Of a stretch of 64,000 nucleotides of DNA, positions 1 to 64,000 are shown piece by piece. Where the stretch lies: IMG/VR virus record IMGVR_UViG_3300035682_000025, positions 8,042 through 72,041 of that record; one strand, 5' to 3'. Within the stretch, counting starts at the first letter, position 1, and every line of letters starts with the position of its first letter. The notes under the pieces were generated by a model. That model did not search any database and was not told the DNA's origin. It saw only the letters and a list, made by a program, of their open reading frames with translations. The DNA comes from a virus. The position numbers and the translations under genes were made by a program.

Positions 1-2466
1 AAATACAATACTAATGGAGCTGTTATATGGCAACGCTTAGTAGACAATACTACCTCTTGGACATTCGGCGGGGGATTCTGGTTCGGCTCTGATGGTGGCG
101 GCAGCAATATTGCTGTTCATAATGGTTATGTTGCTATAGCAGGCGCATTTGGTGACCCATTTGACAACCAACAGTCAACCGCAGTAGTGGTACAGATAGA
201 CACTGATGCTACGCCATTCTCAGTAGATAATTGGGACATTAAGACTGCCACATTCAGTGGGTTGTTTGACGGAACTGCTAGCGATATTACAGTAGTCAAT
301 GCTAACAAAGTACCAGGTTCGGCTGTACCGTCTGTTGACGTTTTGACAAGTAATGGAGACTTCACCGATTTCCTAACAATAACACAATATGGACTTGCTG
401 GTGGTAACGAGAGTTTAGTCAACGGTTCGTATTCGGTTAGCCTGGGAAATACTGGTACTTTAACATTACCTGCGGGTGGTACGATATCTGAAGGTTTTGT
501 AACCAGCAATCCTACTATACAAATTACACCAGCAACACCAACAGTGGCCAGCCAGAAGTTGGTGATCAAAGGTGGTAGCAATTATAATTTCACGGACAAC
601 GGCATAACCTTAAGTTATCAAGATAACACTGGGATATTTGGTGATACACTTGATTTTTATGTTAACAACGCAATCACTTATGCTAACCAAACACTCTACT
701 GGTGGATATATCCAGAGGCTGCTGGCCTAACAACCCCAAGTTCTGGCACAGTAGCACTAGATGCAAATGGTGGCGGCGGTCCTATCACTTTTACTGTAAA
801 CAACGACAACTTTGAGTTTACTGTACGCGTATCACCAGAAGAAGATAATTACGACCCTGCGAATGTGGGCGTTGAATCGGGTTTGATTAACCCTGACGAA
901 CCTGCTTTTGATGGTGACCATCACCTACACTTGACTACAGGCGACTTGACAGAGACCAGTATCTTCTTGGGCACTGACAATCACAATGTTCGCACTACAG
1001 CTGATGGTGGAATACAAGTAACTACGGAAACAACAACAGTACAATCGCCATTTACCATAACGATCACGGGTGCTGATGTTAGCGCTGTGAATTTAACCTA
1101 CACTAGAGATCCTGAGCAAGCAACTCCAACTTGGACTTCGCCTGTGGCCAATACAGCCACTGACCCGTATATAGTGTTTGTGGAAGGCGAGTATGGAATC
1201 ATTGCTCCTGACTATGATCCAGTTACACCACTTTATGTCAACACAGGAACACTGACAGTACCATTAGCACAGTGGGCTACTAATCCTCCTTATGGAAGCG
1301 TTGCTCCTCTTGGTGTCTACACATACCCTACTCCAGATGTTCACGCTTGGGCATTTGGTCCAGATGGTACTACCACATTCCCAACATTAACAGTTCCTAT
1401 CAGTGACAATGCTACACCAACTGGCACTGGGCAGATTATAAAATTTGGCGACACTACACAGCAGGCAATCATATTCGGGCCCGAATCAACAGTAAGTACT
1501 ATCAGTGCTGAACGAGTTATCATCCAAGGTGCTCCCGGATATACAGGAACTGATGGCGAAGGTGGTGACGTTTATGTATGGGCAGGACCAGGAGGAAGCC
1601 TTAACGGGTTTGGTGGTGATATTAAAGTTCGCGCTGGTCGAGGCAATGGCACGGGCGCCGGCGGATACTTAAATCTACAAGCAGGCGACAGTGGCACAAG
1701 CGCAGGCGGATACATCAATATTGAAAGTGGAGAAACGAGTACATACGGCGACGGTGGTGACATTACAGTCCAGGCCCGTAGTGGCGGCCGCATAGTATTC
1801 CGTACATACAACTCAGAAGGCAGTAGCAGAGATCTAGAATTAAACAACGCTGGTACAACAACATTCCCGGGTGCTGTAGTCAAAAGTACAGTGGCTAAAA
1901 CTGGTGCGAACCCAGCAGATATTGGTAAAGGTGAGGCCGAAACTATTACGGTATCACCTAGCAACAATACTAATCTTACCGTAGGCACAGTAAACGGCAT
2001 AGCATTTGACGCAGGGTTTACTCTTGATATCACGATTTCGGCCAACGGTGATATCAGTACCGTAGTTACTGCTAGCGATCCCGATCTAAGCGTTGGGGAT
2101 TTTGGTGTTATTGACGGTGGCGGAATCTTAGGCGGAACACAAGGAGTTGATATCACTACCTTTACCGTGGACACATTGACCAACATCATCATATCAACAC
2201 CAATAGACCTAACCAAGTCTGTCAACAAACTAACCAACGGTAATTACACACTGGCTAACGGCGTTGAGGGTCAGATCCTGTACTTGGTTAGACAGAGCGA
2301 ATCAACATACAATTCTATTATGGTAAATGTTGCCAATGCTCGTGTTTACGGTATGTTAGAAACAACCATTGACTACTATCCTTTTGACAATGGTACTTCA
2401 TTAAACATCAGTACACTGATCTTTACAGACGGTGCTTGGCAATCAGATGTCGGGTCGTGGGATTAA
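1..2466 (+). CDS. Tail fiber / adhesin protein, 5-prime partial (gene continues upstream of window)
   Basis: Frame 1 is open from nt 1 into the track ORF 187..2466 with no stop. Gly/Thr/Asn/Ser-rich, beta-rich repetitive sequence of at least 821 aa. It lies immediately upstream of the gp15-gp23 module, as for tail fiber genes in T4-like phages. Confidence 0.65.
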   Translation, partial: KYNTNGAVIWQRLVDNTTSWTFGGGFWFGSDGGGSNIAVHNGYVAIAGAFGDPFDNQQSTAVVVQIDTDATPFSVDNWDIKTATFSGLFDGTASDITVVNANKVPGSAVPSVDVLTSNGDFTDFLTITQYGLAGGNESLVNGSYSVSLGNTGTLTLPAGGTISEGFVTSNPTIQITPATPTVASQKLVIKGGSNYNFTDNGITLSYQDNTGIFGDTLDFYVNNAITYANQTLYWWIYPEAAGLTTPSSGTVALDANGGGGPITFTVNNDNFEFTVRVSPEEDNYDPANVGVESGLINPDEPAFDGDHHLHLTTGDLTETSIFLGTDNHNVRTTADGGIQVTTETTTVQSPFTITITGADVSAVNLTYTRDPEQATPTWTSPVANTATDPYIVFVEGEYGIIAPDYDPVTPLYVNTGTLTVPLAQWATNPPYGSVAPLGVYTYPTPDVHAWAFGPDGTTTFPTLTVPISDNATPTGTGQIIKFGDTTQQAIIFGPESTVSTISAERVIIQGAPGYTGTDGEGGDVYVWAGPGGSLNGFGGDIKVRAGRGNGTGAGGYLNLQAGDSGTSAGGYINIESGETSTYGDGGDITVQARSGGRIVFRTYNSEGSSRDLELNNAGTTTFPGAVVKSTVAKTGANPADIGKGEAETITVSPSNNTNLTVGTVNGIAFDAGFTLDITISANGDISTVVTASDPDLSVGDFGVIDGGGILGGTQGVDITTFTVDTLTNIIISTPIDLTKSVNKLTNGNYTLANGVEGQILYLVRQSESTYNSIMVNVANARVYGMLETTIDYYPFDNGTSLNISTLIFTDGAWQSDVGSWD

Positions 2467-2487
2467 CGGACAAGAGAACAATTTATT

Positions 2488-3243
2488 ATGAAATATCATA
2501 GAGATCAATATCTATTATTTGTATATCAAGTAATTGCCCACATTGGACTATTGCTATTACTATTTTATGGAACATGGTTACAATTACTGATATCTTTTAC
2601 GATTTATTATGTTTTAGGTACGGTAGGTGCAAGTATGACTTATCACAGATTACTCACTCATAGGTCATACACTCCGCCTAGATGGTTTGAACTACTAGGT
2701 AGTGTTGTTGGTGCATTATGTTTGATAGGAAGTCCTGTTAGTTGGGTTGCCATGCACAAACAGCACCATAGATACAGCGATCAGGAGCTGGACCCGCACA
2801 GTCCAGTTCATCACAGTTTTATTCATGTGATGTGCTTTGAAATGTTTAGTGAAGTTAATTTACGTTACGCTGCAAGTATGCTACGAGATCCAATTCAATT
2901 GTTTCTACACAAATACTACTTCTTAATACACGCTTCTATTTTTACAACATTAATAGTCGTCAATCCTTGGAGTGTAGTTTACTTATATCTAGCACCTGTT
3001 GCATTTGTTTGGACATTAGGAAACTGCGTCAATTATTTTAATCATACATCAGGGTATAGAAATCACGAAACAAAAGACAACAGCAGGAACAATCCAATAC
3101 TCGCTATACTATTTGGCGGAGAAGGATGGCATAACAATCACCACGCTAATCCTGCTAAATATTATTATGGCGAGAAGTGGTGGGAATTTGATCTAGCTGG
3201 TTTCCTGATTAAAACATTTTTAGATCGTCGGATAGATGAATAG
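2488..3243 (+). CDS. Membrane fatty-acid desaturase, delta-9 acyl-CoA/acyl-lipid type
   Basis: Three canonical His boxes (HRLLTH, HKQHH, HNNHH) spaced as in stearoyl-CoA/DesC desaturases. Four hydrophobic segments are present. RBS-like gagaac upstream. Confidence 0.75.
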   Translation: MKYHRDQYLLFVYQVIAHIGLLLLLFYGTWLQLLISFTIYYVLGTVGASMTYHRLLTHRSYTPPRWFELLGSVVGALCLIGSPVSWVAMHKQHHRYSDQELDPHSPVHHSFIHVMCFEMFSEVNLRYAASMLRDPIQLFLHKYYFLIHASIFTTLIVVNPWSVVYLYLAPVAFVWTLGNCVNYFNHTSGYRNHETKDNSRNNPILAILFGGEGWHNNHHANPAKYYYGEKWWEFDLAGFLIKTFLDRRIDE

Positions 3244-3269
3244 TTATTTCTAATATATAATAGAGATAG

Positions 3270-3279
3270 CCATAAATAT
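3270..3279 (+). promoter_or_regulatory. T4-type late promoter (CCATAAATAT) upstream of gp15
   Basis: ATAAATA core sits 20 nt upstream of the AGGAG RBS of the gp15 homolog. The same motif precedes gp18, gp19, gp21, gp22, gp23 and all three HEGs. Confidence 0.55.
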
Positions 3280-3297
3280 ATCGAATTAGGAGAATAA

Positions 3298-4098
3298 ATG
3301 CCAATTGTAAATCACTTTTATAATGGAACAACGCGGCGCTACATCGCGTTGTTCGGTTCACTATTCAATAAGATGAGTCTGACTCGTGACGATAACGCAG
3401 GCAATGAAATACAGAGAATGGTCGTTCCTATTTCATACGGACCATTTCAGAAGTTCTTGGCAAAGCTTATTCAAGATCCAGATTTGTCAAAAATTTCAGC
3501 TGTCACTCTTCCAAGAATGTCATTTGAAATTGTGTCAATGTCTTATGATGGCCCAAGAAAGACAAACAGCCGCAATACGATATCAACCAATGACGGCGCT
3601 TCTGTATTCTCTCCTGCTCCATACAATATAGAGTTTAGTCTGTATATCATGACAAAATATGCAGAAGATGGAACTAAGATTATAGAGCAAATTATCCCAT
3701 TCTTCAAGCCAGAATATACATATAGCGCTTATGTTCTTGATAATGCGCCTGCTATGGATATTCCATTGGTGCTAAATAGTGTTAGTATAGAAGATTTATA
3801 CGAAGGTGACTTTGAGACTCGCCGAACTATGATGTGGACATTAACATTCACGATGAAAGCTTGGTATTTTGGCCCAGTTCGGGAAAAGAAGCATATCAAA
3901 TTTGTAGATGTTCGATCATATACACAAATGGAACAGGGTGGCGGTTCTATTATTACGGTTCAGCCTGGATTGACCGTGAATGGCGATCCAACTAATGATA
4001 TAACTGAAACAATACCATTCCAAGAAATTGAGATTGATGATGATTGGGGTGTAATCACAATAGTAGAGGATTTAGAATATGACGGCAATCAGCAATGA
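3298..4098 (+). CDS. gp15: Tail sheath stabilizer / tail completion protein (T4 gp15 homolog)
   Basis: Blocks conserved with T4 gp15: FYNGTTRRYIALFGSLF, TLPRMSFEIVSMSYD, KIIEQIIPFFKPEY. 266 aa. Confidence 0.85.
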   Translation: MPIVNHFYNGTTRRYIALFGSLFNKMSLTRDDNAGNEIQRMVVPISYGPFQKFLAKLIQDPDLSKISAVTLPRMSFEIVSMSYDGPRKTNSRNTISTNDGASVFSPAPYNIEFSLYIMTKYAEDGTKIIEQIIPFFKPEYTYSAYVLDNAPAMDIPLVLNSVSIEDLYEGDFETRRTMMWTLTFTMKAWYFGPVREKKHIKFVDVRSYTQMEQGGGSIITVQPGLTVNGDPTNDITETIPFQEIEIDDDWGVITIVEDLEYDGNQQ

Positions 4099-4561
4099 TC
4101 CGATTGAAATGGCTCTTGGATTGAGACCCGTTGAAGATGCTATTGAATATACCGACTATAGCAATGCGTCAGCTAGCGATACAGCGGGCTCCATATCCGT
4201 CACTACTGCCACCATGCCAGCGTTGATTGCCGCTAATGCTGACGAAGATGACACGGTACAGGACATTGAACTTGCTAGGTCTAATATAAAGAACATCATA
4301 GAGCAGGGAGATGATGCGCTCAAAGAGATGATCAATCTTGCAAAGCAGTCAGAAAGCCCAAGAGCCTATGAAGTTGCCTCAACCCTGATGAAGACGCTTC
4401 TTGATGCAAACAAAGACTTTGTGGAAATGTCTACGAAGAAAAAGTATGCCAAAGAAGAAATACTTCACCCGAAAGACGAAGCAGCTACGACGAATGTTAC
4501 CAATAATAACCTGATTCTGTCAACCGCAGATTTGTTGAAGATGCTAAAGGGTGATGAATGA
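4079..4561 (+). CDS. gp16: Terminase small subunit (T4 gp16-like)
   Basis: 160 aa ORF between gp15 and gp17 homologs, overlapping both (ATGA overlap with TerL), acidic, size matches T4 gp16. RBS GAGGA upstream. Confidence 0.6.
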   Translation: MTAISNDPIEMALGLRPVEDAIEYTDYSNASASDTAGSISVTTATMPALIAANADEDDTVQDIELARSNIKNIIEQGDDALKEMINLAKQSESPRAYEVASTLMKTLLDANKDFVEMSTKKKYAKEEILHPKDEAATTNVTNNNLILSTADLLKMLKGDE

Positions 4562-6156
4562 ATATCGGGTACAACGGCAATTCAAATCTAAAAAAATCGG
4601 ACACACCTGTTGAGTGGACTCAAGAGCTTATTCAAGAATTTGCAAAGTGTGCAGCTGATCCGGTCTACTTTGCAAAGACATATATCAAGATTGTTCATGT
4701 TGACAGAGGGCTTATCCCGTTTGATATGTATGACTATCAAGAAGAAATTGTTGAGAAAATTACAAACAATCGCCGTGTTGCTGTTCTCACTGCTAGACAG
4801 TCTGGCAAGACCACCACAGCAGTTGCTGTCATTCTGCACTACATCCTATTCAATGAGTTCAAGACAGTTGCTATTCTTGCTAACAAGGGTGATGCTGCGA
4901 CCGAAGTTCTTAGCCGAATCAAACTTGCTTATGAGGCACTTCCTGCTTGGCTTCAACAGGGAGTCGAAGAATGGAACAAGACCTATATCACACTTGAAAA
5001 TGGATGCAAGATCTATGCAGGAACAACATCATCTTCTGCTATTCGTGGTAAGGCTGTAAGCTTCCTCTACCTAGACGAAGTTGCGTTCATTGAAGGGTAT
5101 GATGAATTCTTCGCATCTGTCTATCCTACCATATCATCTGGTGAGACTACCAAACTTCTCATGACATCTACCCCTAACGGGATGAATCATTTTTGGAAAA
5201 CATGTAAGGGTGCTGAAGAGGGAACGAATGGATACAAGTTTGTTCGGGTCATGTGGTATGATGTTCCGGGTCGTGGTGAAGCATGGCAACAGGAGACTAT
5301 AGAAGCACTCGACCATGACCAAGAAAAGTTCAATCAAGAATATTGCTGTCAATTTATCGGCAGTTCTGGAACCCTTATCTCTGGCCACAAGCTAAAAGAA
5401 CTTTCTCCATTTAGGCCAATTGCTCAGAGTGATGGACTACTACAATACGAGCGACCAGAAGCCGACAACACCTATGCCATTATCGTTGATGTGTCAAGAG
5501 GAAAGGGATTAGACTATTCCGCATTCTCTGTTATTGACATTACAAAAATGCCATATAAACAGGTATGTACATTTAGAGATAACATGATTGGCGTTGTGGA
5601 TTATTCTTCTGTGGTTCACAATATTGCTAAACTTTACAATGAAGCATATCTACTAATAGAAATAAATGATATTGGCGGCCAAATAGCAGATATATTGTAT
5701 TTAGATTATGGATATGAAAACATGGTATTTACTGAGAATGCTGGGCGAACCGGAAAAAGGGTTTCCGGCGGCTTTGGGAAAAATGTTGACAGGGGTATCC
5801 GTACAACTAAATCAGTGAAGTCGGTTGGGTGTTCCGTATTGAAGATGCTAATTGAACAGAACCAATTGATTGTCACTGACTTCAACACAATACAGGAGCT
5901 ATCTAGGTTTTCTCGTAAGGCGCTGTCATATGAAGCCGAATCTGGCGCTACCGATGACTTGGTAATGGGACTAGTTCTTTTTGCCTGGTTAAGCGATCAG
6001 TCTTACTTTAGAGACTTGACTGATATCAATACAATGGCAGCTCTGAGAGAGAAAACAGAAGAAGAAATCGAGAGCGACTTATTGCCCTTTGGATTCATAA
6101 ACAATGGCATTGACGATGATGATGCACCCGTAGTTCGACATGCAAACTGGCTTTGA
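4558..6156 (+). CDS. gp17: Terminase large subunit (T4 gp17 homolog)
   Basis: Walker A VLTARQSGKTT, Walker B LYLDE, C-terminal nuclease region. 532 aa, T4-like synteny. Confidence 0.9.
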   Translation: MNIGYNGNSNLKKSDTPVEWTQELIQEFAKCAADPVYFAKTYIKIVHVDRGLIPFDMYDYQEEIVEKITNNRRVAVLTARQSGKTTTAVAVILHYILFNEFKTVAILANKGDAATEVLSRIKLAYEALPAWLQQGVEEWNKTYITLENGCKIYAGTTSSSAIRGKAVSFLYLDEVAFIEGYDEFFASVYPTISSGETTKLLMTSTPNGMNHFWKTCKGAEEGTNGYKFVRVMWYDVPGRGEAWQQETIEALDHDQEKFNQEYCCQFIGSSGTLISGHKLKELSPFRPIAQSDGLLQYERPEADNTYAIIVDVSRGKGLDYSAFSVIDITKMPYKQVCTFRDNMIGVVDYSSVVHNIAKLYNEAYLLIEINDIGGQIADILYLDYGYENMVFTENAGRTGKRVSGGFGKNVDRGIRTTKSVKSVGCSVLKMLIEQNQLIVTDFNTIQELSRFSRKALSYEAESGATDDLVMGLVLFAWLSDQSYFRDLTDINTMAALREKTEEEIESDLLPFGFINNGIDDDDAPVVRHANWL

Positions 6157-6188
6157 TTGCCAGAGAAGCTTGACTCAAAGCGAGAAAA

Positions 6189-6198
6189 TCATAAATAA
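6189..6198 (+). promoter_or_regulatory. T4-type late promoter (TCATAAATAA) upstream of gp18
   Basis: ATAAATA core about 50 nt upstream of the sheath gene start. Confidence 0.5.
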
Positions 6199-6249
6199 CT
6201 AAAAGAAGATTGAGCAATCAAAACAACCCGTCAAAAGGAGACAAAACAC

Positions 6250-8130
6250 ATGGTTTTTTCCGTTAGTCCATCCATTACAGTAAGAGAAGTTGACCTTACT
6301 ACTACCGTTCCTGCTATTACAACTCCGCCTGCTGCTATTGCTGGCGTGTTCAATTGGGGGCCAGTCAATGAAAGAGTTTTGATTTCTTCTGAAATTGAGC
6401 TCGCAAATATATTCGGAAAGCCAACAGACGATAATTATGAAACATTTTTCTCGGCTGCTGACTTTCTATCATATTCTAACGCATTGTATGTCACCCGCGT
6501 TGTTTCTGATACCGCAAATACAGCAAGTTCAACTTACTTTGAAGCAAAATATCCAGGTGAGCTTGGTAATTCTTTAGCAGTATCTGTCGTCACTGCTGCC
6601 AATGATGATATAGAAGACCCGATTGCTTTTAGTGCTCCTGCTTGGACCGCAACTAAAGTTGTTGGGACGGTATCGGAGCTTCAGACAAACCCCGCAGACG
6701 AGGTCGCTGGAATGGCGTTTGGAACAACAGTTCTATATGTTACGACCTTAGCAGCAACACTAGATATCAAATCTGATGATGTTATCCACATATCTTCCGA
6801 CATATATGGCGCACAGGAAATTTCTGTATCCAATTTTGACGATAATATCACAAATGCAAACACAACTCCATACATTCATAAGATTACGCTATCTGGAAAA
6901 TATACACTACCAGAAACCGATCCAACTGATTTGACTTTCAGCCGCAGATGGGGATTTTCTAGTGCAGTTGGTGCAGCTCCTTCTGCTGGTCGTATGCATA
7001 TTATAGTGTATGATAACGATGGTAATATTACAGGTACTGCTGGCCAGATCATTGAAAAGTATGAAAATGTTTCGGCCGAACCTACTTCTAAACTAGCAGA
7101 CGGCACGAACAACTACTATAAGGATGTTCTCAGCACAAAATCATCTTATATCGTCGCTTTGGATTCAACCTCAATTGATACTGAAGACCAATTGCGTCAA
7201 GGCGACGTGCTCGCATCTGGCGCGAATGGTGAAAGCGAAAGCGAGATTGTTCTTGGCAAAATTGCGCAGGGATATGACCTATATAAAGAAGCTAACGAGG
7301 TTGATGTTTCATTTGCAATTCAAGGAAGACCATCTCTGAATCTTGCGAATTATCTGATTTCAAATCTGGCTGAATATCGCAAGGATTGTATGGTATTTGT
7401 TTCTCCAACTAAAGCTGATGTTGTTGATGTTGCATCACCACAGACACAGTTGACGAATATTCTTGCTTATCGCGCCGACCTTCAGAATTCTTCCTATTGG
7501 TTCATGGATTCTGGTTACAAGTATCGCTATGACAAGTACAATGATGTATTTCGTTGGGTTCCTCTGAATGGGGATATGGCTGGTCTTGCCTCACTTGTTC
7601 AGCCATGGGAGTCGCCAGCTGGTTATAGAAAGGGTCGCGTTCGTAATGTGATCAAACTCGCATTCAATCCAAATAAGGCTCAGCGCGATCAGCTATATGG
7701 AAAAGATGTCAACCCAGTCATTACACAATCTGGCCAGGGAACAATTCTTTTTGGTGACAAGACTGGATTTGGCACCGCAACCGGAAGCGCGTTTACTCGC
7801 ATCAATGTCCGTCGCTTGTTCATCACGGTGGAAAAGGCAATTGCTACAATATCTGCTCAACTATTGTTTGAATTCAATGACGAATTCACGCAAAATCAGT
7901 TTCGTCAGATTGTTGACCCATTCCTTCGTGACATTCAGGGTCGCCGTGGTATTATTGACTTCCGTGTTGTTTCGGATGCAACCGTGAACACCCCACAGAT
8001 AATCGATATGAACACTTTCCGTGCAAACATCTTTATCAAACCTTCACGTTCCATAAATTACATCGAATTGACTTTTGTGGCAACCAGAACTGGCGTTGAA
8101 TTTGAAGAGATTGTCGGCCAACAGTTCTGA
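6250..8130 (+). CDS. gp18: Tail sheath protein (T4 gp18 homolog)
   Basis: Strong conservation with T4 gp18, e.g. YRYDKYNDVFRWVPLNGDMAGL, SPAGYRKGRVRNVIKLA, AQRDQLYGKDVNPV, TRINVRRLF, INYIELTFVATRTGVEFEE. Confidence 0.9.
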   Translation: MVFSVSPSITVREVDLTTTVPAITTPPAAIAGVFNWGPVNERVLISSEIELANIFGKPTDDNYETFFSAADFLSYSNALYVTRVVSDTANTASSTYFEAKYPGELGNSLAVSVVTAANDDIEDPIAFSAPAWTATKVVGTVSELQTNPADEVAGMAFGTTVLYVTTLAATLDIKSDDVIHISSDIYGAQEISVSNFDDNITNANTTPYIHKITLSGKYTLPETDPTDLTFSRRWGFSSAVGAAPSAGRMHIIVYDNDGNITGTAGQIIEKYENVSAEPTSKLADGTNNYYKDVLSTKSSYIVALDSTSIDTEDQLRQGDVLASGANGESESEIVLGKIAQGYDLYKEANEVDVSFAIQGRPSLNLANYLISNLAEYRKDCMVFVSPTKADVVDVASPQTQLTNILAYRADLQNSSYWFMDSGYKYRYDKYNDVFRWVPLNGDMAGLASLVQPWESPAGYRKGRVRNVIKLAFNPNKAQRDQLYGKDVNPVITQSGQGTILFGDKTGFGTATGSAFTRINVRRLFITVEKAIATISAQLLFEFNDEFTQNQFRQIVDPFLRDIQGRRGIIDFRVVSDATVNTPQIIDMNTFRANIFIKPSRSINYIELTFVATRTGVEFEEIVGQQF

Positions 8131-8141
8131 GAATAAATATA
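8131..8141 (+). promoter_or_regulatory. T4-type late promoter (GAATAAATATA) upstream of gp19
   Basis: ATAAATA core 24 nt upstream of the gp19 start, followed by RBS AGGAG. Confidence 0.5.
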
Positions 8142-8163
8142 GCAAACAACAGGAGATAACGAT

Positions 8164-8700
8164 ATGAGCTTCTCAATAAATCAATTTAAGTCTGAACTAG
8201 TGGGGGGTGGTGCGCGCCCCTCACTCTTCCAAGTTCAAATCACAAACCCAATTCTTGGTGTCGCTGACTTCAAAGTTCCATTCATGGTAAAAGCAGCTGC
8301 GCTTCCTGCTTCTACTCTTGGAACTTATGTCGTGCCATATTTTGGCCGTGACATCAAATACGCTGGAGACAGAACTTTCGAAGATTGGGAAGTGACGATA
8401 ATCAACGATGAAGACTTCTCAATTCGCAATGCTATGGAAGCATGGTCAAACGCAATCAATTCGCACATTTCAAATACGAGAGCACTTCCACAGCAGTATA
8501 AATCTGACGCCATCATTACACAATATGGCAAAGACGGGCAGACTCTTCGCATCTATAACTTCCAAGGCATACATCCACTAACTATAGGTAGTATTGCGAT
8601 GCAATGGGATACAAAAGATACTATTGAAGAATTTACCGTATCATTCCAGTACGATCTTTGGAATATTGTTGGTGGAACCACCGGAAATCCTATAACCTGA
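8164..8700 (+). CDS. gp19: Tail tube protein (T4 gp19 homolog)
   Basis: ARPSLFQV, AAALPAS, AGDRTFEDWEVTIINDED, SDAIITQYGKDG and EEFTVSFQYDLW blocks match T4 gp19. Confidence 0.9.
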   Translation: MSFSINQFKSELVGGGARPSLFQVQITNPILGVADFKVPFMVKAAALPASTLGTYVVPYFGRDIKYAGDRTFEDWEVTIINDEDFSIRNAMEAWSNAINSHISNTRALPQQYKSDAIITQYGKDGQTLRIYNFQGIHPLTIGSIAMQWDTKDTIEEFTVSFQYDLWNIVGGTTGNPIT

Positions 8701-8719
8701 TATAAGAGGTCTATATAAT

Positions 8720-10384
8720 ATGCAACTTTTTGGCTACGAGATCCTCAGAAAACGGGATAAAGAAGAACAACCAAAATCCTTTGCGCCGCCGTTGAATGAC
8801 GACGGCGCAGTAAACGTAGAATCCACCGCTGTTGGTGGAGCCTACGGCTACTTTCTGGACATTGAAGGATCTGCAAAAACAGAATCCGAGTTAGTTACGC
8901 GCTATAGGTCTATGGCACTTCAGCCAGAAATCCAGCAGGCAGTTGATGAAATTGTCAACGAGGCTATCAACATTGATTATAATGAAAGAGCTGCCGAGAT
9001 TGTGTTGGAAGAGACTGAGCTTCCTTCTAAAGTCAAGGAAGTCATAGCTGAAGAATTTGATAATATTCTTCGTCTGCTGGACTTTTCAAATCAAGGCTAT
9101 GAAATATTCCAAAGATTCTTCGTTGATGGTCGTATCAACTATCATGTTATCATAGATGAGAAAAATGTCAACAAAGGAGTTGTCGAACTTCGGTATCTTG
9201 ACCCAAGAAAAATTCGACTCATTCGTGAAAGTGATTCCACCGAAAGAGATAAGAATACTGGTGTTCCTTTCCGCAAGATAAAAAAGGAATACTACATGTA
9301 TTCCGAAACTGGGTTTGGATCAGCTACGAGCCGGGCTGGCGGAGATATGCAATCCATTACTGGATTTCGTATCGCCAAAGACTCTATTGCTCGCGTTACA
9401 TCTGGATTGATGAATGAGACCCAGACGCTTGTGCTATCTCACTTACATAGAGCAATCAAACCACTAAACCAGCTTCGAGTTCTAGAAGATGCGACGATCA
9501 TCTATACTCTAACAAGAGCACCAGAGCGGCGCGTTTTCTATGTTGACGTTGGTAACTTGCCAAAGGCGAAGGCAGAGCAATATCTCGCTGACATGATGGC
9601 TCGTCACAAGAACAAACTAAACTATAACTCGGCAACTGGCGAAGTTGGTGACACTCGTAAATTCATGACTATGACGGAAGATTTTTGGTTCCCTCGCCGT
9701 GAAGGAAACAGATCAACCGAAGTTGATACCCTACCTGGTGGTGGAGCTGCCTTTGGTGACAACGATAACCTTGCTTATTTTCAGAAGAAACTATATAAAT
9801 CACTTGGCGTTCCGGTATCACGACTTGAACCAGAGACTATGTATTCATTTGGTCGTGTTTCTGAAATGACTAGAGATGAACTTCGCTTCTCAAAGTTTAT
9901 TCGCCGTTTGCGTGTCCGATTCTCTATCCTATTTGATACTATTCTAGAAAAGCAGCTTATTCTAAAGGGCATTCTAACGCCAGAAGAATGGCTTGAAATC
10001 AAGGATAAAATACGCTACGATTTTATGAAAGACAATTATTTTGAAGAACTAAAACAGATGGAAATTCTTCGCGAGAAAGTTTCCATGCTTCGTGATATTG
10101 ATGATAATGTTGGTAAATACTTCTCTCGTAACTGGGTGCAAAAACATGTGCTGTTTATGAATGACGAAACCATTGAAGAAATGACAGCCGAAATAGATGC
10201 CGAACGCGCTGCTGGGATCTATCGCGACCCAGATGAGCCACCTCCAGAAGATGCTCTACCACCAGAGGATGATGGTGCTGGCGAGGCACCTCCAGAGGAT
10301 GAGCCAACAGAAGAGCAGAACAATTTATTGATAAATAGCACAAAGTTTGACAAATATAAACAAAGTCGGAGAAAATTCAGATGA
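8720..10384 (+). CDS. gp20: Portal vertex protein (T4 gp20-like)
   Basis: 554 aa ORF at the gp20 position between tail tube and prohead protease. Acidic Pro/Glu-rich C-terminus. Confidence 0.75.
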   Translation: MQLFGYEILRKRDKEEQPKSFAPPLNDDGAVNVESTAVGGAYGYFLDIEGSAKTESELVTRYRSMALQPEIQQAVDEIVNEAINIDYNERAAEIVLEETELPSKVKEVIAEEFDNILRLLDFSNQGYEIFQRFFVDGRINYHVIIDEKNVNKGVVELRYLDPRKIRLIRESDSTERDKNTGVPFRKIKKEYYMYSETGFGSATSRAGGDMQSITGFRIAKDSIARVTSGLMNETQTLVLSHLHRAIKPLNQLRVLEDATIIYTLTRAPERRVFYVDVGNLPKAKAEQYLADMMARHKNKLNYNSATGEVGDTRKFMTMTEDFWFPRREGNRSTEVDTLPGGGAAFGDNDNLAYFQKKLYKSLGVPVSRLEPETMYSFGRVSEMTRDELRFSKFIRRLRVRFSILFDTILEKQLILKGILTPEEWLEIKDKIRYDFMKDNYFEELKQMEILREKVSMLRDIDDNVGKYFSRNWVQKHVLFMNDETIEEMTAEIDAERAAGIYRDPDEPPPEDALPPEDDGAGEAPPEDEPTEEQNNLLINSTKFDKYKQSRRKFR

Positions 10385-11850
10385 AGACATTCAAGCAGTT
10401 GATTGCAGAAGTCGCTCAGCCAAATAACGATGATGAGCTCAATTTCAAAGAAAAGCATACCATCGAAGTTATTGACAACGATAAACCATTTCCTACAGTG
10501 AAGAGAAGCCCACGTCGCAGAGCAGATTACGACGAAGGCGAGGATGAAGTAGTATATGAAGCATCGAAGCTTGACCCTGTTGGAAAGGCTGATGCTGATA
10601 TTGACAATGATGGCGATACAGACAATTCGGATGAGTTTCTACATGCTCGTCGCAAGGCAATCGCTAAAGCAATGAAGAAAGAAGCCCTTGATCTAAGAGA
10701 GAAGGCAGTTTCGCAGGCGCAACAGCAAGCCGCTGGTGTAGCGCTAGCTGTGAAGCGCGGAGACAAGCCAAAGTCTGCTCTCATTGGTGCATCCAAAGAG
10801 ATGTATAAAATGTCTGAGAAAGACTTGGAAGATTTTGCAAAAACGAAGCACAAGGGTCTTCCAGAAAAGATTACAGAAGCTAGTGATAGCAAAATCATCG
10901 CTTCGATCAATGCTGGTGATTCCATTGATGTTACGGTTCAAAAGAACCTGAACCGCAAAGGTGACAACAAAGACGAAATTCTCAAAGTCATTCGCGACTA
11001 CAATTGGAAGAAGCGTATGAAGAAAGAAGAAGTCGGTCAGATCGATGAAGCTGTTGCTGGTCCACAAGACTGCTGGCCCGGTTACAGAAAAGTCGGTACT
11101 AAAATGGGTACAGGCAGAAATACCGGCAATAGAGTGAACGATTGCGAAAAACTTGACGAAGATGCAACACTTGACCAAATCCGTGCTATTCTAACAAAAA
11201 AGAATGACGGAACAAAAGTAGTCAAGGATAAGTCTGGATACTTTCATATCAAAACAGCAAACTCCCACAAGGGACCATTTCATACAATGAAAGATGTTCT
11301 CAAAGATTTGAGTGAAAGCACAAAAAACCTTGGCGAGGCACTTCCAGCACATCTTGTTCGTGGTGATAGCTATGTTGGTATTCCAGATGGAATCGTTGCT
11401 CAGGCAAAAGAAAGAGTTAGACGTCTGAAACCAGCTACATCAAGTGAACATTATGAACAGATGCATAAAGCACTTTCTGACCTTGGTTGGGAGATGACTG
11501 TAGGTGGTAAGTATGTAAGAGAGGGAGCTTTTGTTGCAAAAGCAGCTAGTGCATATGTCGCAGGAAAGAAGAAATTCAAACTTGATGATGAAGAATTTCC
11601 AGTAACGATAAAGCCATCTACTGCTAAGAAGATAGTCAAAGAAAATGCAACCCTCACTGAAACTTTCAAAGTTGGTGCTGTCAAACTGAATGACGGTTCT
11701 TCTATCATCATCAAAGAGCAAGATGCAAAAATATTGAACCAACTGGTCAAAGAACTAAGTGGGCCAAATCGCGAAGCAATGATGACCGCTGCGATGAAGG
11801 ATAAGACTGGTTTCAATGAAATTCTAGGATTTGCGAAGGAGGCATTGTGA
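10381..11850 (+). CDS. Hypothetical head-morphogenesis cluster protein (possible prohead core/internal protein)
   Basis: 489 aa, highly charged (K/E/D), DADIDNDGDTDNSDE acidic cluster. ATGA overlap with portal gene. Occupies the gp67/gp68 position. Confidence 0.6.
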   Translation: MKTFKQLIAEVAQPNNDDELNFKEKHTIEVIDNDKPFPTVKRSPRRRADYDEGEDEVVYEASKLDPVGKADADIDNDGDTDNSDEFLHARRKAIAKAMKKEALDLREKAVSQAQQQAAGVALAVKRGDKPKSALIGASKEMYKMSEKDLEDFAKTKHKGLPEKITEASDSKIIASINAGDSIDVTVQKNLNRKGDNKDEILKVIRDYNWKKRMKKEEVGQIDEAVAGPQDCWPGYRKVGTKMGTGRNTGNRVNDCEKLDEDATLDQIRAILTKKNDGTKVVKDKSGYFHIKTANSHKGPFHTMKDVLKDLSESTKNLGEALPAHLVRGDSYVGIPDGIVAQAKERVRRLKPATSSEHYEQMHKALSDLGWEMTVGGKYVREGAFVAKAASAYVAGKKKFKLDDEEFPVTIKPSTAKKIVKENATLTETFKVGAVKLNDGSSIIIKEQDAKILNQLVKELSGPNREAMMTAAMKDKTGFNEILGFAKEAL

Positions 11851-12098
11851 TGATGATAATCAAGCCACTAGACGAAGAAACTTCCATAACAACAGCTGAT
11901 GATATGAATGGTGCTCGCCTTGTTCGTGTATACGCTGCAGCAGTCTCAAAAGTTACAATAGAAAATCCAGCAGCAAACACTGTCGTTGGCTCATTCACCG
12001 TTCCTGCTGGATCTACTACAATTGTGGAAAAGAATGGGACAGACACTATCGCCGGTTCTACTACGCTTCTTTGTACAGCTGTATCGTACAAGTCATAA
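11847..12098 (+). CDS. Small hypothetical protein in head module (possible prohead core component)
   Basis: 83 aa, ATGA-coupled to upstream gene, located between portal and prohead protease. Confidence 0.5.
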   Translation: MMMIIKPLDEETSITTADDMNGARLVRVYAAAVSKVTIENPAANTVVGSFTVPAGSTTIVEKNGTDTIAGSTTLLCTAVSYKS

Positions 12099-12101
12099 GA
12101 A

Positions 12102-12112
12102 TCATAAATAAA
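12102..12112 (+). promoter_or_regulatory. T4-type late promoter (TCATAAATAAA) upstream of gp21
   Basis: ATAAATA core 25 nt upstream of the gp21 start. Confidence 0.5.
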
Positions 12113-12135
12113 AGAAAACAACCGGAGAAACCATA

Positions 12136-12912
12136 ATGGCATTGCTGATTACAGAAGTATTCAACGAAGATTGCGAAGTGCTTGTTGAAGCAAATGAGAA
12201 CGGCTCTAAGTCGCATTACATCAATGGTATCTTCATGCAGGGTGATATCAAGAACCGTAATGGTCGTGTATATCCTTCTGATATGCTTGAGAAAGAGATG
12301 AAAAGATACAATGAGCAGTTCGTCAAGACGAAAAGAGCTCTTGGCGAACTAGGTCATCCAGATGGCCCACAAATCAATGGTGATCGTGTTTCACATCTAA
12401 TCACTGAAATGAAAAGAGACGGTTCCAATTTCGTTGGTAAGGCAAAGATCCTTTCTACACCAATGGGAAACATTGTCAAGACATTTATTGATGAGGGTGT
12501 AAAAATTGGAGTATCTACTCGTGGTCTTGGTTCTGTCAAGACCACAAAAGAAGGAATTATGGAAGTTCAAAATGACTTCCATCTTGCAACCGTTGATATT
12601 GTTACTGACCCAAGTGGTCCAGACTGCTTTGTTCAGGGAATAATGGAAAACACCCAATACTACTTTGATATTGCTACTGCATCTTGGAGACAATCCGCTG
12701 ATACCATAGTAGCAGAAGCAACTGAGATGGGCGCTAGTTCTATGGATGCTTGCGTATCACCCGATCAGTTCAACGAGGCTATGGATCGTATCCAGATGCT
12801 TGAAGACACTATTCGTTCTATCAAAGAGTCATTTAGCAAACCGTCAAAGAAAATTGATGAAGCTAAAGCTCTACAGATCTTTGAAACGTATATGTCAACA
12901 CTGAAAAACTGA
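12136..12912 (+). CDS. gp21: Prohead core protease (T4 gp21 homolog)
   Basis: INGIFMQGDIKNRNGRVYP, ALGELGHP and GVSTRGLGS match T4 gp21. Confidence 0.85.
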   Translation: MALLITEVFNEDCEVLVEANENGSKSHYINGIFMQGDIKNRNGRVYPSDMLEKEMKRYNEQFVKTKRALGELGHPDGPQINGDRVSHLITEMKRDGSNFVGKAKILSTPMGNIVKTFIDEGVKIGVSTRGLGSVKTTKEGIMEVQNDFHLATVDIVTDPSGPDCFVQGIMENTQYYFDIATASWRQSADTIVAEATEMGASSMDACVSPDQFNEAMDRIQMLEDTIRSIKESFSKPSKKIDEAKALQIFETYMSTLKN

Positions 12913-12915
12913 ATA

Positions 12916-12926
12916 TAATAAATAGT
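12916..12926 (+). promoter_or_regulatory. T4-type late promoter (TAATAAATAG) upstream of gp22
   Basis: ATAAATA core about 35 nt upstream of the scaffold gene. Confidence 0.5.
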
Positions 12927-12960
12927 TATGAAATCGCAAAAAACAAGAAGGAGTTTCTAA

Positions 12961-13923
12961 ATGGCAGAAAACCTAGAAGAAAAGAAGATGTCCGCTGATG
13001 GCCAATCTTCCGTTGAAGATCCAGTGAGCCCTGCTGGTGGTGAACCAAAGCAGAGCCCAACTGGTGCTGATACAAAGAAAAAGGTTGATCCAAACGCTGA
13101 CACAGTTGCTGATGGCGTTACAAAAGTTACCAAGAACGCTGAAAAAGCTGTTGAATTCGCAGAAGAAGTCGAGCTAGAAGAGCATGTCGGTATCTCTGGT
13201 CTATTTGAAGGTCTTGACCTTTCGGAAGACTTCAAAGCAAGAGCAGAGCTCGTATTCGAAGCTGCTGTCAATGAAGCTGCTACCGTCAAAGCAAAATCAA
13301 TTGTTGAATCTGTTGAGGCTGATCTACAGGAACAGTTTAGCAATTCTCTGAATGAGTCTCTAGAAGAAATCGTTGAAAATCTAGATTCATACCTTGACTA
13401 TGTTGTTCAAGAGTGGATGTCAGAAAATGAAGTTGCTATTGAAGCTGGCATCAAAGTAGAGATGGCTGAATCCTTCATGGATGGGCTAAAGGAACTCTTC
13501 TATGAGCATAATGTCAAGATTGATGAAGATACGATTGACGTGGTTGCTGAACTCGAAGAAGAAGTTGCAGCTGCTAAAGAAGCTGCAAATCGCGCTATCA
13601 TCGAAAGCATCGGCATCAACGAAGAACTACAAACTCTTCGTGCTGAGCGCGAATTTTCTAACATGACTGAAGGACTTTCACAGTCTCAAGTTGAACGTTT
13701 TCGTGTTCTATCAGAGAAACTGAATAGTTCAGATATCGCTTCCTACAAGCAAGACCTTGCTACTATCAAGGAATCTTTCTTCAAGAAAACAAACAGTGCG
13801 ACAGCCGTCAAGGATCTTGATGAAGCTGCTGGTGAGTTTATCATTGAAGAAGTTATTCCAGTCAAGAAATCCGGCGATGCTTCCATTAATGCTTATGCTG
13901 AATTTCTGAATAACATGAAATAA
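12961..13923 (+). CDS. gp22: Prohead scaffold protein (T4 gp22-like)
   Basis: 320 aa, very acidic and alpha-helical, at the gp22 position between protease and major capsid protein. Confidence 0.7.
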   Translation: MAENLEEKKMSADGQSSVEDPVSPAGGEPKQSPTGADTKKKVDPNADTVADGVTKVTKNAEKAVEFAEEVELEEHVGISGLFEGLDLSEDFKARAELVFEAAVNEAATVKAKSIVESVEADLQEQFSNSLNESLEEIVENLDSYLDYVVQEWMSENEVAIEAGIKVEMAESFMDGLKELFYEHNVKIDEDTIDVVAELEEEVAAAKEAANRAIIESIGINEELQTLRAEREFSNMTEGLSQSQVERFRVLSEKLNSSDIASYKQDLATIKESFFKKTNSATAVKDLDEAAGEFIIEEVIPVKKSGDASINAYAEFLNNMK

Positions 13924-13931
13924 TAAATAAC
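13921..13931 (+). promoter_or_regulatory. T4-type late promoter (TAATAAATAA) upstream of gp23
   Basis: ATAAATA core 38 nt upstream of the major capsid protein start, RBS AAGGAGA. Confidence 0.55.
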
Positions 13932-13966
13932 TAAGTAAACACAAACCATCAAGGAGAGACAAAGAA

Positions 13967-15286
13967 ATGAGTCAAAACAATCGTTTCCTAGTAGAAAAGT
14001 GGAAGCCAGTTCTGGACCACGAAAAATTCGGCCGTATCGGTGATGATTATCGCCGTGGCGTTACTGCAACAATTCTAGAGAACACACAGAACGCTCTGCG
14101 CGAAGACCGCACCGCAGTTTCTATGACGTCTCTCTTGAGCGAAACAACAAACAACACCTACGGCGCTGGCGCTGGTGCTGCTGGATTTAGTTCTGGTGCA
14201 GAGGCTAGCGGTCCAACCGCTGGTTATGACCCAATCCTAATCAGCTTGGTTCGTCGTTCCATGCCTAACCTGATTGCTTACGATATCGCTGGTGTTCAGC
14301 CGATGACTGGTCCAACCGGACTTATCTTCGCGATGCGCTCCAAGTATACTGCAATGGCTGGTAACACTTCAACAGAAGCTTTCTACGGCGAAGCAAACAC
14401 CGCGTTCTCTGGAACCGGAACACCAAACTCCGCTGGTCTTCCAACCAACGCAAACTTCGGTACTGCTATGAGAACTGAAGTAGGCGAAACTCTTGGTACT
14501 GGCGGCAACCCATTCGGCGAAATGGCTTTCTCAATCGAAAAAGTCGCTGTCGAAGCAAAGACCCGCGCATTGAAAGCAGAATACACCACTGAACTTGCAC
14601 AAGACCTCAAGGCAGTTCATGGTCTGGACGCTGAGACAGAACTTGCAAACATCCTTTCTTCTGAAATCCTTGTTGAAATCAACAGAGAAGTTGTTCGTAC
14701 AATCTATAGTTCTGCTGTTCAGGGTTCTCAGGGAACCGCTGTAAACGGTACATTCGATCTTGACGTTGACGCAAATGGCCGTTGGTCAGTTGAGAAGTTC
14801 AAGGGTCTGATGTTCCAGATTGAGAAAGAAGCTAACGCAATTGCTAAGGCAACTCGTCGCGGCAAGGGTAACATCGTTATCTGTTCTTCTGATGTTGCTT
14901 CTGCACTTCAGATGGCTGGTATCCTTGATTACACTCCTGCTCTAAACTCTAACAATCTACAGGTAGATGATACCGGCAATACTTTCGCTGGTGTTCTGAA
15001 CGGCCGCTTCCGCGTATACATCGACCCATACGCTGGTTCAAACTACCTGGTTGTTGGTTACAAGGGCTCATCCGCGTTTGACGCTGGTATTTTCTACTGC
15101 CCATACGTTCCACTACAGATGGTTCGTGCTATCGGCGAAGATACCTTCCAGCCAAAAATTGGCTTCAAGACCCGCTACGGCATGGTCGCGAACCCATTCG
15201 CTGGTGGCGCTACTCAAGGTATGGGTGCTATCTCTGCTGCATCAAACGTGTACTACAGAAAAGTTATTGTATCAAATCTGTTCTGA
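13967..15286 (+). CDS. gp23: Major capsid protein (T4 gp23 homolog)
   Basis: AYDIAGVQPMTGPTGLIFAM and other blocks characteristic of the T4 gp23 family. 439 aa. Confidence 0.9.
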   Translation: MSQNNRFLVEKWKPVLDHEKFGRIGDDYRRGVTATILENTQNALREDRTAVSMTSLLSETTNNTYGAGAGAAGFSSGAEASGPTAGYDPILISLVRRSMPNLIAYDIAGVQPMTGPTGLIFAMRSKYTAMAGNTSTEAFYGEANTAFSGTGTPNSAGLPTNANFGTAMRTEVGETLGTGGNPFGEMAFSIEKVAVEAKTRALKAEYTTELAQDLKAVHGLDAETELANILSSEILVEINREVVRTIYSSAVQGSQGTAVNGTFDLDVDANGRWSVEKFKGLMFQIEKEANAIAKATRRGKGNIVICSSDVASALQMAGILDYTPALNSNNLQVDDTGNTFAGVLNGRFRVYIDPYAGSNYLVVGYKGSSAFDAGIFYCPYVPLQMVRAIGEDTFQPKIGFKTRYGMVANPFAGGATQGMGAISAASNVYYRKVIVSNLF

Positions 15287-15321
15287 TAAAAGAACTCGGA
15301 AACAACCGAGTCAAACTAAAG

Positions 15322-15349
15322 GGGCGGAACTTCGGTTCCGCCTTTTTTT
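15322..15349 (+). terminator. Rho-independent terminator after the major capsid gene
   Basis: GGCGGAAC-TTCG-GTTCCGCC stem-loop followed by T7 run. Confidence 0.8.
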
Positions 15350-15404
15350 ATTGCTAAGTCAAAAACTATTTTCAGTTTCTTCTTATCGTAAGCAACTTAC
15401 TCTA

Positions 15405-15480
15405 ATAAATAGAAGTATAGGTCGCGGAGGTCGAGTCCCACCTATTCTAGAACTATCATTTTTTGGAAGGAGTCCCAGCA
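15405..15480 (+). promoter_or_regulatory. HEG-associated late promoter plus conserved leader (copy A)
   Basis: ATAAATAGAAGT...TCGCGG...CTCTAGAACT...AAGGAG, conserved with copies upstream of the HNH (29687-29765) and second GIY-YIG (62183-62267) genes. Confidence 0.6.
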
Positions 15481-16302
15481 ATGTCTATTTATACTGGTTT
15501 TGTTTACATTTGGTTTGATCGCAAAAAGAAGTGGTTTTGTATTGGTTCTCACATGGGTAGTTTGGATGATGGTTATACCTCATCAACTGGTTTCATGAAA
15601 AAGGCATACAAAAAGCGACCAAATGACTTTAGACGAAAAATACTTGAGTTTTACTATGGAAACGACAGCAGAGAACTATTCTCTATTGAACAAAAGTATC
15701 TTGACATGATAAAGGATGCAGAACTTTGTCTTGGTGAAAATAAGACAAATGGAACCATAAGATATTACAATGTAAAGAAGAAAGCATTAGGAATTTCTGG
15801 TATAGCCGCTTCTGTTATAAAGAAAAGCTATTGGAATAGTGAAATTGGTAGAAAAAAGAAGATGGAAATGAGTGAAAACATGAAGAAAAATAATCCATCA
15901 AAAAAGGGCGCGGTTCCTTGGAATAAAGGAAAGCGTTGTCCGTCAATTTCAATTGCAAAACTTGGAAAATCTATGAACTATACAGAAGAACAACGAAATC
16001 GTAGATCGGAAAGGTCCAAAGAGTTATGGGCCGATCCAGAATATCTAGAAAAAATGCGCAACCGCAAAAGCCCAGACTATGAAAAAATAGCAGACAAAAT
16101 GCGCGGCCGAAATCACGACGAAGATACTAAGGCTCGCATATCAGAATCTTTGCTGGGAAAACAAAAGACAGAAGAACACAAACTGGCAATGAAAGTATCT
16201 GCTAAAACAAGAAACCCATTTACATGCCCGCATTGTGGATTTCAAGGAAGGGGTGGTCATCGCTATCACTTCAATAACTGCAAATCTTTTCCCAAAGAAT
16301 AA
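15481..16302 (+). CDS. GIY-YIG homing endonuclease (Seg-like) with NUMOD-type DNA-binding repeats and C-terminal Zn finger
   Basis: N-terminal GFVYIWFDR...KWFCIGS GIY-YIG motif. Repeated NPSKKGAVPWNKGK / HDEDTKARISES NUMOD3-like motifs. CPHCG...HRYHFNNC at C-terminus. True start is ATG 15481 with RBS GGAAGGAG (the track start is a TTG). Confidence 0.8.
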   Translation: MSIYTGFVYIWFDRKKKWFCIGSHMGSLDDGYTSSTGFMKKAYKKRPNDFRRKILEFYYGNDSRELFSIEQKYLDMIKDAELCLGENKTNGTIRYYNVKKKALGISGIAASVIKKSYWNSEIGRKKKMEMSENMKKNNPSKKGAVPWNKGKRCPSISIAKLGKSMNYTEEQRNRRSERSKELWADPEYLEKMRNRKSPDYEKIADKMRGRNHDEDTKARISESLLGKQKTEEHKLAMKVSAKTRNPFTCPHCGFQGRGGHRYHFNNCKSFPKE

Positions 16303-16304
16303 AA

Positions 16305-16333
16305 GAGGCGGGCTTTATGCCCGCCTTTTTTTA
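16305..16333. terminator. Bidirectional rho-independent terminator
   Basis: AGGCGGGC-TTTAT-GCCCGCCT flanked by T runs on both strands. Sits between convergent genes. Confidence 0.75.
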
Positions 16334-16663
16334 TCCCAAAATGCTGAACAAATATAGCTTTGCTGGTTCGTGTTCTGTCCAGTCTAGCAACTCTTCTGAT
16401 GTCACATCACGAAAGGCAGTTGCAAGCTTATCATAGTCTTCTAGATACATGATAGTATCTTCTACCTTCATCTCAAGCAGATCGAATCCGGTGATGCTGT
16501 CGCTTACTTTCAGTATCTTGCCATAGACAGCAAACTCTTCGCTGTCTGGCGAAAAATAGCTGTCAATCGTCTCAAATTGCAAATCATCAATAAAATCTGC
16601 ATCAAGAATCTCTTCTTTTAGCTTCCATCCGAGCACAAGATAATCATATCTATACACCCCCAT
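16331..16663 (-). CDS. Hypothetical protein
   Basis: 110 aa acidic ORF, first gene of the leftward block. Confidence 0.5.
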   Translation of the reverse strand: MGVYRYDYLVLGWKLKEEILDADFIDDLQFETIDSYFSPDSEEFAVYGKILKVSDSITGFDLLEMKVEDTIMYLEDYDKLATAFRDVTSEELLDWTEHEPAKLYLFSILG

Positions 16664-16682
16664 TGTTCAGTCCTTTCTTTGG

Positions 16683-17837
16683 TTATGCTTTCACCTTTGC
16701 GCGGGTCAGAACCGTCTGTTTGGTTCCTTTGTAGAGTTTATGTTCTTTCACAGTCGCATCAACTTTGAGGTTGGTGCCTTCGGCGGATTCGACCTTGTTT
16801 CCGGTGATCCACGAGAAGGCATTGCCATCGGCATCTTTCAGCAGGTGGAGATAGGAAGGCCCGAAGGAGCCAGAACCGAGATAGATGATCCGTTCCAGCA
16901 ACAGAGAGACATCTTTCAGACGACCCTTGACTTCGCCAACGAAGTTGCTTTCCTTGACCGCAGCCTTCGGAGCGAGTTCCCGCTGCGCGGTGATGACAGC
17001 ACTAGAAATCAGGGCGACATGTTCTTTCTTGATAATGTCCTGCTTCGTCAGCACCCGAATGTTATCCATGTAATCATTGCCGAACGAAACATCCCGCCGA
17101 AAGAAGCCAACCGTTTTTTCGGCCCACTCGCGGTCAATCTCGGTGGGTTCAATCTTGTAGGCAGGAACCCCAGCGATTCCCCACATCACCATCTCGCCGG
17201 TCGTCGGGTCACCAGTTTCAGTCTGCCGTGCCTTGGAGACATAACCATGTTTCCGAATATTGGCAGCAGCTGCAACCAGAACCTCGTTCAAGCCGTAGTA
17301 GCCGAAAGAACCGAAGTTGCCGAGATCATCTTCATCCGACATATCTTTCAGTTCTTCAAAGAACTGAGCACGAGCGACAATCGATTTCGGGTCATCGATG
17401 CCGAGAAATTCCCGCAGGCACTGCCGACCGACAGCGATCTGCTTTTCGTCATTGGCGAGAACGAACACATCATTCCGCCGACGAGCAGAGTTGCAGTGGT
17501 CGCAGAAACCGTCATGCGACCGAAAACGCTCTTCCAGTGTTTTGGTCGTGCCGGGAACCCGATGGACCAGGTTCTCTTCACCGAGAAGTTCGATCCGAGC
17601 GAGGAAATCCCAACCCGAAATCCGCGGTGCTTCACCAGAGACAGTCACATCTACGAAGTCAATGACCATCTTGCCGTATTCGGTGTCCACCTCGCGAGAG
17701 ACGACTTCACCGAACGAAAAGGCGATGTCGGGATTGCCGTTCTTGACGGCTTTTTTCGCGAGCTTCACAAGCCGCGCCTCGATGGTGGTCTTACGGAAGG
17801 CGGGAATCGAGAAAGTGGTGAGTTCCATGATGAGCAT
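16683..17837 (-). CDS. Hypothetical 384-aa protein with Cys/His cluster (FCDHCNSARRRND), in GC-rich island
   Basis: Long ORF in a region of about 52-55 percent GC versus about 42 percent elsewhere. The antisense 374-aa ORF is a GC shadow. No recognisable family. Confidence 0.6.
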   Translation of the reverse strand: MLIMELTTFSIPAFRKTTIEARLVKLAKKAVKNGNPDIAFSFGEVVSREVDTEYGKMVIDFVDVTVSGEAPRISGWDFLARIELLGEENLVHRVPGTTKTLEERFRSHDGFCDHCNSARRRNDVFVLANDEKQIAVGRQCLREFLGIDDPKSIVARAQFFEELKDMSDEDDLGNFGSFGYYGLNEVLVAAAANIRKHGYVSKARQTETGDPTTGEMVMWGIAGVPAYKIEPTEIDREWAEKTVGFFRRDVSFGNDYMDNIRVLTKQDIIKKEHVALISSAVITAQRELAPKAAVKESNFVGEVKGRLKDVSLLLERIIYLGSGSFGPSYLHLLKDADGNAFSWITGNKVESAEGTNLKVDATVKEHKLYKGTKQTVLTRAKVKA

Positions 17838-17882
17838 CTCCTCTGGGTTACAGCTACACTCTAGGCCGAATCGATGTCCAAG

Positions 17883-18206
17883 TCAAGCGGCTTGTTCGCC
17901 AAGAACCTGAAAAAGATTGACGCAAGAGTGTTTTTCGATCCAATCATATACATATTCTCGTGGCGCGGTATCCATGTCATAAAGATGCTGCTCTGCCCCT
18001 TTCCAATCTCCATCTGCCAATAATACAGCAGCATCGATACCGCTCGAAGCATCCATAAGGACCATAGAAAGCATAGAGGCGTCATCTTCCCACATCACGA
18101 GATCATTTTTCAGTTTGGTCATGACCTCATTCTTTACAGCTTTAGCGAGAGCATCCCAATCTACTTTCACGACTTTGACTACCGTCTCGGTGATTACTAC
18201 AGTCAT
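17883..18206 (-). CDS. Hypothetical protein
   Basis: Track ORF trimmed to the internal ATG at 18206 (RBS AAAGGAA), which abuts the stop of the upstream gene. GC-rich island. Confidence 0.4.
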   Translation of the reverse strand: MTVVITETVVKVVKVDWDALAKAVKNEVMTKLKNDLVMWEDDASMLSMVLMDASSGIDAAVLLADGDWKGAEQHLYDMDTAPREYVYDWIEKHSCVNLFQVLGEQAA

Positions 18207-18219
18207 TTCGATTCCTTTC

Positions 18220-18528
18220 TTAAGCAGCGAGTTTCTTAGCCATCCAAGCTTCCACAACATCAGCAATCCGTTCACTTTCGTCGCCTTCTGTGTAGTAGAT
18301 TGTGAATTCGCCAACGCGGTTCGTGCTCTCTTTGGATACATACTCAAAACCGCCATAATATTCCAGAGAACCACGATTGGGTTCTTCTACGATAACAGCA
18401 TCTTCTGTGACCCAGATAGAGCCGCACCGATAGTCAAGACCAACAAGACTCGCATTCAGGCATTCGCCATTCTCTTCTAGCCACTCACGAACCCGCTCTT
18501 CAGCGTCACTTACGATATCATAAAGCAT
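18220..18528 (-). CDS. Hypothetical protein
   Basis: 102 aa, ATG start, GC-rich island. Confidence 0.45.
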   Translation of the reverse strand: MLYDIVSDAEERVREWLEENGECLNASLVGLDYRCGSIWVTEDAVIVEEPNRGSLEYYGGFEYVSKESTNRVGEFTIYYTEGDESERIADVVEAWMAKKLAA

Positions 18529-18541
18529 GGTATGTTTCCTT

Positions 18542-18853
18542 TCAACCAGCGATTTTTTTCAGAGCATTCAGAACGCGAACCGACCCGCCACTTTTATTCA
18601 TCTTGAACACACGAGAACTCATAGCGGACAGAGCCCCAATACCCCCACCATCCGTGCCCCAAATACTGCCGGGGCTGGTCGAGGGCAGAAGACCGAGAAT
18701 ACTGAAGTATTCCATGTCAGCCCGAACAAAGTCATCAGTCGAGTTGATGCCCGACTTGGTGATGGTCAGGATGGAACCGCGAACGGTCACCTCCCAGCCA
18801 TACTCATTAGCGACAGCGAGAATCTTCGCGGCGGTTTCTGTAGCAGCACTCAT
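18542..18853 (-). CDS. Hypothetical protein
   Basis: Track start 18868 is a TTG. ATG at 18853 is preceded by GAAGGAG. Confidence 0.45.
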   Translation of the reverse strand: MSAATETAAKILAVANEYGWEVTVRGSILTITKSGINSTDDFVRADMEYFSILGLLPSTSPGSIWGTDGGGIGALSAMSSRVFKMNKSGGSVRVLNALKKIAG

Positions 18854-18888
18854 GGCGATCTCCTTCAAAGCAGCGATTACTTTTTGAC

Positions 18889-18915
18889 AGTATAGTGATT
18901 CGGATTTATTGTCAA
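18889..18915 (-). promoter_or_regulatory. Conserved early promoter P1 (TTGACA-N15-TATACT with CGAATC spacer)
   Basis: Reverse complement reads TTGACAataaatccgaatcacTATACT. Confidence 0.55.
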
Positions 18916-19295
18916 GCGGCGATAAGCATCTCTACCGCTTCAAATGGAATATTGTCAGCTTTGTATTTCCACACAGAGACGAACCATGCCTCACCGTCCC
19001 ACAGGTAGAGGTACTGAGCTCCAGCATATTCAAAGCCTTCAGCGAAGTAATCTTCGACCGAAGCGAAAGTGACAGCCTTGTCCGAATGAACAGCGCTATT
19101 CCGCGACTCTTCGTAGTCCTTCGTCAGTGACGACAGATAACCACCAGTCGCAACAATCCAAGCATCCAATGAACTGTTGTAGGATTCCGTAAGCAACGCG
19201 CCCACCCCTTCGACATAACCATCATAATGAACATAGGAAGCAGTGACTTCGTTGGTCTCTTCGTCCCAAATACCGATCATAGCATGAGTACCCAT
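18912..19295 (-). CDS. Hypothetical protein
   Basis: 127 aa, ATG with RBS AAGGAG. Confidence 0.5.
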   Translation of the reverse strand: MGTHAMIGIWDEETNEVTASYVHYDGYVEGVGALLTESYNSSLDAWIVATGGYLSSLTKDYEESRNSAVHSDKAVTFASVEDYFAEGFEYAGAQYLYLWDGEAWFVSVWKYKADNIPFEAVEMLIAA

Positions 19296-19338
19296 TGCGA
19301 TTCTCCTTGTCTCGCGATTACTTCTTGACGGTATACCG

Positions 19339-19365
19339 ATTCGTCTCTCTTGTCAAGCAAGTATT
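19339..19365 (-). promoter_or_regulatory. Conserved early promoter P2
   Basis: Reverse complement reads TTGACAagagagacgaatcggTATACC. Confidence 0.5.
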
Positions 19366-19393
19366 CGTGTTGCTATAGCATTTATCATAAATA

Positions 19394-20770
19394 TCACGCG
19401 CCAGACATAATAATTTGTTTTGCTAGTTTTTCTTCTTCTAGCGTTAGATGTCTGATCTCTGTTTTTCCATCTTTTATTCCAAAAAGTGTTGCTGTTTCTC
19501 CGATACCAAGTAGTTTTCTTTCAATTCTGTATGCGCGTTCGGCTCGATTCCATAGAACTTCGTTCAGGGTAAAATCTGTCTGTGATACCACCTTTTTTAT
19601 GCGACGGTCTACGGAAATATCATTTGATACACCAAACTTCCAAATATTTGGATTTTCGATGGTGTTCCACATATAAACCACGTCAACGCGCCGCAAACCA
19701 ACAAGCATATGACGACAAATTTCATCCAACCAGTCGTTGATGCGCGCCGCATGATATGCACCACCCGCTGCTACAAAAAACTCTTTCCTAGTATTGTATT
19801 TTCTTGCTTCTTCTGCACAGTTTTCATATGACCAATGATTTGGATTTGCTGTAATTTTTGGAGACATGTGACCATGCGCTTCATCCAGCCAACCATTTCT
19901 CTTTGCGGCAGAGTAAGCACCACAATTGGATTTTCTAAAGTCTTCTCTCGATTCATATTGTCTCGATTGTTTTAGGCATAGCTCTTTTGTCCAATATCCA
20001 CTTGGTTTTTTTGAAGTATCATACAAATGGCGAATCAATTCAACCCAGTTGTTTCTTTTGATTGCGTTGTATAGATTCTTATTGCAATTTAGCATTTCGG
20101 AAAGGGTTTTATATTTAGAAACTTCCTGTTTGCATTTTTCATATGTCCAATACTCGTATACATCTTTCATACCATCAAATAGTTCTGTCCATCCACTGGT
20201 ATGAATTTTGTAATATGCTGATGGGCTAGACAATCTCATTTCTAGTTTTGATTTATACAACATGGCTTCTTTTTTGCAAGATTCGTATGTCCATTTTGTT
20301 CTTAGTTTGTGTCCATTTGTCATATGTGAACAAATTTCATCGAACCATCCTTCCTTTACGCTTTTTCTATGAAATGACGGTGACGCTTTTTTGAAGTCGC
20401 TTTTGGTTTGATATTTGAGTGCTTCTTGTTTGCAATCTTCATATGACAAATTAGGAGTGGTGTTCATGTGATTACAAATTTCTGGCAACCACCCATAAGA
20501 TTTTGCAAACCTATACACTTCCACATTTTCTTTCTCAAATTGCTTGTGTGTTTTGTACACGGAGGCAACTTCTTTACAATGTTCGTATGAAAACTTTTCT
20601 GTTTTCGGCTTCTCCATGTGCTTACATAATTCATCCAGCCATCCGTTTTTTCTGGCTGCTTCATATGCCCTACCAGAGCCTTTCTTGAAACTTACTCTAT
20701 TTGTATATTTTGATGCTTCATCAGCGACTTGCTCTTTTGTTCGCCAGTATCTATATTTTTTCGTATTCAT
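19394..20770 (-). CDS. Tandem-repeat protein with C-terminal T5orf172/GIY-YIG-like domain
   Basis: Seven imperfect 45-50 aa repeats (W..E.C..EA.KY....F.K....AY.AA.KNGWLDE.C.HM) are followed by VYMWNT..NPNIWKFGVSNDISVDRRIKK..., matching the T5orf172 / GIY-YIG-like fold. Confidence 0.6.
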   Translation of the reverse strand: MNTKKYRYWRTKEQVADEASKYTNRVSFKKGSGRAYEAARKNGWLDELCKHMEKPKTEKFSYEHCKEVASVYKTHKQFEKENVEVYRFAKSYGWLPEICNHMNTTPNLSYEDCKQEALKYQTKSDFKKASPSFHRKSVKEGWFDEICSHMTNGHKLRTKWTYESCKKEAMLYKSKLEMRLSSPSAYYKIHTSGWTELFDGMKDVYEYWTYEKCKQEVSKYKTLSEMLNCNKNLYNAIKRNNWVELIRHLYDTSKKPSGYWTKELCLKQSRQYESREDFRKSNCGAYSAAKRNGWLDEAHGHMSPKITANPNHWSYENCAEEARKYNTRKEFFVAAGGAYHAARINDWLDEICRHMLVGLRRVDVVYMWNTIENPNIWKFGVSNDISVDRRIKKVVSQTDFTLNEVLWNRAERAYRIERKLLGIGETATLFGIKDGKTEIRHLTLEEEKLAKQIIMSGA

Positions 20771-20797
20771 TTTTGCTCCAAGTTTTAGTTTTCTTTG

Positions 20798-21331
20798 TCA
20801 AGCAAGTATTTGCATGGTCATGAAAGAAGCGAAGTCGTCATAGCCATTTTTGAGGTTGAACACTGGTATTTTGTAGTGGGTTGCTATCCTGATTGCCTGG
20901 CCCGTACCACCACTTGCTTTGCCGTCTTTTGTCCAGCATAGAACAAAGTCAACTGGGCTTTTCAGATCAGACCCTAGAACTTGATATGAGTTTCTTGACA
21001 TAAATTTCCAACCAGCATCTGATAGTGCATCTGGCTTCGGATGATATTTTCGAACAAGGTCGGGATTGAATGGCGGAACGATGTAACTACCTTCGCCGTG
21101 AAGTTTGATCAGCGGTTCTATGTTCCGTTTATTGAACCCATCCCAAGGAAGGAATATTTGTCGATTGATAACTGCGCCCCACTCGAAGGCAGTATCAGCT
21201 CCATCAGCCCCACCGGAATTGCAAGTATAGCCAAGAGACGCTAATCTCTTGGCTATTGCTGTCATATGTAGACATACTTCTGGTGGTGTTCTTCTTGAAC
21301 CGATTCCGGCGTATGCCCTAACGCTTTGCAT
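20798..21331 (-). CDS. DprA/Smf-like Rossmann-fold (SLOG) protein
   Basis: AGIGSRRTP...SGGADGAD...GA and RNSYQVLG motifs match the DprA Rossmann domain. 177 aa standalone. Confidence 0.55.
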   Translation of the reverse strand: MQSVRAYAGIGSRRTPPEVCLHMTAIAKRLASLGYTCNSGGADGADTAFEWGAVINRQIFLPWDGFNKRNIEPLIKLHGEGSYIVPPFNPDLVRKYHPKPDALSDAGWKFMSRNSYQVLGSDLKSPVDFVLCWTKDGKASGGTGQAIRIATHYKIPVFNLKNGYDDFASFMTMQILA

Positions 21332-21566
21332 CTTCTAGCATAGCTAAACACATCCTGAAATTTCCAATCACATCATCAAGTTCATATGAAAGTTCTTCAT
21401 AAACCTTTCCGTCTTCATCGGAGACGACACCTTCAAGAAACCGTTCTACGAGATCCATATGCGAATAGATGATTGATGGTGTACCGGCATTCCCAAGGTA
21501 TAGGTTCAATCCAGAACCATCTACCATCAGAGAAATATCAATATTTGCTGAAATTGATTTGATCAT
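21318..21566 (-). CDS. Hypothetical protein
   Basis: 82 aa, overlaps neighbours by short coupling overlaps. Confidence 0.4.
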   Translation of the reverse strand: MIKSISANIDISLMVDGSGLNLYLGNAGTPSIIYSHMDLVERFLEGVVSDEDGKVYEELSYELDDVIGNFRMCLAMLEDAKR

Positions 21567-21817
21567 TTCATCCCCAGCGCGGCTTTATACATTTCCATGA
21601 TCGCTTCTTCCTCGGCAATCTCATCCGGCTTGCGCTTGCGCAGCGCAATCACTTTTTTCACGATCTTGCCATCATATCCGCGGCCCTTAAGTTCCGACAT
21701 GAGTTCTTTTTGATTCTCGGTCACATCTTTTTTCTCTGCTTCTAGCTGCTCGTAGCGTTCAATGAACTGGCGTAGTTCATCAGCAGTAACATTGTAGGCT
21801 TCATTCGTATCGCTCAT
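21563..21817 (-). CDS. gapR: GapR-like nucleoid-associated DNA-binding protein (DUF2312)
   Basis: LRQFIERYEQLEAEKKDV...KGRGYDGKIVKKVIALRKRKPDEIAEEEAIMEMYKAALGM matches the GapR/DUF2312 family. Start re-assigned to ATG 21817 with RBS AAGGAG. Confidence 0.75.
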   Translation of the reverse strand: MSDTNEAYNVTADELRQFIERYEQLEAEKKDVTENQKELMSELKGRGYDGKIVKKVIALRKRKPDEIAEEEAIMEMYKAALGMK

Positions 21818-21992
21818 TTTGTAGCTCCTTGAGTTTGATTGTAAGTTCAACAGCAGCGTCAAGTTCTTCTCTTGTTGAAGATAGAACCACGCAGCTCCAT
21901 AATTCTTGAAAGCCGAGACCACTGAAATAGGCATTTCCAATGGAGCTTCCAATGTAGTCGTAGTCCGAAATGTCAGGGTCGTTTTGGATCAT
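21801..21992 (-). CDS. Hypothetical protein
   Basis: 63 aa ORF with RBS GAGGAA. Its start is ATGA-coupled to the upstream small hydrophobic ORF. Confidence 0.35.
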   Translation of the reverse strand: MIQNDPDISDYDYIGSSIGNAYFSGLGFQELWSCVVLSSTREELDAAVELTIKLKELQNERYE

Positions 21993-22120
21993 TTATGTTC
22001 CTCTGCGATTCTGATTAGTTCTGCAATCAGCAGAAGCCCTGCTGATGTTGTTGCAACTGTAAGCCCAAAAGCTAATCCACCGAATGCGACAATCCTAAGC
22101 AGGCTTTTGGAATATGACAA
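21989..22120 (-). CDS. Possible small single-TM hydrophobic peptide (about 43 aa, TTG start; start uncertain)
   Basis: Open frame encoding ...RIVAFGGLAFGLTVATTSAGLLLIAELIRIAEEHK. Its stop overlaps the ATG of the next gene (ATGA). Not in the track because it is under 60 aa. Confidence 0.25.
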   Translation of the reverse strand: MSYSKSLLRIVAFGGLAFGLTVATTSAGLLLIAELIRIAEEHK

Positions 22121-22137
22121 ATACAGTTTGTGGTTTT

Positions 22138-22581
22138 TCATGGATGAAGCGAGAACTTTTTCAGAATAGTACTCGCAAATTTGTCATTTTCTTTGTTGGG
22201 CACAAATACATATGCGCAGGTATCCAGCGGAATGTGATGGACAACCTCGCCGTCAAGAATTGGATAGGTCGGATCATGAACCACATCAGCAATGTATTCC
22301 ATGCCCCGGAAAATGTCAACTGTTGCTTTGATGTCCGGCATTTTTCCAGCAAGAACAAGTACAGTGCCGAAGAATTGAGAAGTCGAGTTTTCCCATTCAG
22401 CAAAACCAGTCATGGTCGAGGTTTGCATCTCACTGTACATTGGCTTCGAGTTATACTCTTGAGCATAACCATGAAAATGTCCGACAAATGCGTTAGACGC
22501 GTGACTTGCCTGAGCCATTGCCTTTCCGGCATTAAGCGAGGCAAGGTCATTCCGAACGATGATATATAATACTGCTGTCAT
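22138..22581 (-). CDS. Peptidyl-tRNA hydrolase, PTH2 family-like
   Basis: N-terminal LYIIVRNDLASLNAGKAMAQASHAS resembles the PTH2 signature (hhVVRxDLxMxxGKxxAQxxHA). Confidence 0.5.
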   Translation of the reverse strand: MTAVLYIIVRNDLASLNAGKAMAQASHASNAFVGHFHGYAQEYNSKPMYSEMQTSTMTGFAEWENSTSQFFGTVLVLAGKMPDIKATVDIFRGMEYIADVVHDPTYPILDGEVVHHIPLDTCAYVFVPNKENDKFASTILKKFSLHP

Positions 22582-22603
22582 ATGGGTTCCCTTGTTTGAT
22601 TCG

Positions 22604-22912
22604 TCAGTGAAAAGTATATGTCAACATTGGAAGATTGTCAATCATATTTTCGGTGTGTTTTGTATGACCAGACTTTATGATATCAATGACATTAACATAG
22701 TTGTCAGTTGAATTTGTTTCTATAGCTATAGCTGATAGTTCAGCTGACATCTTCGGAAGTGCCTTTCCAAAAAATGTATGAATATCTGTTTCGGTGCCAA
22801 ATCTAATAGCTTTACATGAAAGTGCGATTGGGCTACTACTGAATAGGTGGTTGCCTAAATATATGCCCAGATAGATTCCTCGGTCTTCATGAAATGCAAT
22901 GTATGACTTCAT
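22604..22912 (-). CDS. Hypothetical protein
   Basis: 102 aa ORF. Confidence 0.4.
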   Translation of the reverse strand: MKSYIAFHEDRGIYLGIYLGNHLFSSSPIALSCKAIRFGTETDIHTFFGKALPKMSAELSAIAIETNSTDNYVNVIDIIKSGHTKHTENMIDNLPMLTYTFH

Positions 22913-23289
22913 TCTTTCCTTTCCTCCATCATATCGATTGAACGGAACACCAGAATCAAAATAGAGATGACGACAGTAGTAACAGTGATGCCCGCAAAAA
23001 GCACATACCCAAGCGTATAGAGATGCCAGACTCCAAGTAGTAGAAGAATTCGAATAATAATAAGCGTTCTAGCATCAGACCTTTCGGTAAATGCTTTGAG
23101 CTCTTCGATTCTCTTTTCTGGATTCTTAAGCAGAGTCTTCTGAAATCCTATAACAATTGCGATTGAGTATAGTACCAAAAATACATTAAGACAGAGAATG
23201 CCGATGATGATGTTGGTCGCCCAGAGGGCTCCACCCATAGACATATAGAGTGAACCAGCGATCACAGATGCTACGATTATATAAATCAT
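22909..23289 (-). CDS. Integral membrane protein (4 predicted TM helices)
   Basis: Start re-assigned to ATG 23289, which is ATGA-coupled to the upstream gene. Four long hydrophobic stretches. Confidence 0.5.
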   Translation of the reverse strand: MIYIIVASVIAGSLYMSMGGALWATNIIIGILCLNVFLVLYSIAIVIGFQKTLLKNPEKRIEELKAFTERSDARTLIIIRILLLLGVWHLYTLGYVLFAGITVTTVVISILILVFRSIDMMEERKE

Positions 23290-23852
23290 CCAATTTCCTT
23301 TGATTTGAACCATTCTGGAATTTCGCGATTGGTCCATGCCATCTTGAATCGTTCTTGTTTTGTTTGATAGAAGGCACGATAGGAACGAACTGGGTCGTTA
23401 TGAAACATGCATTCTGGGTTAGATTTCATGGCGAGTGCAAATGGCGTCATTGGACCATACTTGATGTTTTTTGGCATCAAGGATAGTTTTTCGCGCAAAA
23501 CTTTATCAGTCAGATGTACCTTGCCGTAGCGATGCGTATACTCGTCACACAGCGCGATGAAATGAGCGTAGTGCCAACCATAGTTCATTGCAGATGCCAT
23601 TGTCCAAGCCGTGCAGGGATGAGCGCTGTGGACGGCTTTATACAGAATATGATTCATATATGGATCAGGATGTAGCCATACTTTGACTTGCGATTTTCCC
23701 GACTTGGACGCTGCTTTGATAGAGTGTCCATCAAGGATGCGGTGTGCTGTTGAGAGCATTTGTGCGCTCTCAATTACCATTTTTGGAATGTGTTTATTGC
23801 ACTGCAGTTGTGCAGCCTTTACTGGCTCCAAATCAAGAATGAACAGATTCAT
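23286..23852 (-). CDS. Hypothetical protein (His/Trp-rich, 188 aa)
   Basis: Well-formed ORF, no confident family assignment. Confidence 0.5.
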   Translation of the reverse strand: MNLFILDLEPVKAAQLQCNKHIPKMVIESAQMLSTAHRILDGHSIKAASKSGKSQVKVWLHPDPYMNHILYKAVHSAHPCTAWTMASAMNYGWHYAHFIALCDEYTHRYGKVHLTDKVLREKLSLMPKNIKYGPMTPFALAMKSNPECMFHNDPVRSYRAFYQTKQERFKMAWTNREIPEWFKSKEIG

Positions 23853-24284
23853 TTAGTCAATCCGAGAACCAGCACTTGCATTGATGCCGTTCTCACGAAG
23901 AACCTTGGAGAAGGCACGAGCAAATGCTTCTTTCTTCTGCATAGACTGGTTGAATTCGCTCACCCAGCGCTGATAGTTCTTTTCATATTCGTTCTTACTG
24001 AACCCAGCAGCTTCAAGCACTTTGCGCTCTTCTTTGCCGAGTTTGGTGCTTCCCTTGAATTCAGGATAGACATTGATCCAAGCAAATCCACAAACCCCAT
24101 CGGCAACATACTCGGTGGGTTTGGAGTAGTCAATTTCGTTGGAGAACAAACCCTTCGCAGAGCCGACGACCATCGGAATAACCTTAGCCTTCGTCACAGC
24201 TTCATTGCCAGCAGCGTCTGCTTTGGTGATGATTTCTTTGAGAACGGAAAGAGTCGGAATCATAGTGTATCTCCTTTTGAACAC
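23853..24284 (-). CDS. Hypothetical protein
   Basis: 143 aa, abuts the downstream gene. Driven by promoter P3. Confidence 0.5.
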   Translation of the reverse strand: MFKRRYTMIPTLSVLKEIITKADAAGNEAVTKAKVIPMVVGSAKGLFSNEIDYSKPTEYVADGVCGFAWINVYPEFKGSTKLGKEERKVLEAAGFSKNEYEKNYQRWVSEFNQSMQKKEAFARAFSKVLRENGINASAGSRID

Positions 24285-24291
24285 TAGTGCA

Positions 24292-24319
24292 GATTACGGC
24301 GATTCGGATGTATTGTCAA
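24292..24319 (-). promoter_or_regulatory. Conserved early promoter P3
   Basis: Reverse complement reads TTGACAatacatccgaatcgccgTAATCT. Confidence 0.55.
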
Positions 24320-24570
24320 GCCAGAGAAACGCGCCGTTCGTAAGTCTTCCGCCGAGGTTTTTCGACACCGGTCGTTTTCGGTTTCGCGTTCACAGCGTAC
24401 CGAATGAGCCGCTGATCCACATCAGACAGAGCATGACCCCTGCTCGAAGGGGTCTCGAACCGAACAGCGAGCGCAGACGCTGCATTCGCGATCACATCAT
24501 TCTTATCTTTCTCTGCGGTGTAGTAGAGGGTCTGCAGGAAAGACTTGGCACGAAGGTCATTGATGATCAT
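24316..24570 (-). CDS. Hypothetical basic protein
   Basis: 84 aa. Confidence 0.4.
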   Translation of the reverse strand: MIINDLRAKSFLQTLYYTAEKDKNDVIANAASALAVRFETPSSRGHALSDVDQRLIRYAVNAKPKTTGVEKPRRKTYERRVSLA

Positions 24571-24603
24571 AGTGATTCCTTTTTTGTTTCCGTCACAAGT
24601 ATG

Positions 24604-24632
24604 GTTATAGACCGATTCGACTCACTAGTCAA
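24604..24632 (-). promoter_or_regulatory. Conserved early promoter P4
   Basis: Reverse complement reads TTGACTagtgagtcgaatcggtcTATAAC. Confidence 0.55.
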
Positions 24633-25036
24633 GCCATAATAGTTTCCAGTTTGGAGATCATGCCCTTCAGTTCTTCAATCCGTTCTTTGGTTGCAATCCA
24701 GTCACCGCTGTAGCTCCAACCGGACTTCATTGTACCTTCGATTTCCTTAGCAATTTTGGCGCGAGCTTCCCGGTCATTATCCCGAGCCAGTTCTTCGCGA
24801 AGTTTGTCAGCGTTTCCAATGCTCGGACCCCACTCATTTTTGTAGGAGTCTCCACTTTTGTTGAAACGGTATTCCTTGGGACCACAGCTGTGGTCACCAC
24901 AGGTGACAAAGATATGACCATGACCGTTGATCTTGGTAACAGTACCAAATTCAGCAATGGAAAGCCCACCATAGCGGGTGCGCTTGACAACAGCAACTTC
25001 TTTACCGACATGGGCATCAAAGATTCCGAAAGACAT
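24629..25036 (-). CDS. Hypothetical protein
   Basis: 135 aa, RBS GGAGAA. Confidence 0.45.
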   Translation of the reverse strand: MSFGIFDAHVGKEVAVVKRTRYGGLSIAEFGTVTKINGHGHIFVTCGDHSCGPKEYRFNKSGDSYKNEWGPSIGNADKLREELARDNDREARAKIAKEIEGTMKSGWSYSGDWIATKERIEELKGMISKLETIMA

Positions 25037-25065
25037 GTAGTGTTCTCCTCTTGTCTACAAGTATG

Positions 25066-25094
25066 GTTATATACCGAATCATCTTACTAGTCAA
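25066..25094 (-). promoter_or_regulatory. Conserved early promoter P5
   Basis: Reverse complement reads TTGACTagtaagatgattcggtaTATAAC. Confidence 0.55.
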
Positions 25095-25101
25095 CCCGGT
25101 G

Positions 25102-25413
25102 TCAAGTATGTTCTACGATTTTTATTCCAGAAGCTTCGATTGCTCCCCTACAGATTGGGCAGGGTTTTGCCACCTTCTCTTCTCCATCTTTGCCAAACCG
25201 AGTCACCACAATTTTGTGTGCCCTGTCGAGTCTACGACACCGCAAAATTGCGTGAATTTCAGCATGAAGAAATTGTTTATCTGGCAACCCAACTTTCTCA
25301 GCGCACTTTGCTTGGTATGGGTGGGTTTTCACATAGCTGTTTTTGCCGATGGATAAAACTTTGCCGCGTTTGTCATAGATGATGGCAGTGATATCGAACC
25401 GCGCTTTCGTCAT
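25102..25413 (-). CDS. Cytidine/deoxycytidylate deaminase-family zinc enzyme
   Basis: HAEIHAI ... PCPICRGAI zinc-binding motifs of the CDA fold. Start re-assigned to ATG 25413, directly after the stop of the upstream gene. Confidence 0.65.
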   Translation of the reverse strand: MTKARFDITAIIYDKRGKVLSIGKNSYVKTHPYQAKCAEKVGLPDKQFLHAEIHAILRCRRLDRAHKIVVTRFGKDGEEKVAKPCPICRGAIEASGIKIVEHT

Positions 25414-25414
25414 A

Positions 25415-25657
25415 TCAGAGCAGACGAAACTTTTTGGAAAGAGTCTTGAATACCTTTTCCCAACCAAACTTCTCATAGAGCGACTTGAGTTCAGCGTCAG
25501 CCTCGGCATAGCCGTTCATCGTCAGACGGTTTGCATCAAGGACGAGTTCCAGAGCGATGGAGTTGTCACCATCGCACATGTCGTAAGCATCTGAGGCGAT
25601 GTAATCCCATGTTGCATAGATTGCGTTTTCAGTAGCACGGCTAATTGTAAGCATCAC
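25415..25657 (-). CDS. Hypothetical protein
   Basis: 80 aa. Confidence 0.4.
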   Translation of the reverse strand: MMLTISRATENAIYATWDYIASDAYDMCDGDNSIALELVLDANRLTMNGYAEADAELKSLYEKFGWEKVFKTLSKKFRLL

Positions 25658-25875
25658 TTGATTTCCTTGCCAGTTGTGATTTCGTAGATAGCTGCTTCGG
25701 CGAGTTTGATGAACATGTTCTTGATGCCTTCATCAAGGATGTCCCAATTATTATGGCTATTGGGATTTTCGACAAAGGATTTCTTCGCAAGGTCGAGAGC
25801 ATCTTCATAGGCATTCATCTTGGCGAACTCTTTCACTGTGTCGATGGCAGCACGAATCATTTCTTTGTCTGTCAT
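25654..25875 (-). CDS. Hypothetical protein
   Basis: 73 aa, ATGA-coupled. Confidence 0.4.
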   Translation of the reverse strand: MTDKEMIRAAIDTVKEFAKMNAYEDALDLAKKSFVENPNSHNNWDILDEGIKNMFIKLAEAAIYEITTGKEIK

Positions 25876-25899
25876 GTCTTATCTCCCGATTACTCTTGT

Positions 25900-25928
25900 A
25901 AGATAGACGATTCGTAATCAGATGTCAA
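25900..25928 (-). promoter_or_regulatory. Conserved early promoter P6
   Basis: Reverse complement reads TTGACAtctgattacgaatcgtcTATCTT. Confidence 0.5.
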
Positions 25929-26416
25929 CCTGGCTGATAAGCTTTCTTCAAATCTTCTTCGTGATAAAGCGATTTGTAGCACTTGTAGGCTACATCTATG
26001 CTGTCTCTAATTCGCTCTGCGCTCTGTTTCGGAAATCCATTTGCTCTAAGAAGTGCAAGAGAGCGCGTCTGCCATTCTTCGATTCCTATGGTTTGACAAC
26101 CAACAACTATGAAATCATGGGCAATAACGATTTCTTGCTCAAAGCCATGAATTGTTATTGGAGTCTTCGTCAATGTTACATTTCCATGAATCGTAGTCGC
26201 ATTCAAGAAAGCATTTCCACCAACCTTTGCGCCATCTTCCACAACTGATTTGTTTTGAAGAACCGCATTTCCAAAAATAGTTGAGCCTGTTGCCACTGTG
26301 CAGTTCTCTCCAATAACAGCATTATCAAGGATCTCGCAATCGTAGCCGACAAAAGCAGTTGGATGAACAGATGCCGTCTCGGCGACAAGTCCACCGCCAA
26401 TAGGATGCTTTATCAT
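25925..26416 (-). CDS. Hexapeptide-repeat (left-handed beta-helix) protein, acyltransferase/gamma-carbonic-anhydrase-like
   Basis: Repeated [LIV]G.N..[IV] hexapeptides (VGYDCEILDNAVIGENCTVATGSTIFGNAVLQNKSVVEDGAKVGGNAFL). Confidence 0.6.
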   Translation of the reverse strand: MIKHPIGGGLVAETASVHPTAFVGYDCEILDNAVIGENCTVATGSTIFGNAVLQNKSVVEDGAKVGGNAFLNATTIHGNVTLTKTPITIHGFEQEIVIAHDFIVVGCQTIGIEEWQTRSLALLRANGFPKQSAERIRDSIDVAYKCYKSLYHEEDLKKAYQPG

Positions 26417-27090
26417 AGTTTTACCTTCTCTCTTATTTCAATGAATTTTTCTATCCAGTCTTTTGACCGCTCGATGAACACAAGTGGCTCTCCATCATCA
26501 ACCATCATCAAAATGACGATTTTCTTTGGAAGCATTCCGGTTCGCTCAAATGTCATGTAGGAATAAGCTGAAGTTTGTGTAAAATATCCATCAATGTCTT
26601 CTCGCTTTTTCTCTCGCTTACTCGTCTTGAAATCTATAATGGATAGTTCGCCGTCCCACTCAGCGAGGCAATCTACCCGTCCAGCAACGCGCAGCTTGTC
26701 CGAATAGAGGGGTACTTCAAGTCCATAGACCTTAGAGACATGCTTGTCAAGGATGGGTCGTATCTGTCCAAATGACGCTATATTGACGGGCATATGACCC
26801 TTGGTATATGCTGGATTGTTTTTTAGATATTCTTCTGCAAGCTCATGAACAGCAGTTCCTCGCCGGGATGCCTGCTCTGTTACTTTGCGAGCTGCTTCTT
26901 CGCCAACCCTGGCCTTCCAACCATCTAGCCAAGATTTGTCAGACCCAGCGCCGATTACGGTCGTGACAGAAGGATATCTGTTGCCTTCTGGAGTGGTATA
27001 GATGCGACCAACACCTTCTACAATTTCATCCGTCAGTTGCGGAAAGACGGTCCAAATATCATGCTCAAATTTTCTCGTTGATGTCTTCAA
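26413..27090 (-). CDS. PD-(D/E)XK family nuclease (RecB/Cas4-like core, no Cys cluster)
   Basis: GRVDCLAEWDGELSIIDFKTSK carries the D...E.K catalytic triad arrangement. Confidence 0.6.
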   Translation of the reverse strand: MKTSTRKFEHDIWTVFPQLTDEIVEGVGRIYTTPEGNRYPSVTTVIGAGSDKSWLDGWKARVGEEAARKVTEQASRRGTAVHELAEEYLKNNPAYTKGHMPVNIASFGQIRPILDKHVSKVYGLEVPLYSDKLRVAGRVDCLAEWDGELSIIDFKTSKREKKREDIDGYFTQTSAYSYMTFERTGMLPKKIVILMMVDDGEPLVFIERSKDWIEKFIEIREKVKL

Positions 27091-27562
27091 TTTTCAAATA
27101 TCCAAATTTCATTCTAAAATCGGGAAGTTTTATCCCGCTAAAATCATAGTCTTTTCTCACATAGGACAGTGAAATATGTGGTATGTAGTCTGGCCATTGA
27201 TCCATAAGACCACGCCCCGCAAAATTATCTCGTATTTCTGATATATCAGGCGAGGAAACTACAAGAACGGGTATGTCGCTATTATCCCCAAGCAGTTTGA
27301 ATCTAGAGGAGAGTGCTTCGCCTTGTGTGAGGCGAAGCACTTCATTCTCTATATTAGATTGGTTGATAGAATAGAATATGGTCGTATGAAATTCAAAGTC
27401 TTCTGGTGGGTTGTCATTTCCACTATATGACTTTGTTATATCAAATCCATTTTCTTGGCACCAATTACGAAGATTTTGTTGAGTCTCATCATCATATACT
27501 ATACAGACATATTTTCTATTCATATTCACTTTCTCACGAAACATTCTAAAAGTCTTTATCAT
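27065..27562 (-). CDS. 2H phosphoesterase superfamily protein (LigT / 2-prime,3-prime-cyclic phosphodiesterase-like)
   Basis: Two H-x-T/S-x motifs (FHTTIFY and PHISLSY) at the expected spacing. Alternative start ATG 27523. Confidence 0.55.
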   Translation of the reverse strand: MIKTFRMFREKVNMNRKYVCIVYDDETQQNLRNWCQENGFDITKSYSGNDNPPEDFEFHTTIFYSINQSNIENEVLRLTQGEALSSRFKLLGDNSDIPVLVVSSPDISEIRDNFAGRGLMDQWPDYIPHISLSYVRKDYDFSGIKLPDFRMKFGYLKIEDINEKI

Positions 27563-27563
27563 T

Positions 27564-27965
27564 TTATACTGCTACACTTGGACCACCAATTGATACTTTT
27601 TCGCTTCCAGTGAGTACCGTGTGATCAAATGTAGTTCCTTTGTTGAACTTACTTCCTACCCGGACAACCTTCTTGCCGCCTATCGATACACTACCAGCAC
27701 ACAATGATGCGGCTGGCGCATGATCTATAGCTTCTTCCGTACATGGAAGACCGTCTGGGTGCAAATCCATAGAGTCTCCTTCTACAGCAACTAGTTTTCC
27801 TTCCACATATACCTTTGTGTTGGTGGTTGCTCCCGTAACTTGTATCGATTCAACATCCCAATTCCACTTAGACGGTAATGAGCTGCATATAGCACCTCTA
27901 TTACCGTCAGTACATTCTATATCACTGAAACCATCAGCCCAAGCTATGCCATTAGACAAGTTCAA
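27564..27965 (-). CDS. PAAR-repeat-like protein (gp5.4-like spike-tip candidate)
   Basis: Three V.V.GK.V.RVG-type repeats with a PAAS motif (HAPAASLCAGSVSIGGKKVVRVG). Confidence 0.4.
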   Translation of the reverse strand: MNLSNGIAWADGFSDIECTDGNRGAICSSLPSKWNWDVESIQVTGATTNTKVYVEGKLVAVEGDSMDLHPDGLPCTEEAIDHAPAASLCAGSVSIGGKKVVRVGSKFNKGTTFDHTVLTGSEKVSIGGPSVAV

Positions 27966-28689
27966 GCTCTTCTTCTGCTATAATAAATTCCTTCACAAGC
28001 CCAGATCGCACAACATCATCTACTGTAAATTGGATTGTACTAAAGCATTCCATTCTGTCAAGGATTTGTTTGAACTTACGAAGTCCAGAAACATCCATGC
28101 GGTTCTTTGAGCAATCAAGGTCATCCTGCTTAGTATCACCGCAGAATATAATTTTTGAACCTTCGCCGACACGCGTGATAATTGTTCTTAATTCGTCAAG
28201 CCGCATGTTCTGACATTCATCTACTATAATCACAGCATTGTCAAATGTCAAGCCACGAATGAATGATGTGCTCATAAAACGAATCATTTTTTTCTGTTTC
28301 ATTATGTCATATCCGTCAGCACGCTCAAATAGGTCGTTCACAATATCAACATAGGGTGCTTCGAAGTTTGCCATTTTTTCCTGCGCGCCTCCGGGCATGT
28401 GTCCCTGTTCTCTTGATTGAACTGATGACCGGATGATGATAATCTCCTTATATTCGTTTCTGTCCATAACGTCTTTTAGTGCCAGATAGAGGGAAATGTA
28501 TGTCTTTCCTGTTCCTGCCGATCCAATTGCGAGAAGATTTTGACTATCACTATATTCTTGGAATAGAATGCGTTGATTTTTAGTCATTGGTTCAATTTTC
28601 TTCATTGCAAATTTTGTATTTAGCAGATGATTAGTCTCCTTTTCCACTCTAGCTTTGGTTCTCTTTGTAAGACGTCTGTTTGCTGACAT
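27952..28689 (-). CDS. phoH: PhoH-like ATPase
   Basis: Walker A GSAGTGKTY, Walker B IIVDECQN, PhoH-family length and motifs. Confidence 0.85.
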   Translation of the reverse strand: MSANRRLTKRTKARVEKETNHLLNTKFAMKKIEPMTKNQRILFQEYSDSQNLLAIGSAGTGKTYISLYLALKDVMDRNEYKEIIIIRSSVQSREQGHMPGGAQEKMANFEAPYVDIVNDLFERADGYDIMKQKKMIRFMSTSFIRGLTFDNAVIIVDECQNMRLDELRTIITRVGEGSKIIFCGDTKQDDLDCSKNRMDVSGLRKFKQILDRMECFSTIQFTVDDVVRSGLVKEFIIAEEELELV

Positions 28690-28734
28690 GTGAACTCCTA
28701 TGTTGAGTTTAGTTGATTTGCAAGACCGATCCTT

Positions 28735-28971
28735 TTACCACGTGTTGATAATGTTTTTTTTGTGATGGCCGGAGACGGTCTTGAGCACATCGCGGAACCC
28801 ATCATCGGGCCTCCGCTTTCCGAGACGCACGGAATCGCCGAGCGCAGGGAATCTGGTAAACACTTGTATTATGTTGGTGTTGTCATTGAGATACTGCTCA
28901 AATTCGGCGAACTTCATGTTCACCTCAAAGACTTCATCTGTGTCCTTGTTCATAGCGCTATAGATTGGCAT
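28735..28971 (-). CDS. Hypothetical protein
   Basis: 78 aa, RBS GGAGG, immediately downstream of a terminator hairpin. Confidence 0.4.
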   Translation of the reverse strand: MPIYSAMNKDTDEVFEVNMKFAEFEQYLNDNTNIIQVFTRFPALGDSVRLGKRRPDDGFRDVLKTVSGHHKKNIINTW

Positions 28972-28980
28972 CTATCCTCC

Positions 28981-29019
28981 AAAAAAATAGTGCGGTGTCC
29001 GAGTAACAGACACCGCACT
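28981..29019 (-). terminator. Rho-independent terminator (minus strand)
   Basis: GTGCGGTGTC...GACACCGCAC 10-bp stem followed by a T7 run on the minus strand. Confidence 0.7.
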
Positions 29020-29081
29020 TTGCTTTCATTACAAATCGACTGTTACAACTGTATTTATGCTTACAGTTGTCTCAGTCTAGG

Positions 29082-29669
29082 TCAATTTCCGGTTATCAAC
29101 TCATATATTTCTTTCCAGTTTGTCACACGTCTCACATCTTCATGATGATCATCAATATTATAATGATGAGACATCAAAATGGGCTTCATACCATGACCCA
29201 AACCCATCAAGGCATTTTTCATCAAATCTTCAATCCAAAAGCACCCAGTTCCTTCATATTCTTTCAGTAGTTCTTTTTTGTTCGATGAACTGCCACATAG
29301 GGTCAAGCGCTCAAATGCTGTCTTACCAAAGAGGTTGTGAATGTTTTCCATTCTGGCATCATACATATCGCGTGTATTTGGAATTGCGCTGATGCAATGG
29401 AACACATAGCCATGATCTTCGTGAAGTTTGCGGATGTATTTGATGGCGTCTTTGAATGGAGGCAAACTCCGCATGGCAGCACTTTCATTGAAAGCAGCTG
29501 CCAGCTCATCGCCTTCTTCTTTCGAGATGCCATATTTGTCTTCGATGCTGTAGAATCCGTTTATGGTTTCTTTGTACCCCTTGGACACCATTGACATGTG
29601 GAAACCGTGTTCCCAATACCCAATAACCCCATCGAAATCTGTGACAATCACATTGTCATAAGCAATCAT
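29082..29669 (-). CDS. HAD-superfamily phosphatase, 5-prime(3-prime)-deoxyribonucleotidase-like
   Basis: N-terminal motif I VIVTDFDGVI (DxDGV), 195 aa. Confidence 0.55.
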   Translation of the reverse strand: MIAYDNVIVTDFDGVIGYWEHGFHMSMVSKGYKETINGFYSIEDKYGISKEEGDELAAAFNESAAMRSLPPFKDAIKYIRKLHEDHGYVFHCISAIPNTRDMYDARMENIHNLFGKTAFERLTLCGSSSNKKELLKEYEGTGCFWIEDLMKNALMGLGHGMKPILMSHHYNIDDHHEDVRRVTNWKEIYELITGN

Positions 29670-29670
29670 T
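29641..29670. repeat. 30-bp perfect direct repeat, copy 1 (first 10 codons of HAD gene 29082..29669)
   Basis: gtgacaatcacattgtcataagcaatcatt is identical to 30710-30739. Confidence 0.9.
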
Positions 29671-29686
29671 CAATATCTCCATAATG

Positions 29687-29765
29687 ATAAATAGAAGTGT
29701 CAATCGCGGTAGTGCAAATACCCACTGACTCTAGAACTTGTCACCTAAAAGAAGGAGCTCCAGCA
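29687..29765 (+). promoter_or_regulatory. HEG-associated late promoter plus conserved leader (copy B)
   Basis: GATAAATAGAAGTGTCAATCGCGG...CTCTAGAACT...AAGGAGCTCCAGCAATG. Conserved with copies A and C. Confidence 0.6.
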
Positions 29766-30710
29766 ATGGATATTTATCCGATTCTAGCATCAAAGCCTCA
29801 TAGCGAACATCATCTCAATAGATATATCAGGTTTATTGAGCAATGTCAACAGAATAACAAAAAGTCTTCCATAAAAACACATAGGCATCATATTTGCCCA
29901 AGAGCAAAAGATATGTTTCCAGAATATGAGTCGTTCGCCAAGAACAAATGGAATATGGCACGACTGACGCCACGACAGCATTTCATCGCCCACATAATGT
30001 TGTGGAAAGTATATCCAAACATTTCTTCGCAGTTCAATGCTGTTTGGCAAATGAAACACAGAAATAACGAACAAATGAATTCGCGACTATATGAAAGCGT
30101 TCTATTAGAGCATAGCAGAGTAACCTCAGCTAGACTAAAAAATACGGTTTCTGTATATGATGCAAATGGTTTATTTCATCGTATTCCAGTAAGTGAATAT
30201 GACGAAAGTAAGCATACACCCATTTCTGCAAATAGAGTAGTAGCAAAAATGGATAGCGGTGATTATGTTGTGGTTTCTGTAGATGAGTTTCGTTCTAGAA
30301 CTGATTTACACGGAACAACAAAAAATACGAAAGCATGGAATGATGGAAATACTGTTATGTATTCTTACAAAAATCCTGGCCCTGGTTTTACGAGGGGTCA
30401 TTTACCCCTCTCGGATGAGCAGAAGAAAATTCGTAATGAAAAGACTCGACAGACTATATCAAAAAGAACATCAGAAGAAAATAAACTAATCAGTATAAAG
30501 AGCTCTCAAGCTAAAAGAGAGTATTATGCCAATCTCTCACCAGAAGAAAGAAAAAAGCCGCAAGAGTTCAAAGACAAGTTGTCGGAAATCAGGAAAGAAA
30601 GCAATCCGGGTTTCAGAGCAACTCACGCCTGCCCTACTTGCGGCAAAGAAGGTCAGAAAGCTAATATTTCAAAGCATCACGGTCTCAATGGCGAAAAGTG
30701 TAGATGGTAG
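29766..30710 (+). CDS. HNH homing endonuclease (free-standing, Mob-like)
   Basis: HHICPRA ... NMARLTPRQHFIAHIMLW HNH motif. Lys/Glu-rich C-terminal DNA-binding tail with CPTCG. Antisense to the surrounding operon. ATG 29766 with RBS AAGGAG. Confidence 0.8.
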   Translation: MDIYPILASKPHSEHHLNRYIRFIEQCQQNNKKSSIKTHRHHICPRAKDMFPEYESFAKNKWNMARLTPRQHFIAHIMLWKVYPNISSQFNAVWQMKHRNNEQMNSRLYESVLLEHSRVTSARLKNTVSVYDANGLFHRIPVSEYDESKHTPISANRVVAKMDSGDYVVVSVDEFRSRTDLHGTTKNTKAWNDGNTVMYSYKNPGPGFTRGHLPLSDEQKKIRNEKTRQTISKRTSEENKLISIKSSQAKREYYANLSPEERKKPQEFKDKLSEIRKESNPGFRATHACPTCGKEGQKANISKHHGLNGEKCRW

Positions 30711-30739
30711 TGACAATCACATTGTCATAAGCAATCATT
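30710..30739. repeat. 30-bp perfect direct repeat, copy 2 (pseudo-start MIAYDNVIVT after NT5C stop)
   Basis: Identical to 29641-29670. On the minus strand it reads TAA-A-ATGATTGCTTATGACAATGTGATTGTCAC, then runs into the HNH gene 3-prime end. Confidence 0.9.
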
Positions 30740-31210
30740 TTACAATCCCGTAATCTTGAAGATTTCCCGCAGTGTGTCAGCGGTGTTCTTGTGAACAATT
30801 GCGATGCCGCCGAGCTCTTTCCATGCCTTGCAGTTTTTTTCGAAGTCATCAATCAGAATGTCGCCAGGTTCGTGCATGAACAATGCTTTGTTCACTCCGC
30901 CCATCATCGGAATGACAGTAATGTCTTTGGATAGATGTTCCCGCACCCAAGCCCGTTTTTGAATAGCAGCATTTTTGTAGTTCGACTTTGGGCAAGCAGA
31001 CAGAATGGTAACATCAAAATTGTCAACCAATATGTTGAACATCCCCTTTGCATCTTTCATAAGCGGAAGGTTAGCGTAGAAGTCGTGGTAGCCGTTGATC
31101 ATCTTCCACATCACATCGTCGTCAAGCGTTTGTGGGTCAACGCCGAATTTTTCAACAAAGTGGGTGTCGAAGTCCGCCATCACGCCATCGAGGTCTAGGT
31201 AGATACGCAT
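30740..31210 (-). CDS. 5-prime(3-prime)-deoxyribonucleotidase (NT5C family, HAD superfamily)
   Basis: N-terminal IYLDLDGVMADFD is the NT5C signature, 156 aa. Confidence 0.65.
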   Translation of the reverse strand: MRIYLDLDGVMADFDTHFVEKFGVDPQTLDDDVMWKMINGYHDFYANLPLMKDAKGMFNILVDNFDVTILSACPKSNYKNAAIQKRAWVREHLSKDITVIPMMGGVNKALFMHEPGDILIDDFEKNCKAWKELGGIAIVHKNTADTLREIFKITGL

Positions 31211-31241
31211 TATTTTTCTTTCATTATTACCATTACAGAAT

Positions 31242-31270
31242 CATCATAGGGCATATGTAGCTATGTGTCA
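31242..31270 (-). promoter_or_regulatory. Early promoter P7 (TTGACA-N17-TATGAT)
   Basis: Reverse complement reads TTGACAcatagctacatatgcccTATGATgattctgtaa. Shares the GATTCTGTAA downstream box with P11/P12. Confidence 0.5.
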
Positions 31271-31443
31271 AGCGCTATTCGTCGTCTTTCCCATCATATG
31301 ATGACATTTTTTCATTATTCTTTTGCCGCTGCTTCATTTTTCGCTCTTTCAGCCTGTCTTGTTTATTACGAATTTCATCGTCATCATTGATCCATTCGCC
31401 TTCGTATTGGTCTTCGCGAAAGTGACGAAACGACTTAGCCATT

Positions 31444-31893
31444 TTAGTTAGCTCCTTCTGGGCTGCTAGTGTTATCTTCGATAGAAATTAGGTCGGGAAA
31501 TGCTTCAGCAACAACAGCTCTAGACAGCCCCTTGAGTGGCTTCTGAGCAATCATTTTGCATAGCAGTTCAGCATCTTTGTCATCAATATCTTCTAGCAAA
31601 GAGATGAACAGCTGTTCTCGCTTCACTTTGTCGAGTTGATCATATCCGCCACCCTTGATGAAGATACGAAGTCTACGAGTTTCTTTGTAGAGCATCCCTT
31701 CTACGCCGATGTAGCCGTTCTTTTTCCATGGCGGAGGTACTGATGGAATCAGAAATTCCACCGTAGGGTCATACATGTATTTTAGAACTGTTTTTAGTGG
31801 AACGCCGTCACACTGTCGAAGCCAAGCAATTTTTTCTTCCTTGGTCTTGAGTTCAGTTGCTTTATTGACGATTTCGGAAAGAGAGTTTAGCAT
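31444..31893 (-). CDS. Hypothetical protein
   Basis: 149 aa. Its ATG shares one nt with the RNase H stop (TAATG). Confidence 0.5.
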   Translation of the reverse strand: MLNSLSEIVNKATELKTKEEKIAWLRQCDGVPLKTVLKYMYDPTVEFLIPSVPPPWKKNGYIGVEGMLYKETRRLRIFIKGGGYDQLDKVKREQLFISLLEDIDDKDAELLCKMIAQKPLKGLSRAVVAEAFPDLISIEDNTSSPEGAN

Positions 31894-32753
31894 TAAAAGT
31901 CACCAATGTCTGTCATGAGGTTTTTGAGTTTCTTCTGAATGAAGTAGTTGAGTAGTTTGGTTCGGCCGATAGTCTTTTCTTGGTTGTATGCTTCGAGTAT
32001 CTGGGTCTTGTATACAACAGGTGTATCAGATAAGTCAATCAACATTTTGTTGCGATGATATCTAATTTTGGTCGTCTCATCCATGCTGTTCATAGAAGAG
32101 CGAAACATTTCCATCTTCTTGGCAGTCATCGGCTTTTGACGCTCCCCAATCACAAGACAATTGTCGGGCGAAAGAATGTTTGGAATTCCATCACCAGTGT
32201 CGCCTTTGAGAATATGCTCCACAAGAAATTCATCTGGATTTTCGTGACGAATCCACTTTTTGCGCACCGGGTCATACTGATCGATGTTCGCATAGCGTTG
32301 AAGTTGAATGTAATCTTTGTCGCCGGATAGCACCAAGAATTTCTCTGACCCCGTATTGAGTTCTGTTCCAAATTCATGAGAAACAACACCGATGATATCA
32401 TCTGCTTCACACCTATCGATTTGAATCACTTTATAGGGAAAATGCTCAGCAATCTCTTCGCGGATATCAGACATGATTCGAAATAGTTCATTCCAATCAA
32501 GCTCTGACTTTTCGCGGCTAGTACGCCGACTTGCTTTGTAGTATGGAAATGCTTCTCGCCGCCATGAGTTTTTTCCATCACAACAGAGTACAATGTCTCC
32601 ATAGGTGTCTTTGAATTTTGTACGATTATACTTCAAAGACATCAGAAACATATGTCGAATCACATCATCAGACATTTCAACATTTGTATGATTTCCGATA
32701 TTGGCGAATAGTGTAGCAAGCATCACTTGGCTATAATCAACTAGTATGGGCAT
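31893..32753 (-). CDS. rnh: RNase H / 5-prime-3-prime flap exonuclease (T4 rnh homolog)
   Basis: LSGDKDYIQL and ILKGDTGDGIPNI motifs of the T4 RNase H/FEN family. 286 aa. Confidence 0.85.
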   Translation of the reverse strand: MPILVDYSQVMLATLFANIGNHTNVEMSDDVIRHMFLMSLKYNRTKFKDTYGDIVLCCDGKNSWRREAFPYYKASRRTSREKSELDWNELFRIMSDIREEIAEHFPYKVIQIDRCEADDIIGVVSHEFGTELNTGSEKFLVLSGDKDYIQLQRYANIDQYDPVRKKWIRHENPDEFLVEHILKGDTGDGIPNILSPDNCLVIGERQKPMTAKKMEMFRSSMNSMDETTKIRYHRNKMLIDLSDTPVVYKTQILEAYNQEKTIGRTKLLNYFIQKKLKNLMTDIGDF

Positions 32754-32755
32754 TC

Positions 32756-33091
32756 TTAAGATTCCTCATTATCCACATTGTCACCAATATAACCCTCTTC
32801 GTCTTCAATGTCAACTCCAAAAATATCTTTTGCGATATCTTGGAATGGATGGTCGTCGTATCCTTGTGATAGCAAGTACATAGCAGAAATAACTTCCTCA
32901 AGGCAAAGGGCTATTGGCATGAATTCATCATCTGTAAAGATGCAGTCGCCGGTTTTATCGTGTAGCGCGTTATGGATGATTTCAATAATTTCAGATGCAA
33001 ACTCATTCGCATCTTCTTCCACTGCCATCCTATCTTTGATCTCAATTACCTCTTCCTTTGGCTTCGGAAACGGAATCACATTATTTTTCAT
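32756..33091 (-). CDS. Hypothetical acidic protein
   Basis: Start re-assigned to ATG 33091, ATGA-coupled to the upstream gene. Confidence 0.45.
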   Translation of the reverse strand: MKNNVIPFPKPKEEVIEIKDRMAVEEDANEFASEIIEIIHNALHDKTGDCIFTDDEFMPIALCLEEVISAMYLLSQGYDDHPFQDIAKDIFGVDIEDEEGYIGDNVDNEES

Positions 33092-34020
33092 TGTATCTCT
33101 TTCAGTAGGTTTGTCCACTTGTCAGCAAACATTGTTATATTATGTCTTGGACTACTATTTATGGTCTTGGATTTTCTAAGGTCATGCGATAGAACAGCTG
33201 ACATCACCTGATAAAACTTTTTGGCGTGCTCGTTTTGGTTTTCTGTATAGTCATACATAAATGTGTTCTGTCCAGCTGTTTCTGGAAGCGCAGCTAGGTT
33301 TGGATGGACAGTTAATACTTTATGCTCAATCGCCTCTATTAGAGCTATACATGAAGTCTCTTTCCATGTACAAGGATATGGAAAGTAATGAGCCCTTGAC
33401 AGATAGTCGCGAACAACGCTATTTGGTTGAGCTCCATGATATGTTACATTTGGATTTTTCCGCAACTGATCAAACACAGGTTTATATCCCTTGTCCCGCT
33501 CTCCCCATCCATAGACCCCAAATGACGAAAATACATCTAAGTGAAGTCGGTCTGGGTATTGTGGTTTTTTTGTGAGCTCATCAAATACGGAAGCGAGAAT
33601 GTGTAGACCTCTATGTGGAGTCGTATGATAGATCAGCCGTATCGTACCGTCAGTTTCTTTGTTGAGTTCCCCAGCAGGCTCAATCGCATTCTCTATGACG
33701 CGGCACATAGAATGTGGAATTCCAAACCGAGCAATGTATGCGTCTCTCTGCCAACATGTAACGAATACAAACATCCTAAACTGTTTCCATCCGCCATTTT
33801 CAAGAATTTTTGTCTCTGGATCTTCTGGTAAGTCGTGGGCGAAAAATATGTTGGGAACTCCGGCATATACTTGACGGACTCTTGCGAAGTGTATTGCAAC
33901 ATTTTTTAGCAGCGACGGATCTATATATTTCAGAAGTCGATCTCGCATTTGTTCTGTCCCGCCCATTGCTGAGCGAGACAGATTTGTATCAATGACTTCA
34001 CCTTTATAGATGACAGACAT
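33088..34020 (-). CDS. Glycosyltransferase-like protein (GT-B fold, GT1/GT4-like E-x7-E region)
   Basis: TWKETSCIALIEAIEHKVLTVHP resembles the EX7E motif of retaining GT4 enzymes. 310 aa. Confidence 0.4.
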   Translation of the reverse strand: MSVIYKGEVIDTNLSRSAMGGTEQMRDRLLKYIDPSLLKNVAIHFARVRQVYAGVPNIFFAHDLPEDPETKILENGGWKQFRMFVFVTCWQRDAYIARFGIPHSMCRVIENAIEPAGELNKETDGTIRLIYHTTPHRGLHILASVFDELTKKPQYPDRLHLDVFSSFGVYGWGERDKGYKPVFDQLRKNPNVTYHGAQPNSVVRDYLSRAHYFPYPCTWKETSCIALIEAIEHKVLTVHPNLAALPETAGQNTFMYDYTENQNEHAKKFYQVMSAVLSHDLRKSKTINSSPRHNITMFADKWTNLLKEIQ

Positions 34021-34283
34021 TAGACAGTAGCTTCTGCGTTGATATGATTTACAGAATCATATCGGAAGCTTCGCCATGCTGACTTATCCAAGTCCCATAC
34101 AGCCTGGACATCTGGGTTTTCTTTCTTTGGGGTCTTTCCTTCAACAATCGGGGTCGATGGAATCATATCCGAGCGAAGTGTACAGCGCATTTCGCGTACC
34201 TCTCCATTTGCCTTCGTGAAGGATACGATAGCTACACCACTATGCAGGGCATTTTTCACATCTTGTACATTCATAGTATTCAT
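34020..34283 (-). CDS. Hypothetical protein
   Basis: Track ORF trimmed to the internal ATG (MNTMNVQ...) to avoid a 110-nt overlap with the upstream gene. Confidence 0.4.
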   Translation of the reverse strand: MNTMNVQDVKNALHSGVAIVSFTKANGEVREMRCTLRSDMIPSTPIVEGKTPKKENPDVQAVWDLDKSAWRSFRYDSVNHINAEATV

Positions 34284-34293
34284 AATTTTTCCC

Positions 34294-34545
34294 TTACGAA
34301 ATGATAAAACGTTGTTTTTCGCGCTCTTTGGGATTGCCCCAAAGTATATTCGACCTAACTCGAATCTTAGTCTTTTTGGTTTCATTCTTGTTCGGATTAT
34401 CAATAGTCACCCACGGATTTTGGCCAAGCCAATATGCTCTTTGAATATTCCTGACCTTCTCAGCCGGGTCATTCACCCTCGTGCTCATAGAGCTTGCACG
34501 TTCCCCCTTGGAGGTGGAGTGCTTTCCAGATGCTTTACTTCCCAT
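34294..34545 (-). CDS. Hypothetical basic protein
   Basis: 83 aa. Confidence 0.4.
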   Translation of the reverse strand: MGSKASGKHSTSKGERASSMSTRVNDPAEKVRNIQRAYWLGQNPWVTIDNPNKNETKKTKIRVRSNILWGNPKEREKQRFIIS

Positions 34546-34563
34546 AATGTAGTCTCCTTCATA

Positions 34564-34797
34564 TCAAGTTTTAGCTGGTTCAAGTTTTAGTAATTTTAGG
34601 TCCATCAGTATACGATAACTGATGTTCACAATGTCACCATCCGAATCAATCCGAAGCGTTGCTAACAGTTTGTCCAGAAAGACGAGTTCTTTGTTTTGTG
34701 CTTTAGCAATCTTCATGCAATCCATTACGCATTGAACGTCATATGGATTTTCAACGAAGATTTGCAACCTTTGAGTTGGCATTAGCTTCCTTTCCAA
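34564..34797 (-). CDS. Hypothetical protein
   Basis: 77 aa. Confidence 0.35.
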   Translation of the reverse strand: MERKLMPTQRLQIFVENPYDVQCVMDCMKIAKAQNKELVFLDKLLATLRIDSDGDIVNISYRILMDLKLLKLEPAKT

Positions 34798-35419
34798 GTA
34801 TTTTTCTTATCATTTGATGGAAGTCGCTAACAGATGTGTTGTTATAGATCCGATACATACGGATTGGTATCTGTGGCTCTGATTTTTGAATTGAGCTTTC
34901 GGAATCTTTGGTTCCTAGTTCTTCTATCAAAATGCCGTTTATGTAGTTCCGAGAATCAGAAGAAAACGAGCATCCGGTGCGATATATTTGAACGATGCAA
35001 ACTTTGTCATGTCCAACTCTATTTATTACAGGAGTAATTTCTTCTACGAAGCCGCCGTCACTGAAGCAATAGTTACGAGATGGGTCAACTTTCTCTGATG
35101 TTTTTACACCAAAATAGTCTTTACCATGCCGTGGTTTGATAATTTCTTCTGATACGAAGATCATAGCTTCTCTTCTAGAAAATCCATCGAGCCTATGTTC
35201 GCCTCGTTCTTTTATGATCCTATCGTTATAATTTTCCATAAACCAGTCTAAGGATACATCATAATACTGTGCAGTAGCACGAAATAGTTCTTGCTTGAAC
35301 TCTAGATGGGCGTAACCATAGTTTACTTTTAGGAAGTGGCACGCCTCATCCTTTCCAGAACCAGGCGGGCCATTGAAAATAAAGTTCAAGCTTCGATATC
35401 CGCGAATGCAGAATCCCAC
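34751..35419 (-). CDS. P-loop nucleotide kinase (T4 gp1 dNMP-kinase-like)
   Basis: IFNGPPGSGKDE P-loop with the SGKD signature seen in gp1-type dNMP kinases. 222 aa. Confidence 0.45.
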   Translation of the reverse strand: MGFCIRGYRSLNFIFNGPPGSGKDEACHFLKVNYGYAHLEFKQELFRATAQYYDVSLDWFMENYNDRIIKERGEHRLDGFSRREAMIFVSEEIIKPRHGKDYFGVKTSEKVDPSRNYCFSDGGFVEEITPVINRVGHDKVCIVQIYRTGCSFSSDSRNYINGILIEELGTKDSESSIQKSEPQIPIRMYRIYNNTSVSDFHQMIRKILGKEANANSKVANLR

Positions 35420-35592
35420 TCATCTGCTGTGATACCCGATAGGATAAACTCGCGGTCATTCATAGACAGGTATGGCATCAGGTCTTGGATGTTTCCGTGT
35501 CCAGCCTGCCAAGCCATGAAGTCTTCAGGATTTACCGGAATGTCCATAGTGCGTTGGATTCCAGAAATAACGCTCTTGCGTGTGATTTGCAT
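35386..35592 (-). CDS. Hypothetical protein
   Basis: 68 aa, downstream of promoter P8. Confidence 0.35.
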   Translation of the reverse strand: MQITRKSVISGIQRTMDIPVNPEDFMAWQAGHGNIQDLMPYLSMNDREFILSGITADEWDSAFADIEA

Positions 35593-35626
35593 GTTCTCGT
35601 CTCCATTGTGTTTCTTCGTGTATGTT

Positions 35627-35655
35627 CAATTTATCCCATTTGTACGAGATTGTCA
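35627..35655 (-). promoter_or_regulatory. Early promoter P8 (TTGACA-N17-TAAATT)
   Basis: Reverse complement reads TTGACAatctcgtacaaatgggaTAAATT. Confidence 0.45.
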
Positions 35656-36213
35656 AGCAGTATTTCCACCGTGAAATCGGTATTTGCACATGTAGTAGGC
35701 GTCAAACATATCGCTTACTGGGTTCCATGCCTTGGCTACCTCTTGTCCGATAAGATGAAAGAGGTTCAGTTGTGTCTCTTCTATGAAGGCTTCCCAAACT
35801 TTTTCCTTGTTGGCATTGCCCTTTCCACAAGCAAACTTCTTTACAGAGGTAGGTGCGTATACTTCAAAGTCTATGCCAGCTTGCCACATTTTATGTTTGA
35901 GCAATCCGGTATTCTCTCCAATTTCAAAAAGACGGCTTCCGGTGCTGCCATATGAGTAACCTTCAAGGCCTACTACCGCTGCTTTATGTGAATTGAGAAT
36001 ATTTAGAGCCCAGTTAGATAGATTGTCAAACCGCTGTTGTTGCGATTCAAACTCTTCGTAAAGAGATCCGCGAACCTGGTCAGTATGTATAAGAAGCTTG
36101 TTCTTTTGTGTGAGATAGTAGAATGTGCAGTTGTTTATTGACCACTCTTCTCCGTCATGGATACAAACCGCCGGCGAAGTCATTGACCAATCAATTCCTG
36201 CAATAATAGTCAT
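35653..36213 (-). CDS. RuvC/YqgF-like RNase-H-fold nuclease (putative junction resolvase)
   Basis: N-terminal IIAGIDWS (Asp in the first beta strand), GLEGYSYG, and C-terminal SDMFDAYY acidic motif. Confidence 0.4.
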   Translation of the reverse strand: MTIIAGIDWSMTSPAVCIHDGEEWSINNCTFYYLTQKNKLLIHTDQVRGSLYEEFESQQQRFDNLSNWALNILNSHKAAVVGLEGYSYGSTGSRLFEIGENTGLLKHKMWQAGIDFEVYAPTSVKKFACGKGNANKEKVWEAFIEETQLNLFHLIGQEVAKAWNPVSDMFDAYYMCKYRFHGGNTA

Positions 36214-36251
36214 AATATAGCTCCTCTTTGAAGCTATTTATGACTTTTTTG

Positions 36252-36572
36252 TTAGTTTCGGCGCATTTGTGCTGAGTCAATCGCAGCTTGCGGATTATCT
36301 TTGCGGATAGGCATTAGATTTGACTTGTGCATAGTCACAATACCAAGAATTTCTGTACCGGAGTATGAATTTTCTCTGATTTTGCTTCCGTTGCCCGGAA
36401 TAGCATTGGATGTTATACGATAGTTATTTGTGCTGTAATCTGGAATTTCATTCACAGATTTCTTTGAAGCAGTTCCTTTATAGCCTACGCGACGAAGGAA
36501 CTGTTCATGTTCTTTATGTTGAGAAACCTGTCGTTCAGCCTTTGTCGGACCTCTTGGTTTTACTTTCGCCAT
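36252..36572 (-). CDS. Hypothetical basic protein
   Basis: 106 aa. Confidence 0.45.
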   Translation of the reverse strand: MAKVKPRGPTKAERQVSQHKEHEQFLRRVGYKGTASKKSVNEIPDYSTNNYRITSNAIPGNGSKIRENSYSGTEILGIVTMHKSNLMPIRKDNPQAAIDSAQMRRN

Positions 36573-36828
36573 TACATGTCAACCTTGTCAATTGAAAATC
36601 TGGAGTTTGGCCAGTATAGACCATCATGATTGTTTGAACTTTGTCTAAATCATACAATCGTTCTTCCAAAAAGTCAACCACATCAAATACGCTATCTGCA
36701 TCAACCTCATGATAAGAAAACATATAATCAAGAGCTTCCCGCATAGTGCATTTTTCATTCACCATGATGTCTACGACTTCTTTTTCAAAGCTCATGGTGT
36801 AATCAGAAAGGTGAATCACCGAAGCCAC
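36535..36828 (-). CDS. Hypothetical protein
   Basis: 97 aa (start may be the internal ATG at 36795). Confidence 0.35.
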   Translation of the reverse strand: MASVIHLSDYTMSFEKEVVDIMVNEKCTMREALDYMFSYHEVDADSVFDVVDFLEERLYDLDKVQTIMMVYTGQTPDFQLTRLTCNGESKTKRSDKG

Positions 36829-37069
36829 CCATCACATTAGTTATTTCATCAGCAAAATCTTCATATCCGCCTATGTAGCGATCATACCACCAAATTTGTG
36901 GAATACTAGACCGCTGAACTGGAATAATCGTTTTCAACTCATTCAGATTTGCATCATCATCTGTGTCCTTGAACACATAAGGTAGATTATATTGAGTCGC
37001 CAGTCTCTTTGCTCTGATGCAATAGCTGCATGTCTCATTTCCGTAAATTGTTATCATTTGGGCCTCCAT
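36803..37069 (-). CDS. Glutaredoxin (NrdH/Grx-like)
   Basis: CSYC active site, IPQIWWYDRYIGGYEDF glutaredoxin C-terminal motif. Confidence 0.7.
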   Translation of the reverse strand: MEAQMITIYGNETCSYCIRAKRLATQYNLPYVFKDTDDDANLNELKTIIPVQRSSIPQIWWYDRYIGGYEDFADEITNVMGGFGDSPF

Positions 37070-37131
37070 AAATGCTGATGTTGATTATTTATGTCAGGTC
37101 CGATAGACAGAACACAATACCACGGCAGTAT

Positions 37132-37156
37132 GCGAGGGTGAAGTTCCCACCCTCGC
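37132..37156. other. Stable 9-bp-stem hairpin in intergenic region (no T-run)
   Basis: GCGAGGGTG-aagttcc-CACCCTCGC. Confidence 0.5.
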
Positions 37157-37201
37157 TTCCGTATTGAATACCATTCAGTTTGTCAGCAACTTCCTGAATG
37201 T

Positions 37202-37690
37202 TCATGCCTTGAAATCCACCGGAACGCAGACACCAGATTTCCAAGAAGAATACTTCGCACCTGCAAGACTGGTTTCAGTTTCGCCCTCGTAGAGAATCTT
37301 GTCAAGCTTAACTCTCTTGCGGTCATCCAACCATCCAGCGAGAGCAATAGTTCCTACAGTGAGTATGATAAGACCAATCACACCTCCGGCGCCAAGAAGA
37401 AAGTCTGTCGTATGATATACCATGGCGTAACCCATAAGGTAGATCACAAATATGCTAAGGGAAGCCAGACCAATAAGGAATGCAGCCGTAACAGCGACCT
37501 TGAACATGCTCCACAGCGTCATTTGCCAATAGGAGCAAAGGTTGTCCCTGCTTTGAACAAATTTTTCTGCGTTATCGTTTCTGTTTAGGCGTTCGTTTGT
37601 TTTTACCATCCTGACATTCAGCTTGTAGTGCCAAGAGTTTTTGTTGACAGAAAAAGTTTTCATTTTAGACCCCATAAATTTCGGTTGCAA
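37202..37690 (-). CDS. Membrane protein (2-3 TM helices)
   Basis: Hydrophobic core VAVTAAFLIGLASLSIFVIYLMGYAMV and GAGGVIGLIILTVGTIALAGWL. Confidence 0.45.
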   Translation of the reverse strand: MQPKFMGSKMKTFSVNKNSWHYKLNVRMVKTNERLNRNDNAEKFVQSRDNLCSYWQMTLWSMFKVAVTAAFLIGLASLSIFVIYLMGYAMVYHTTDFLLGAGGVIGLIILTVGTIALAGWLDDRKRVKLDKILYEGETETSLAGAKYSSWKSGVCVPVDFKA

Positions 37691-38105
37691 TTTGTCCGGC
37701 GCGCTTCATGTCAGCAAGCGCACCAAAATGATCACGAAGCGCTTTCATGATATCACCCTTCTTTGGTACAGGACCCATTTTACTGCGCCCAGTCATGAAT
37801 GCGCTAAGAAATGCAGCAATTTCTTGATCAGAAGCCATCTGTGGAAGCACACTAACAAGAATTGATTTCTCGTCTTCCATATCTTTGCGCTGCCCGTCTC
37901 CAATGTGCAGTTTAAGAAGTTCGTCAATCGTAGCGACCAACTTTTGGACAACCTTGATTGCTTCGTCATCGGTAGTTGCGCGGTTGCCGTTGTTCTTACC
38001 GACCTTCTCAACCTCGCTAAGAGCGAAGACGATTTTAGAAGCAACAGGGTTTCGCTCTTTACGAAGCCGGAGCGACTCAGCTTTCAGTTTTTCAATAATA
38101 CTCAT
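37665..38105 (-). CDS. GatB/YqeY-domain protein
   Basis: MSIIEKLKAESLRLRKERN...VLPQMASDQEIAAFLSAFM...MGPVPKKGDIMKALRDHFGALADMKRAGQI matches the YqeY/GatB C-terminal domain. Start re-assigned to ATG 38105. Confidence 0.6.
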   Translation of the reverse strand: MSIIEKLKAESLRLRKERNPVASKIVFALSEVEKVGKNNGNRATTDDEAIKVVQKLVATIDELLKLHIGDGQRKDMEDEKSILVSVLPQMASDQEIAAFLSAFMTGRSKMGPVPKKGDIMKALRDHFGALADMKRAGQIATEIYGV

Positions 38106-38139
38106 TTCGATTCTCTCGTTTGTGTTTGTGCTTCTAACA

Positions 38140-38448
38140 CTACTCCGAATTTTCATCATTGTCAACCGGATTCGCATAGTAAAGATAGCTTCGGTGTGTT
38201 CTATTTTTCCATGCGAGCGACTCTGACATAAGCTTGTCCAAATGTTCGGTCGAGTGTTCAACTAGGTCGCGCTGCATTGCATCAGCATACCAATCATGTT
38301 CTCGGTCATACGCTGCTGCAACTCCATCAGCTGCTTCATCTAGTGTATTGTCGCTATGACCACAATCCCCTAGAATACGGCAGAAGTGCTGCTCTACTGT
38401 AATTTCATCTGGGTAGTAGGCAATGTCCCAACCCTTGCAGTTACACAT
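38140..38448 (-). CDS. Hypothetical acidic protein
   Basis: 102 aa. Confidence 0.4.
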   Translation of the reverse strand: MCNCKGWDIAYYPDEITVEQHFCRILGDCGHSDNTLDEAADGVAAAYDREHDWYADAMQRDLVEHSTEHLDKLMSESLAWKNRTHRSYLYYANPVDNDENSE

Positions 38449-38828
38449 TAACCTGCCACCTTATATGCTACGATATCCCATCGATTCATTGGGTCGCTTG
38501 CGCTACGATGTCTCCAAGTAATCTGTGGCCAGTGTTTAGCAGCGATAGGAGAACGAGGAATTCTGCCGCGCACTTTGACAGCAACAACAGTTTCGCCATC
38601 AACGGGACGGTCTCCGCCTTCCCATATAATGAAACCATCCCCATCAATTGCAACACTTTCAGAGCAAAGATTGCCAGATGGGTTCTTTGCTGGCTGATAA
38701 TCATTCTCTACAATTGTCAATGCGTTTCTGGCTCGTTCCCTGCACCAATGCCCGCCGCGTTCTTCGCCCCAGCTTGCAATTTCTTGTAAAGCATTCTGTA
38801 GTGATTCATGGGTTTTCATATCAATCAC
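38448..38828 (-). CDS. Hypothetical protein
   Basis: 126 aa. Confidence 0.4.
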   Translation of the reverse strand: MIDMKTHESLQNALQEIASWGEERGGHWCRERARNALTIVENDYQPAKNPSGNLCSESVAIDGDGFIIWEGGDRPVDGETVVAVKVRGRIPRSPIAAKHWPQITWRHRSASDPMNRWDIVAYKVAG

Positions 38829-39963
38829 CGCCTTTCAGCAAAAACGAGTTGGAAATTGTCTTGAAGCTGAAACTCGGGTCTTCATTGCACTTCCACACAA
38901 GACCTTCACGGATTTTGTGATTGATGCTCGGACCTTCTGCAAGAGCAAGACCTTCTTCAACACTGTTGGGTGCTTTCCAGTTAGAGCCGTGTAGTGGAAC
39001 ATGCTCAAGACCAAGCAACTGACAATTTACGCGACGGTCGCCCGGAGAGACATACTCGTGCTTCTGAATGTCGAACATATCGAAGACAAAGAAACGGTGT
39101 TCTTTGAACCCTTCACGGTTACCCTGAATCGACGGGCCGCACACTTCCCCCTGAAATGCATATCCATCTGGAATTTTATCACCAATCTTGAGAGCCATAG
39201 CAACAAAGGTATTGTCCTTGTTCTCGTCATTGATTTTCAGTTCAAGGTTCCGGCTTGCAACACGAAGTTCACCTTCCCATCGGAAGATAGTGCAGCTAGA
39301 ACCGTCCAGCTTCAGAGTGACTTCGTAGGTTGGCTCTTGGAAGTCAGCAGGAAGAACTACTGGCCGTTGATCAAGGCGTTGAAGCTCAGCATCCCAAACA
39401 GTTTCAGTTGCAAGTCGCTTGGCTTTCTTTTGAATATCGCCAAAGCAGTTTTGAATGCGCTCTTGATCGGTCTTCGGGATCAGCGATGTTGGGAAAGTAC
39501 CTTTTGCTTGACCTTGCAATTGCGCAGGAAGAGGTGCTTCCCACTTTTGAATGTTGAGGAATTCGGTCAGGTCAGTACCTTCTTTGATTTCAGGTCGCTC
39601 TGGTAGATTTACAGGAATGTCACCACCGTCACTGTTACACCAAATATTGATATAATCTTCTGCAACGCAAATTGGCAGCAAAAGCCCCTGAGAAACCTGC
39701 CCCCTAAGTTTGATTGTCCGCAGACGTTCACCCTTCACACCATTGTATTCGCGGGGTTCATTTCCTTTGCTCAAGAATGCTGCGAGTTCATGCGGAACCC
39801 AAGAGTCAATTTCGAGGTATACAGCAAGGTCGTTCACAGCGAATTCGCCGCGCTTTACGACGACCTTCCATCCGTCAATAGTAGCCACTTCGACGGCATC
39901 AGCACCTTCGATGGGTCGAATGTCGGCAATGCGCCGAATAGAAGCAAGTTTACGCTCAGTCAT
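38821..39963 (-). CDS. ATP-dependent RNA ligase-like nucleotidyltransferase with N-terminal putative tRNA-binding OB-fold domain
   Basis: Motif I KLDGSS (Rnl1-like KxDGS), motif IV-like EGLVWK, C-terminal K-rich motif V. The N-terminal 60 aa (IRRIADIRPIEGADAVEVATIDGWKVVV) resemble the Trbp111/EMAP-type tRNA-binding domain. Confidence 0.55.
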   Translation of the reverse strand: MTERKLASIRRIADIRPIEGADAVEVATIDGWKVVVKRGEFAVNDLAVYLEIDSWVPHELAAFLSKGNEPREYNGVKGERLRTIKLRGQVSQGLLLPICVAEDYINIWCNSDGGDIPVNLPERPEIKEGTDLTEFLNIQKWEAPLPAQLQGQAKGTFPTSLIPKTDQERIQNCFGDIQKKAKRLATETVWDAELQRLDQRPVVLPADFQEPTYEVTLKLDGSSCTIFRWEGELRVASRNLELKINDENKDNTFVAMALKIGDKIPDGYAFQGEVCGPSIQGNREGFKEHRFFVFDMFDIQKHEYVSPGDRRVNCQLLGLEHVPLHGSNWKAPNSVEEGLALAEGPSINHKIREGLVWKCNEDPSFSFKTISNSFLLKGGD

Positions 39964-40400
39964 CTATTATCTCCATAATAAGTGTGTCCTGTCCAGTTGC
40001 AAAGAACTTTGCCGATTGCATCATAGACAGGACTCACAGCACAGTCGGTAGTTGGCTCATACATGGCCGCATAGTCATACAAAGCAGGAAACAAGTAAAC
40101 ACAAAGAATATGGATATTCTTAGGCATTTCACTAACCTGTTCTTTTTCAGTCCAACGGATCAATTGTTCAAGCTGTTCTTTCCGTTCTTGATCCCGAATA
40201 ATAGACTTCATTGCTCGAGCAGTAAGCTGAGAATGTTCTTTCATTTCTCGAGCAATACTGGCTTCTACACCAGAAAGAGACTTTTTCAGGTGGTCGATGA
40301 TCGGTGTGAGATCAAGCGCATTCTTTTTGTCATGTTCTTCTTGTGCTTGTTTTGCATATTTTGCAAGCAGCCGAGCTTTGGTTTCGGCAATATCAGTCAT
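39960..40400 (-). CDS. Hypothetical protein
   Basis: 146 aa, promoter P9 upstream. Confidence 0.45.
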   Translation of the reverse strand: MTDIAETKARLLAKYAKQAQEEHDKKNALDLTPIIDHLKKSLSGVEASIAREMKEHSQLTARAMKSIIRDQERKEQLEQLIRWTEKEQVSEMPKNIHILCVYLFPALYDYAAMYEPTTDCAVSPVYDAIGKVLCNWTGHTYYGDNR

Positions 40401-40431
40401 GTCATTTTTCCCACATTTGTATCACAGAACC

Positions 40432-40460
40432 ACCATAGGCGATTCTCTAGTATTTGTCAA
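40432..40460 (-). promoter_or_regulatory. Early promoter P9 (TTGACA-N17-TATGGT)
   Basis: Reverse complement reads TTGACAaatactagagaatcgccTATGGT. Confidence 0.5.
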
Positions 40461-40496
40461 CCGCTCTTCGTTTGTCTCCAAGAAACATAATCCGCA

Positions 40497-40700
40497 TCAT
40501 TTCCCTTCACATCGAACAAATGTAAGAGTTTCTGGGTCAATTCGTGGGGCCATCATTTGAAAATATGTATCTTCTCCATCGACCCAATATGCAACACCAT
40601 CCAAACATACTGTAATCATATCACTGGTTTGATCGGTATTGTTTTTTTCTTCACATCCTGCAAGAGATAGAAGTACAGCGGCAATAACAAGATATTTCAT
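40497..40700 (-). CDS. Small lipoprotein
   Basis: Signal peptide with lipobox LLSLAGC. 67 aa. ATGA-coupled to the upstream ORF. Confidence 0.55.
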   Translation of the reverse strand: MKYLVIAAVLLSLAGCEEKNNTDQTSDMITVCLDGVAYWVDGEDTYFQMMAPRIDPETLTFVRCEGK

Positions 40701-40876
40701 TGAGCTCGCTCCATTTGGATTTCTTTGATGACTTCAATCATCTGATTTTCATCAGCTTCAGCAAATTCATCTACATAAGCTTGAATTTCCCAAGCAAGTT
40801 CTTGGGCATCCCAATTCCATACTGGTTGCCCATTATCAGCAGTAGTCTGCATCAGTTCAAGCAATTGCTCTTTCAT
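40697..40876 (-). CDS. Small acidic cytoplasmic protein (59 aa), not in track
   Basis: MKEQLLELMQTTADNGQPVWNWDAQELAWEIQAYVDEFAEADENQMIEVIKEIQMERAQ. ATGA overlaps at both ends link it to the two lipoprotein genes. Confidence 0.45.
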   Translation of the reverse strand: MKEQLLELMQTTADNGQPVWNWDAQELAWEIQAYVDEFAEADENQMIEVIKEIQMERAQ

Positions 40877-41229
40877 TTCATTTCCTCAGTAGCATCAGGA
40901 ATAGTATATTCTACGCCGATTCTACGGCTAATGTCAATCACATACTGCTCACGAGATTCCCTGACTGCTTCGCGAATGCCTTCACTGACTTCATTAGCAA
41001 GCTCTCGCGGAACTAATGGGCGATTGCTATCAAAGCATCTACGGCCGAGGCATGGCTCATCGAACCAAACAGGATACCCATTCTTCAAGATAGTTACACC
41101 ATCTTGACTGAGTGTGTACCCCTTCTCTTCCATGTAAGGGTTTAGCTCAGGAGGCCAGACTGCTGGACTTGGCTCGATATTACACGCAGCAACGAAAAGG
41201 ATGGTGCATAGAAGGAGTGATTTTCTCAT
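40873..41229 (-). CDS. Lipoprotein
   Basis: Signal peptide with lipobox LFVAAC. 118 aa. Confidence 0.55.
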   Translation of the reverse strand: MRKSLLLCTILFVAACNIEPSPAVWPPELNPYMEEKGYTLSQDGVTILKNGYPVWFDEPCLGRRCFDSNRPLVPRELANEVSEGIREAVRESREQYVIDISRRIGVEYTIPDATEEMK

Positions 41230-41435
41230 TCCGCATCGCCTCCCGTTAGCACATTACTGGGGTGAATGGACCGCTCCGATTCATCATCCCATCGGACACG
41301 AAGAATGGCTTCTAAACCATTGCTGGAAAATCCGATTACATGACCAAACATGGGTCGTGCTTCTAGTCCTCTATATATACCACCATGAGAACCATCTTTC
41401 TCGCGAACAACAGTTCCAATCTTGTATTTCCACAT
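41226..41435 (-). CDS. Hypothetical protein
   Basis: 69 aa, ATGA-coupled. Confidence 0.4.
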   Translation of the reverse strand: MWKYKIGTVVREKDGSHGGIYRGLEARPMFGHVIGFSSNGLEAILRVRWDDESERSIHPSNVLTGGDAE

Positions 41436-41440
41436 TTTGC

Positions 41441-41698
41441 TTATTTCCTATGTTCAAGCGCCGCAGAGACGCGGGCAAAGTGATCTGCTTCCGCAGCACG
41501 GAATTTTGTATTGTAGAATTCCCGAGCAGATTCGATTGTATCTTGGTTCAGCGCCTGCATAGCAATGCTATTTGTGATTGATCGCATGGTCGAATTTGCA
41601 TCATAGAGATTTGCATACAGTTGCAAATCTCCACCACTGATGAAATTCGCAAGCTTCGTGCGAAGAACATAAGCCCACATAAGAACAGGGTCTTTCAT
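41441..41698 (-). CDS. Hypothetical protein
   Basis: 85 aa. Confidence 0.4.
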   Translation of the reverse strand: MKDPVLMWAYVLRTKLANFISGGDLQLYANLYDANSTMRSITNSIAMQALNQDTIESAREFYNTKFRAAEADHFARVSAALEHRK

Positions 41699-41699
41699 T

Positions 41700-41957
41700 T
41701 CAAGCAGCCTTGTATTCGAGGTTTCCAGCTTTCGCCAACCGCAAGATCACATACCCCATGTTCAGGGGATACCAGTTGACAAATTCGTCGGTAGACACTT
41801 CAGCACTCGTTTTCAGAACACCCTTGGCAGCATACCGCAGAATGTCATATCCGCATTCAAGACCGTTCGTTTCTTTGAATTTTGCGAGGGCTGCATTGAC
41901 GAGAACTTCTTTATTCAGTTCCCAAGGAGATGCGTATTTCATGAAGTGTCCTTTCAT
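41700..41957 (-). CDS. Hypothetical protein
   Basis: 85 aa, first gene after promoter P10. Confidence 0.4.
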   Translation of the reverse strand: MKGHFMKYASPWELNKEVLVNAALAKFKETNGLECGYDILRYAAKGVLKTSAEVSTDEFVNWYPLNMGYVILRLAKAGNLEYKAA

Positions 41958-41968
41958 CTGACTTCATC

Positions 41969-41997
41969 AATCTACACCGATTCGATGCTCGTGTCAA
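41969..41997 (-). promoter_or_regulatory. Conserved early promoter P10
   Basis: Reverse complement reads TTGACAcgagcatcgaatcggtgTAGATT. Confidence 0.6.
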
Positions 41998-42248
41998 GCA
42001 TCTTTCTCATGGAATATCTCATTTTCGCCGATCATATCTAAAATAAGTTGAGCAGAAATAAGAACGATAGAGCTCTCTCGCGAACCCTCGTCATTCTTTC
42101 GTAAGATGTGAAATACAACGCTCCTATCGTTTGGTTGGTGCAATTCAACTCCGGTGCAAACGAGGTCTTGGATCTTAGGTTTCAGTTGCCGAAGAAATTC
42201 GGTAATATAATCTAGGTCATCACTTAACAATTCTGAGCGCATAGACAT
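41994..42248 (-). CDS. Hypothetical protein
   Basis: 84 aa. Confidence 0.4.
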   Translation of the reverse strand: MSMRSELLSDDLDYITEFLRQLKPKIQDLVCTGVELHQPNDRSVVFHILRKNDEGSRESSIVLISAQLILDMIGENEIFHEKDA

Positions 42249-42249
42249 C

Positions 42250-43371
42250 CTATGCCTCCAACCAGTTCATCATTGCTTCATACTTCGGACCGTTACCGAC
42301 GGAATCCTTGATCTTCTTGATAACGAGAGGGCGAAGTTCCTTGCCATCAAGAGCCGAGAAGATGAAAGAAGCATCTTCCTTGTTGATCAGATTCGGGACG
42401 AAGTTGATAGCAACATCCTTCTTCACTCCACCATGCAGGACACGAGCAAGAGTAACCAACCCCTCCAGCCGCCCAAGAGCGTTCTCCAGCGCAGCGTCAA
42501 AGCGGCGTTCATAAGCACGAACGGTTGCCAGGTCAGTCGCATCAAGCAACGGGAGAACATCATCCAGCTGCTCGTTGATGATAATGTCAGCGATGTTTCG
42601 GTCAGAGCGAACCAAGTCTTTGGTTTTATGAATACGGACATACCAGTCGTTCTTGATCTTCAACATGTGGCCATCAGCGAACCGAATGATATCACCTTCA
42701 CGGCCAGACATCTCGCGAGCACGAGCAATGTATTCCGACAGACCACCCTCTACAGAACCATACTGCTGAACAACCTCGAAAGGAGCCGAGTGTGGCATAT
42801 AGTAGTTGCCAGTGAAGTTGTTGCGCATGGCCAGAAGAACGAGCTTCGGCTCAGCATACTCAATCACGATTTTGTTGGTCGGAGCAATATATTCAAAGAT
42901 AGGAGTTACATCGGAAAGCACCAGCTGCTCAAGCCACTCGTATTGTTCAGCAGTAAGCAGTTTTTCAGCTTCAATAGCGATGTCAGTCACGCCCATCTTG
43001 GTTGCAAGACGAACCATTCCGTTCAGGCAAATCGGCCGGATCATCGACCCATCCATCTTTTCCATGATGACATGGGGCTTGGTCATATCAATTGCATGAA
43101 TTTGCGTTTCTTCTTTTTCAAGGGCATTGAAAAATTTGTGGAAGGGGCGCGACATGATATAGCCCTCAAGGTCAAAGATCAAGCCGCGGCATTCACGCCG
43201 AATAGCACCACCAAGGTCATCCGGGCCAGTCATATCAAAGGTATCAGCCATCGCAACAACATAGTTGATAACAGTACCAAACTCGCGCTCAGCAACAATA
43301 AATTCGGAGCGACCTTCAATGTGAGGAAGCACATCGTTGATGGTGCGGATTTCAGGGAATTGATAGTTCAT
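42250..43371 (-). CDS. rnlA: RNA ligase 1 (T4 RnlA homolog)
   Basis: ECRGLIFD, motif I EKMDGSM, FEYIAPTNKIV, EGDIIRFADGHMLKIKNDWYVRIH all match T4 Rnl1. 373 aa. Confidence 0.85.
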   Translation of the reverse strand: MNYQFPEIRTINDVLPHIEGRSEFIVAEREFGTVINYVVAMADTFDMTGPDDLGGAIRRECRGLIFDLEGYIMSRPFHKFFNALEKEETQIHAIDMTKPHVIMEKMDGSMIRPICLNGMVRLATKMGVTDIAIEAEKLLTAEQYEWLEQLVLSDVTPIFEYIAPTNKIVIEYAEPKLVLLAMRNNFTGNYYMPHSAPFEVVQQYGSVEGGLSEYIARAREMSGREGDIIRFADGHMLKIKNDWYVRIHKTKDLVRSDRNIADIIINEQLDDVLPLLDATDLATVRAYERRFDAALENALGRLEGLVTLARVLHGGVKKDVAINFVPNLINKEDASFIFSALDGKELRPLVIKKIKDSVGNGPKYEAMMNWLEA

Positions 43372-43553
43372 TATTCACTCTTTTCTTCAGCTGCCAACCG
43401 CGCATCGCGGATTTTCCTAAGTTGATGAATTGCCAACTTCGCCTTGTTATTTTCTCTGATCATGCGGTCTCTTTGAGCTTTAAGTTTTTCTAGAGCACGA
43501 GCAGTTTCTCTGATCTTTTCGTCAAGTTCAGCAATAGATTCTTTGGTGTTCAT
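43371..43553 (-). CDS. Hypothetical coiled-coil protein
   Basis: 60 aa, Lys/Arg/Glu-rich helix. Confidence 0.4.
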   Translation of the reverse strand: MNTKESIAELDEKIRETARALEKLKAQRDRMIRENNKAKLAIHQLRKIRDARLAAEEKSE

Positions 43554-43560
43554 GCTATAG

Positions 43561-43612
43561 TCCTTCTTTACCTTACAGAATCAACATACATCGATTCGCA
43601 TTCTATGTCAAC
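43561..43612. repeat. 52-bp duplicated promoter/5-prime-UTR cassette, copy 1
   Basis: Identical to 44038-44089 apart from 2 mismatches. Confidence 0.85.
43583..43611 (-). promoter_or_regulatory. Early promoter P11 (part of 52-bp duplicated promoter/leader, copy 1)
   Basis: Reverse complement reads TTGACAtagaatgcgaatcgatgTATGTTgattctgtaaggtaaagaagga. Confidence 0.55.
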
Positions 43613-43712
43613 AGTTAATTTCTGCTGCAGTGCCTTCTTCCATCAAATTAGCCATTTCGTTTGCTCCTTGTTTCCGTGTAGCACGCCTAGCACTCGGCTG
43701 CCGAGTCAGCCA

Positions 43713-44030
43713 TCAAAATGGATGACCGTTTGCCATTTGAATGGTAAGTGGCCCAATGAACCGCTCCCGACGCGCTTGGTTTTCTGCATTGCGCCGCAGG
43801 TTATAAATACGACCCTCCAACAGACTAACAGCGGTTGCGCGGCGCTGAACGAGAACTTCCCGACGGCCGCCCAGGCGAACGCGGAAATATTGCAGCATGA
43901 TCTGATCCAACTGGGTATGACTGGCTTTTGTAACGGTGGCGAGAATAGACCGAGCCTCAATTTCCCACTTGGTGGGCGGCTGCGGCTCAACATCGATGTT
44001 GTCGATTCGATAGTAGCACATCTGGTGCAT
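43713..44030 (-). CDS. Hypothetical Arg-rich protein
   Basis: 105 aa, driven by promoter P12 (duplicated cassette). Confidence 0.4.
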   Translation of the reverse strand: MHQMCYYRIDNIDVEPQPPTKWEIEARSILATVTKASHTQLDQIMLQYFRVRLGGRREVLVQRRATAVSLLEGRIYNLRRNAENQARRERFIGPLTIQMANGHPF

Positions 44031-44037
44031 TGTCGTT

Positions 44038-44089
44038 TCCTTCTTTACCTTACAGAATCAACATACATCGATTCGAATGCTATGTCAAC
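44038..44089. repeat. 52-bp duplicated promoter/5-prime-UTR cassette, copy 2
   Basis: tccttctttaccttacagaatcaacatacatcgattcgaatgctatgtcaac versus copy 1 ...cgcattctatg... Confidence 0.85.
44060..44088 (-). promoter_or_regulatory. Early promoter P12 (copy 2 of duplicated cassette)
   Basis: Reverse complement reads TTGACAtagcattcgaatcgatgTATGTT. Confidence 0.55.
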
Positions 44090-44318
44090 CAACAATCGTC
44101 CCAATTCTTCGCAAAGAAACGCCACTTACACCCATTGTATCCTCGCTAATGGTTACAAAGGAGTTGGCGAACTTACCACGGCCATCATGTGTGTAGGTTC
44201 CTTGCATGATGACCGTATCCGTTCCGCCACCGTGCCAGTAAACCTCAATATCAAGAATGCCAGTCAGCTTTTTGTCGGTGTAGTTCCAATCTTCCCAGAC
44301 AATATGTTCAATTTGCAT
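44085..44318 (-). CDS. Hypothetical protein
   Basis: Start re-assigned to the internal ATG, ATGA-coupled to the upstream gene. Confidence 0.35.
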   Translation of the reverse strand: MQIEHIVWEDWNYTDKKLTGILDIEVYWHGGGTDTVIMQGTYTHDGRGKFANSFVTISEDTMGVSGVSLRRIGTIVG

Positions 44319-44319
44319 G

Positions 44320-44628
44320 TTAGATTCCTCCGTTCTGATTCCAATAATCTTCGTTCTCTTTTTCGATTTGTTCCCACTCGTCAATGAGAGATACTACATG
44401 CTCAGTATCAGCCAAGTAAGGTTCTTCCCATTCTGGGTCATTCATCGAAGAATAGACAGAATGGCCACCGTGCTGGACATAGAACATGTCAGCAAGGTCG
44501 CTGTCTACATAGATGCGACAGCCTCCCCATTCTTCGTATGAATGCCAGTTGTATTCATGGGCCAGTTGCTTGCCGACTAGATAGGAGTCTTTGTCAATTT
44601 CAGGATCATGGGTCTTCATCGAATTCAT
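44320..44628 (-). CDS. Hypothetical acidic protein
   Basis: 102 aa. Confidence 0.4.
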   Translation of the reverse strand: MNSMKTHDPEIDKDSYLVGKQLAHEYNWHSYEEWGGCRIYVDSDLADMFYVQHGGHSVYSSMNDPEWEEPYLADTEHVVSLIDEWEQIEKENEDYWNQNGGI

Positions 44629-44806
44629 CCTTTTCTATATATAGAACAGTTCCATCGGAAATCCAGTCGCCACGGTGATTATCAACATAAGCCGCTGCTT
44701 CAAAAACATCCTCTTCGGTTGCTTCAAGATCATCTGGAAGCTCAAATCGAACGGTGAGAGTAGTCGTGTATTGAATTTCGGCGTAGTACACAGCCATCAG
44801 AACCAT
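44606..44806 (-). CDS. Hypothetical protein
   Basis: 66 aa. Confidence 0.35.
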   Translation of the reverse strand: MVLMAVYYAEIQYTTTLTVRFELPDDLEATEEDVFEAAAYVDNHRGDWISDGTVLYIEKDEFDEDP

Positions 44807-44985
44807 CCAAAGAGATAGACACCGGGGATAAGCAGAACTGCAAGGCTCAAAATAAGATCTCTAATATCACTGCGCGTCCATGTGAGTTGCCCCTTATCCA
44901 TGATATCTGTAAAGACAATAATAAACAACAAGAAGTTCCAGCAGATGGCAGGAATGAAGGTCAACCAGGCAAGAATAGTAAGCAT
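44797..44985 (-). CDS. Small membrane protein (2 TM)
   Basis: 62 aa, hydrophobic. Confidence 0.35.
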   Translation of the reverse strand: MLTILAWLTFIPAICWNFLLFIIVFTDIMDKGQLTWTRSDIRDLILSLAVLLIPGVYLFGWF

Positions 44986-44997
44986 TTTGTGTATCCT

Positions 44998-45204
44998 TTA
45001 CACAGAGAGGGTTGATTCTTTGCGAGCACGACACTCGCGAATTTGATCAATCAGCTGGTCACGGTCTTCATCTGTGAAACGGCTTCCGTAGGAATATGCA
45101 GAGTGAAGCCATCCAAGGGCATAATCTCGCCCCCGAACATCAATGATTGTATCAACAAGCAGTTTGCGAAGCTCAATGAGCGACATATTTTCAAACTCTT
45201 CCAT
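44998..45204 (-). CDS. Hypothetical protein
   Basis: 68 aa, after promoter P13. Confidence 0.4.
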   Translation of the reverse strand: MEEFENMSLIELRKLLVDTIIDVRGRDYALGWLHSAYSYGSRFTDEDRDQLIDQIRECRARKESTLSV

Positions 45205-45231
45205 GTCAGTTCTCCTCTTGATTACAGATTG

Positions 45232-45260
45232 ACACTACACCGATTCGGTTTGATTGTCAA
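45232..45260 (-). promoter_or_regulatory. Conserved early promoter P13
   Basis: Reverse complement reads TTGACAatcaaaccgaatcggtgTAGTGTcaat. Confidence 0.6.
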
Positions 45261-45544
45261 CCCATCAATTCATTCATAGCGCGTTTCCAGTTGTATTCTT
45301 CAACGACTCGTTCTCCGGGTACCTTGGCGTACATGCCCATTGTTCCGACACTGTATACCTTGACAAACTCAGCAAGACCATCACCACCAGTGCGGGTGCG
45401 TTCAAGAGCCATAGCGACCGCATCATTTGGGCAAGTCGTTATGCCGAACACACTATCCCAATCTACAATGGCATATCCGACAAAGTTGGTGTTGGCAGCG
45501 AGGGCGAGAACTTCATTATTCATAGGCGATTCCTTTTCTGACAT
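45257..45544 (-). CDS. Hypothetical protein
   Basis: 95 aa. Confidence 0.4.
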   Translation of the reverse strand: MSEKESPMNNEVLALAANTNFVGYAIVDWDSVFGITTCPNDAVAMALERTRTGGDGLAEFVKVYSVGTMGMYAKVPGERVVEEYNWKRAMNELMG

Positions 45545-45549
45545 GTATA

Positions 45550-45578
45550 GTTATAGACGATTCGATGGGAGCAGTCAA
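45550..45578 (-). promoter_or_regulatory. Conserved early promoter P14
   Basis: Reverse complement reads TTGACTgctcccatcgaatcgtcTATAAC. Confidence 0.55.
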
Positions 45579-45949
45579 CCCCTCATCATCATAACACTGG
45601 TGTACTTTTTGACAAACTCATAGAGACTATCGAAATGAGAAACAACTTCCTCAAGACCACCACTATGTCCACGCTCGTATGCTTCGCTCCAGATCACCTC
45701 AAATTCACCCTCTGACATCGCATAGTCAGACCTAAGCTTTTCCTCAAACTCACGACAAAGTGATGACATTTGAGAATGATAGTAGCTCTTATCTTCTTTA
45801 TATCCGTCGAGCTCGCGATCATAGTATTCAAGAGCATCAGCATAGGCGCGTGCTTCAATCGCAGATGGGCTACGGCCAAGAGTTGGTTTAGTGGGCTTGG
45901 CCGGATACTTCAAGTGACGGCCACTGTAGTAGTCAAAATCATAGCTCAT
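45575..45949 (-). CDS. Hypothetical protein
   Basis: 124 aa. Confidence 0.45.
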   Translation of the reverse strand: MSYDFDYYSGRHLKYPAKPTKPTLGRSPSAIEARAYADALEYYDRELDGYKEDKSYYHSQMSSLCREFEEKLRSDYAMSEGEFEVIWSEAYERGHSGGLEEVVSHFDSLYEFVKKYTSVMMMRG

Positions 45950-45990
45950 TGCGTTTTCCTTAGCCAGAAGTTTAGTTCCATTACAAAGTC

Positions 45991-46019
45991 AATCTACACC
46001 AATTCGGTCTTCATGTCAA
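45991..46019 (-). promoter_or_regulatory. Conserved early promoter P15
   Basis: Reverse complement reads TTGACAtgaagaccgaattggtgTAGATT. Confidence 0.55.
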
Positions 46020-46034
46020 TCGGTATTTTCAATT

Positions 46035-46232
46035 CTACCATCTATATGTAATAACATCTTTGCCGCAATTCGCACAGGTGAATCCTTTCGCCCCATCTGG
46101 CCCACCACCGTAATCAGTACCAGACCAAAGAGTGCGAACATCTTTCGGCACATATTCATTGATAGCACCACACTCTTGGCATGTTGCTTGTTTTACTGTC
46201 TTAGGGTCAAACCCAACTACCTTTGGCATCAC
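46035..46232 (-). CDS. Small zinc-ribbon protein
   Basis: CQEC...CANCG paired CxxC motifs, 65 aa. Confidence 0.4.
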   Translation of the reverse strand: MMPKVVGFDPKTVKQATCQECGAINEYVPKDVRTLWSGTDYGGGPDGAKGFTCANCGKDVITYRW

Positions 46233-46612
46233 TTTTCTCCAAACTGCGCCTTCAGGCGCTCATATTCTTTTCTCTCACGCTCTTCTTTAGCTGACTTTTG
46301 CGTGTCTTCTTGTTTCAGTCGGAACTGATATTCCAGATCAGTCTCATACCGTTCCCCATACAGAACATATGACGGAGAACACGAGCATTCACAAGGACAA
46401 CCACAGTCATTCTTTTCTTCGAATCGCATATTTTGGTATCTGTCTCTGTGTTTCTTTTGCATCTGTTGAAGATGAGAAATAAGCTCGGTCAATTTACCAG
46501 ACGGATAAAGAGTTTCCTTTACCCACCCATAATCAATATATTCGGTATTGCCGTGACGGTACTTGGAAAGTTTTGGTTCAGCACCCACCGGAACGCTAAT
46601 CATCTTTTTCAT
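46229..46612 (-). CDS. Hypothetical Cys-rich protein
   Basis: 127 aa, CGCPCECSC cluster, ATGA-coupled. Confidence 0.45.
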   Translation of the reverse strand: MKKMISVPVGAEPKLSKYRHGNTEYIDYGWVKETLYPSGKLTELISHLQQMQKKHRDRYQNMRFEEKNDCGCPCECSCSPSYVLYGERYETDLEYQFRLKQEDTQKSAKEERERKEYERLKAQFGEK

Positions 46613-47058
46613 TCATCGATTTCCTTATCCAGTTCGCGAACCTTTTGTTGAACTATCCCGGCGATAACTTTACTCCAACGGTTCGCATATGGCAGGTTGA
46701 AGTGATACGCTACATAATCAGCGCCATAATGATAGTCGTTCAGACTAAAGTTCTCGCCCTCTAGTATCCAACGAATAGCAGTTTCTTCGTCCGCAGCACC
46801 AAGGTCAGTTGCAGCATTGATGCGAGCTGAAAATTTCACGACAGCTTCTTCATGCGCTTTGCGATCTTCTTTGATGGAAGCCTCTAGAGCGTCAAGGGCA
46901 TCATCCCAAATGACCTGCTTACGGTCGGCTGATGCCTCATAGAACTCGCAACCGGCCCGAGGGCGGAAGCCGTAAGCATCCTTATGCAGGTCGGAGAACA
47001 TTTCAACCGAAAAGTAATGGATGGTCGTCGTCATGGAGAGTTCCTTTTCATTCCTCAC
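46609..47058 (-). CDS. Hypothetical protein
   Basis: 149 aa, after promoter P16. Confidence 0.45.
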   Translation of the reverse strand: MRNEKELSMTTTIHYFSVEMFSDLHKDAYGFRPRAGCEFYEASADRKQVIWDDALDALEASIKEDRKAHEEAVVKFSARINAATDLGAADEETAIRWILEGENFSLNDYHYGADYVAYHFNLPYANRWSKVIAGIVQQKVRELDKEIDE

Positions 47059-47064
47059 TTTGTC

Positions 47065-47093
47065 AATCTACACCGATTCGGGCTTTATGTCAA
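47065..47093 (-). promoter_or_regulatory. Conserved early promoter P16
   Basis: Reverse complement reads TTGACAtaaagcccgaatcggtgTAGATT. Confidence 0.6.
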
Positions 47094-47156
47094 TAGAAAA
47101 AAGGCGGAAGATTTCTCTCCCGCCCATAATTTTTTCGGTAGTAGTTCCAATAATGA

Positions 47157-48020
47157 TTACTGGTTGACTCCGCCCATATTCATGAATGGAACAGTTTGAC
47201 CGGGAATCATAGTGGTTGGAAGAGCACCGTTCCAGCGTTCAGCCTGCACAAGATCAATGAGCGCCGGGTTGTCACGAAGCGCATCTCCACGAGCACGAAT
47301 GGCACTTGCTTCTGCATCACCAGTCAATGTGATTGCTTCTGCCTCTGCGGTCGCCTGAGCAACACGAGCATCAGCTTCTGCTTGTGCCTGAATCACTTTG
47401 ATTTCGGCCTGAACTTTTTCCCGCTCAGCATTTTGTCGAACTTTCTGAACTTCAACTTCGGCAAGCATTCTTGCTTCAATTGAATTTTCATATGCATCAG
47501 AGAAGTCGATGTTTTCAATCTGAACGGATTCTACAATGATGGGGCCAACAACAGCCTTTTGGATTGCCATCTGGACTTCTGCTGCAAGCCGTTCGCGTTC
47601 CTGAATTGCTGTTGCAGCATTGAATTTACCAAAGACATTTTTTACTTCTTCAAGAACTTGTCGGTCAAGAAGACGAGAGACAACGCCAGCCTCACCACCA
47701 TATTCGCGATAGATAGTCTCAACTTGATCAGCGGGCAGACGATAGTTTACAGACATATTCAGACCTGCTGTCTGTTGGTCCCGCGAATAAGCAAGAATAT
47801 TTTCATACATCTGAGCCTGTGACTGCACAGAAATATCAACAACAGAATCAACGATTGGTAGTTTGAAACCAAGACCCGGTTCAGCTGTTCCGATCACAGC
47901 ACCATTCCGTAGTGCAACACCACGATACCCTTCGTTTACGGTATACCATGACCCACCAAGAATAGTTAGCGCGACAATACCAACAACGACGGCACCACCA
48001 ATTCCAACAACTACATTCAT
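47157..48020 (-). CDS. SPFH/band-7 (prohibitin/HflKC-like) membrane protein
   Basis: N-terminal TM anchor, SPFH domain, Ala/Glu/Gln-rich coiled-coil tail. Start re-assigned to the ATG at 48020 (MNVVVGIGG), RBS GAAAGGAAG. Confidence 0.75.
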   Translation of the reverse strand: MNVVVGIGGAVVVGIVALTILGGSWYTVNEGYRGVALRNGAVIGTAEPGLGFKLPIVDSVVDISVQSQAQMYENILAYSRDQQTAGLNMSVNYRLPADQVETIYREYGGEAGVVSRLLDRQVLEEVKNVFGKFNAATAIQERERLAAEVQMAIQKAVVGPIIVESVQIENIDFSDAYENSIEARMLAEVEVQKVRQNAEREKVQAEIKVIQAQAEADARVAQATAEAEAITLTGDAEASAIRARGDALRDNPALIDLVQAERWNGALPTTMIPGQTVPFMNMGGVNQ

Positions 48021-48102
48021 AACTTTCTTCCTTTCATAATTTTTATATTCGTTCATATCGTTTTGATAATCGAGACTATTTCTATAGTTGGTTCGATCTG
48101 GT

Positions 48103-48288
48103 TTACGCATCTTCATCATCCTCTAGGTCAACAACCTTTGTGATTTCATTTCCGTTTTCGTCTTTTGTCTTGACATAGCGGTACCTACCAGTAGTTCGCT
48201 TGAATGTCAAGTTTTTCATAATCACAAAAGCACCAACTCCAATGAGTGCTGCAATGATGATAATTCCGACAAGTGATAGTGGCATCAT
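48103..48288 (-). CDS. Small single-TM membrane protein (possible SPFH partner)
   Basis: 61 aa, N-terminal TM helix and acidic C-terminus, immediately upstream of the SPFH gene. Confidence 0.45.
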   Translation of the reverse strand: MMPLSLVGIIIIAALIGVGAFVIMKNLTFKRTTGRYRYVKTKDENGNEITKVVDLEDDEDA

Positions 48289-48299
48289 TTTATTTTTCC

Positions 48300-48545
48300 T
48301 TAGATTTCAGTTGCTGGCTCGAATTCGGTTCGAGCAGTTTCAGGAGTACCATAGTATACCCGCCATTTCATGCGGAACTTTTTTCCATTCTCATGTAGGA
48401 AATCTCTTACGAAGAGGCCACAGTCTTCTTGACTCTCAAGCATTTCTTCATCCGATATCGGTTTGAATAATGGATGAGTTTCATCGATAATCTGGTGTAG
48501 ATATGCATCAATTTGTTCAGCAGCAGATGTCATTGTTTTATTCAC
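48300..48545 (-). CDS. Hypothetical protein
   Basis: 81 aa. Confidence 0.4.
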   Translation of the reverse strand: MNKTMTSAAEQIDAYLHQIIDETHPLFKPISDEEMLESQEDCGLFVRDFLHENGKKFRMKWRVYYGTPETARTEFEPATEI

Positions 48546-48579
48546 TGTTGTCGCCTTCTATCAGTTTCATGTTTTTGTA

Positions 48580-48873
48580 TCACGGCATAGCCACGATATT
48601 GTGGTCCCGAAAACGAGAAACGAGGACCACCTCATATCCCTTCAATTCCGGGTGTTTCCGCAGATGCCGAAGGAACGCCCTATACGAGCGACAATCAGCA
48701 TGGGAAGACCCACCGTCTGTCAGGAACTCGCTAGTGACCCACTTCTTTGTCTTGCGGCACAACCAAAGCGATGGATTTCCATCAATACTAAAAGTTGTGA
48801 TTCCCATGAACCAGTGCCGGAGAAATCGGTGACCTTTTGGTGCTTCGAATGTGATATTCATATCAGACCTCAA
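48580..48873 (-). CDS. Hypothetical protein
   Basis: 97 aa. Confidence 0.4.
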   Translation of the reverse strand: MRSDMNITFEAPKGHRFLRHWFMGITTFSIDGNPSLWLCRKTKKWVTSEFLTDGGSSHADCRSYRAFLRHLRKHPELKGYEVVLVSRFRDHNIVAMP

Positions 48874-49279
48874 TCTGGCTTTCCAGCCATTCTACATAGT
48901 TCGTTGCGCCACTTTCTTTGAACCGAGCAATAAGCGCATTCGATTTTTCACCAAGAACAGTGAAGTAGTTTTCGAAGGGCCACAGCGTAGGCGACCCGAA
49001 GTAGATTAGCTCTTGCTTTTTGTACATGTTAGCCTCACGAGCAGTCAAGCAGGCAACACCATCTTTGTTGTAATAGTTGGGGGCTTCGAGCGCAGCGTTG
49101 AATTCGTCAAAATCGGAGTAGTCAAATGTGATTTTGTACATATGTTCATGAACATCAGCATTATCGGTATCTTTTTCTACAATGCTGACAATCCGAGCGC
49201 GCATGGAGTTCTCTGGATAAGCCTCCATCTCTTCAATCTTCGAGGTGAACTGGACATTCTTACCGATGAGGTGTTGCAT
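48863..49279 (-). CDS. Hypothetical protein
   Basis: 138 aa, after promoter P17. Confidence 0.45.
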   Translation of the reverse strand: MQHLIGKNVQFTSKIEEMEAYPENSMRARIVSIVEKDTDNADVHEHMYKITFDYSDFDEFNAALEAPNYYNKDGVACLTAREANMYKKQELIYFGSPTLWPFENYFTVLGEKSNALIARFKESGATNYVEWLESQIEV

Positions 49280-49309
49280 CTGATGTTTCCTTTTCTCTAC
49301 TACATGATC

Positions 49310-49338
49310 AATCTATACCGATTCGGGCATCATGTCAA
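49310..49338 (-). promoter_or_regulatory. Conserved early promoter P17
   Basis: Reverse complement reads TTGACAtgatgcccgaatcggtaTAGATT. Confidence 0.6.
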
Positions 49339-49372
49339 GAAGAAAAATCGATATAATTTATACATTTTCTTC

Positions 49373-49400
49373 TTGACAAATTTTTCATGCCTGGTATAAT
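49373..49400 (+). promoter_or_regulatory. Orphan perfect-consensus sigma70 promoter on the + strand (TTGACA-N16-TATAAT)
   Basis: TTGACAaatttttcatgcctggTATAAT. No + strand ORF downstream. A 14-nt perfect palindrome gcagcttaagctgc (49436-49449) lies 35-50 nt downstream. Confidence 0.5.
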
Positions 49401-49448
49401 TGGATTATCATCCATAAACCAGAAAAGAAGCTGCTGCAGCTTAAGCTG

Positions 49449-49655
49449 CTATTCGAATGTACATTTGCCGCTAAGTGTGATTTCGCCTTTTTGTGCAATA
49501 CATGCTTTCTCTACCTCAGCGTGAGCATTCACCCTTTGCCGACTATCTTCAACAGTACAGTATGCGAGTGGCACTGCCAGTAGAGCAAGTGCCAGTATAG
49601 TTTTCCATTCCATGTTTATTCTCCTATCAAATGTTGCTGAACAGGTCAGCTGCAA
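49449..49655 (-). CDS. Small secreted/lipoprotein-like protein
   Basis: Signal-peptide-like ILALALLAVPLAYC. Likely start is the internal ATG (MEWKTIL). Confidence 0.4.
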   Translation of the reverse strand: MQLTCSATFDRRINMEWKTILALALLAVPLAYCTVEDSRQRVNAHAEVEKACIAQKGEITLSGKCTFE

Positions 49656-49845
49656 AACTTCCCATTTCTTTCAAGCCTGCTTCGTATCCAGCAAGCCAGC
49701 ATTTGTATACCAGCTCCTCTTGATCGCCGCGCAGAAGAGATTCCAGTTCTTCTCGGTTATCTTCAAACCATTCGTCATAAGTCATCAGAACATTCCCTTG
49801 AATAGTTCGTTCACAGTTGCTTTCGCCTCTTGATAGCGAAGCCAT
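49627..49845 (-). CDS. Hypothetical protein (alternative: two coupled sub-60-aa ORFs)
   Basis: 72 aa track ORF. An alternative parse gives a 49-aa ORF plus the MTYDEWFEDN... ORF joined by a TGATG overlap. Confidence 0.3.
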   Translation of the reverse strand: MASLSRGESNCERTIQGNVLMTYDEWFEDNREELESLLRGDQEELVYKCWLAGYEAGLKEMGSFAADLFSNI

Positions 49846-49930
49846 TTGTCAACATCTTCCTTCGTGATCAGACCCATTGCAATGAGGTCATTCAGAGAGA
49901 AGACTTTTCGGTTCGCAAGTTCACTGTTGA

Positions 49931-50182
49931 TCATTTTACTTCAACCTCTCGGTATTGGACTTCAACGACTTCGTAGGCGTGCATGGCACTCTTTGGAAAC
50001 CACTTGCCCTTTAGATAAGCAGATTCTACGGCATGATTTGGAAGATCACAGTATGCTTCATCCATTGTTGGCCACTTAGCAAGAATCGTTACGCCGTCTC
50101 TTCGTGGGCTCCAATCGTCATTCACTTGTTGAATGACGACTTGCCATTCGCAGCGAAAGGTCTTGAATTTGAATTCGCTCAT
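49931..50182 (-). CDS. Hypothetical protein
   Basis: 83 aa, RBS GGAAGTGA. Confidence 0.4.
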   Translation of the reverse strand: MSEFKFKTFRCEWQVVIQQVNDDWSPRRDGVTILAKWPTMDEAYCDLPNHAVESAYLKGKWFPKSAMHAYEVVEVQYREVEVK

Positions 50183-50183
50183 T

Positions 50184-50327
50184 TCACTTCCTCAATTTCA
50201 GCTCAACAAAGAATGTCTTGGTGCGTTTTGCCCAAGCACGAACAGCTTTTTCGTTTTCCGCATGTCGTAGTGTCGTGTGCTTCCGACCAAGATGGTCAGT
50301 CACGAAAGTAACGAGAAAGGTTTTCAT
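50184..50327 (-). CDS. Small basic protein (47 aa), not in track
   Basis: MKTFLVTFVTDHLGRKHTTLRHAENEKAVRAWAKRTKTFFVELKLRK. ATGA-coupled to the upstream gene. Confidence 0.3.
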   Translation of the reverse strand: MKTFLVTFVTDHLGRKHTTLRHAENEKAVRAWAKRTKTFFVELKLRK

Positions 50328-50524
50328 TCCAGCTCCATTTGTGTTCCAGCAAGAACAACGGCATGAACATGCTCAAGTTCTTTGATGAATTGCAAAGCTT
50401 TTGGGTGGCCCTCTGCGGCAAGTCGGTCGATATCATCAAGCATCATTCGAATTTTGATGAAGTTGATGCCGCCGTTGTCATTGATCATTGCGTGAATGTT
50501 CATCAGTTTGTCGATTGATTTCAT
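50324..50524 (-). CDS. Hypothetical protein
   Basis: Start re-assigned to the internal ATG 50524 (ATGA coupling). Confidence 0.35.
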   Translation of the reverse strand: MKSIDKLMNIHAMINDNGGINFIKIRMMLDDIDRLAAEGHPKALQFIKELEHVHAVVLAGTQMELE

Positions 50525-50706
50525 TTTACATTCACCGCAACCACATGGAAGGAATCCCAACGCATTTTCCATTCCTTGTTCAGTTTCATTTCTTCGATTT
50601 CTGCTTCTGCCTTTTCAACAGTAGAGAAGAGGCCGAGGCGTGTCTCTGTGCCACGAGAACCCCAGTCGATCCAGGCACCGGTGCCAATCAATTCAAATAC
50701 AATCAT
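50521..50706 (-). CDS. Hypothetical protein
   Basis: 61 aa. Confidence 0.35.
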   Translation of the reverse strand: MIVFELIGTGAWIDWGSRGTETRLGLFSTVEKAEAEIEEMKLNKEWKMRWDSFHVVAVNVK

Positions 50707-50876
50707 ATCCAGTCTCCGCTACTCGTTGTGCGTACCGCATCCATTTTGTAACCATATAACTCTGATGCTTCAATGAGACTTTCCATAGTATCTACGGCGA
50801 GCTGTTCACTGGTAAACACATTGTAAACCGAGACGACTCCGGTTTTGAGGTATTTCTCAAGAATTATATAGTACAT
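50703..50876 (-). CDS. Small protein (57 aa), not in track
   Basis: MYYIILEKYLKTGVVSVYNVFTSEQLAVDTMESLIEASELYGYKMDAVRTTSSGDWI. RBS GAGGAA. First ORF after promoter P18. ATGA-coupled downstream. Confidence 0.35.
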   Translation of the reverse strand: MYYIILEKYLKTGVVSVYNVFTSEQLAVDTMESLIEASELYGYKMDAVRTTSSGDWI

Positions 50877-50904
50877 GGAAGATTCCTCTTGTTCCTACAA
50901 ATTG

Positions 50905-50933
50905 ACACTACACCGATTCGGAAACATTGTCAA
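50905..50933 (-). promoter_or_regulatory. Conserved early promoter P18
   Basis: Reverse complement reads TTGACAatgtttccgaatcggtgTAGTGTcaat. Confidence 0.6.
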
Positions 50934-50936
50934 CCA

Positions 50937-51509
50937 TCAAAAGCCGTGTTGCTCTTTATACTTCTTGAGCCACACCAGCGCATCTTCTCTCTCTTTTTTC
51001 CATCGCGGAATGTGTTCATCCCATCCGACTTGGCTCGGCCATGTATCTGGCTTGATGTATTCATTGTCTGCTTCTAGCATAGCAATGGCTTCATCGATAG
51101 TTTTGTTGCCTTCTTTGCCGAACGACCCTAGTACTTTAGCAGCTTGATGTTTACCGAGTCCTTTGAGTGTGTCTATACCTAGCCAAGATTCAATATAACA
51201 ACGCATACATGTACAAGGAAAACAGGTGCAATCGCCGCCATGTTGGTCATCAATATAACTGATGTAATCCTGAATTTCTTCGGACTCCACTTCAAGATTA
51301 TAAATTGCAGCCCATTTGCCAGCTATTTTTTTGATTTCCTCTGTGTCAGTAAGGGGAGGGTCAGAGAAATCTCCATTTAGTCGCATATTGAGATTACAAA
51401 GAAGATCGCTATACTGCTCATTCTGATAAGCAGCAAGTATCATCTGTTTATCCCGATCATCAAGTTCGACGGTGGTCCAAAATGGATTTTGATTCCAGTT
51501 GATTTTCAT
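50937..51509 (-). CDS. Hypothetical protein (Cys-rich CTCFPCTCMRC segment)
   Basis: 190 aa. Confidence 0.5.
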   Translation of the reverse strand: MKINWNQNPFWTTVELDDRDKQMILAAYQNEQYSDLLCNLNMRLNGDFSDPPLTDTEEIKKIAGKWAAIYNLEVESEEIQDYISYIDDQHGGDCTCFPCTCMRCYIESWLGIDTLKGLGKHQAAKVLGSFGKEGNKTIDEAIAMLEADNEYIKPDTWPSQVGWDEHIPRWKKEREDALVWLKKYKEQHGF

Positions 51510-51703
51510 TCATCTTGCTCCTCGTAAATATAATCGACTTCATGGCCCTGCAGTTCTTCTAGAATGTAGCGATAAGCATCAGCAGTATTCATAAAGCGCC
51601 GGTCTTCCACTTCTTTGCCGTCAATATAAAGGATAGTTCCATACTCCGTGCAGCAGCCAGGTTCACCACAAGTCCAGTAATAGTCTTTTGTTTCAATTTT
51701 CAT
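51506..51703 (-). CDS. Hypothetical protein
   Basis: 65 aa, ATGA-coupled. Confidence 0.4.
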   Translation of the reverse strand: MKIETKDYYWTCGEPGCCTEYGTILYIDGKEVEDRRFMNTADAYRYILEELQGHEVDYIYEEQDE

Positions 51704-51716
51704 CGATTATTATCCT

Positions 51717-52079
51717 TCAATATGGAATATCGTCTTCATAGTCTTCTTTGACTTGTTTCTTTGGTGGAGCAAGAACCAAGTTTGACTCTTCTCCAGCTTC
51801 ATATCGGACCCTTGCATCTTCAATAACTGCGTTATAATCAAAAATAGACTTGAATGGATCACAAGCCCATGTTAGTACACTTTCTATAATTGTGACTGGA
51901 TTTTTTGTAGATCTTGCATCTTTACATGCTTTGATAATATTATTATTTTCGTCAAAATGTAAAAACCATTCACCGTTCCTTACCCATCCAGTCCAGATTC
52001 CATTTTTATGGTTTACATCATAGCAGTATAGCCATGAATTCGTGCCAAATAAAAATACTTTAGTAGCCACGAGTGTCAC
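51717..52079 (-). CDS. Hypothetical protein
   Basis: 120 aa. Confidence 0.45.
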   Translation of the reverse strand: MTLVATKVFLFGTNSWLYCYDVNHKNGIWTGWVRNGEWFLHFDENNNIIKACKDARSTKNPVTIIESVLTWACDPFKSIFDYNAVIEDARVRYEAGEESNLVLAPPKKQVKEDYEDDIPY

Positions 52080-52335
52080 CTAAGCCCTGATCGCCATTCA
52101 TAATAGTACCGCTCTGTAGCCGAATGGCTCCGTTTGTGGGTAAATCTCTAAATGTAGTTTTCGATTTGACTTTTATATTCAGCTCGACCCTGACTTCATC
52201 GCCAATTTGAAACAACTTGTCGCCGCTATCTTCCCTGAATTGCCCGCTCTTGTAAAGTTCAAGCGGATCTTCAATAATAGAAAGAGCTGTCTCTCCATTT
52301 CCATCCTTTTTCATCAGTAGATATTTCATAACCAA
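52060..52335 (-). CDS. Hypothetical protein
   Basis: 91 aa. Confidence 0.4.
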   Translation of the reverse strand: MVMKYLLMKKDGNGETALSIIEDPLELYKSGQFREDSGDKLFQIGDEVRVELNIKVKSKTTFRDLPTNGAIRLQSGTIMNGDQGLGDTRGY

Positions 52336-52682
52336 TCTCTCCCTATCTTTTTCTCTGGAACATTTGCATCATCAATTGAAATTTCTTCGATATAGAATTC
52401 GTGTTTCAATCCATTGTCATCATCATCTTCGTGATACCATTCAGACCAATAATCATAAACAACACGAAATGATTTGCCATCCTCAAACACAAAATCATGT
52501 GTTTCACTACCACCGCTGTCATAATCCCAATGTCTGATGTGAGCATAAAAGTAATTGCTAATTGAATTTTGATACACATCGCCATGGTCTTCATAATTTT
52601 TATCTGTATACTCAATCCAAGCTTTGGGTATATTACCAATACCAGTTCTATAACGGGTATTCATTGTTGTTGTAAATTTCAT
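52326..52682 (-). CDS. Hypothetical acidic protein
   Basis: 118 aa. Confidence 0.4.
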   Translation of the reverse strand: MKFTTTMNTRYRTGIGNIPKAWIEYTDKNYEDHGDVYQNSISNYFYAHIRHWDYDSGGSETHDFVFEDGKSFRVVYDYWSEWYHEDDDDNGLKHEFYIEEISIDDANVPEKKIGRDWL

Positions 52683-52915
52683 TTTGCATATCTTTGATCA
52701 GTTTCAAGAATTTCAGTTTCGCAAGTAGCAACAAATTGATTTGTTGGAAACACTGAAGCAGCTAAATCATCAATCATTGTTGGATCATTATATGACTGCT
52801 CAATATCCATCATCATCGTTTTTGTCAACACTTCACAATCGTTTAGTGTCTGGCCCTCATATCCAATCTGTAATACCACTGCACCAGCATACCACAATGT
52901 TGCCAAGAATGTCAA
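52679..52915 (-). CDS. Hypothetical protein
   Basis: 78 aa. Confidence 0.35.
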   Translation of the reverse strand: MTFLATLWYAGAVVLQIGYEGQTLNDCEVLTKTMMMDIEQSYNDPTMIDDLAASVFPTNQFVATCETEILETDQRYAK

Positions 52916-52916
52916 G

Positions 52917-53138
52917 TCAATTACTCCTCTTGAATGGTCTAGCCATGCGCATTTGAATCAGCTCATTGGTGATTTCTTTGATACGTGCTTTTGCACTATC
53001 ATCGCCATTTGCCAACTTGGATATAAGTATTTGTCTTTCTCTCTGCAAATCGCCATTCTTAGAGCCAATCCAAAGACCAGGCGCAACTTGATATTGACTA
53101 TTTGTCATTGGTTCGGACTCCTCATTTCTTTCCACCAA
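52917..53138 (-). CDS. Hypothetical protein
   Basis: 73 aa. Confidence 0.35.
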   Translation of the reverse strand: MVERNEESEPMTNSQYQVAPGLWIGSKNGDLQRERQILISKLANGDDSAKARIKEITNELIQMRMARPFKRSN

Positions 53139-53476
53139 GATTCTGCATGTTCTTTATCGTGCCACATAGGATTGTTTGTAAATTCGTCTACATATTCTCT
53201 ACGAGCCTGAACATGACTTACGACTCTTCCGCCAATGACATTAGCAGAAGACCCCGGCTCTTCGTCTGGGCCATACCATCCACACTTCCGTTCTATTTCA
53301 GAAAGTTCTCGGTCTTTATCGTATGGACCTATCTCGGATGCTCTACAATTGTCGCAATGGTATGGTCCACATTGAATCATACCAACACCAATATCAACGA
53401 AGTCAGCTCTACAAACGGTGCCACAATATGGGCACCGTTCTGTTGGTTCATGCTCTCCGTATGTATATCCACTCAT
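53105..53476 (-). CDS. Cys-rich zinc-finger protein
   Basis: CPYCG...C...C..C..CDNC arrangement. Confidence 0.45.
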   Translation of the reverse strand: MSGYTYGEHEPTERCPYCGTVCRADFVDIGVGMIQCGPYHCDNCRASEIGPYDKDRELSEIERKCGWYGPDEEPGSSANVIGGRVVSHVQARREYVDEFTNNPMWHDKEHAESWWKEMRSPNQ

Positions 53477-53715
53477 GATTTCAATTCATCGCAATCATAA
53501 AATTCTTCAACTTCTTTTTGGTAGAAGATATATGTTTTATCTATCCATTCCAGCCATAGAGGAATACCTAAGAAATGCACCCGATTCTGAGCATAATCAT
53601 ATTTGCAGTAGTTCCACCTTGTGTTATCAATAATGGTTTTTGTCTTGCATTTTCCGGTGAGATGCAGACGCTTGATTGACCCATACCGTGACTCGTATGC
53701 AATCATATCAGACAT
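53473..53715 (-). CDS. Hypothetical protein
   Basis: 80 aa. Confidence 0.4.
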   Translation of the reverse strand: MSDMIAYESRYGSIKRLHLTGKCKTKTIIDNTRWNYCKYDYAQNRVHFLGIPLWLEWIDKTYIFYQKEVEEFYDCDELKS

Positions 53716-54823
53716 CGCGTTTTCCTTTCCAGAATGCTACAGCAACAGGAAAGCGGAGCTTCCCGTCAGAGGTTTTATTTTGATATCGGACGGTCACTTG
53801 GGTTCCCACCAATGAGTCGCGTTCTTCGAGCAGTCGTTTTGCAAACTCTTGACTGCCGCGCATACCCGACTGCTGAACTTCTCCATCTGGTAGACGGATG
53901 GTAACGCTTTTTGCATAACCCTGCCAGTTGCCAAGACCCTCGACCACTTCTACGATTTCAAATTCATCATCTTCAAAAGTCTTATGCTTGAGCAGTGACT
54001 TTGAGCGTTTATGCTCATAGGGTGCATTCCGGTCACGAAGCATCTGCCCCTCATATCCACTCTCTAGATACTCGCCAAGTTTCGTGTCAATTTCATCAGC
54101 AGAGTGAACAAGAACAGCAGGAACAGCAACGACCATAGGGAACCGCCCAGCGATGTTGACTTGAATGAACTTGAAGCGTTCTGCATAGGTCAAGTCTTCG
54201 CCGGGAATAATGACATCATAGACATGGTATTCAATCATCTTAGCAGACTCATAAATGTCTTCTGATGTCGGCTTTGTCTTACGAGCCAATGAAATTAGTT
54301 TTTCAAAATCATCTTTCAGCTCATGATTATAGAGTTCGCCATCAACAACCGCATCAGGGAATTCGTCAAATAGCGGCTGTAGAGCAGCTCTAATATGCGG
54401 GGATGATAGTAGTGGCTTTCCATTACGAGACTGTAGACCCGCTTCTGATGTGATACAGCGCACTCCATCCAACTTTGGTTGCGACCAATAGGGGAATGCT
54501 TTATTCTTCTTTGCATCATAAGCTGCTGCAAGCATACATTCAACGAACTTTGCGCCCTTACGAGCCTCTTCAATCGTATCAGCGTATTTGCCTTGATATG
54601 TTTGATGCTCATATTTGGATTTGACTTCCGATAGCACCTGTTCGGTGACGGAAGTAGCATTTACTTTGCCGACATTTTTCTCTGTCGGATATTGCCAACC
54701 AGATACGACAATCTTTCCGGTTTCTAACCCAGAATGAGTTCTATAGGCTTCGTCATTTGATTCAATCCACCAAGTTCGAACTCGGCCGGTGCTATCAATT
54801 TTATATAGTGTAGGATGGTTCAT
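53708..54823 (-). CDS. ATP-dependent DNA ligase
   Basis: Motif I QPKLDGVRC, motif III/IV region, EGQMLR, LLKHK motif V/VI. 371 aa, similar in size to T7-type phage ligases. Confidence 0.85.
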   Translation of the reverse strand: MNHPTLYKIDSTGRVRTWWIESNDEAYRTHSGLETGKIVVSGWQYPTEKNVGKVNATSVTEQVLSEVKSKYEHQTYQGKYADTIEEARKGAKFVECMLAAAYDAKKNKAFPYWSQPKLDGVRCITSEAGLQSRNGKPLLSSPHIRAALQPLFDEFPDAVVDGELYNHELKDDFEKLISLARKTKPTSEDIYESAKMIEYHVYDVIIPGEDLTYAERFKFIQVNIAGRFPMVVAVPAVLVHSADEIDTKLGEYLESGYEGQMLRDRNAPYEHKRSKSLLKHKTFEDDEFEIVEVVEGLGNWQGYAKSVTIRLPDGEVQQSGMRGSQEFAKRLLEERDSLVGTQVTVRYQNKTSDGKLRFPVAVAFWKGKRDV

Positions 54824-54839
54824 GCAATTCCTTTCATTA

Positions 54840-55151
54840 TCATGCAGCCCAAGGGGATTTCTTTTTCGGGGCGACCTTCTCAGCGAGTTTTACGAGATAG
54901 GTGCCGATTGGACCGATATTCGTGTCAACAGAAAAGAGCTGCGATACGGTCCGAACTGCAGTTCCATCTTCTTCGTCTGGCATTTCAACAATCAGATGAG
55001 CGATAGCCGGAAAGAATTTTGTTGCGGGCATCACGCGATGGCCGACAACTACGCCTTCCACTTCGGGGTAGTAAGCACCGCAACGCGAAAGAACGACCGT
55101 CCCAACGGGAAAGTCGTTCATATTTTCGGGAGTGATTTTGATCAGCGTCAT
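54840..55151 (-). CDS. Hypothetical protein
   Basis: 103 aa, after promoter P19. Confidence 0.4.
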   Translation of the reverse strand: MTLIKITPENMNDFPVGTVVLSRCGAYYPEVEGVVVGHRVMPATKFFPAIAHLIVEMPDEEDGTAVRTVSQLFSVDTNIGPIGTYLVKLAEKVAPKKKSPWAA

Positions 55152-55176
55152 GTGAATGTCTCCTTATCACAGTTAC

Positions 55177-55205
55177 AACATACAGTGATTCGGGTCCATT
55201 GTCAA
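55177..55205 (-). promoter_or_regulatory. Conserved early promoter P19
   Basis: Reverse complement reads TTGACAatggacccgaatcactgTATGTT. Confidence 0.5.
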
Positions 55206-55209
55206 GCGG

Positions 55210-55446
55210 TTATTCGTAGTCTTCTTCGTCTAAATCGCTATAGTTATCTGATGGATAGAGTTCTTCCCATACCTCATCAAACACTTCATCATTTCCGACA
55301 CATTCGTCAAGTGTGTCACAATCAAACTCTTCGAAGGCATAGATCATCTGTTCATAGAATGATGTTCGTTCGACCTCATTTGTGATTGTTGCCTTGGCGG
55401 CGTCAATTAGTTCTGTAGCCAGTCTGCTTCCGCTTCCCCAACCCAT
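55210..55446 (-). CDS. Hypothetical acidic protein
   Basis: 78 aa. Confidence 0.4.
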   Translation of the reverse strand: MGWGSGSRLATELIDAAKATITNEVERTSFYEQMIYAFEEFDCDTLDECVGNDEVFDEVWEELYPSDNYSDLDEEDYE

Positions 55447-55471
55447 GTGTTAGCTCCTTTTACTGTGATTG

Positions 55472-55915
55472 TTATTGATATTTTTCGCTTTGCTTTTTGC
55501 TTGCGAGATTTCTTTCAGCAAGGTCTTTCGTAAAGACCTCTAAATTTTTACCTCTGCGATCTACTTTATAACACAATTGCCCGCCAAAGTAAACCAAAAA
55601 CTCTTGTGTAGCTGGACATTCTAGAACAATCGTGTAAGCAGTCGTCATCGATGCTCCACCCATTCCACCATGGCCAAGTGCAGTACTTCCCCATGTTTGG
55701 GGAAACATTGCATAGACCCAGAAGTCTCGGCCACTCCACGGTCGCCGAGATTTGGGTATCTTCTTCTCTCGTGCAGCAATACGCTCTTCTGTTGTCTTTG
55801 CTTTCTGGGAAGCTTCTAGATCAATGCTGTCATATTCAATATCACTGACACCTTCGTACTGAGCATGAGCTAGCGCTTCATGCAGGTCACGCAATGGATT
55901 GTCAATGCAGTTCAT
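55472..55915 (-). CDS. Hypothetical protein
   Basis: 147 aa. Confidence 0.45.
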   Translation of the reverse strand: MNCIDNPLRDLHEALAHAQYEGVSDIEYDSIDLEASQKAKTTEERIAAREKKIPKSRRPWSGRDFWVYAMFPQTWGSTALGHGGMGGASMTTAYTIVLECPATQEFLVYFGGQLCYKVDRRGKNLEVFTKDLAERNLASKKQSEKYQ

Positions 55916-56223
55916 TCGTCTTCATCTTCATCTTCCATTCGCTCTTGGATGATTTCATCAAAGTATTCAAAGTCAAACGGACCGGAAAGCACTTGCCCGA
56001 GTTTTTCGTAAAGAGTGGTGACAACATCTTCCGGCAATTCGATCACTCCAAGCGTTTCATCAGAGAAGTTGAAGTGGCCTTCGCTGTGTTTTCCAAGAAG
56101 CTCATCCCAATAAAGATACCCTGTATATTCTTTATATTTCTCTACTTCTTCATCTGTCAGAAAGAACAGACCTTCAATCGCGCCCATGCGCCCATAGTCT
56201 TCGTAGTATTTGTATAGTTTCAT
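55912..56223 (-). CDS. Hypothetical acidic protein
   Basis: 103 aa, ATGA-coupled. Confidence 0.4.
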   Translation of the reverse strand: MKLYKYYEDYGRMGAIEGLFFLTDEEVEKYKEYTGYLYWDELLGKHSEGHFNFSDETLGVIELPEDVVTTLYEKLGQVLSGPFDFEYFDEIIQERMEDEDEDE

Positions 56224-56483
56224 TCTTCATCATCCTCCACAATTGTAAATGATCTCATTACGCGTTCCTGCACCATCATGCTATTATCGCAATTCGGGCA
56301 GCAGTATTCTTTTGGTCCATCATCACCCCAATAGGTGATATGATATTGTGCATAATCGCAGTCACTCAAATCCTGCTCATGCGAACATTTTGGGCAAGTA
56401 ATCATTGTACTGTCCCATAGAGCATGGATACGCTCTATACCTTCAAGTGTCATCATTTTAGATAGACTCCCTTTTGGCCCCAA
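56220..56483 (-). CDS. Small zinc-ribbon protein
   Basis: CPKC...CPNC paired CxxC. Confidence 0.4.
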   Translation of the reverse strand: MGPKGSLSKMMTLEGIERIHALWDSTMITCPKCSHEQDLSDCDYAQYHITYWGDDGPKEYCCPNCDNSMMVQERVMRSFTIVEDDEE

Positions 56484-56598
56484 ATAACGGTGTACTCAGC
56501 CTTACGCACTTCCACCCAATCGTCTTTGTGTTCGGCCTCATAATATACTTTTGTGTCCGGTGGGAATTGTTGCAATAAAGCGATAAGGTGCTCAACTT

Positions 56599-56784
56599 TC
56601 ATTCTGCGATCTTTTTCATATATGAATTGATTATTTCCATTGATAATTTATAAGATTGAACTGCAACTCGCAACTCGAACTCGCTTTCTGTAATATCAGA
56701 TGTATTTACTGCTAAAAAGAAATCGCGGTAATCCGAATGATTTGAGATTTCACTGTTATCGTAGCCTTCAACTAATTGTTTCAT
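56599..56784 (-). CDS. Hypothetical protein
   Basis: 61 aa. An additional coupled sub-60-aa ORF lies at about 56458-56602. Confidence 0.35.
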   Translation of the reverse strand: MKQLVEGYDNSEISNHSDYRDFFLAVNTSDITESEFELRVAVQSYKLSMEIINSYMKKIAE

Positions 56785-56999
56785 TCTACACAGCTTCCAC
56801 TTACATATTGTTTACCAGATTCGACGCAGGCATTGAATTGTCGTTCTGTTTTAGCCATATCACTACTAATAAGCTTTCCGATTCCTAAAACAATAAGGAT
56901 AACGACGATGAAGAATAAGATAGCATCTAGATGCCAGCGGAGAATATCAGATAGAGAGTTCATGCTTTGGTTTCCATAATTTTGCGAATTTGAGTACAT
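56781..56999 (-). CDS. Small membrane protein
   Basis: 72 aa with a central hydrophobic helix. Confidence 0.35.
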   Translation of the reverse strand: MYSNSQNYGNQSMNSLSDILRWHLDAILFFIVVILIVLGIGKLISSDMAKTERQFNACVESGKQYVSGSCVE

Positions 57000-57300
57000 T
57001 CGGGGTTTCTAGTCTAGGACAGACGACAGCACAGGCTTTTCGTCCTTCAAGTGTAGTATTTTCGTGCCCAAGATAAACATCAGGTAGTGCTGCAATCTTG
57101 TCAAACTCTTTCTGGTTCACTCGCACCACACACTTGCGAAATGAGTCTTTAAGCCATGTCATATATTCTGGGTAGAACGGTAGACCGTATGATGGCCCTA
57201 CATATGTAAACTCTAAGTGAGCTCCTAACATGCTGTGTGCCACAAGAGTCGGTGTCATATAGTCAGGGAATTCGTCAAGTACTGCTATGTATAGTTTCAT
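56947..57300 (-). CDS. Hypothetical protein (weak PTH2-like N-terminal pattern)
   Basis: 117 aa. KLYIAVLDEF...TLVAHSMLGAH loosely resembles the PTH2 signature. Confidence 0.4.
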   Translation of the reverse strand: MKLYIAVLDEFPDYMTPTLVAHSMLGAHLEFTYVGPSYGLPFYPEYMTWLKDSFRKCVVRVNQKEFDKIAALPDVYLGHENTTLEGRKACAVVCPRLETPNVLKFAKLWKPKHELSI

Positions 57301-57467
57301 TGGTGTTTCTTTCCGCAGATGGGGCAGCTTCCTTGCTCGACAAAACTAACAGTCGTGAAGTTTGATGAGGTTCCACTGTAGTAACCTCTATCCCAAGAAA
57401 GGGTCTTGTCGTATAGTGCAGCGCAGCCGCTGCATCTAATAAGATTTGAAGCATTGGCAATGTTCAT
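57297..57467 (-). CDS. Small zinc-ribbon protein (56 aa), not in track
   Basis: MNIANASNLIRCSGC...CPICGKKHQ. ATGA-coupled at both ends. It replaces the overlapping track ORF 57275..57460 in another frame. Confidence 0.4.
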   Translation of the reverse strand: MNIANASNLIRCSGCAALYDKTLSWDRGYYSGTSSNFTTVSFVEQGSCPICGKKHQ

Positions 57468-57709
57468 TTTTCCAAATACTTTTCGCCATTGTTTTTCTGA
57501 TATTCTTTGAGTCCAATATTTAGCATACGCTCAATATGCACCAAATCACAGTTTAGCGCCGGATCATGCAATTCAACTAGGTTGTAGCCATGTCTATGAT
57601 TGCACCTACCATAATATAATACATGAAACTCATTATTAGCACCATGAGGTCTAATTGTGTATTTCATTTCACATGTACAGTTGTTGAATATATCTAAGTC
57701 ACTCATCAA
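57464..57709 (-). CDS. Hypothetical protein
   Basis: 81 aa. Confidence 0.4.
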   Translation of the reverse strand: MMSDLDIFNNCTCEMKYTIRPHGANNEFHVLYYGRCNHRHGYNLVELHDPALNCDLVHIERMLNIGLKEYQKNNGEKYLEK

Positions 57710-58299
57710 ATCATTCCAATACTTTGAAAAAGTTGCTTATCAATCGCCCATCTGTTTTCGCGATAGTTCTTCGCTTCCAGAGCAAGGTCTTCGATATTGA
57801 CCGGCGTGTAGTTTCGCATTTCTACACAGACAGAAGTGTATGGACCGATCTTCGGAGAACCCATTGTGTGGCTGTGGCCATGGACCTGAAATAGAGGGCA
57901 TTCAATACTTGTGCCCCGAAACAGCGCCATTAGATTCAATGGAACATGATGAAAAATAAGACCATGTTCAGTGAACATACGCCAGAACAGAGTTTTCTTG
58001 AAGAATGCTCCGTTTGCGAGAAATTGAATATCGTCATGGTTGCCGACAATTAGTCGCTTTGAACCATTGAACTTTGGCCAATCTCTCTTGAATGTTTCCT
58101 TGTCACCAAAGAATGTATCACCCAAAGTATAGACGATATCGCCAGGCTTCACAACAGAATTCCATCGATCAAGCAAGCACTCGTTCATTTGCTCTACAGT
58201 ATCAAAATCGCGAGTTCGGTTGCCTTGATAGTCAATAAAGCTCAGGATGTTGGCATGATTGTAGTGTAGGTCTGAAATGACCCAAATATCTTTAGCCAT
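57706..58299 (-). CDS. Calcineurin-like metallophosphoesterase (Ser/Thr phosphatase / diadenosine tetraphosphatase family)
   Basis: ISDLHYNH, GDxxxG, GNHD, HGHSH motifs. Confidence 0.75.
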   Translation of the reverse strand: MAKDIWVISDLHYNHANILSFIDYQGNRTRDFDTVEQMNECLLDRWNSVVKPGDIVYTLGDTFFGDKETFKRDWPKFNGSKRLIVGNHDDIQFLANGAFFKKTLFWRMFTEHGLIFHHVPLNLMALFRGTSIECPLFQVHGHSHTMGSPKIGPYTSVCVEMRNYTPVNIEDLALEAKNYRENRWAIDKQLFQSIGMI

Positions 58300-58316
58300 T
58301 TTAAATTTTCCTTATA

Positions 58317-58634
58317 TTAGGCTGCAGCCTTGACGAATTCTCGCAAGAGTTGGCCAGAATAGATGCCGATGCGGCTCTTGCCTGACTTATCTTTGACGCG
58401 CCAGTAGTTGATTTGTTTCGGCGAAAGATAACCAGCCTTCTGGTAGAACTTCGCCATTGAGGTTCCCATTTTTGCATGGCATGGACGGAAGCCTCGACCG
58501 TTTTTGTATTTAGTATCTTCGCTGTCGAGCTCATCAGCTGTCTGCAACTCAGCAAGACGAAGAAGCGCACGACCAACAGCCTTGTCGTTGGTCTCGAGCA
58601 GAGTTGCGATTTTTTCTTTGGTCCATTCAGTCAT
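58317..58634 (-). CDS. Hypothetical protein
   Basis: 105 aa. Preferred over the overlapping 58301..58576 frame. Confidence 0.4.
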   Translation of the reverse strand: MTEWTKEKIATLLETNDKAVGRALLRLAELQTADELDSEDTKYKNGRGFRPCHAKMGTSMAKFYQKAGYLSPKQINYWRVKDKSGKSRIGIYSGQLLREFVKAAA

Positions 58635-58905
58635 TGAAGATCACCACTTTCAGATTGGTCATACCGGGAGTAACAGAAACGAAGTTGATTGAGATTAGGT
58701 CCCCCTCGTTATCAAGAGTATCTTCCATTTGCACAAACACAACACAATTTCCAGTTTTTTCAGAAATGATTGTGAACCCCATGTCATCAGCATCATCATA
58801 GATGCGACCAAGTTTCAAATCTTTCAGTTCCGAAGCTTCAGCGGAAAACACGCCATTCTTGAATGCAAACTTGGAAGAACTAATCGGCGCAGGTTTCAGA
58901 AGCAT
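58627..58905 (-). CDS. Hypothetical protein
   Basis: 92 aa, after promoter P20. Confidence 0.4.
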   Translation of the reverse strand: MLLKPAPISSSKFAFKNGVFSAEASELKDLKLGRIYDDADDMGFTIISEKTGNCVVFVQMEDTLDNEGDLISINFVSVTPGMTNLKVVIFND

Positions 58906-58932
58906 GTTTCCCTCTTTTCTGACTACTCTTAG

Positions 58933-58961
58933 ACACTACACCGATTCGATATGTTTGTCAA
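58933..58961 (-). promoter_or_regulatory. Conserved early promoter P20
   Basis: Reverse complement reads TTGACAaacatatcgaatcggtgTAGTGT. Confidence 0.6.
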
Positions 58962-60136
58962 TACATTTTTTCAATGACCATAACTTTTTTTACGGTTGTC
59001 TCGCTGATGGCCATAGTCACAATATCAGATAGCAGAAATCCGACCTTGTACCTTTTTCCGCTGTAGCATTGTTTTGGGTCTGTGTGAACATAGATGTGCG
59101 GTGATACTGGTTCTTGAACCCAGTCGCCGATAGAGTATCGAATTTTCTTGCTATGAATGCAGTTTTCTAGCGTACCATCGGGCATTTCTTTGAATGATTT
59201 GTATCCGTATATCATCATATCGTCTGGCGCAATTTCGAACGGCTCTTTCTTGAGAATCTCTCGTAGACGAATTGCATTTGCCCCATCGGGCCTAATGCGA
59301 CCATCAGCCATCACAATTGCGTATCTGTCATTACTGCCGCCACAAACACTAAAACTAAACAACTTGTTGTTCTCGGGCATCTTGTAAGCATAGACCTTTT
59401 CTGTCGTGAATGCCAATTCAAAGTCGTCAGCGGTGAAATTACTATAGTCTGTAGAAGCGTCTGGAAACAGCAAGTCAACATTCAGGTCATCAAACAAGTC
59501 GATTGCAGCCTGAATAGAAAACTCTTTTCCTTCGGTATGAAGTTTTACCTGATGACCATAGGTTCCACCGATAACAGCTTCAAGCTCATCCCAACTAGTC
59601 GGAAGCGCGCTTTGCATGAGTGTTAGTGACATGCGAACCATTTCAGAAGTTGGAAGCGTGTACCCCTTCGCACGATACTTAGACAATCGCATCATGCTGT
59701 TGAGCGGATAGCGAGTCTTCGGGTTGAAACGAATGGTCTTTCCTGCGACATCCAGCCAGAAGTCTTTATGGAAATGATATTCTTTTGTATCACAATCGAA
59801 TGCAGCCATACATACAGTGAAGTCAAAGAATTCAAAGATTCGATCAGCTGTCGCGAATTCGTCAAACATCATGACCTGAACAATAACTCGCTCGTCTTTG
59901 TCATTTTTGATATCGTTTGATTTTAGCGTGATAGCACGGTCAGAGATGTTGACAATGAAGCAACCTTCTTCTTCCATCAAATAGTAGATGGTTTCGATTG
60001 CTGCTTCTGTTGATTTCGGATAAATGTCATAGTCAGAGATTTCGCTCTTTGTAACAGCAGAGAGGATTGCTCCACCAGCAACAAAACACTTGTCTAGACT
60101 ACCAAATGGGTGCGGGCGAATAGGAAGACGATTCAT
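58958..60136 (-). CDS. Pol-beta-superfamily nucleotidyltransferase, class II CCA-adding/poly(A) polymerase head-domain-like
   Basis: FVAGGAILSAVTKSEISDYDIY (GG-x11-DxD) and downstream FFDFTVCMAAFD (compare RRDFT[IV]NA motif B). 392 aa. Confidence 0.45.
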   Translation of the reverse strand: MNRLPIRPHPFGSLDKCFVAGGAILSAVTKSEISDYDIYPKSTEAAIETIYYLMEEEGCFIVNISDRAITLKSNDIKNDKDERVIVQVMMFDEFATADRIFEFFDFTVCMAAFDCDTKEYHFHKDFWLDVAGKTIRFNPKTRYPLNSMMRLSKYRAKGYTLPTSEMVRMSLTLMQSALPTSWDELEAVIGGTYGHQVKLHTEGKEFSIQAAIDLFDDLNVDLLFPDASTDYSNFTADDFELAFTTEKVYAYKMPENNKLFSFSVCGGSNDRYAIVMADGRIRPDGANAIRLREILKKEPFEIAPDDMMIYGYKSFKEMPDGTLENCIHSKKIRYSIGDWVQEPVSPHIYVHTDPKQCYSGKRYKVGFLLSDIVTMAISETTVKKVMVIEKMY

Positions 60137-60160
60137 AATATATGTCCTTAGTTGAATTTA

Positions 60161-61273
60161 TTAGTTGACGACCAATGTGATTTTTTCGGAGGCACGAGTA
60201 ACTGCAGTATAAGCCCATTTCCATCGGTCCTCACGAAAACACCAGCTTTCGTCCATAATGAAGGTCGATGACCATTGAGAACCTTGTGACTTATGTGTGG
60301 TGATGGCATAACCCCAACAAAACTGTTGACTTCCCTTTAACTCTTTCCAATGTGGCGTAGGCACATCTTCAAAAAAGAAGCTCTTGTGGGCACGGCTCAG
60401 AAATGGCAGTCGTTCATCATCCTGTGATTGAAGTCGCATTGTCAGAAAGTTTGTCTTGGCTATTTTTGGTTTGAGAACTTCTTCAACGTCAAACATTCCG
60501 CCATTGAAGATACCCAAGTCACGATCATTCTGTAGACAGATTAACTTGTCACCAATAACAGGAGTGTCTGGGTCAAGTCCCTTGAGTTTGCGTATTTTTG
60601 CGTTGAAGGATTCTCTTGTTGCATTTCTACCAACCAACACTTGATCTGCATCAATCAAGTCAGCTGTCGTCATTTTGTTCATGATACGGCTCTCACCGTA
60701 ACTACCCAACTTCGGCATCTGTTCATTCCGAATCATTGTGGCTAGGTGAATGATTGGATTGTCTTTTGCCTGCCGATGAATTTCGGTCAACATCACATCT
60801 GGTTCTTTTTCTGTAAAGTAACCAGCACCACTTACGGGTGGCAACTGACCAGGATCGCCAAGAACAAGAACTGGTTTTCTGAATGACAGAAGATCTTTCG
60901 CAAGTGCTTCATCTACCATTGAACACTCGTCAATAATAATCAGACTCACCTCATTCAAGCTAGATTGTCGATTTAGGTGCCAAGTGAGCTCGCCCGTCTT
61001 CGGGTCTTGTTCTGCCTTATAAATCAGACTATGAATAGTCCTAGCGTTTACACAACCATTCTTGCGCATCACCAAAGATGCTTTTCCAGTGAATGCTGCG
61101 AATTGGGTTTCACCATCAACATTTTCAGCGAAATGGCGTGCTAGAGTGGTCTTTCCTGTGCCCGCGTAACCAGCCACATAAAATACTTGCTTACTAGATT
61201 TACGCGAATTGGTATATTCATAGAACCATTTATCGACCGCCTTCAAGGCGTCTTGTTGTTTGTCAGTCCACAT
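60161..61273 (-). CDS. dda: Dda-like SF1B DNA helicase (RecD-like)
   Basis: GYAGTGKTT, IIDECSMV, GDPGQLPPV, YAITTHKSQGS, YTAVTRA motifs. Confidence 0.85.
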   Translation of the reverse strand: MWTDKQQDALKAVDKWFYEYTNSRKSSKQVFYVAGYAGTGKTTLARHFAENVDGETQFAAFTGKASLVMRKNGCVNARTIHSLIYKAEQDPKTGELTWHLNRQSSLNEVSLIIIDECSMVDEALAKDLLSFRKPVLVLGDPGQLPPVSGAGYFTEKEPDVMLTEIHRQAKDNPIIHLATMIRNEQMPKLGSYGESRIMNKMTTADLIDADQVLVGRNATRESFNAKIRKLKGLDPDTPVIGDKLICLQNDRDLGIFNGGMFDVEEVLKPKIAKTNFLTMRLQSQDDERLPFLSRAHKSFFFEDVPTPHWKELKGSQQFCWGYAITTHKSQGSQWSSTFIMDESWCFREDRWKWAYTAVTRASEKITLVVN

Positions 61274-61288
61274 ATCAATCCCTTTTCT

Positions 61289-61738
61289 CTAGAGTTTGGA
61301 GATAACCCAAGCCCCAGTAACATATTTTTTCAGGTGCGGAAATTGTGGAATCGGCACCGGTTTCATGGTGTGGTTGTCTGCCGCAAATCCAAAATGACTT
61401 ACGACCATGTGGCAGAACTTTTTGGAATCTTCAATCTGAATCATGAGCGGCATACATTTCTCATACGAGGTGCGCTCATCCAAAAATTTTTTCAGAAGAG
61501 GAGCATCAGAGTAGCGAGAGGATAGGTCAATTTGAATTCCCTTGTATCCTTGCTCACGAAGCATCAGAAGTGCTTCAGAAGCATACACACCTTCAACATC
61601 TTTCAGGCGCTTGTCCTGAATGAACGCAGCGCGAGAGTGAGAATGAAACAGTGGAATGCCGGTCAGGAAGGATATTGAGGTTGGAACACACCACGCGGTG
61701 TTTGCTTCCCAACCACGAGTTTCTACAGCATGAAGCAT
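61289..61738 (-). CDS. Hypothetical protein
   Basis: 149 aa. Confidence 0.45.
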   Translation of the reverse strand: MLHAVETRGWEANTAWCVPTSISFLTGIPLFHSHSRAAFIQDKRLKDVEGVYASEALLMLREQGYKGIQIDLSSRYSDAPLLKKFLDERTSYEKCMPLMIQIEDSKKFCHMVVSHFGFAADNHTMKPVPIPQFPHLKKYVTGAWVISKL

Positions 61739-61756
61739 GACAGATTTCCCTATGTC

Positions 61757-61966
61757 TTATACTTTGACTTTAGTCGATTCTTCTTCTAATGTCAAGATAT
61801 TCCGCATATCTCTGTCGGCATCTCGCTTCATTTCTTTGATGAAGGTCTGCCAGTGCGCCTCAATCGTATCTGGTGGACACTCCATACCTTCGTACCACCA
61901 ATAATTTACATTCGATTGTGCTTCACACAAATTTTTTGGTGTTTTGGTGTAACGAAACGGATTCAT
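61757..61966 (-). CDS. Hypothetical protein
   Basis: 69 aa. Confidence 0.4.
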   Translation of the reverse strand: MNPFRYTKTPKNLCEAQSNVNYWWYEGMECPPDTIEAHWQTFIKEMKRDADRDMRNILTLEEESTKVKV

Positions 61967-62182
61967 ACTTCGATTCTCCTAGCAATTGATATATCTTACC
62001 ATACATCACCCAGAAAATTTCGTCAATGATTCTTTTGTGTATATTTCCTTAGCCAACTCTTCTACGGGTCTGTTTTGAGCATAGCCCCGCTCAATCAGAT
62101 ACTCGGCTTTGTCTTTGTAGACTTTCTGCTGTTCATAGGTAAGTTTTTGCCAATCTTTTCTCATGCTGAGTTTCCTCTATTC

Positions 62183-62267
62183 ATAAATAGTAGTGTCAAT
62201 CGCGGGAGACCTGGCAGAATCCCCATTGACTCTATGTTTGACAACCTAATGAAAGGAAACACAGCTC
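62183..62267 (+). promoter_or_regulatory. HEG-associated late promoter plus conserved leader (copy C)
   Basis: CATAAATAGTAGTGTCAATCGCGGGAGACC...CCCATTGACTCTATG...AAAGGAAACACAGCTCATG. Confidence 0.55.
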
Positions 62268-63233
62268 ATGGCTATTTATCAACCGTATTTCTACATCATC
62301 CAAGATAAGCGCAACGGCATCTACTATGCCGGCGTCAAATGGGGGAAAGATGCAAACCCATCTACTTTTATGGCAGAAGGTGGCTACACGACTTCATCAA
62401 ATACAATCAACGACCTCATTAGACAGTATGACTTGAGCACCTTTATCATCCGCAAGATCAGAACTTTTGAAACTGCTGAAGAAGCTCAAGATTACGAAAC
62501 CAGGTTTCTTCAAAAGGTGGATGCCAAGAATCATCCAAGATTCTATAATGGCCACAATAACGATTGGATTCTATCCCCGAAAAAACTAAAACTTCTTATG
62601 ATAGAAAGGTATGGGGTCTCATATGCGTTACAAAATAACGAAACGAGAGAAAAAAGGTTTAATACCATTGAAGAAAGATATGGCGTAAGACATCCAATTC
62701 AGTCTGATATCATCAAGAGTAAAATGACCAATACCATGCGCGAAAGATATGAAGTGAGCTGGGCTTCACAGTGTCAAGAAATCAGAAATAAAATGACCGA
62801 AACTACAAAAGAGAGATATGGCGTAGAGTATCCAGCACAATCTATAGAAATTAGAAACAAAATGAAAAAAACAAACCTAGAAATAAGAGGCGTTGAATAC
62901 CCAACACAATCAGAAGAAGTTATGAATAAACTAAGAGAAACCAATTTTGAAAAATATGGTGTGGGAAATGTATTTCAAGCAGATGAAATAAAAGAAAAAA
63001 TAAGAAACAAAAATCTAGAAACTATGGGAGTCGAAAACCCATTCCAATCAGAAGAAATAAAAAGTAATATACGAGCTATAATGACTGCTAGGCACAATCG
63101 AGTGGAAGTTCAAGAAATAAAAAAATATGTAAAAAAGTTCAAGATAAAACTCCAAAGAAGCTGGAACAAAAAGCCTGATGAGTTTATTCAAAACCTACTT
63201 AGTAACCTAAAAAAAGAATACGGCGAAATATAA
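62268..63233 (+). CDS. GIY-YIG homing endonuclease with tandem ERYGVxYPxQSxEI repeats
   Basis: N-terminal YFYIIQDKRNGIYYAGVKWG GIY-YIG motif. At least seven repeats of about 20 aa ([EK][RK]YGV[EN].P.QS.EI.NK). Confidence 0.7.
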   Translation: MAIYQPYFYIIQDKRNGIYYAGVKWGKDANPSTFMAEGGYTTSSNTINDLIRQYDLSTFIIRKIRTFETAEEAQDYETRFLQKVDAKNHPRFYNGHNNDWILSPKKLKLLMIERYGVSYALQNNETREKRFNTIEERYGVRHPIQSDIIKSKMTNTMRERYEVSWASQCQEIRNKMTETTKERYGVEYPAQSIEIRNKMKKTNLEIRGVEYPTQSEEVMNKLRETNFEKYGVGNVFQADEIKEKIRNKNLETMGVENPFQSEEIKSNIRAIMTARHNRVEVQEIKKYVKKFKIKLQRSWNKKPDEFIQNLLSNLKKEYGEI

Positions 63234-63302
63234 GCTTCAAAGAGTGTAACTGGATTCTTTGTGTAGGGAAAGGTGTTCATGCCTGTCTCTCCAAAAGAAG
63301 AA

Positions 63303-63326
63303 AGGCTCTCAAGCGAGAGCCTTTTG
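63303..63326 (+). terminator. Rho-independent terminator after the second GIY-YIG gene
   Basis: AGGCTCTC-aagc-GAGAGCCT followed by TTTT. Overlaps the last codons of the convergent minus-strand gene. Confidence 0.65.
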
Positions 63327-63995
63327 CGAGGTGCGCGAGATTGCGCGACCCAAGTTCACTCGGTCGCCAGCGGCGCTCCCAGCACCGAAAGCGTTCCAAT
63401 TGGAAGACCGAATAACCGTCTTCACAGTACGAACGCGTGGGTGTGCCTTGTTGAATTCCGCATTGACCTCTTTTGCCTTTTGTTCAGCAATTTCGGAGAC
63501 AACGAGAGCGGTGGAAGAAGCGGTGGAGCCATTCTCGATCCGCAACCGTTCAGCATCACGCTTCTGGGTCTTACGGTCATTGTCGCGCTCATTAGCCATC
63601 TCATAGAGACGATTTGACACGCGGGTCGCCATCGCATTCTGGAACGAAGTTTTTGCACCGTAGCCAAGACGACCACTTTCAACTCGCTTGTAGTTCTCGA
63701 ATTCACGGTCCAGAGCATCCTTGATGACACCGACAAGGAATTCGGACAATTCGATGTCAGGGCGGTGACCAGTGAAAGTGACTTCACCAGAATACTTGTT
63801 ATAGATACACTTGGTTTCGGTGAACTTCGCGATGCCAGTCAAGCACAAGAGAACTTTGTGCATATGAGAGGTGCCCTTGAGAATTTTCGTATTAGCAACG
63901 CGGGTGATCACTTCAAGTTTGATCTCACCGGAAGCTTCCGCAATCGCCAGTTCAGCCTCTTCGATATTGTAAGCATCCATCAGCTTCATCGCCAT
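63309..63995 (-). CDS. Hypothetical protein (GC-rich)
   Basis: 228 aa ORF with a start 5 nt from the window edge (true start may lie beyond). Lys/Arg/Ala-rich helical C-terminal half. Confidence 0.5.
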   Translation of the reverse strand: MAMKLMDAYNIEEAELAIAEASGEIKLEVITRVANTKILKGTSHMHKVLLCLTGIAKFTETKCIYNKYSGEVTFTGHRPDIELSEFLVGVIKDALDREFENYKRVESGRLGYGAKTSFQNAMATRVSNRLYEMANERDNDRKTQKRDAERLRIENGSTASSTALVVSEIAEQKAKEVNAEFNKAHPRVRTVKTVIRSSNWNAFGAGSAAGDRVNLGRAISRTSQKALA

Positions 63996-64000
63996 CGTGA

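Follow-up and report, generated by a model that had tools for sequence, protein, structure and literature searches.

Why would a T4-like phage keep, among the genes for its virion, a gene that resembles those of fatty-acid desaturases, and what could such an enzyme do for the phage late in infection? The question is raised by a compact open reading frame (ORF) in a 64-kb stretch of viral DNA, which was analyzed as a whole and is denoted here the window. The original prediction described the ORF as a membrane delta-9-type fatty-acid desaturase with three canonical His boxes, wedged between a tail fiber gene and gp15 within the late structural module, devoid of a late promoter of its own, probably co-transcribed with the fiber gene, and acting as an auxiliary metabolic gene that could remodel the fluidity of host membranes. 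The features on which the analysis relies are collected in Table 1.

Table 1. Positions of the predicted desaturase gene, its sequence motifs and the flanking elements in the window
Feature	Residues	Nucleotides	Strand	Remarks
3' part of the upstream 1535-aa fiber-like gene		1..2466	+	5' end at position 5372 of contig L001, outside the window
Spacer between the fiber-like gene and the desaturase gene, 21 nt		2467..2487	+	no late-promoter-like motif, no Shine-Dalgarno site
Desaturase ORF		2488..3243	+	ATG start; 251 aa, stop codon included in the coordinates
Predicted TM1-TM2 hairpin	5-57	2500..2658	+	AlphaFold2 helices 5-27 and 30-57; aligns with TM1/TM2 of SCD1
His box 1, HRLLTH	53-58	2644..2661	+	aligns with HRLWSH of SCD1
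His box 2, HKQHH	90-94	2755..2769	+	aligns with HRAHH...DPH of SCD1
Conserved DPH motif after box 2	102-104	2791-2799	+	coincides with DPH of SCD1
Predicted TM3-TM4 hairpin	144-184	2917..3039	+	AlphaFold2 helices 144-158 and 160-184
NYFNH motif (N182...H186), additional SCD1-type ligand motif		3031..3045	+	aligns with NSAAH of SCD1
His box 3, HNNHH in the conserved GEGWHNNHH	215-219	3130..3144	+	aligns with GEGFHNYHH of SCD1
CATAAATA late-promoter-like motif		3271..3278	+	19 nt before the gp15 start; start of the next late unit
gp15, tail sheath stabilizer, downstream neighbor		3298..4098	+	PF16724, E 2.7e-68; phrog_227, E 1e-74

Family assignment and metal ligands

The ORF matches the Pfam family FA_desaturase (PF00487) over residues 29-227 with a score of 72.9 bits (E 4.7e-20) against a gathering cut-off of 29.7, that is, far beyond chance. 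It also matches phrog_35201 (E 1e-17), a PHROG without an assigned function, and touches a single NCBIfam model, the DesA-family equivalog NF049918, to which the match is partial and, at 72.5 bits vs 400, below the curated cut-off. The Pfam search additionally yielded a weak match to FA_hydroxylase (E 0.009), under the cut-off.

The three His boxes are present exactly as originally described, in the canonical order and spacing, with 32 residues from H58 to H90 and 121 residues from H94 to H215, and they fit the order HX3-4H, HX2-3HH, HX2-3HH of the membrane desaturase superfamily. Alignment of 44 homologs left all the ligands intact: H53, H58, H90, H93, H94, N182, H186, H215, H218 and H219 are invariant, and so are R54 of box 1 and the DPH motif. 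The equivalent residues in the SCD1 structures are the nine histidines and one asparagine that hold the di-metal center. Three signs typical of the SCD1/Ole1/DesC type are found, namely H53-X4-H58, the third box H215NNHH that starts with His rather than Gln, and N182-X3-H186. The protein consists of the 251-aa core only and has no fused electron-donor domain.

Fold and membrane topology

A phmmer search of all PDB chains retrieved SCD1 of mouse and human (E 2e-13 and 2e-12, respectively) and no other protein, and the profile built from the 44 homologs again found SCD1 alone (E 5e-29). The AlphaFold2 model computed with the alignment has a pLDDT of 95.9 and a pTM of 0.91. When compared with PDB using Foldseek, this model matched the SCD1 structures 4zyo, 4ymk and 6wf2 (TM 0.76-0.79, E ~1e-9), with no significant match to any non-SCD1 family, and its best match among predicted viral structures is annotated 'OLE1 fatty-acid desaturase [uncultured Caudovirales phage]'. 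Given the concordance of the Pfam and PDB searches, the ligand alignment and the AlphaFold2/Foldseek comparison, the family and the fold can be considered established, and the combined evidence supports the delta-9-type assignment, i.e., a putative membrane di-iron enzyme of the SCD/DesC group. The SCD/ADS group includes enzymes with other regiospecificities, in particular among its insect and plant members. We infer from the sequence that the protein would be catalytically active, would act at the delta-9 position and would use a lipid-linked substrate.

Both hydropathy analysis and the AlphaFold2 model give two hydrophobic hairpins, at residues ~9-50 and ~145-183, with Kyte-Doolittle maxima at about residues 15-40 for TM1-TM2 and 155-175 for TM3-TM4; a shorter hydrophobic stretch lies between boxes 1 and 2. 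The two hairpins fit a four-helix integral membrane topology in which the His boxes are predicted to lie on one face. Basic residues flank both hairpins on the His-box side, and it is from this charge distribution only that we infer how the His-box face would be oriented in the membrane.

The locus and its phage

Beyond gp15, the locus encodes TerS, TerL, the sheath, the tube and the portal, which identifies the phage as a T4-like myovirus; its lineage is an aquatic one that has not been cultured. Its TerL is closest to those of the Sinorhizobium phages phiN3/phiM12 and the Pseudoalteromonas phage XG4 (56-57% identity) and is 47-50% identical to those of the Methylophilales phage Melnitz and cyanophages. 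Nucleotides 1-8000 of the window gave no DNA-level match in a megablast search of INPHARED, so that no close cultured relative of this phage is found there, and no tRNA that could point to the host was detected in a tRNA scan. Given the TerL similar to those of phiM12-like rhizobiophages and the GC content of 43%, a SAR11 phage is improbable, and we conclude that the window probably does not derive from one.

The upstream ORF seen in the window comprises the last 759 aa of a protein of 1535 aa that is available at full length on contig L001. This contig carries an identical desaturase, agrees with the window at all but 1 of 13,243 nt and extends 7.5 kb further upstream, revealing the gene order 1088-aa glycosyl/methyltransferase, gp13, gp14, 1535-aa protein, desaturase, gp15; the arrangement around the desaturase recurs on contigs assembled from at least two sequencing runs, and the runs in which the phage occurs are SRR27420240 and SRR11646432. 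In phiM12, gp13, gp14 and gp15 are contiguous, with a gap of 3 nt between gp14 and gp15, and therefore the gene for the 1535-aa protein and the desaturase gene together represent an insertion of ~5.4 kb at the gp14|gp15 junction. Among the eight genes of the module that were compared, the desaturase gene has the lowest GC content (36.4%) and the lowest GC3 (0.29).

Searches of Pfam, PHROG and PDB with the 1535-aa protein produced no match. Its identity to a protein of 1197 aa encoded on the IMG/VR contig L125 (positions 4344-7937) is 47-54%, and the gene for the L125 protein is located between a gp9-like connector and tail-fiber genes and is directly followed by a desaturase gene whose product is 47% identical to that of the window. 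Furthermore, beta-propeller-like repeats are common to the 1535-aa protein and a giant protein encoded in the fiber cluster of contigs L192/L193, where a desaturase is encoded a few genes downstream of that protein. A tail fiber is, on these sequence grounds, a plausible identity for the 1535-aa protein. Of the two neighbors named in the original prediction, gp15 is thus confirmed through PF16724, whereas the fiber gene, with no family match, is plausible only.

Predicted transcription and translation

The ATAAATA motif occurs in 8 copies on the + strand of nucleotides 1-16302, and 7 of the 8 fall within the intergenic 4.8% of this sequence (binomial P ~5e-9). The intergenic copies are located 19-69 nt before start codons and precede the genes for gp15, the sheath, the tube, the prohead protease, the scaffold and the major capsid protein as well as the next gene; the eighth copy precedes the gene at 10381 by 43 nt. 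On L001, ATAAATA is found before gp13 and is absent before gp14, the 1535-aa gene and the desaturase gene. The exact T4 late promoter TATAAATA had to be discarded as a signal, being present at chance frequency (2 observed vs 2.0 expected), and it is the relaxed form that is informative.

The desaturase gene is the sole gene of the module with neither ATAAATA nor a recognizable Shine-Dalgarno site (the neighbors have AGGAG or AAGGAG), and the late-promoter-like motif of gp15 comes directly after its stop codon. Given the lack of both signals, it is probably the last gene of a single predicted gp13-gp14-fiber-like-desaturase late transcript, the timing of which is deduced from motif positions only. 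These observations bear out the earlier statement that the gene has no late promoter of its own, considering that its spacer, unlike the regions before gp15 and other late genes, is free of ATAAATA, and they support the proposed co-transcription with the fiber-like gene, since this spacer contains neither of the two signals that are present at gp15 and elsewhere. Weak or coupled translation of the desaturase appears to be the most economical reading of the sequence. No terminator-like hairpin adjoins either end of the gene, and the nearest terminator-like site on the + strand is at 2079-2098, within the fiber-like gene. A sigma-70-like site at 2330-2357, which is at chance frequency, may serve as an alternative promoter for the desaturase; the sigma-70 and terminator scans both gave background levels of matches.

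Purifying selection and a compact viral clade

The closest homolog of the desaturase (83% amino-acid identity) is encoded on contig L173, where it is likewise followed by a gp15 homolog; the comparison gives dN/dS of 0.08 at dS of ~1.1, and with a 74%-identical homolog dN/dS is 0.07 with dS saturated. Strong purifying selection acts on the gene. Relatives are numerous, with more than 7,800 in a large protein database, mostly of 244-255 aa, and 520 matches in IMG/VR with identity of up to 51%; two long contigs inspected by way of the protein database, of 518 kb and 328 kb, turned out to be in IMG/VR as well. The relatives in IMG/VR and in GTDB genomes were found by alignment-based scans, and single-protein pattern scans of the same two collections returned nothing. 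Among the matches listed for bacteria (one genome per GTDB species), the best are 32-38% identical and come from Acidobacteriota, Planctomycetota and Cyanobacteria, with 33-37% identity for the best cyanobacterial ones.

In a neighbor-joining tree, the window protein, three close metagenomic relatives and 77 of the 82 viral sequences form one clade; all 80 bacterial sequences, which were taken from the matches listed, fall outside it, and the split between viruses and bacteria is recovered in 100/100 neighbor-joining bootstrap replicates on a subsample. The comparison with bacterial desaturases that had been suggested as a check thus yields a separate viral clade. The median ORF length is 249 aa for the viral sequences and 308 aa for the bacterial ones among the matches listed, and the compact (~249 aa) desaturase clade is apparently restricted to viruses.

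Two other sets of matches were examined. The INPHARED record 'Acinetobacter phage MD-2021a' was rejected as viral evidence because it carries trpC, btuB, baeSR and a 390-aa bacterial desaturase and is therefore a bacterial chromosome. A scan of JGI metagenomes detected no relative with the fiber/gp15 synteny; the relatives found there are only 44-49% identical and reside in another, marine context, with TonB-receptor and SufBD genes.

The desaturase gene truly resides in a phage genome: T4 core genes flank it on independent contigs, dN/dS is 0.08, and there are 520 relatives in IMG/VR. The analysis as a whole supports its interpretation as an auxiliary metabolic gene, in agreement with the published phage desaturases (PMC5776448, PMC7300359), and the effect on fluidity or lysis that was originally attached to this interpretation would be a presumed consequence.

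Gene neighborhoods of the viral relatives

Neighboring genes were clustered for 82 viral loci, and 80 bacterial loci, again from among the matches listed, served for comparison. An Asp_Arg_Hydrox gene (PF05118) lies within 300 bp of the desaturase gene in 31 of the 82 viral loci and in none of the 80 bacterial loci among the matches listed; in 28 of these 31, it immediately follows the desaturase gene and has the same orientation, and the two genes mostly overlap by 4 nt. An identification of this partner as LpxO/OlsC was considered and dropped as unsupported because the partner has no NCBIfam name. Second or third desaturase copies are present in 25 viral loci, radical-SAM proteins in 16, TauD and hexapeptide transferases in 15 each, a SleB-like endolysin in 10 and a tail-tube gene in 9. 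Some relatives on other viral contigs adjoin tail-tube, tail-fiber or endolysin genes, and most are found in non-structural islands. The many relatives that are paired with Asp_Arg_Hydrox or lie in envelope-modification islands hint at more than bulk fluidity.

The window itself carries a single desaturase copy. Asp_Arg_Hydrox, TauD, hexapeptide transferase and radical SAM are absent from its 64 kb, and the only recurrent neighbor present is a phosphoesterase. Motif scans, with Pfam searches of the Cys-motif candidates, detected no cytochrome b5, ferredoxin, flavodoxin or rubredoxin in the window; the only redox protein recognized is a glutaredoxin.

Proposed mechanism and alternatives

The reading that we favor, with a probability of about two in three, is that of a late-expressed, O2- and donor-dependent desaturase of the cytoplasmic membrane. 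Host acyl chains, most likely lipid-bound ones, would receive from it their first cis double bond, for which C9 is the most likely position. This reading builds on the established family, fold, intact ligands, phage origin, purifying selection and operon anatomy. Points that weigh against it are the low identity to SCD1 and to the bacterial homologs listed, the sub-threshold score with NF049918, the failure to detect a donor protein in the 64 kb, the chance-level sigma-70-like site and the neighborhoods of many relatives. The gene would be transcribed late, as the last one of the predicted gp13-gp14-fiber-like-desaturase unit, and, given that it has no Shine-Dalgarno site of its own, translated at a low level. 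The two helical hairpins would anchor the protein in the cytoplasmic membrane of the host such that all His ligands face the cytoplasm, and the enzyme would receive electrons from a ferredoxin/flavodoxin-type donor of the host, or from an unseen one of the phage. Saturated acyl chains would then acquire a cis double bond, the most likely targets being membrane glycerolipids, so that the unsaturation of the envelope would rise late in infection, with a presumed physiological benefit for fluidity, cold adaptation or lysis.

It is possible, although we consider it unlikely, that the same fold performs a different job, acting on a specific envelope lipid (lipid A, ornithine-lipid or lipoprotein acyl chains) or catalyzing hydroxylation or desaturation of another regiochemistry, and that it belongs to a host-recognition set serving superinfection exclusion, receptor masking or lysis priming rather than bulk fluidity. 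The frequent Asp_Arg_Hydrox neighbor (31/82 viral vs 0/80 bacterial loci among the matches listed) points in this direction, although there is no such partner in the 64 kb of the window and the partner has neither an NCBIfam nor an LpxO/OlsC assignment. The desaturases of the window, L125 and L192/L193 are all encoded in fiber clusters, the pair found in phage Mosig sits in an island with an ArnB-like aminotransferase and tail-fiber genes, and the host recognition cluster combines fibers with LPS-modifying genes (PMC7029224); such adjacency within hypervariable islands, however, may reflect common insertion hot-spots. The sub-threshold FA_hydroxylase match (E 0.009) would also fit, but the ligand motifs and the sole structural match are of the desaturase type.

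A more specific form of this idea, which we regard as rather doubtful, is that compact, virus-specific desaturases remodel a specific host envelope lipid within the host-recognition set jointly with an oxygenase of the Asp/Asn-beta-hydroxylase family. The two enzymes, translationally coupled in 31/82 loci and with the desaturase often in several copies, might act on one particular lipid of the outer or inner membrane, and the desaturation or hydroxylation of its acyl chains would block superinfection or ready the envelope for lysis. If so, the predicted co-transcription with the fiber-like gene would be a functional link between the adsorption apparatus and lipid modification, in place of a generic role in membrane fluidity.

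We consider it improbable that the gene is a passenger (moron) that came along with the fiber-like gene and contributes nothing to infection, or that it is decaying. The insertion does split a gp14|gp15 junction that is contiguous in phiM12, and the gene combines the lowest GC (36.4%) and GC3 (0.29) of the eight module genes with the lack of a promoter or ribosome-binding site of its own. A passenger would be hard to reconcile with dN/dS of 0.08 at dS of about 1.1, with metal ligands that are all intact and invariant, with full-length genes in hundreds of viral relatives, and with the position before gp15 that is kept in the phage encoding the 83%-identical desaturase.

Assembly factors are often encoded directly downstream of fiber genes, and the fiber-like gene and the desaturase gene stay paired in L125 despite different flanks. 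Nevertheless, a role in virion or fiber assembly, in which the protein would sit in the membrane and serve the giant upstream protein as a chaperone or scaffold, is very improbable: the pair occurs in just 1 of 80 IMG/VR loci, the closest relatives (L173, L174) have a different upstream C-terminus, most relatives reside in non-structural islands, and the catalytic site, needless for a scaffold, is fully conserved. Finally, a host gene mis-assembled onto phage DNA, for which only the lower GC content speaks, is hardly credible in view of the identical arrangement seen on independent contigs of different sequencing runs, with 1 mismatch to the window in 13.2 kb, the tight intergenic distances with the gp15 motif directly after the stop codon, and the identity of at most 38% to the nearest bacterial homologs among the matches listed.

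Implications of a phage desaturase

With its operon anatomy, its insertion site in the neck/tail block and the selection acting on it, the locus documents in detail a lipid desaturase of a T4-like lineage outside the cyanophages, and the close public relatives of the protein are mostly viral, compact and distinct from the sampled bacterial homologs. Should the predicted acyl-chain desaturation be true, phages of aquatic heterotrophs would routinely change the unsaturation of host membranes late in infection, with a bearing on lysis timing, cold adaptation and the lysate lipids that enter the dissolved organic pool. The 251-aa enzyme would also lend itself well to use as a minimal model of the SCD1 fold. 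The most interesting lead appears to be the compact viral clade together with the operon-like coupling to an oxygenase of the Asp/Asn-hydroxylase family that is seen outside the window.

Comparison with known systems

The phage protein and SCD1 (4YMK, 4ZYO, 6WF2) have in common the order of the four TM helices, the three His boxes and the N...H motif. The identity is 21-23% (Foldseek), and the two differ in length as well: the N-terminal extension of SCD1 and portions of the cytosolic cap are missing from the phage protein, which is shorter by about 70-90 residues. SCD1 works with acyl-CoA and cytochrome b5, and, given that a bacterial host does not offer these in SCD1-like form, the substrate carrier and the electron donor of the phage enzyme probably differ. 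The nearest cellular homologs among the matches listed are the bacterial and cyanobacterial DesC-like proteins (COG1398), which have the same motifs as the window protein but differ from it, again among the matches listed, in the moderate identity (32-38%), the median length of 308 aa, the placement in a separate clade and the absence of an Asp_Arg_Hydrox neighbor.

Among viruses, DesC-like desaturases were described in cyanomyophages by Roitman et al. (2018), who demonstrated delta-9 activity on C16 by complementation of yeast ole1 and proposed a phage ferredoxin as the electron donor (PMC5776448). Like the window protein, these enzymes (vFAD-I and vFAD-II) belong to the His-box delta-9 (DesC/SCD) group, come from T4-like aquatic myophages and have no fused donor. 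In contrast, they are sisters of picocyanobacterial DesC (selected at <70% identity to picocyanobacteria), reside in genomes with photosynthesis genes and have been shown in yeast to possess the delta-9/C16 activity, whereas the window desaturase is known from sequence and a model and comes from a non-cyanophage lineage with TerL nearest to phiM12/phiN3. No cyanophage record matches the window desaturase in an INPHARED protein search at E<=1e-5. The possibility of a close sister of picocyanobacterial DesC on a cyanomyophage was accordingly rejected, with 33-37% identity to the best cyanobacterial matches listed and TerL nearest to those of rhizobiophages.

Zhong et al. (2020) reported SCD1-like vFADs, several per virus, in phages from Arctic cryopeg brine and sea ice (PMC7300359). 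As described, these resemble the window protein in the three His boxes, the modeling on human SCD1 (4ZYO) and the presumed delta-9 specificity, and the multiplicity of copies is paralleled by 25 of the 82 viral loci analyzed here; the habitat and the hosts (Marinobacter, Colwellia and others) are different. A pelagiphage scaffold with a desaturase has been mentioned as well (PMC11480375), and Zaragoza-Solas et al. reported a stearoyl-CoA desaturase in freshwater SAR11 myophages, the 'fonsimyophages' (PMC7029224). The latter and the Pelagibacter phage Mosig are, like the phage studied here, T4-like, with aquatic heterotroph hosts and a desaturase in or near a hypervariable tail-fiber region. 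The FA_desaturase protein of Mosig, of 216 aa, is 28% identical to that of the window and falls outside the main viral clade; it is paired with Asp_Arg_Hydrox in an island that also encodes an ArnB-like aminotransferase, an acetyltransferase, an FMN reductase and tail-fiber proteins.

Aquatic myophages possess a hypervariable 'host recognition cluster' in the structural region that mixes fibers with LPS-modifying genes (PMC7029224). Because aquatic T4-like phages carry auxiliary genes in this cluster, and with relatives of the desaturase lying beside tail-tube, fiber and endolysin genes, the placement within the virion module, which was originally singled out as notable, stands as a fact but is less unusual than thought. 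Thus, both the class of phage desaturases and the residence of such genes among virion genes have known precedent, and what is specific to the present case is the phiM12-related lineage with no close relative in culture, the insertion point at gp14|gp15, the giant orphan fiber-like partner and the membership in the compact clade.

Genomic context of viral and bacterial desaturases

In 31 of the 82 viral loci compared, the desaturase gene is followed, in an operon-like pair, by a gene for an Asp_Arg_Hydrox (PF05118) oxygenase, which lies directly downstream in 28 of the 31, mostly with a 4-nt overlap; this pair is present in none of the 80 bacterial loci. Furthermore, 25 of the 82 viral loci encode two or three paralogous desaturases located no more than 4 kb apart. 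The phage analyzed here has a single copy. One apparent phage relative, 'Acinetobacter phage MD-2021a' (INPHARED CAKLQH020000002.1 / CAKLQF020000003.1), was rejected because the matched region, which contains trpC, btuB, ugpQ and baeSR along with a 390-aa desaturase, looks like bacterial chromosomal DNA deposited under a phage name.

Expression signals in the late module

Nearly all late structural gene starts in the window and in L001 (the contig with the identical desaturase, which extends further upstream) are preceded, at a distance of 19-69 nt, by ATAAATA, frequently in the form CATAAATA. This motif looks like the late promoter of this phage lineage; the T4 motif TATAAATA, in its exact form, is not enriched. 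The desaturase is the sole gene of the late module that lacks a Shine-Dalgarno-like sequence (window 2467-2487), its neighbors carrying AGGAG or AAGGAG, which suggests that its translation is low or coupled.

Other genes of the phage

The SPFH/Band_7 membrane-scaffold protein could be a second window gene product acting on host membrane organization, and glutaredoxin is the only redox protein recognized in the window. The 458-aa ORF, with no match in Pfam, appears by eye to consist of about eight tandem repeats of about 48 aa (W..E.C..EA.KY...F.....AY.AA..NGWLDE.C.HM). Among the free-standing ORFs between conserved genes, the one at 62268, a DUF7487 match, has the unit 'RYGV..P.QS.EI' repeated in tandem; those at 15481 and 29766, the latter with no match in Pfam, look like homing-endonuclease-type insertions, as judged by eye only.

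Features of the window, of L001 and of the compared IMG/VR loci
Feature	Location	Strand	Remarks
Desaturase-Asp_Arg_Hydrox pair	L093-L172, L003, L176 (Pelagibacter phage Mosig 59678-60954)		IMG/VR
Paralogous desaturases (examples)	L003 6471-7205 and 8655-9383; L152		L152, three copies
ATAAATA	window 3272, 6191, 8133, 10331, 12104, 12918, 13923, 15405	+
ATAAATA	L001 3718		upstream of window
SPFH/Band_7 protein	47157-48119	-	PF01145, E 1e-30
Glutaredoxin	36803-37069	-
RNA ligase	38821-39963	-	PHA02142 OB-fold domain
458-aa repeat ORF	19394-20770	-	by-eye reading
Free-standing ORFs	62268-63233, 15481-16302, 29766-30710	+
1535-aa orphan	window 1-2466; full gene L001 5372-9979	+	between gp14 and gp15
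Glycosyltransferase/methyltransferase, 1088 aa	L001 455-3721		outside window; multidomain (GT1, GT2, Methyltransf_21)

Genes upstream of the desaturase

The 1535-aa orphan is an insertion at the gp14/gp15 junction and combines Gly-rich repeats with beta-propeller-like 'DG..W.K' repeats. Searches of Pfam, PHROG and PDB yielded no match; homologues are found in the tail-fiber clusters of two other viral contigs, L125 (47-54% identity) and L193 (30% identity, repeats only). In L001, gp13 is immediately preceded by the 1088-aa glycosyltransferase/methyltransferase, a gene that calls to mind the LPS-related ones in the 'host recognition cluster' described in the literature.

Follow-up and report, generated by a model that had tools for sequence, protein, structure and literature searches.

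Introduction

What is the sequence block that stands in front of three homing endonuclease genes (HEGs) of different families in a single phage genome, and what might it do for them? Free-standing HEGs are abundant in T4-like phages, where they influence marker exclusion and the flow of genes between co-infecting phages. To our knowledge, limits on the expression of potentially toxic HEGs are known solely from a few cases in T4 and Aeh1, all of which involve hairpins on the sense strand. The locus lies within a 64,000-nucleotide stretch of an IMG/VR virus record (hereafter the window). The initial annotation had proposed that the three HEGs share a late promoter and a conserved leader, either because they spread as cassettes that carry both or because they are regulated through an RNA structure or protein-binding site in the 5′ untranslated region.

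Results

The HEGs and the likely late-promoter core of the host phage

The window was found to belong to a T4-like phage. The gp23 gene is located at 13967-15286 (Pfam Gp23), and the gp23 gene of the nearest GenBank phages shows only ~ 77% identity. Promoters of the T4 late type carry a (T)ATAAATA core at about -10, have no -35 element and are located upstream of late (virion) genes. Transcription from T4 late promoters starts ~ 6 nt past the core and depends on gp55 and gp33. The heptamer ATAAATA occurs 20 times in the window, against 11.3 occurrences expected, and its description as a core preceding virion genes was borne out, as it is present 25-55 nt upstream of seven structural genes on the + strand, including gp23. 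Given this over-representation and this placement, it is reasonable to regard ATAAATA as the likely late-promoter core of the window phage. The upstream T of the T4 late consensus is not conserved in this phage. The heptamer is also present upstream of all three HEGs:

15481..16302, + strand: HEG 1, with a GIY-YIG-like N-terminus (MSIYTGFVYIW...); phrog_314/655, homing endonuclease
29766..30710, + strand: HEG 2, HNH type; phrog_655 at 2.9e-24 and phrog_12434 (HNH)
62268..63233, + strand: HEG 3, with a GIY-YIG-like N-terminus and DUF7487 repeats; phrog_12131/3339 and DUF7487

A conserved module of ~ 90 bp

The three shared sequences were indeed found at the positions given in the initial annotation, preceding one HEG each, and displayed 75% mean column identity when aligned. 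The ribosome-binding contexts GGAGTCCCAGCAATG and GGAGCTCCAGCAATG were as previously described. The pattern ATAAATAGNAGTNNNNNTCGCGG matched three times in the window, always on the + strand, against 0.21 matches expected, and three matches were reached in none of 100 shuffles. A search for further copies, which the initial annotation had suggested, was carried out with a covariance model built from copies elsewhere, and returned exactly three sites in the window and no others, with E values of ~ 1e-12 to 1e-13. The conserved block is longer than first delimited. It continues past the ATG to TATTTAT, so that the module is bounded by ATAAATA on the left and by the reverse complement of this heptamer just past the start codon, ~ 90 bp in all:

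15405..15492: module copy 1, between the gp23 terminator and the GIY-YIG-like HEG; pattern, and covariance model at 70.8 bits, E 3e-13, - strand
29687..29777: module copy 2, preceding the HNH HEG; pattern, and covariance model at 73.3 bits, E 9e-14
62183..62279: module copy 3, preceding the second GIY-YIG-like HEG; pattern, and covariance model at 67.5 bits, E 2e-12

Read along the HEG strand, the left half consists of ATAAATA, two variable bases, AGT, helix arm P1 (6 bp), CGC, P2, a loop, P2′, C and P1′. The right half consists of CTCTAA, a short helix with the Shine-Dalgarno (SD) sequence AAGGAG in its loop, (A)TCAGC, the ATG inside a 5-nt spacer, and TATTTAT. The only sigma-70-like promoter found near copy 1 was a 9/12 match at chance level (one found, 0.6 expected). 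The putative late-promoter cores at the two ends, identified by sequence, are:

15405..15411, + strand: sense core ATAAATA, copy 1; the same core is found before structural genes
29687..29693, + strand: sense core, copy 2
62183..62189, + strand: sense core, copy 3
15486..15492, - strand: antisense core ATAAATA (TATTTAT in HEG codons 2-4), copy 1
29771..29777, - strand: antisense core, copy 2
62273..62279, - strand: antisense core, copy 3

Distribution and mobility of the module

An exact-pattern scan of IMG/VR located 58 loci, and combination with a hairpin-only pattern, which had at least 120 matches, brought the number of distinct copies on contigs of uncultured phages to at least 141. Contigs other than the window carry up to 3-4 copies each. 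More divergent copies were detected in the same contigs by the covariance model, and in these the CGCGG/CCCA core is changed by compensatory or wobble substitutions. Among GenBank phages, a consensus query produced a single borderline match, to the cultured T4-like Rhizobium phage RHph_I1_18, which was confirmed as a true copy located before an unannotated GIY-type HEG (56.5 bits, covariance model). In the record of this phage (MN988519) the module spans 80290-80371 and the HEG is EVB91_137. The covariance model was applied to a 5-kb stretch around this copy and to the first 50 kb of that genome, and no further copy was found in the latter. The annotation of RHph_I1_18 includes a gp55-type late sigma.

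The bacterial and archaeal genomes yielded 34 pattern matches, of which six are true copies and another scores weakly (33.9 bits); the others are due to chance. All six true copies are on contigs of 1.6-3.8 kb that had been mis-binned into unrelated freshwater MAGs, and the matches in these genomes give no sign of a cellular origin or of a host. Rfam returned no match at gathering thresholds for the whole window, nor at E <= 10 for a consensus-type copy, and ARAGORN found no tRNA or tmRNA in the window; a tRNA-like element or a known RNA family was rejected on these grounds. No description of the module was found in the literature by full-text searches.

The downstream open reading frames are of at least five unrelated types, including several GIY-YIG-like, several HNH-like and families with no PHROG hits. 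In three paralogous cassettes on one contig, sequence identity rises from 30-59%, the background level, to 80-96% exactly at ATAAATA, persists through the N-terminal domain and is then lost. When HEGs of different families are compared, conservation extends no further than TATTTAT. The proposal that the HEGs travel as cassettes with their own late promoter is supported by this onset of paralogue identity at ATAAATA, and by the presence of the same block before GIY-YIG-like and HNH-type genes.

Two covarying hairpins on the antisense strand

The structure of the module was analyzed with RNAalifold using 58 distinct copies, and two hairpins comprising 18 pairs were obtained, with compensatory changes in 11 of the pairs. 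In this alignment 95.7% of cells were paired and 161 cells were compensatory, a result as good as which was seen in none of 500 shuffles, while slid controls were only 33-51% paired; cell counts of this kind overstate the number of independent events because the sequences share ancestry. A replicate of 69 distinct copies, aligned to the covariance model and hence biased towards the structure, gave 98.6% paired cells and 176 compensatory cells. Among the copies listed, P1 has 35 distinct variants, all of them complementary.

The orientation of the fold was indicated by its mismatches. Read on the sense strand, the P1 variants contain 196 Watson-Crick pairs, 14 A.C and 0 G.U. Across all 18 pairs of the 58 copies, the antisense strand shows 111 G.U against 8 A.C, and the reverse holds for the sense strand; in the 69-copy replicate the antisense figures are 133 and 9. 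One pair of hairpin 1 is an antisense G.U in 57/58 and 69/69 copies, and the corresponding invariant A.C mismatch shortens the sense helix, leaving the SD open. A signal in double-stranded DNA, or a cruciform, would not produce this asymmetry between G.U and A.C, and mutational bias would neither keep an invariant wobble pair nor avoid the other mismatches. Selection has thus acted on the fold of a single-stranded molecule with antisense polarity. The arms covary rather than keep their sequence, and an operator in DNA for a dimeric protein was rejected for this reason.

For all three window copies, the antisense RNA is predicted to form the same two hairpins, with free energies of -15.8, -19.6 and -21.8 kcal/mol, against -12.5, -8.0 and -14.2 kcal/mol for the sense leaders. 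The sense leaders folded no better than shuffles (z scores of -0.63, 0.02 and -0.35 and, in a second run, +0.36, +0.99 and -0.19), and the SD is located in the loop or in a weak part of helix P3 rather than in a sense stem that would sequester the ribosome-binding site. The idea of a structured HEG 5′ untranslated region is consequently not supported: the mismatches that are tolerated read as A.C in the sense RNA but as G.U in its antisense counterpart, and the sense RNA folds like shuffled sequence. Of the structure that the initial annotation had anticipated, the covarying helices are present, but they belong to the antisense strand. The direction of wobble pairs would be worth checking before a conserved upstream hairpin is named a leader. 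The antisense features are:

15447..15478, - strand: hairpin 1 (P3), copy 1; minimum free energy (MFE) and centroid folds, consensus helix, covariation, invariant G.U
29731..29763, - strand: hairpin 1 (anti-SD loop), copy 2; covariance model and fold
62232..62264, - strand: hairpin 1 (anti-SD loop), copy 3; covariance model and fold
15417..15445, - strand: hairpin 2, copy 1; fold, covariation, P1 variants
29699..29729, - strand: hairpin 2, copy 2; folds, with a G.U pair whose sense counterpart is an A.C mismatch (GUCAAU/ACUGAC)
62195..62230, - strand: hairpin 2, copy 3; covariance model and fold
15405..15416, - strand: U-rich tail ACUUCUAUUUAU after hairpin 2, copy 1; complementary to the sense promoter; the antisense RNA may end here

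On the antisense strand, the loop of hairpin 1 carries CCUU..., complementary to the SD. In copy 1, the stem of this hairpin is CUGG.../...CUAG and its loop contains CUCCUU, the complement of the HEG SD, while hairpin 2 is built from P1, one G-C pair between two single-G bulges, and then P2.

A candidate antisense promoter within the HEG start

The heptamer TATTTAT is perfect in 100 of the 141 copies listed and has one mismatch in 37. Among the copies listed, the start codon precedes it by 5 nt in 96 cases, by 4 nt in 21 and by 3 nt in 10, and the heptamer is accordingly read in three frames, being translated as x-I-Y, I-F-I/S or Y-L. The arrangement CAG[CT]-N5-TATTTAT, in which CAG[CT] is the base of antisense hairpin 1, is kept in 105 of the 137 copies listed. 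Since the N5 spacing is constant while the ATG slides, the heptamer seems to be placed relative to the antisense hairpin and not to the reading frame. In the window copies the spacing between promoter and hairpin is 6-7 nt instead of 5.

On the sense side, a constant 5 nt separates ATAAATA from the initial G of hairpin 2 (P1) in 110 of the 141 copies listed, and CTAAATA or GTAAATA takes its place in 11 more of these. Position 1 accepts these two variants in either core, and a change in one core is not tied to a change in the other. This independence, together with flanks that are not complementary, is better accommodated by two promoters than by one long-range stem. A putative promoter on the opposite strand, as a cis-antisense small RNA would need, is located at the 5′ end of the HEG. 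The GIY motif is encoded by ATT TAT preceded by a codon with T in third position, and this string reads as ATAAATA, the late core, on the opposite strand, which offers a possible origin, and suggests that the antisense promoter arose from GIY motif codons before the block spread to HNH genes.

Discussion

A proposed cis-antisense RNA brake on HEG expression

The interpretation of these data that we favor, and to which we give about an even chance of being correct, is that the block is a portable module in which a late promoter and an antisense small RNA restrain the HEG. Two convergent late promoters, ~ 70 bp apart, would flank the block. The left promoter would drive the HEG mRNA, which in copy 1 would start ~ 6 nt past the core, at the base of hairpin 2 (15417), if the T4 geometry applies. 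The right promoter, located in HEG codons 2-4 on the opposite strand, would drive a cis-antisense RNA of ~ 70 nt (75-83 nt in the window copies). By T4 start-site spacing, each core would launch an RNA that begins with a hairpin. The antisense RNA would comprise a 5′ hairpin with the anti-SD loop, then a hairpin with bulges and finally a U-rich tail, and its sequence is perfectly complementary to the entire HEG 5′ untranslated region up to the AUG. Late in infection the antisense loop may contact the exposed SD and so initiate pairing with the HEG mRNA, and the resulting duplex would either block ribosome binding or be cleaved. The head-on promoters might add transcriptional interference, the net result being low expression of a potentially toxic nuclease. 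The firing of both cores, the ends of the RNAs and the repression itself are all predicted from sequence. Note also that both RNAs would be late, which makes the logic of repression less obvious than in early/late switches.

If such a late antisense RNA is made, it would represent the first family of conserved RNAs devoted to the control of HEGs, and it would form part of a compact portable unit that holds two promoters, a ribosome-binding site and a small RNA in ~ 90 bp. Comparative support is unusually strong, as the module is known from at least 141 distinct copies, and the copy in a cultured phage makes the prediction directly testable.

It could also be that the block is an autonomous cassette with inverted late cores whose antisense RNA acts in trans as well, an extension that we consider decidedly unlikely. 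As the SD hairpin and its flanks are conserved from copy to copy and from phage to phage, the RNA from one copy could dampen every HEG that bears the module, including those of a co-infecting relative. Were this true, the module would act, where phages compete by means of HEGs, as a common brake or a kind of immunity.

The 3′ end of the antisense RNA and the possibility of longer transcripts

The 3′ end of the proposed antisense RNA is uncertain, as hairpin 2 and its tail make a poor canonical intrinsic terminator. The sequence after antisense hairpin 2 is ACU(U/A)(U/C)UAUUUAU. If a U-rich tail is selected, an enrichment of A at promoter positions 8-9 is expected, and AA at these positions (UU in the antisense tail) was present in 42 of the 110 module copies listed against 11 of 102 generic late promoters, which were drawn from the module-bearing contigs in a comparison that ignores relatedness. 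A consensus scan, applied to copy 1 only, called no terminator at hairpin 2 and its tail. A d-score of the d'Aubenton-Carafa type had a module median of -41, against -8 for the gp23 terminator; as the implementation is uncalibrated and assigns -8 to a clear terminator, it serves as a relative measure only. Antisense transcripts would probably read through past hairpin 2.

This poor terminator quality bears on the best-surviving alternative, in which the hairpins function inside longer transcripts of the antisense strand and no discrete small RNA is made. In one version, transcripts of the host operon cross an HEG inserted in the opposite direction, and the hairpins act as an attenuator, an insulator or a 3′/5′ stability element. 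In the other, an antisense late promoter embedded in the HEG drives the neighboring gene and the hairpins are its 5′ leader, for which HEG-embedded promoters serving neighbors in T4 provide a precedent (PMC2988022). Of 128 copies, at least 54 have a left-hand neighbor on the antisense strand, 34 have a co-directional one and 40 were undecided, as judged from ORF length alone. In window copies 2 and 3 an antisense-strand gene begins 18-19 nt past the module, so that there the antisense transcript could be the leader of the neighbor and not a discrete small RNA. However, an identical module is found in co-directional contexts with no antisense gene following, namely copy 1, which comes after gp23, and the 34 co-directional copies, and the cassette stops at the sense promoter, which leaves the sequence beyond it to be set by the insertion site. 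The N5 spacing would also make the RNA begin at the foot of hairpin 1, and this, with the enriched U-rich tail, fits a complete small unit. We therefore consider it unlikely, though deserving of some weight, that longer transcripts account for the hairpins.

Possible pairing within the sense mRNA

A second alternative assigns the module to the sense mRNA. In RNAs that read through from upstream, AUAAAUA would pair with the UAUUUAU past the AUG and shut the start region, while late transcripts, which do not carry the 5′ arm, would be translated, as in the scheme for T4 I-TevI, segB and Aeh1 mobE; the internal hairpin would be a 5′ stabilizer or a protein-binding site. Such a mechanism has been established for HEGs of the T4 type (PMC2988022; PMC2677866). 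The two heptamers are perfectly complementary in all three window copies, with TATTTAT at +4 to +11, and the stem that they form was predicted by the MFE structure for copies 1 and 2 and by the centroid structure for copy 3. In addition, 21 of the 35 P1 variants are fully Watson-Crick, such that hairpin 2 forms in the sense RNA too. However, there is no covariation in the flanks of the heptamers: position 8 and its partner combine as A/C 31 times and as G/C just 16 times. Variants such as CTAAATA or TATTTAC are seldom compensated. The stem itself would consist of seven A-U pairs closing a loop of 65-80 nt, the sense leaders fold like shuffles with A.C mismatches on their strand, and in over 40% of copies no co-directional gene lies upstream as a source of read-through. 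A sense-mRNA element is accordingly judged decidedly improbable, and long-range pairing between promoter and start codon was rejected as the main function given the uncompensated variants and the flanks that do not covary. Such pairing is compatible with the antisense model and may serve as a secondary function.

A possible role as single-stranded DNA or as a patch of homology

The selected structure might instead be antisense-strand single-stranded DNA (ssDNA) with a role in recombination, replication priming or mobility, or the module might be a patch of homology through which HEG bodies are swapped, an explanation in the manner of PeSL motifs that we regard as very unlikely in either form. 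G.T is the best-tolerated mismatch in DNA hairpins also, and wobble asymmetry alone therefore cannot separate RNA from ssDNA, with which the strand asymmetry is compatible. The position of the module at the exact left end of the cassette is in keeping with this alternative, and the module is common to unrelated HEG bodies, as shuffling predicts (PeSL precedent, PMC4122927). However, ssDNA leaves the promoter core at a fixed N5, the anti-SD loop and the U-rich tail unexplained, no transposase or HUH-type enzyme is associated with the module, and a patch of homology needs neither covarying helices nor strand-specific wobble pairs.

Comparison with known systems

The RNA-OUT/RNA-IN pair of IS10/Tn10 and the SymR/symE pair are examples of cis-antisense control of mobile-element or toxic nuclease genes. 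The antisense model resembles them in that an antisense promoter opposing the sense promoter would be located shortly after the start of the target ORF, and a small structured RNA (~ 70 nt) with a pairing loop would cover the SD and start codon of an mRNA encoding a DNA-cutting enzyme. The module shares no sequence or structural homology with these systems, however. It is known from sequence alone, its cores are of the phage late type, it has two hairpins instead of one long stem, and it is portable between unrelated nuclease families.

Among T4-type HEGs, I-TevI, I-TevII, I-TevIII, segB and Aeh1 mobE have a late promoter within a hairpin that sequesters the ribosome-binding site, and T4 segG contains embedded promoters that serve gene 32 (PMC2988022). 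The module is similar to the I-Tev, segB and mobE arrangement in having a late-type promoter directly upstream, structure around the start, and complementarity between the promoter and a segment near the start. In contrast, the SD of the T4 genes is held in a stable sense stem, while that of the module is in a loop or weak stem. The match between promoter and start in the module is a bare heptamer with no covariation, and the helices are selected on the opposite strand.

The PeSL elements of T4-like phages are composite promoter-terminator motifs that mediate shuffling (PMC4122927; PMC2839356). Like these, the module is a short repeated unit of promoter and stem-loop at the borders of variable genes, and a plausible recombination point for gene bodies; the window has three copies of this repeated motif bordering variable cassettes, and paralogue identity begins at the motif. 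A PeSL, however, combines an early promoter of the sigma-70 type with a stem-loop terminator on the same strand, whereas the core of the module is late-type and such cores are present on both strands. The module is also tied to HEGs and includes the ribosome-binding site and first codons.

Hairpins with TATAAATA were described upstream of HEGs in 'fractured genes' of ocean metagenomes by Dassa et al. 2009 (PMC2677866). As far as that description of the loci extends, the parallel is that HEG cassettes of uncultured T4-like phages import a late-promoter hairpin in which two conserved motifs pair (PMC2677866). However, the element at the gp41-1 locus has its promoter in the hairpin loop and does not contain the CGCGG/CCCA core. 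The module was absent from between the intein halves at 50 gp41-1 split-intein loci, and the covariance model found no match in the 13 gp41-1 loci searched. As these loci carry a different element, identity with the hairpin of Dassa et al. was rejected. A phage with a gp41-1-like intein has one copy of the module elsewhere in its sequence.

We know of one antisense RNA opposite an HEG in T4-like phages, namely CfrI. In cyanophage S-PM2 this RNA, of ~ 225 nt, overlaps an HEG and psbA (Millard et al. 2010, cited in PMC2984593). According to the citing account, CfrI likewise runs opposite a free-standing HEG in a T4-like phage and is co-expressed with the HEG. As described there, however, CfrI is longer, spans the HEG-psbA junction at a single locus and has no known function, whereas the module constitutes a short, repeated family at the 5′ ends of HEGs.

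Genomic surroundings of the module copies

The neighbours of the three module copies that precede the homing endonuclease genes (HEGs) in the window were as follows.

15318-15347, both strands: strong, bidirectional intrinsic terminator (13-bp stem and T-run), directly 3' of gp23
29082-29669, minus strand: NT5C-like (5'-nucleotidase) paralogue, one flank of the HNH HEG
30740-31210, minus strand: NT5C-like (5'-nucleotidase) paralogue, other flank of the HNH HEG
62006-62164, minus strand: 52-aa ORF (MRKDWQKLTYEQ...), left neighbour of module copy 3

The presence of NT5C-like paralogues on both sides of the HNH HEG placed the HEG between tandem duplicated genes. The HNH HEG was oriented in reverse to the long minus-strand gene array around it. 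At copies 2 and 3, the start of a minus-strand gene lay just 18-19 nt beyond the module's left edge (29669; 62006-62164), and the predicted antisense transcript, if read through, would run into these left-hand genes. At copy 1, the gp23 terminator was located 57 nt upstream of the module.

Proteins encoded behind the module

In HEG 3 (62268-63233), the C-terminal two thirds was composed of ~30-aa repeat units (ERYGV..P.QS.EI..K) matching DUF7487, which are presumably tandem DNA-binding modules. On the 142-kb contig IMGVR_UViG_3300000203_000003, three paralogous HEGs (loci L002, L010, and L026) had the module and ~180 nt of N-terminal coding sequence in common and were divergent beyond, a pattern of sequence conservation that would fit domain shuffling (nuclease and DNA-binding domains).

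Module copies and related leaders elsewhere

In the cultured Rhizobium phage RHph_I1_18, the module preceded the following gene, the N terminus of which (TIYQPYTYLIGW) resembled, by sequence match, the GIY-type HEGs downstream of other module copies.

L059 2578-3195 (MN988519 80367-80984): annotated 'hypothetical protein', TTG start

True module copies were also present on 1.6-3.8 kb contigs in bacterial MAGs (L228, L233, L241, L247, L248, and L254) from unrelated phyla, spanning Bacteroidota, Verrucomicrobiota, Geobacteraceae, and Nitrosomonadales; these contigs appear to be phage sequence that was wrongly binned with freshwater MAGs.

Locus L158 (13114-13834 and 12133-12232) carried a gp41-1-like split intein (45% identity to the N half and 71% to the C half), the halves being separated by only a ~340-nt NUMOD-like HEG remnant, together with a degenerate module copy (50 bits) with no HEG behind it. 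At L170 (3270-3320) and the other gp41-1 loci (L170-L219), the HEG leader differed from the module. The leader of these genuine split-intein loci was a hairpin with TATAAATA in the loop; the GIY-YIG ORF downstream of it began MKVKIYLITN. It is probably this hairpin that was drawn by Dassa et al. 2009.

Follow-up and report, generated by a model that had tools for sequence, protein, structure and literature searches.

The early genes of T4 and its relatives RB69, RB49, 44RR and Aeh1 are served by many copies of a promoter that lies before small ORFs and is read by the unmodified host σ70 polymerase (PMC1524935, PMC2988021). The consensus includes positions beyond the −35 and −10, among them a GT-rich run directly upstream of −12, and in RB49 and phi1 the early promoters are near-perfect TTGACA-N17-TATAAT. 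In the PeSL cassettes (Arbiol et al. 2010, PMC2839356; Comeau et al. 2014, PMC4122927) an early promoter, a Shine-Dalgarno sequence and an ATG form a repeated unit, defined by a stem-loop upstream of the −35 and concentrated in a hyperplastic ORFan region. The GcrA/CcrM σ70 promoters of Caulobacter (Haakonsen et al. 2015, PMC4647560; Wu et al. 2018/2023, PMC5887438, PMC9976885), published for chromosomal cell-cycle genes, carry GANTC within the motif YGAKTCK (consensus TGATTCG). These sites are "narrowly centered around −20" (PMC4647560), or centred at −20 ± 1, with Gm6AATC at −22 to −18 of the cryo-EM promoter (PMC9976885), and the GcrA DNA-binding domain contacts all seven base pairs (PMC5887438). 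Our full-text literature search found no GANTC-spacer or GcrA-type phage promoter family.

The window analysed here is a stretch of 64,000 nucleotides (positions 8,042 to 72,041 of IMGVR_UViG_3300035682_000025) that contains a promoter family which, judged by its sequence, belongs to an uncultured T4-superfamily phage from metagenomes and would serve about 100 small early genes. Like the T4-type early promoters, it has many copies before small ORFs and consensus positions beyond −35/−10, including the GT-rich stretch, and it too would be read by the unmodified host polymerase; its −35 and spacing resemble those of RB49 and phi1. It differs from T4 in its −35, TTGACA rather than GTTTAC, and in its poor −10 hexamers, and a box, CGAATC at −22 to −17, is without counterpart in the published T4-type logos. 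An A/T-rich UP element was sought in the 23 copies and not found (AT 0.597 versus 0.566), and the TG of a canonical extended −10, which a preliminary description of this DNA had considered, stands at −15/−14 in 0/23. Because both elements are absent, that description's analogy to T4 early promoters is only a loose one. The T4-like phages phiM12 and Cr30 have known alphaproteobacterial hosts and belong to the same virus superfamily, the TerL being 56–57% identical to those of phiM12 and phiN3. Their early promoters, too, occur in repeated copies whose initial transcribed region is conserved (ATCATAGAGAG in phiM12, TATAAGG in Cr30); the GANTC spacer box is absent from both, and Cr30 differs further in its T4-like TTTACTTTT −35.

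Promoters of the leftward gene block

A scan of the window for TTGACA-N17-TANNNT gave 24 matches against 1.07 expected and 4 in the richest shuffle, and 23 of the 24 were on the minus strand. Using a position weight matrix derived from these sites, with membership set at a score above 10, we found 23 members, every one of them on the minus strand; the plus strand gave none, and block shuffles gave ∼0.1. The family proposed in the preliminary description is therefore real, with 23 copies in the window where 20 had been annotated; it spans 17858 to 61795, not 18889 to 58961, and extends beyond the window on the right, since the same phage as represented by locus L123 has two to three more copies. 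The description of the copies as near-identical was overstated: copy-to-copy identity is 60–78% over 40–54 nt, only one pair (43611/44088; copies are named by their higher coordinate) reaches 96%, and conservation is position-specific.

All 23 copies have a TTGAC(A/T) −35, a spacer of exactly 17 bp and a TAnnn(T/C) −10, with T−12 and A−11 invariant; G at −37 (18/23) and G-T-A-A at +1 to +4 are further conserved. The −10 lies in non-coding DNA, which makes up 13% of the block, in 21/23 copies, so the motif is not equally common in coding regions. A start codon follows 24–41 nt downstream of the −10, and the transcription units read from the promoters comprise 1–12 genes. Strand, intergenic site, spacing, T−12/A−11 and start-codon distance all bear out the earlier proposal of σ70-type promoters for the leftward small genes, and the copies very probably are promoters for host RNA polymerase with its primary sigma factor, starting leftward operons of the early/replication region. 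That the repeat is instead an intergenic signal of a different kind, used in packaging or replication or as the target of a nuclease, for instance, is hardly credible, given the perfect −35, the fixed spacing, the invariant T−12/A−11, the co-orientation of every copy with the genes and the tightly constrained start-codon distance; the architecture also recurs in related T4-like phages, where the spacers differ. The promoter anatomy comprises a G(C/G)-TTGAC(A/T) −35, the 17-bp spacer and the TAnnn(T/C) −10; transcription probably begins 7 nt beyond the −10, at the G of GTAA, which would leave a leader of ∼18–35 nt before the ribosome-binding site and ATG.

The top-scoring copy is GGTTGACA-N7-CGAATCGGTG-TAGTGTCAA (45232–45260, minus strand, as are all copies below), and the exact 10-mer CGAATCGGTG occurs five times, each time inside a promoter. 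The box reads CGAATCG in the copies at 19328–19356 (TTGACA-N17-TACCGT), 24291–24319 (TTGACA-N17-TAATCT) and 49310–49338 (TTGACA-N17-TAGATT), and is followed by GTG at 41969–41997 (TTGACA-N17-TAGATT, with orthologs in L137 and L138), 50905–50933 and 58933–58961 (both TTGACA-N17-TAGTGT); at the last of these the stop of the 392-aa upstream gene is the TGA within TTGACA. CGAATCG is also present in the promoter of the RNA ligase 1 operon (43583–43611, TTGACA-N17-TATGTT), which has GATTC at −6 to −2 as well and shares 96% identity over 52 nt with the copy at 44060–44088. CGAATCA is found at 18887–18915 (TTGACA-N17-TACTGT), where the plus strand also matches TTGACA-N17-TATTGT, and upstream of the DNA ligase operon at 55177–55205 (TTGACA-N17-TATGTT, with an ortholog in L145). 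The copy at 47065–47093 (TTGACA-N17-TAGATT) is the only one with a terminator-like hairpin directly upstream (47102–47125).

Conservation of the spacer box

The spacer proved informative beyond the −35 and −10, as the preliminary description had held. Among the family copies its 5′ half (N7) shows a pairwise identity of 0.28, the random level (0.255), compared with 0.59 at −22 to −17, 0.49 at −16 to −13 and 0.61 in the −10. The copies within the genome and the orthologous promoters of relatives both conserve the 3′ half, (C/A)GAATC(G/A) plus GGTG. A GANTC (CcrM) site at −21 to −17 forms its core and is shared by 20/23 copies, and GGTG at −16 to −13 is conserved as well. In nine orthologous promoter pairs, from relatives at 72–82% nucleotide identity, the −35 is 1.00 identical, the −10 0.91 and the N7 0.43; GANTC is kept in 6/6 promoter pairs with L159, which were chosen independently of the pattern. 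That the box is conserved while the N7 is random or diverging indicates that the box is under selection and is not a product of recent copying.

The box nevertheless tolerates particular changes. Its centre flips from GAATC to GATTC in two copies: at 17858–17886 (TTGACT-N17-TAGAGT, predicted +1 at 17851) it reads CGATTCG, which the L159 ortholog retains, and at 25066–25094 (TTGACT-N17-TATAAC) it reads TGATTCG, the forward GcrA consensus, and the L159 ortholog has the reverse complement CGAATCA, so that the whole 7-mer is inverted between orthologs. The copy at 24604–24632 (TTGACT-N17-TATAAC) contains two boxes, TGAGTCG and CGAATCG, with end bases in common. The box also slides by 1 nt within the fixed spacer, reading CGAATCG at 25900–25928 (TTGACA-N17-TATCTT) and 45550–45578 (TTGACT-N17-TATAAC), and AGAATCG at 40432–40460 (TTGACA-N17-TATGGT) and 61767–61795 (TTGACA-N17-TAAAGT, with an L128 ortholog). 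The earlier N6–7 gap thus becomes N7 in 16 copies and N8 in 4, within a −35/−10 distance that is exactly 17 bp in 23/23. GANTC is absent from three to four members: the box is mutated to CGAATTG at 45991–46019 (TTGACA-N17-TAGATT) and degenerate (AAATTCGG) at 38137–38165 (TTGACA-N17-TAGTGT), a copy that overlaps the end of the upstream ORF; the copy at 31243–31271 (TTGACA-N17-TATGAT) is without a spacer box and has GATTC at −6 to −2, and that at 35628–35656 (TTGACA-N17-TAAATT) is a weak member with a profile score of 11.6. Among relatives, the orthologous promoter of L138 has CGAATAG, and most of the closest RnlA relatives carry CAAATAGTT.

A spacer with no function of its own, alike only through copying or gene conversion of PeSL-like cassettes and serving at most as a recombination handle, would account for the sub-families with common flanks and leaders (43611/44088 at 96%, the TAGTGTCAAT group), for a leader and promoter conserved beside unrelated ORFs (L002, L139), for the 1.7 kb and ∼6 kb of promoter-dense region missing in relatives and for the arbitrary-looking lineage-specific spacers of other lineages. 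As with PeSLs, the copies are repeated units in which an early promoter is followed by a Shine-Dalgarno sequence and an ATG, and they are concentrated in a hyperplastic ORFan region, where relatives differ by indels. However, conversion tracts would not leave an N7 at random identity between two conserved blocks, and the box persists in orthologs despite N7 divergence, shift and inversion; conservation here is position-specific rather than tract-like. The indel breakpoints fall at gene boundaries and outside promoters, and the PeSL-defining stem-loop upstream of the −35 is absent (mean z −0.22; one hairpin); often there would be no space for it, the −35 itself containing the stop of the upstream gene. 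We consider this explanation distinctly improbable.

Host clade and putative recognition by GcrA

An alphaproteobacterial host, whose RpoD preference the preliminary description had suggested, is plausible. A gene for an 84-aa GapR-like (DsbA-like) DNA-binding protein (21566–21817, minus strand; Pfam GapR_DNA-bd, 1.7e-28) has homologs in 149 phage records, at least 122 of them from phages of Alphaproteobacteria, and since its phage homologs are almost all of this kind the gene points to such a host. The call is indirect, given that the GapR relative DsbA is present in coliphage T4 (PMC7824862). In three promoters (TATAAC) position −7 is C, which agrees with the −10 consensus of Caulobacter RpoD, GCtANAWC (PMC8144410).

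We tentatively prefer, as possible if short of probable, a mechanism in which initiation at these presumably early promoters is assisted by GcrA and m6A. The box would then be not a sigma contact but a 7-bp duplex, (C/A)GAATC(G/A) at −22 to −16, whose other strand reads YGAKTCK. The centre flips, the inversion of the whole 7-mer between orthologs and the 1-nt slide speak for recognition of such a duplex. A CcrM-type adenine methyltransferase would methylate its GANTC, and the reader would be GcrA, the alphaproteobacterial σ70 cofactor, which moves with the polymerase, binds m6A-GANTC in this very sequence context near −20 and assists open-complex formation. Such help may compensate for poor −10 hexamers (TAGATT, TAGTGT, TATGTT, TATAAC) and would favour phage DNA that is injected in methylated form. 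Methylation of the virion DNA is assumed here, because no DNA methyltransferase gene, nor one for GcrA, was found in the ∼84 kb readable of the phage or in the loci of relatives.

The box fits the published GcrA motif and position. In the same genomes, 87/89 distinct promoter boxes match YGAKTCK compared with 36–39% of all NGANTCN sites, although 27 of the CGAATCG boxes came from a pattern requiring CGAATCG and the copies share ancestry, so that these are not 89 independent trials. Among 47 promoter-like 29-mers (TTGACN-N17-TAnnnT/C) from loci fetched via the GapR gene, 12/13 GANTC sites start at one offset. GAATC lies on the non-template strand, the orientation it has in the PcsM cryo-EM scaffold, and either orientation is tolerated. 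In contrast to the published chromosomal cases, these are phage promoters with a putative GcrA role, the −35 is of consensus strength, 20/23 copies have the site, and 4 bp separate it from the −10, compared with 5 bp in PcsM. The match hints, short of proof, at a novel route by which a phage could recruit host transcription. Against a GcrA role stand the lack of the box in Cr30 and phiM12, the family members without GANTC, the CGAATAG of the L138 ortholog, the CAAATAGTT of most of the closest RnlA relatives and the only mild depletion of GANTC genome-wide (O/E 0.70–0.83). GcrA does not explain the conservation of GGTG at −16 to −13, and in other T4-like lineages the spacers are conserved too, each in its own form and without GANTC, so lineage-specific spacer conservation is possible without GcrA.

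These last observations are also those expected if CGAATC plus GGTG were touched directly by the holoenzyme (sigma region 3, the β′ zipper or DNA shape), making methylation and GcrA irrelevant. Direct contact has likewise been suggested to account for additional consensus positions in the T4 "uber" early promoters, which have conserved regions beyond UP/−35/TGn/−10 (PMC2988021); GGTG recalls the GT-rich stretch 5′ of −12 in T4-type promoters (PMC1524935), conservation reaches beyond the 7-mer, and the members without GANTC are presumably functional. Strand-specific contacts, however, should forbid the 7-mer inversion, the centre flip and the 1-nt slide, the TGn and UP elements are missing, and the permitted flanks (5′ C/A, 3′ G/A) equal the degeneracy of the GcrA motif exactly, and we regard direct contact as unlikely.

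We judge it rather improbable that a DNA-binding protein, phage-made or injected, uses the box as its operator and jointly shuts off or boosts the early promoters at the early-to-middle switch. The near-palindrome CCGA-A-TCGG between −35 and −10 is placed where a bound protein would block polymerase, the box is conserved in orthologs, spacers that differ between lineages would be expected under co-evolution with a phage protein, and ∼80 small ORFs of the block are without known function. Against this, the site (7–9 bp) is short for a dimeric repressor, and the same box occurs in phages without detectable protein similarity to the window within the available stretches (L001, L139). The phage factor raised in the preliminary description was not identified either: Pfam scans of the 10 largest block ORFs and 91 small ORFs returned no AsiA or MotA, and helix-turn-helix families were absent among the 91 small ORFs.

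The promoter family and its genomic setting

The TerL gene (window 4558-6156) encodes a product 56-57% identical to those of the Sinorhizobium phages phiN3 and phiM12, with ∼2,600 T4-like records matched, and genes for T4 portal, sheath, tube, gp13, gp15 and prohead protease lie near it. The leftward block (16.3-62 kb) carries RNA ligases 1 (RnlA) and 2, a DNA ligase, a Dda-like helicase, RNase H, PhoH and RuvC, together with ∼90 small ORFs without known families. The same phage is present at 99.8-100% identity in several metagenomes (L121-L126); a search for a close DNA-level isolate found none near, and Rfam and tRNA scans of the window returned nothing.

The pattern TTGACA-N17-TANNNT occurs 24 times in the window against 1.07 expected, with 23 of the 24 matches on the minus strand, which confirms and extends the preliminary description of a repeated promoter family in this block. 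A weight matrix built from the pattern sites and two members contributed by a repeat finder, 25094 and 45578 (promoters are named by their right-end coordinate; both have TATAAC as the -10), returned, at a cut-off score of >10, 23 minus-strand matches and no plus-strand match, compared with ∼0.1 in block shuffles. Where at least 20 near-identical copies had been described, the family exists but was under-counted, with 23 copies spanning 17858-61795, and "near-identical" is too strong a term for sequences that are 60-78% alike over 40-54 nt.

The -35 hexamer is TTGACA in 19 of the 23 copies and TTGACT in 4; no copy departs from a 17-bp spacer, and within the -10 both T-12 and A-11 are invariant, with position -7 being T in 20 copies and C in 3. 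Read from the 5' end, the aligned columns (n = 23) run G18 at -37, C/G, TTGAC in all 23, A19 and then seven unconstrained bases (N7, -29 to -23), followed by the conserved spacer box and its downstream flank (C15 G16 A19 A19 T17 C16 G17 G17 T16 G11) and by the -10 and the bases beyond it (T23 A23 n n n T20, G/C A w w c T, G17 T18 A14 A16). Extra consensus outside the canonical elements is therefore found at -37, at -22 to -13 and at +1 to +4, the last being a conserved G-T-A-A that lends support to a start predicted 6-8 nt past the -10. The assignment of the family to sigma70-type promoters is roughly as firm as sequence evidence by itself can make it. The site at 18884-18915 is symmetric: its -10 region ends in TGTCAA, so that TTGACA-N17-TAnnnT fits both strands. 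TGTCAA or GTCAA directly follows the -10 in six promoters, and a direct TTGAC copy (TAGATTGAC) is found there in four others.

All 23 copies lie on the coding strand, co-oriented with the genes. Equal enrichment inside genes, which the preliminary description had named as evidence against promoters, is not seen: the -10 is non-coding in 21 of the 23 copies in a simple gene model (106 genes) that is 87% coding, and the next start codon follows 24-41 nt past the -10. The upstream gene terminates at the TGA contained in the -35 TTGACA in 12 of the 23 promoters (for example 58958-58961, 45257-45260, 41994-41997 and 24316-24319); 14 upstream ORFs run into a promoter, and 12 of these use the TGA-in-TTGACA frame, compared with one third expected, so that the spacer and -10 stay free of coding sequence.

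Seven promoters, each with one to six small ORFs, fall within 44-51 kb. Two stretches of the promoter-dense part of the block are absent from the close relatives L137 and L138, namely 39964-41699 (1.7 kb, five or six ORFs) and ∼44.6-50.5 kb (∼6 kb, about six promoter-ORF cassettes), and this is a hyperplastic region. The breakpoints of the two indels examined against these relatives lie at gene boundaries, outside promoters.

An analogy with T4 early promoters had been drawn, and it holds in part. The logic of many strong host-type promoters with an extra consensus is common to both systems, but two features of the T4 "uber" promoter are absent here. The region from -40 to -60, where its UP element would lie, has an AT content of 0.597 compared with a block mean of 0.566 (SE 0.021), a pairwise identity of 0.27-0.33, and is frequently coding. 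The TGn element (-15 to -13) is likewise missing, with TG at -15/-14 in none of the 23 copies and one base closer (-14/-13) in nine; hence the extended -10 suggested as an added recognition element was rejected, as was the UP element. With the promoter-early/stem-loop (PeSL) cassettes of T4-type phages the family shares a composite promoter/SD/ATG design and the link to a hyperplastic region, but the defining PeSL stem-loop immediately upstream of the -35 is absent (folding of -60 to -30 gives a mean z of -0.22, with energies equal to those of controls) and a terminator-like hairpin accompanies only one of the 23 copies. Membership of the PeSL class was rejected on the missing stem-loop.

Selection on the spacer

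Averaged over all pairs of the 23 copies, identity is 0.95 in the -35, falls to 0.28 in N7 (random, 0.255), rises to 0.59 at -22 to -17 and 0.49 at -16 to -13, and is 0.61 in the -10, 0.52 at +1 to +4 and 0.27 beyond -47. A random-level N7 set between conserved blocks is the picture given by old duplicates under position-specific selection, unlike tracts of recent copying or conversion. We also compared orthologous promoters from related phages. One locus (L159), fetched via an unrelated gene and 72-82% identical to window 9.8-32 kb, supplied six, and L145, L128 and L138 supplied three more. Across the nine pairs, identity is 1.00 in the -35, 0.43 in N7 and 0.91 in the -10, and the GANTC core of the spacer box, which has the form (C/A)GAATC(G/A) at -22 to -16, is kept in all six L159 pairs. 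Together the alignments indicate that the spacer box is under selection. Concerted evolution of a spacer free of function sits poorly with the random-level N7 and, of the rival explanations of the box still in play, seems the least likely.

The box is mobile within limits. Between 25928 and its ortholog it has moved by 1 nt with the 17-bp spacer unchanged, and between 25094 and its L159 ortholog the 7-mer is inverted (TGATTCG in the window, CGAATCA in L159); in the window, 17886 and 25094 have GATTC in place of GAATC. A box that can be inverted and can slide is more readily explained by recognition of a short duplex than by strand-specific contacts of the polymerase. Direct contact of the box by polymerase is rather unlikely in our estimate, but is a live rival.

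A hairpin or cruciform around the -10 was considered as a general explanation, with GAATC (-21 to -17) able to pair with GATTC (-6 to -2) and TTGACA with TGTCAA. It was rejected, the mean z being -0.75 for -36 to -1 and -0.04 for -30 to +25 and the second arm being present in a subset only. In several T4-like lineages the conserved spacers are inverted repeats that bracket or fill the spacer (seen among L155-L157, L108/L111/L112, L033 and L014/L026/L030): CTTTGCT...AGCAAAG in the L108 type, TAAGGCGCCTTA in L033, and TGATGATTCT...TAGAAT...AGAATCATCA in Pseudoalteromonas phage XG4 (L155-L157). In orthologous promoters of L014, L017, L026 and L030 the spacer is a hairpin that has undergone compensatory changes.

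A GANTC box in the position and context preferred by GcrA

GANTC is the target of the alphaproteobacterial methyltransferase CcrM. It is found in the spacer of 20 of the 23 window copies, at -21 to -17 in 16 and at -20 to -16 in 4. GcrA is a sigma70 cofactor that prefers m6A-GANTC in the context YGAKTCK, with the consensus TGATTCG, and the sites of its regulon are "narrowly centered around -20" or lie at +2 to +30 (PMC4647560). Upstream sites are centered at -20 ± 1 or -30 ± 2 in the spacer, and the promoter used for cryo-EM has Gm6AATC at -22 to -18 (PMC9976885); the GcrA DNA-binding domain touches all seven base pairs (PMC5887438). Counted from the predicted start, the window GANTC has its center at -19 or -18, in agreement with the -20 ± 1 position.

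The context agrees as well. Among 89 distinct promoters with GANTC in this zone, drawn from the window and all related loci, the 7-mers are CGAATCG (50), AGAATCA (16), CGAATCA (11), AGAATCG (5), CGATTCG (3), TGATTCG (2), CGATTCC (1) and AGAGTCG (1). In either orientation 87 of the 89 fit YGAKTCK, compared with 36-39% for the NGANTCN sites of those genomes as a whole, although 27 of the CGAATCG boxes came from a scan requiring that sequence and the copies are related by descent. A genome-wide avoidance of GANTC was rejected as an account, since the site is only mildly depleted (O/E 0.70-0.83) and its twofold non-coding enrichment is accounted for entirely by the promoter boxes.

We therefore put forward a GcrA/CcrM-type site as the best-fitting explanation of the spacer box, tentatively. 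Several observations stand against it. Three or four of the window copies have no GANTC, CAAATAGTT predominates at the box position among the closest RnlA relatives, and one orthologous promoter has CGAATAG. The GGTG at -16 to -13 is also conserved and is unaccounted for by GcrA. Two T4-like phages of alphaproteobacteria, Cr30 of Caulobacter (TTTACTTTT...TATAGT promoters) and phiM12 of Sinorhizobium (TTGAC(A/G)-N17-TAATTT), have no GANTC box. A CcrM-like methyltransferase (DPPY motif) or a GcrA motif was sought in the window, in L123 and L125 of the same phage, in ∼190 loci of relatives and in phage XG4, and none was found in the T4-like loci; for this phage the scan, in which no DNA methyltransferase or gcrA gene was seen, covered roughly 84 kb, with 100+ kb of genome beyond it. 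Finally, conserved spacers that lack GANTC are found in other T4-like lineages, each with its own (aCCAAGACACTTTGCT, that of L033, cTTCCGTTCCG and that of XG4), which makes lineage-specific spacer conservation a wider phenomenon, perhaps with other causes. The box could instead be the site of a phage regulator, a live rival that we regard as improbable.

If the GcrA/CcrM reading is right, a CcrM site in the context preferred by GcrA would lie at -20 in each of ∼20 early promoters. Injected DNA, if fully methylated, would be transcribed by GcrA-sigma70 polymerase, and newly replicated phage DNA would be un- or hemi-methylated, with CcrM limiting, and would lose the help of GcrA. Early genes would then be shut off in step with replication, with no anti-sigma factor encoded by the phage, and S-phase host cells would be preferred. 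That the early program of this clade incorporates the epigenetic cell-cycle reader of the host in this way is a speculative proposal, and we think it improbable in its full form. GcrA homologs encoded by phage phiCbK are known; full-text searches of the literature on GcrA, CcrM or GANTC and phage early promoters found no paper linking phage early promoters to GcrA/CcrM.

Repeated early promoters are well known in T4-type phages, and the family as such is ordinary. The novelty lies in the extra piece under selection: it is a putative methylation site of the host, and its context and position are those that a host sigma70 cofactor would read. Were the GcrA reading true, the family would be the first class of phage promoters to make use of the alphaproteobacterial CcrM/GcrA system, would provide a simple epigenetic route for early-gene shut-off and would offer a sequence signature by which uncultured phages could be assigned to alphaproteobacterial hosts. 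In any case, the 23 sites amount to a usable operon map of ∼100 unannotated early genes and to a compact, natural collection of promoter variants in which the effects of spacer sequence on initiation can be studied.

Host clade and further features of the window

The alphaproteobacterial host guessed at in the preliminary description is plausible. The 84-aa ORF at 21566-21817 (minus strand) encodes a GapR-family (GapR-like/DsbA-like) DNA-binding protein (Pfam, 1.7e-28) with homologs in 149 of 50,697 phage records, the best being those of Paracoccus phages at 66-73% identity. At least 122 of the 149 belong to phages of Rhodobacter, Rhizobium, Ruegeria, Agrobacterium, Caulobacter, Brevundimonas, Ochrobactrum, Sinorhizobium, Paracoccus and Sulfitobacter. 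The GapR fold family also includes T4 DsbA, as a distant member (PMC7824862), so the gene, though useful as a marker, indicates the host clade and does not prove it. Three promoters have a -10 ending in C (TATAAC), and the Caulobacter RpoD consensus GCtANAWC likewise ends in C (PMC8144410). A scan of bacterial genomes with a 26-nt pattern gave 3 matches against ∼4 expected by chance, which says nothing about the host, and the promoter consensus had only chance matches in the 50,697 phage records.

The GapR-like gene is also present in the relative L204 (282-kb contig). This locus (L115/L204, IMGVR_UViG_3300047548_001236; RnlA 80%, GapR 63%) has no TTGACA-N17-TAnnnT in the 21 kb around RnlA and, judged from that stretch, may use a different early-promoter type. 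A 160-kb contig of GC 55% from a "Lysinibacter" MAG (L152/L153, JBBAQX010000002.1) carries two copies of TTGACA-N7-CGAATCGGTG-TAGATT, which, with a third of different core, precede small tandem ORFs; it looks like a phage genome mis-binned into an actinobacterial MAG.

Several other genes in the window are of note. A fatty-acid desaturase gene (2488-3243, plus strand) sits amid the structural module, between neck and tail genes. The 458-aa ORF at 19394-20770 (minus strand) has no Pfam match and is, to judge from internal DNA repeats with periods of ∼150 and 300 nt (families D5 and D6), a repeat protein. The early block appears to hold predicted anti-defense genes: JGI assigns PF26128 (Gad2, anti-Gabija) to the 392-aa protein at 58958-60136 (minus strand), an assignment that our Pfam scans did not recover, and one small ORF of 16.3-41.7 kb matches the anti-CBASS protein Acb1 (5.6e-13). 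A lone plus-strand ORF within the minus-strand block (29697-30710), with only a weak nSTAND3 Pfam match, is bracketed by a 45-nt direct repeat (84% identical; 29641-29685 and 30710-30754) containing the palindrome TGACAATCACATTGTCA; ORF and repeats may form an inserted cassette, or the repeats may be paired terminators.

The T4 late promoter TATAAATA is not enriched in the window (2 compared with 2.0 expected). A scan for ATAAATAG found 10 copies against 2.1 expected, at 10331, 12918, 15405, 29687 and 62183 on the plus strand and at 15485, 33155, 35019, 36234 and 62272 on the minus strand, mostly just 5' of plus-strand structural genes, and this motif is a candidate variant of the late promoter. 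Two plus-strand genes are each preceded by a 31-nt promoter-plus-leader repeat (29682-29712 and 62178-62208; 87% identical).
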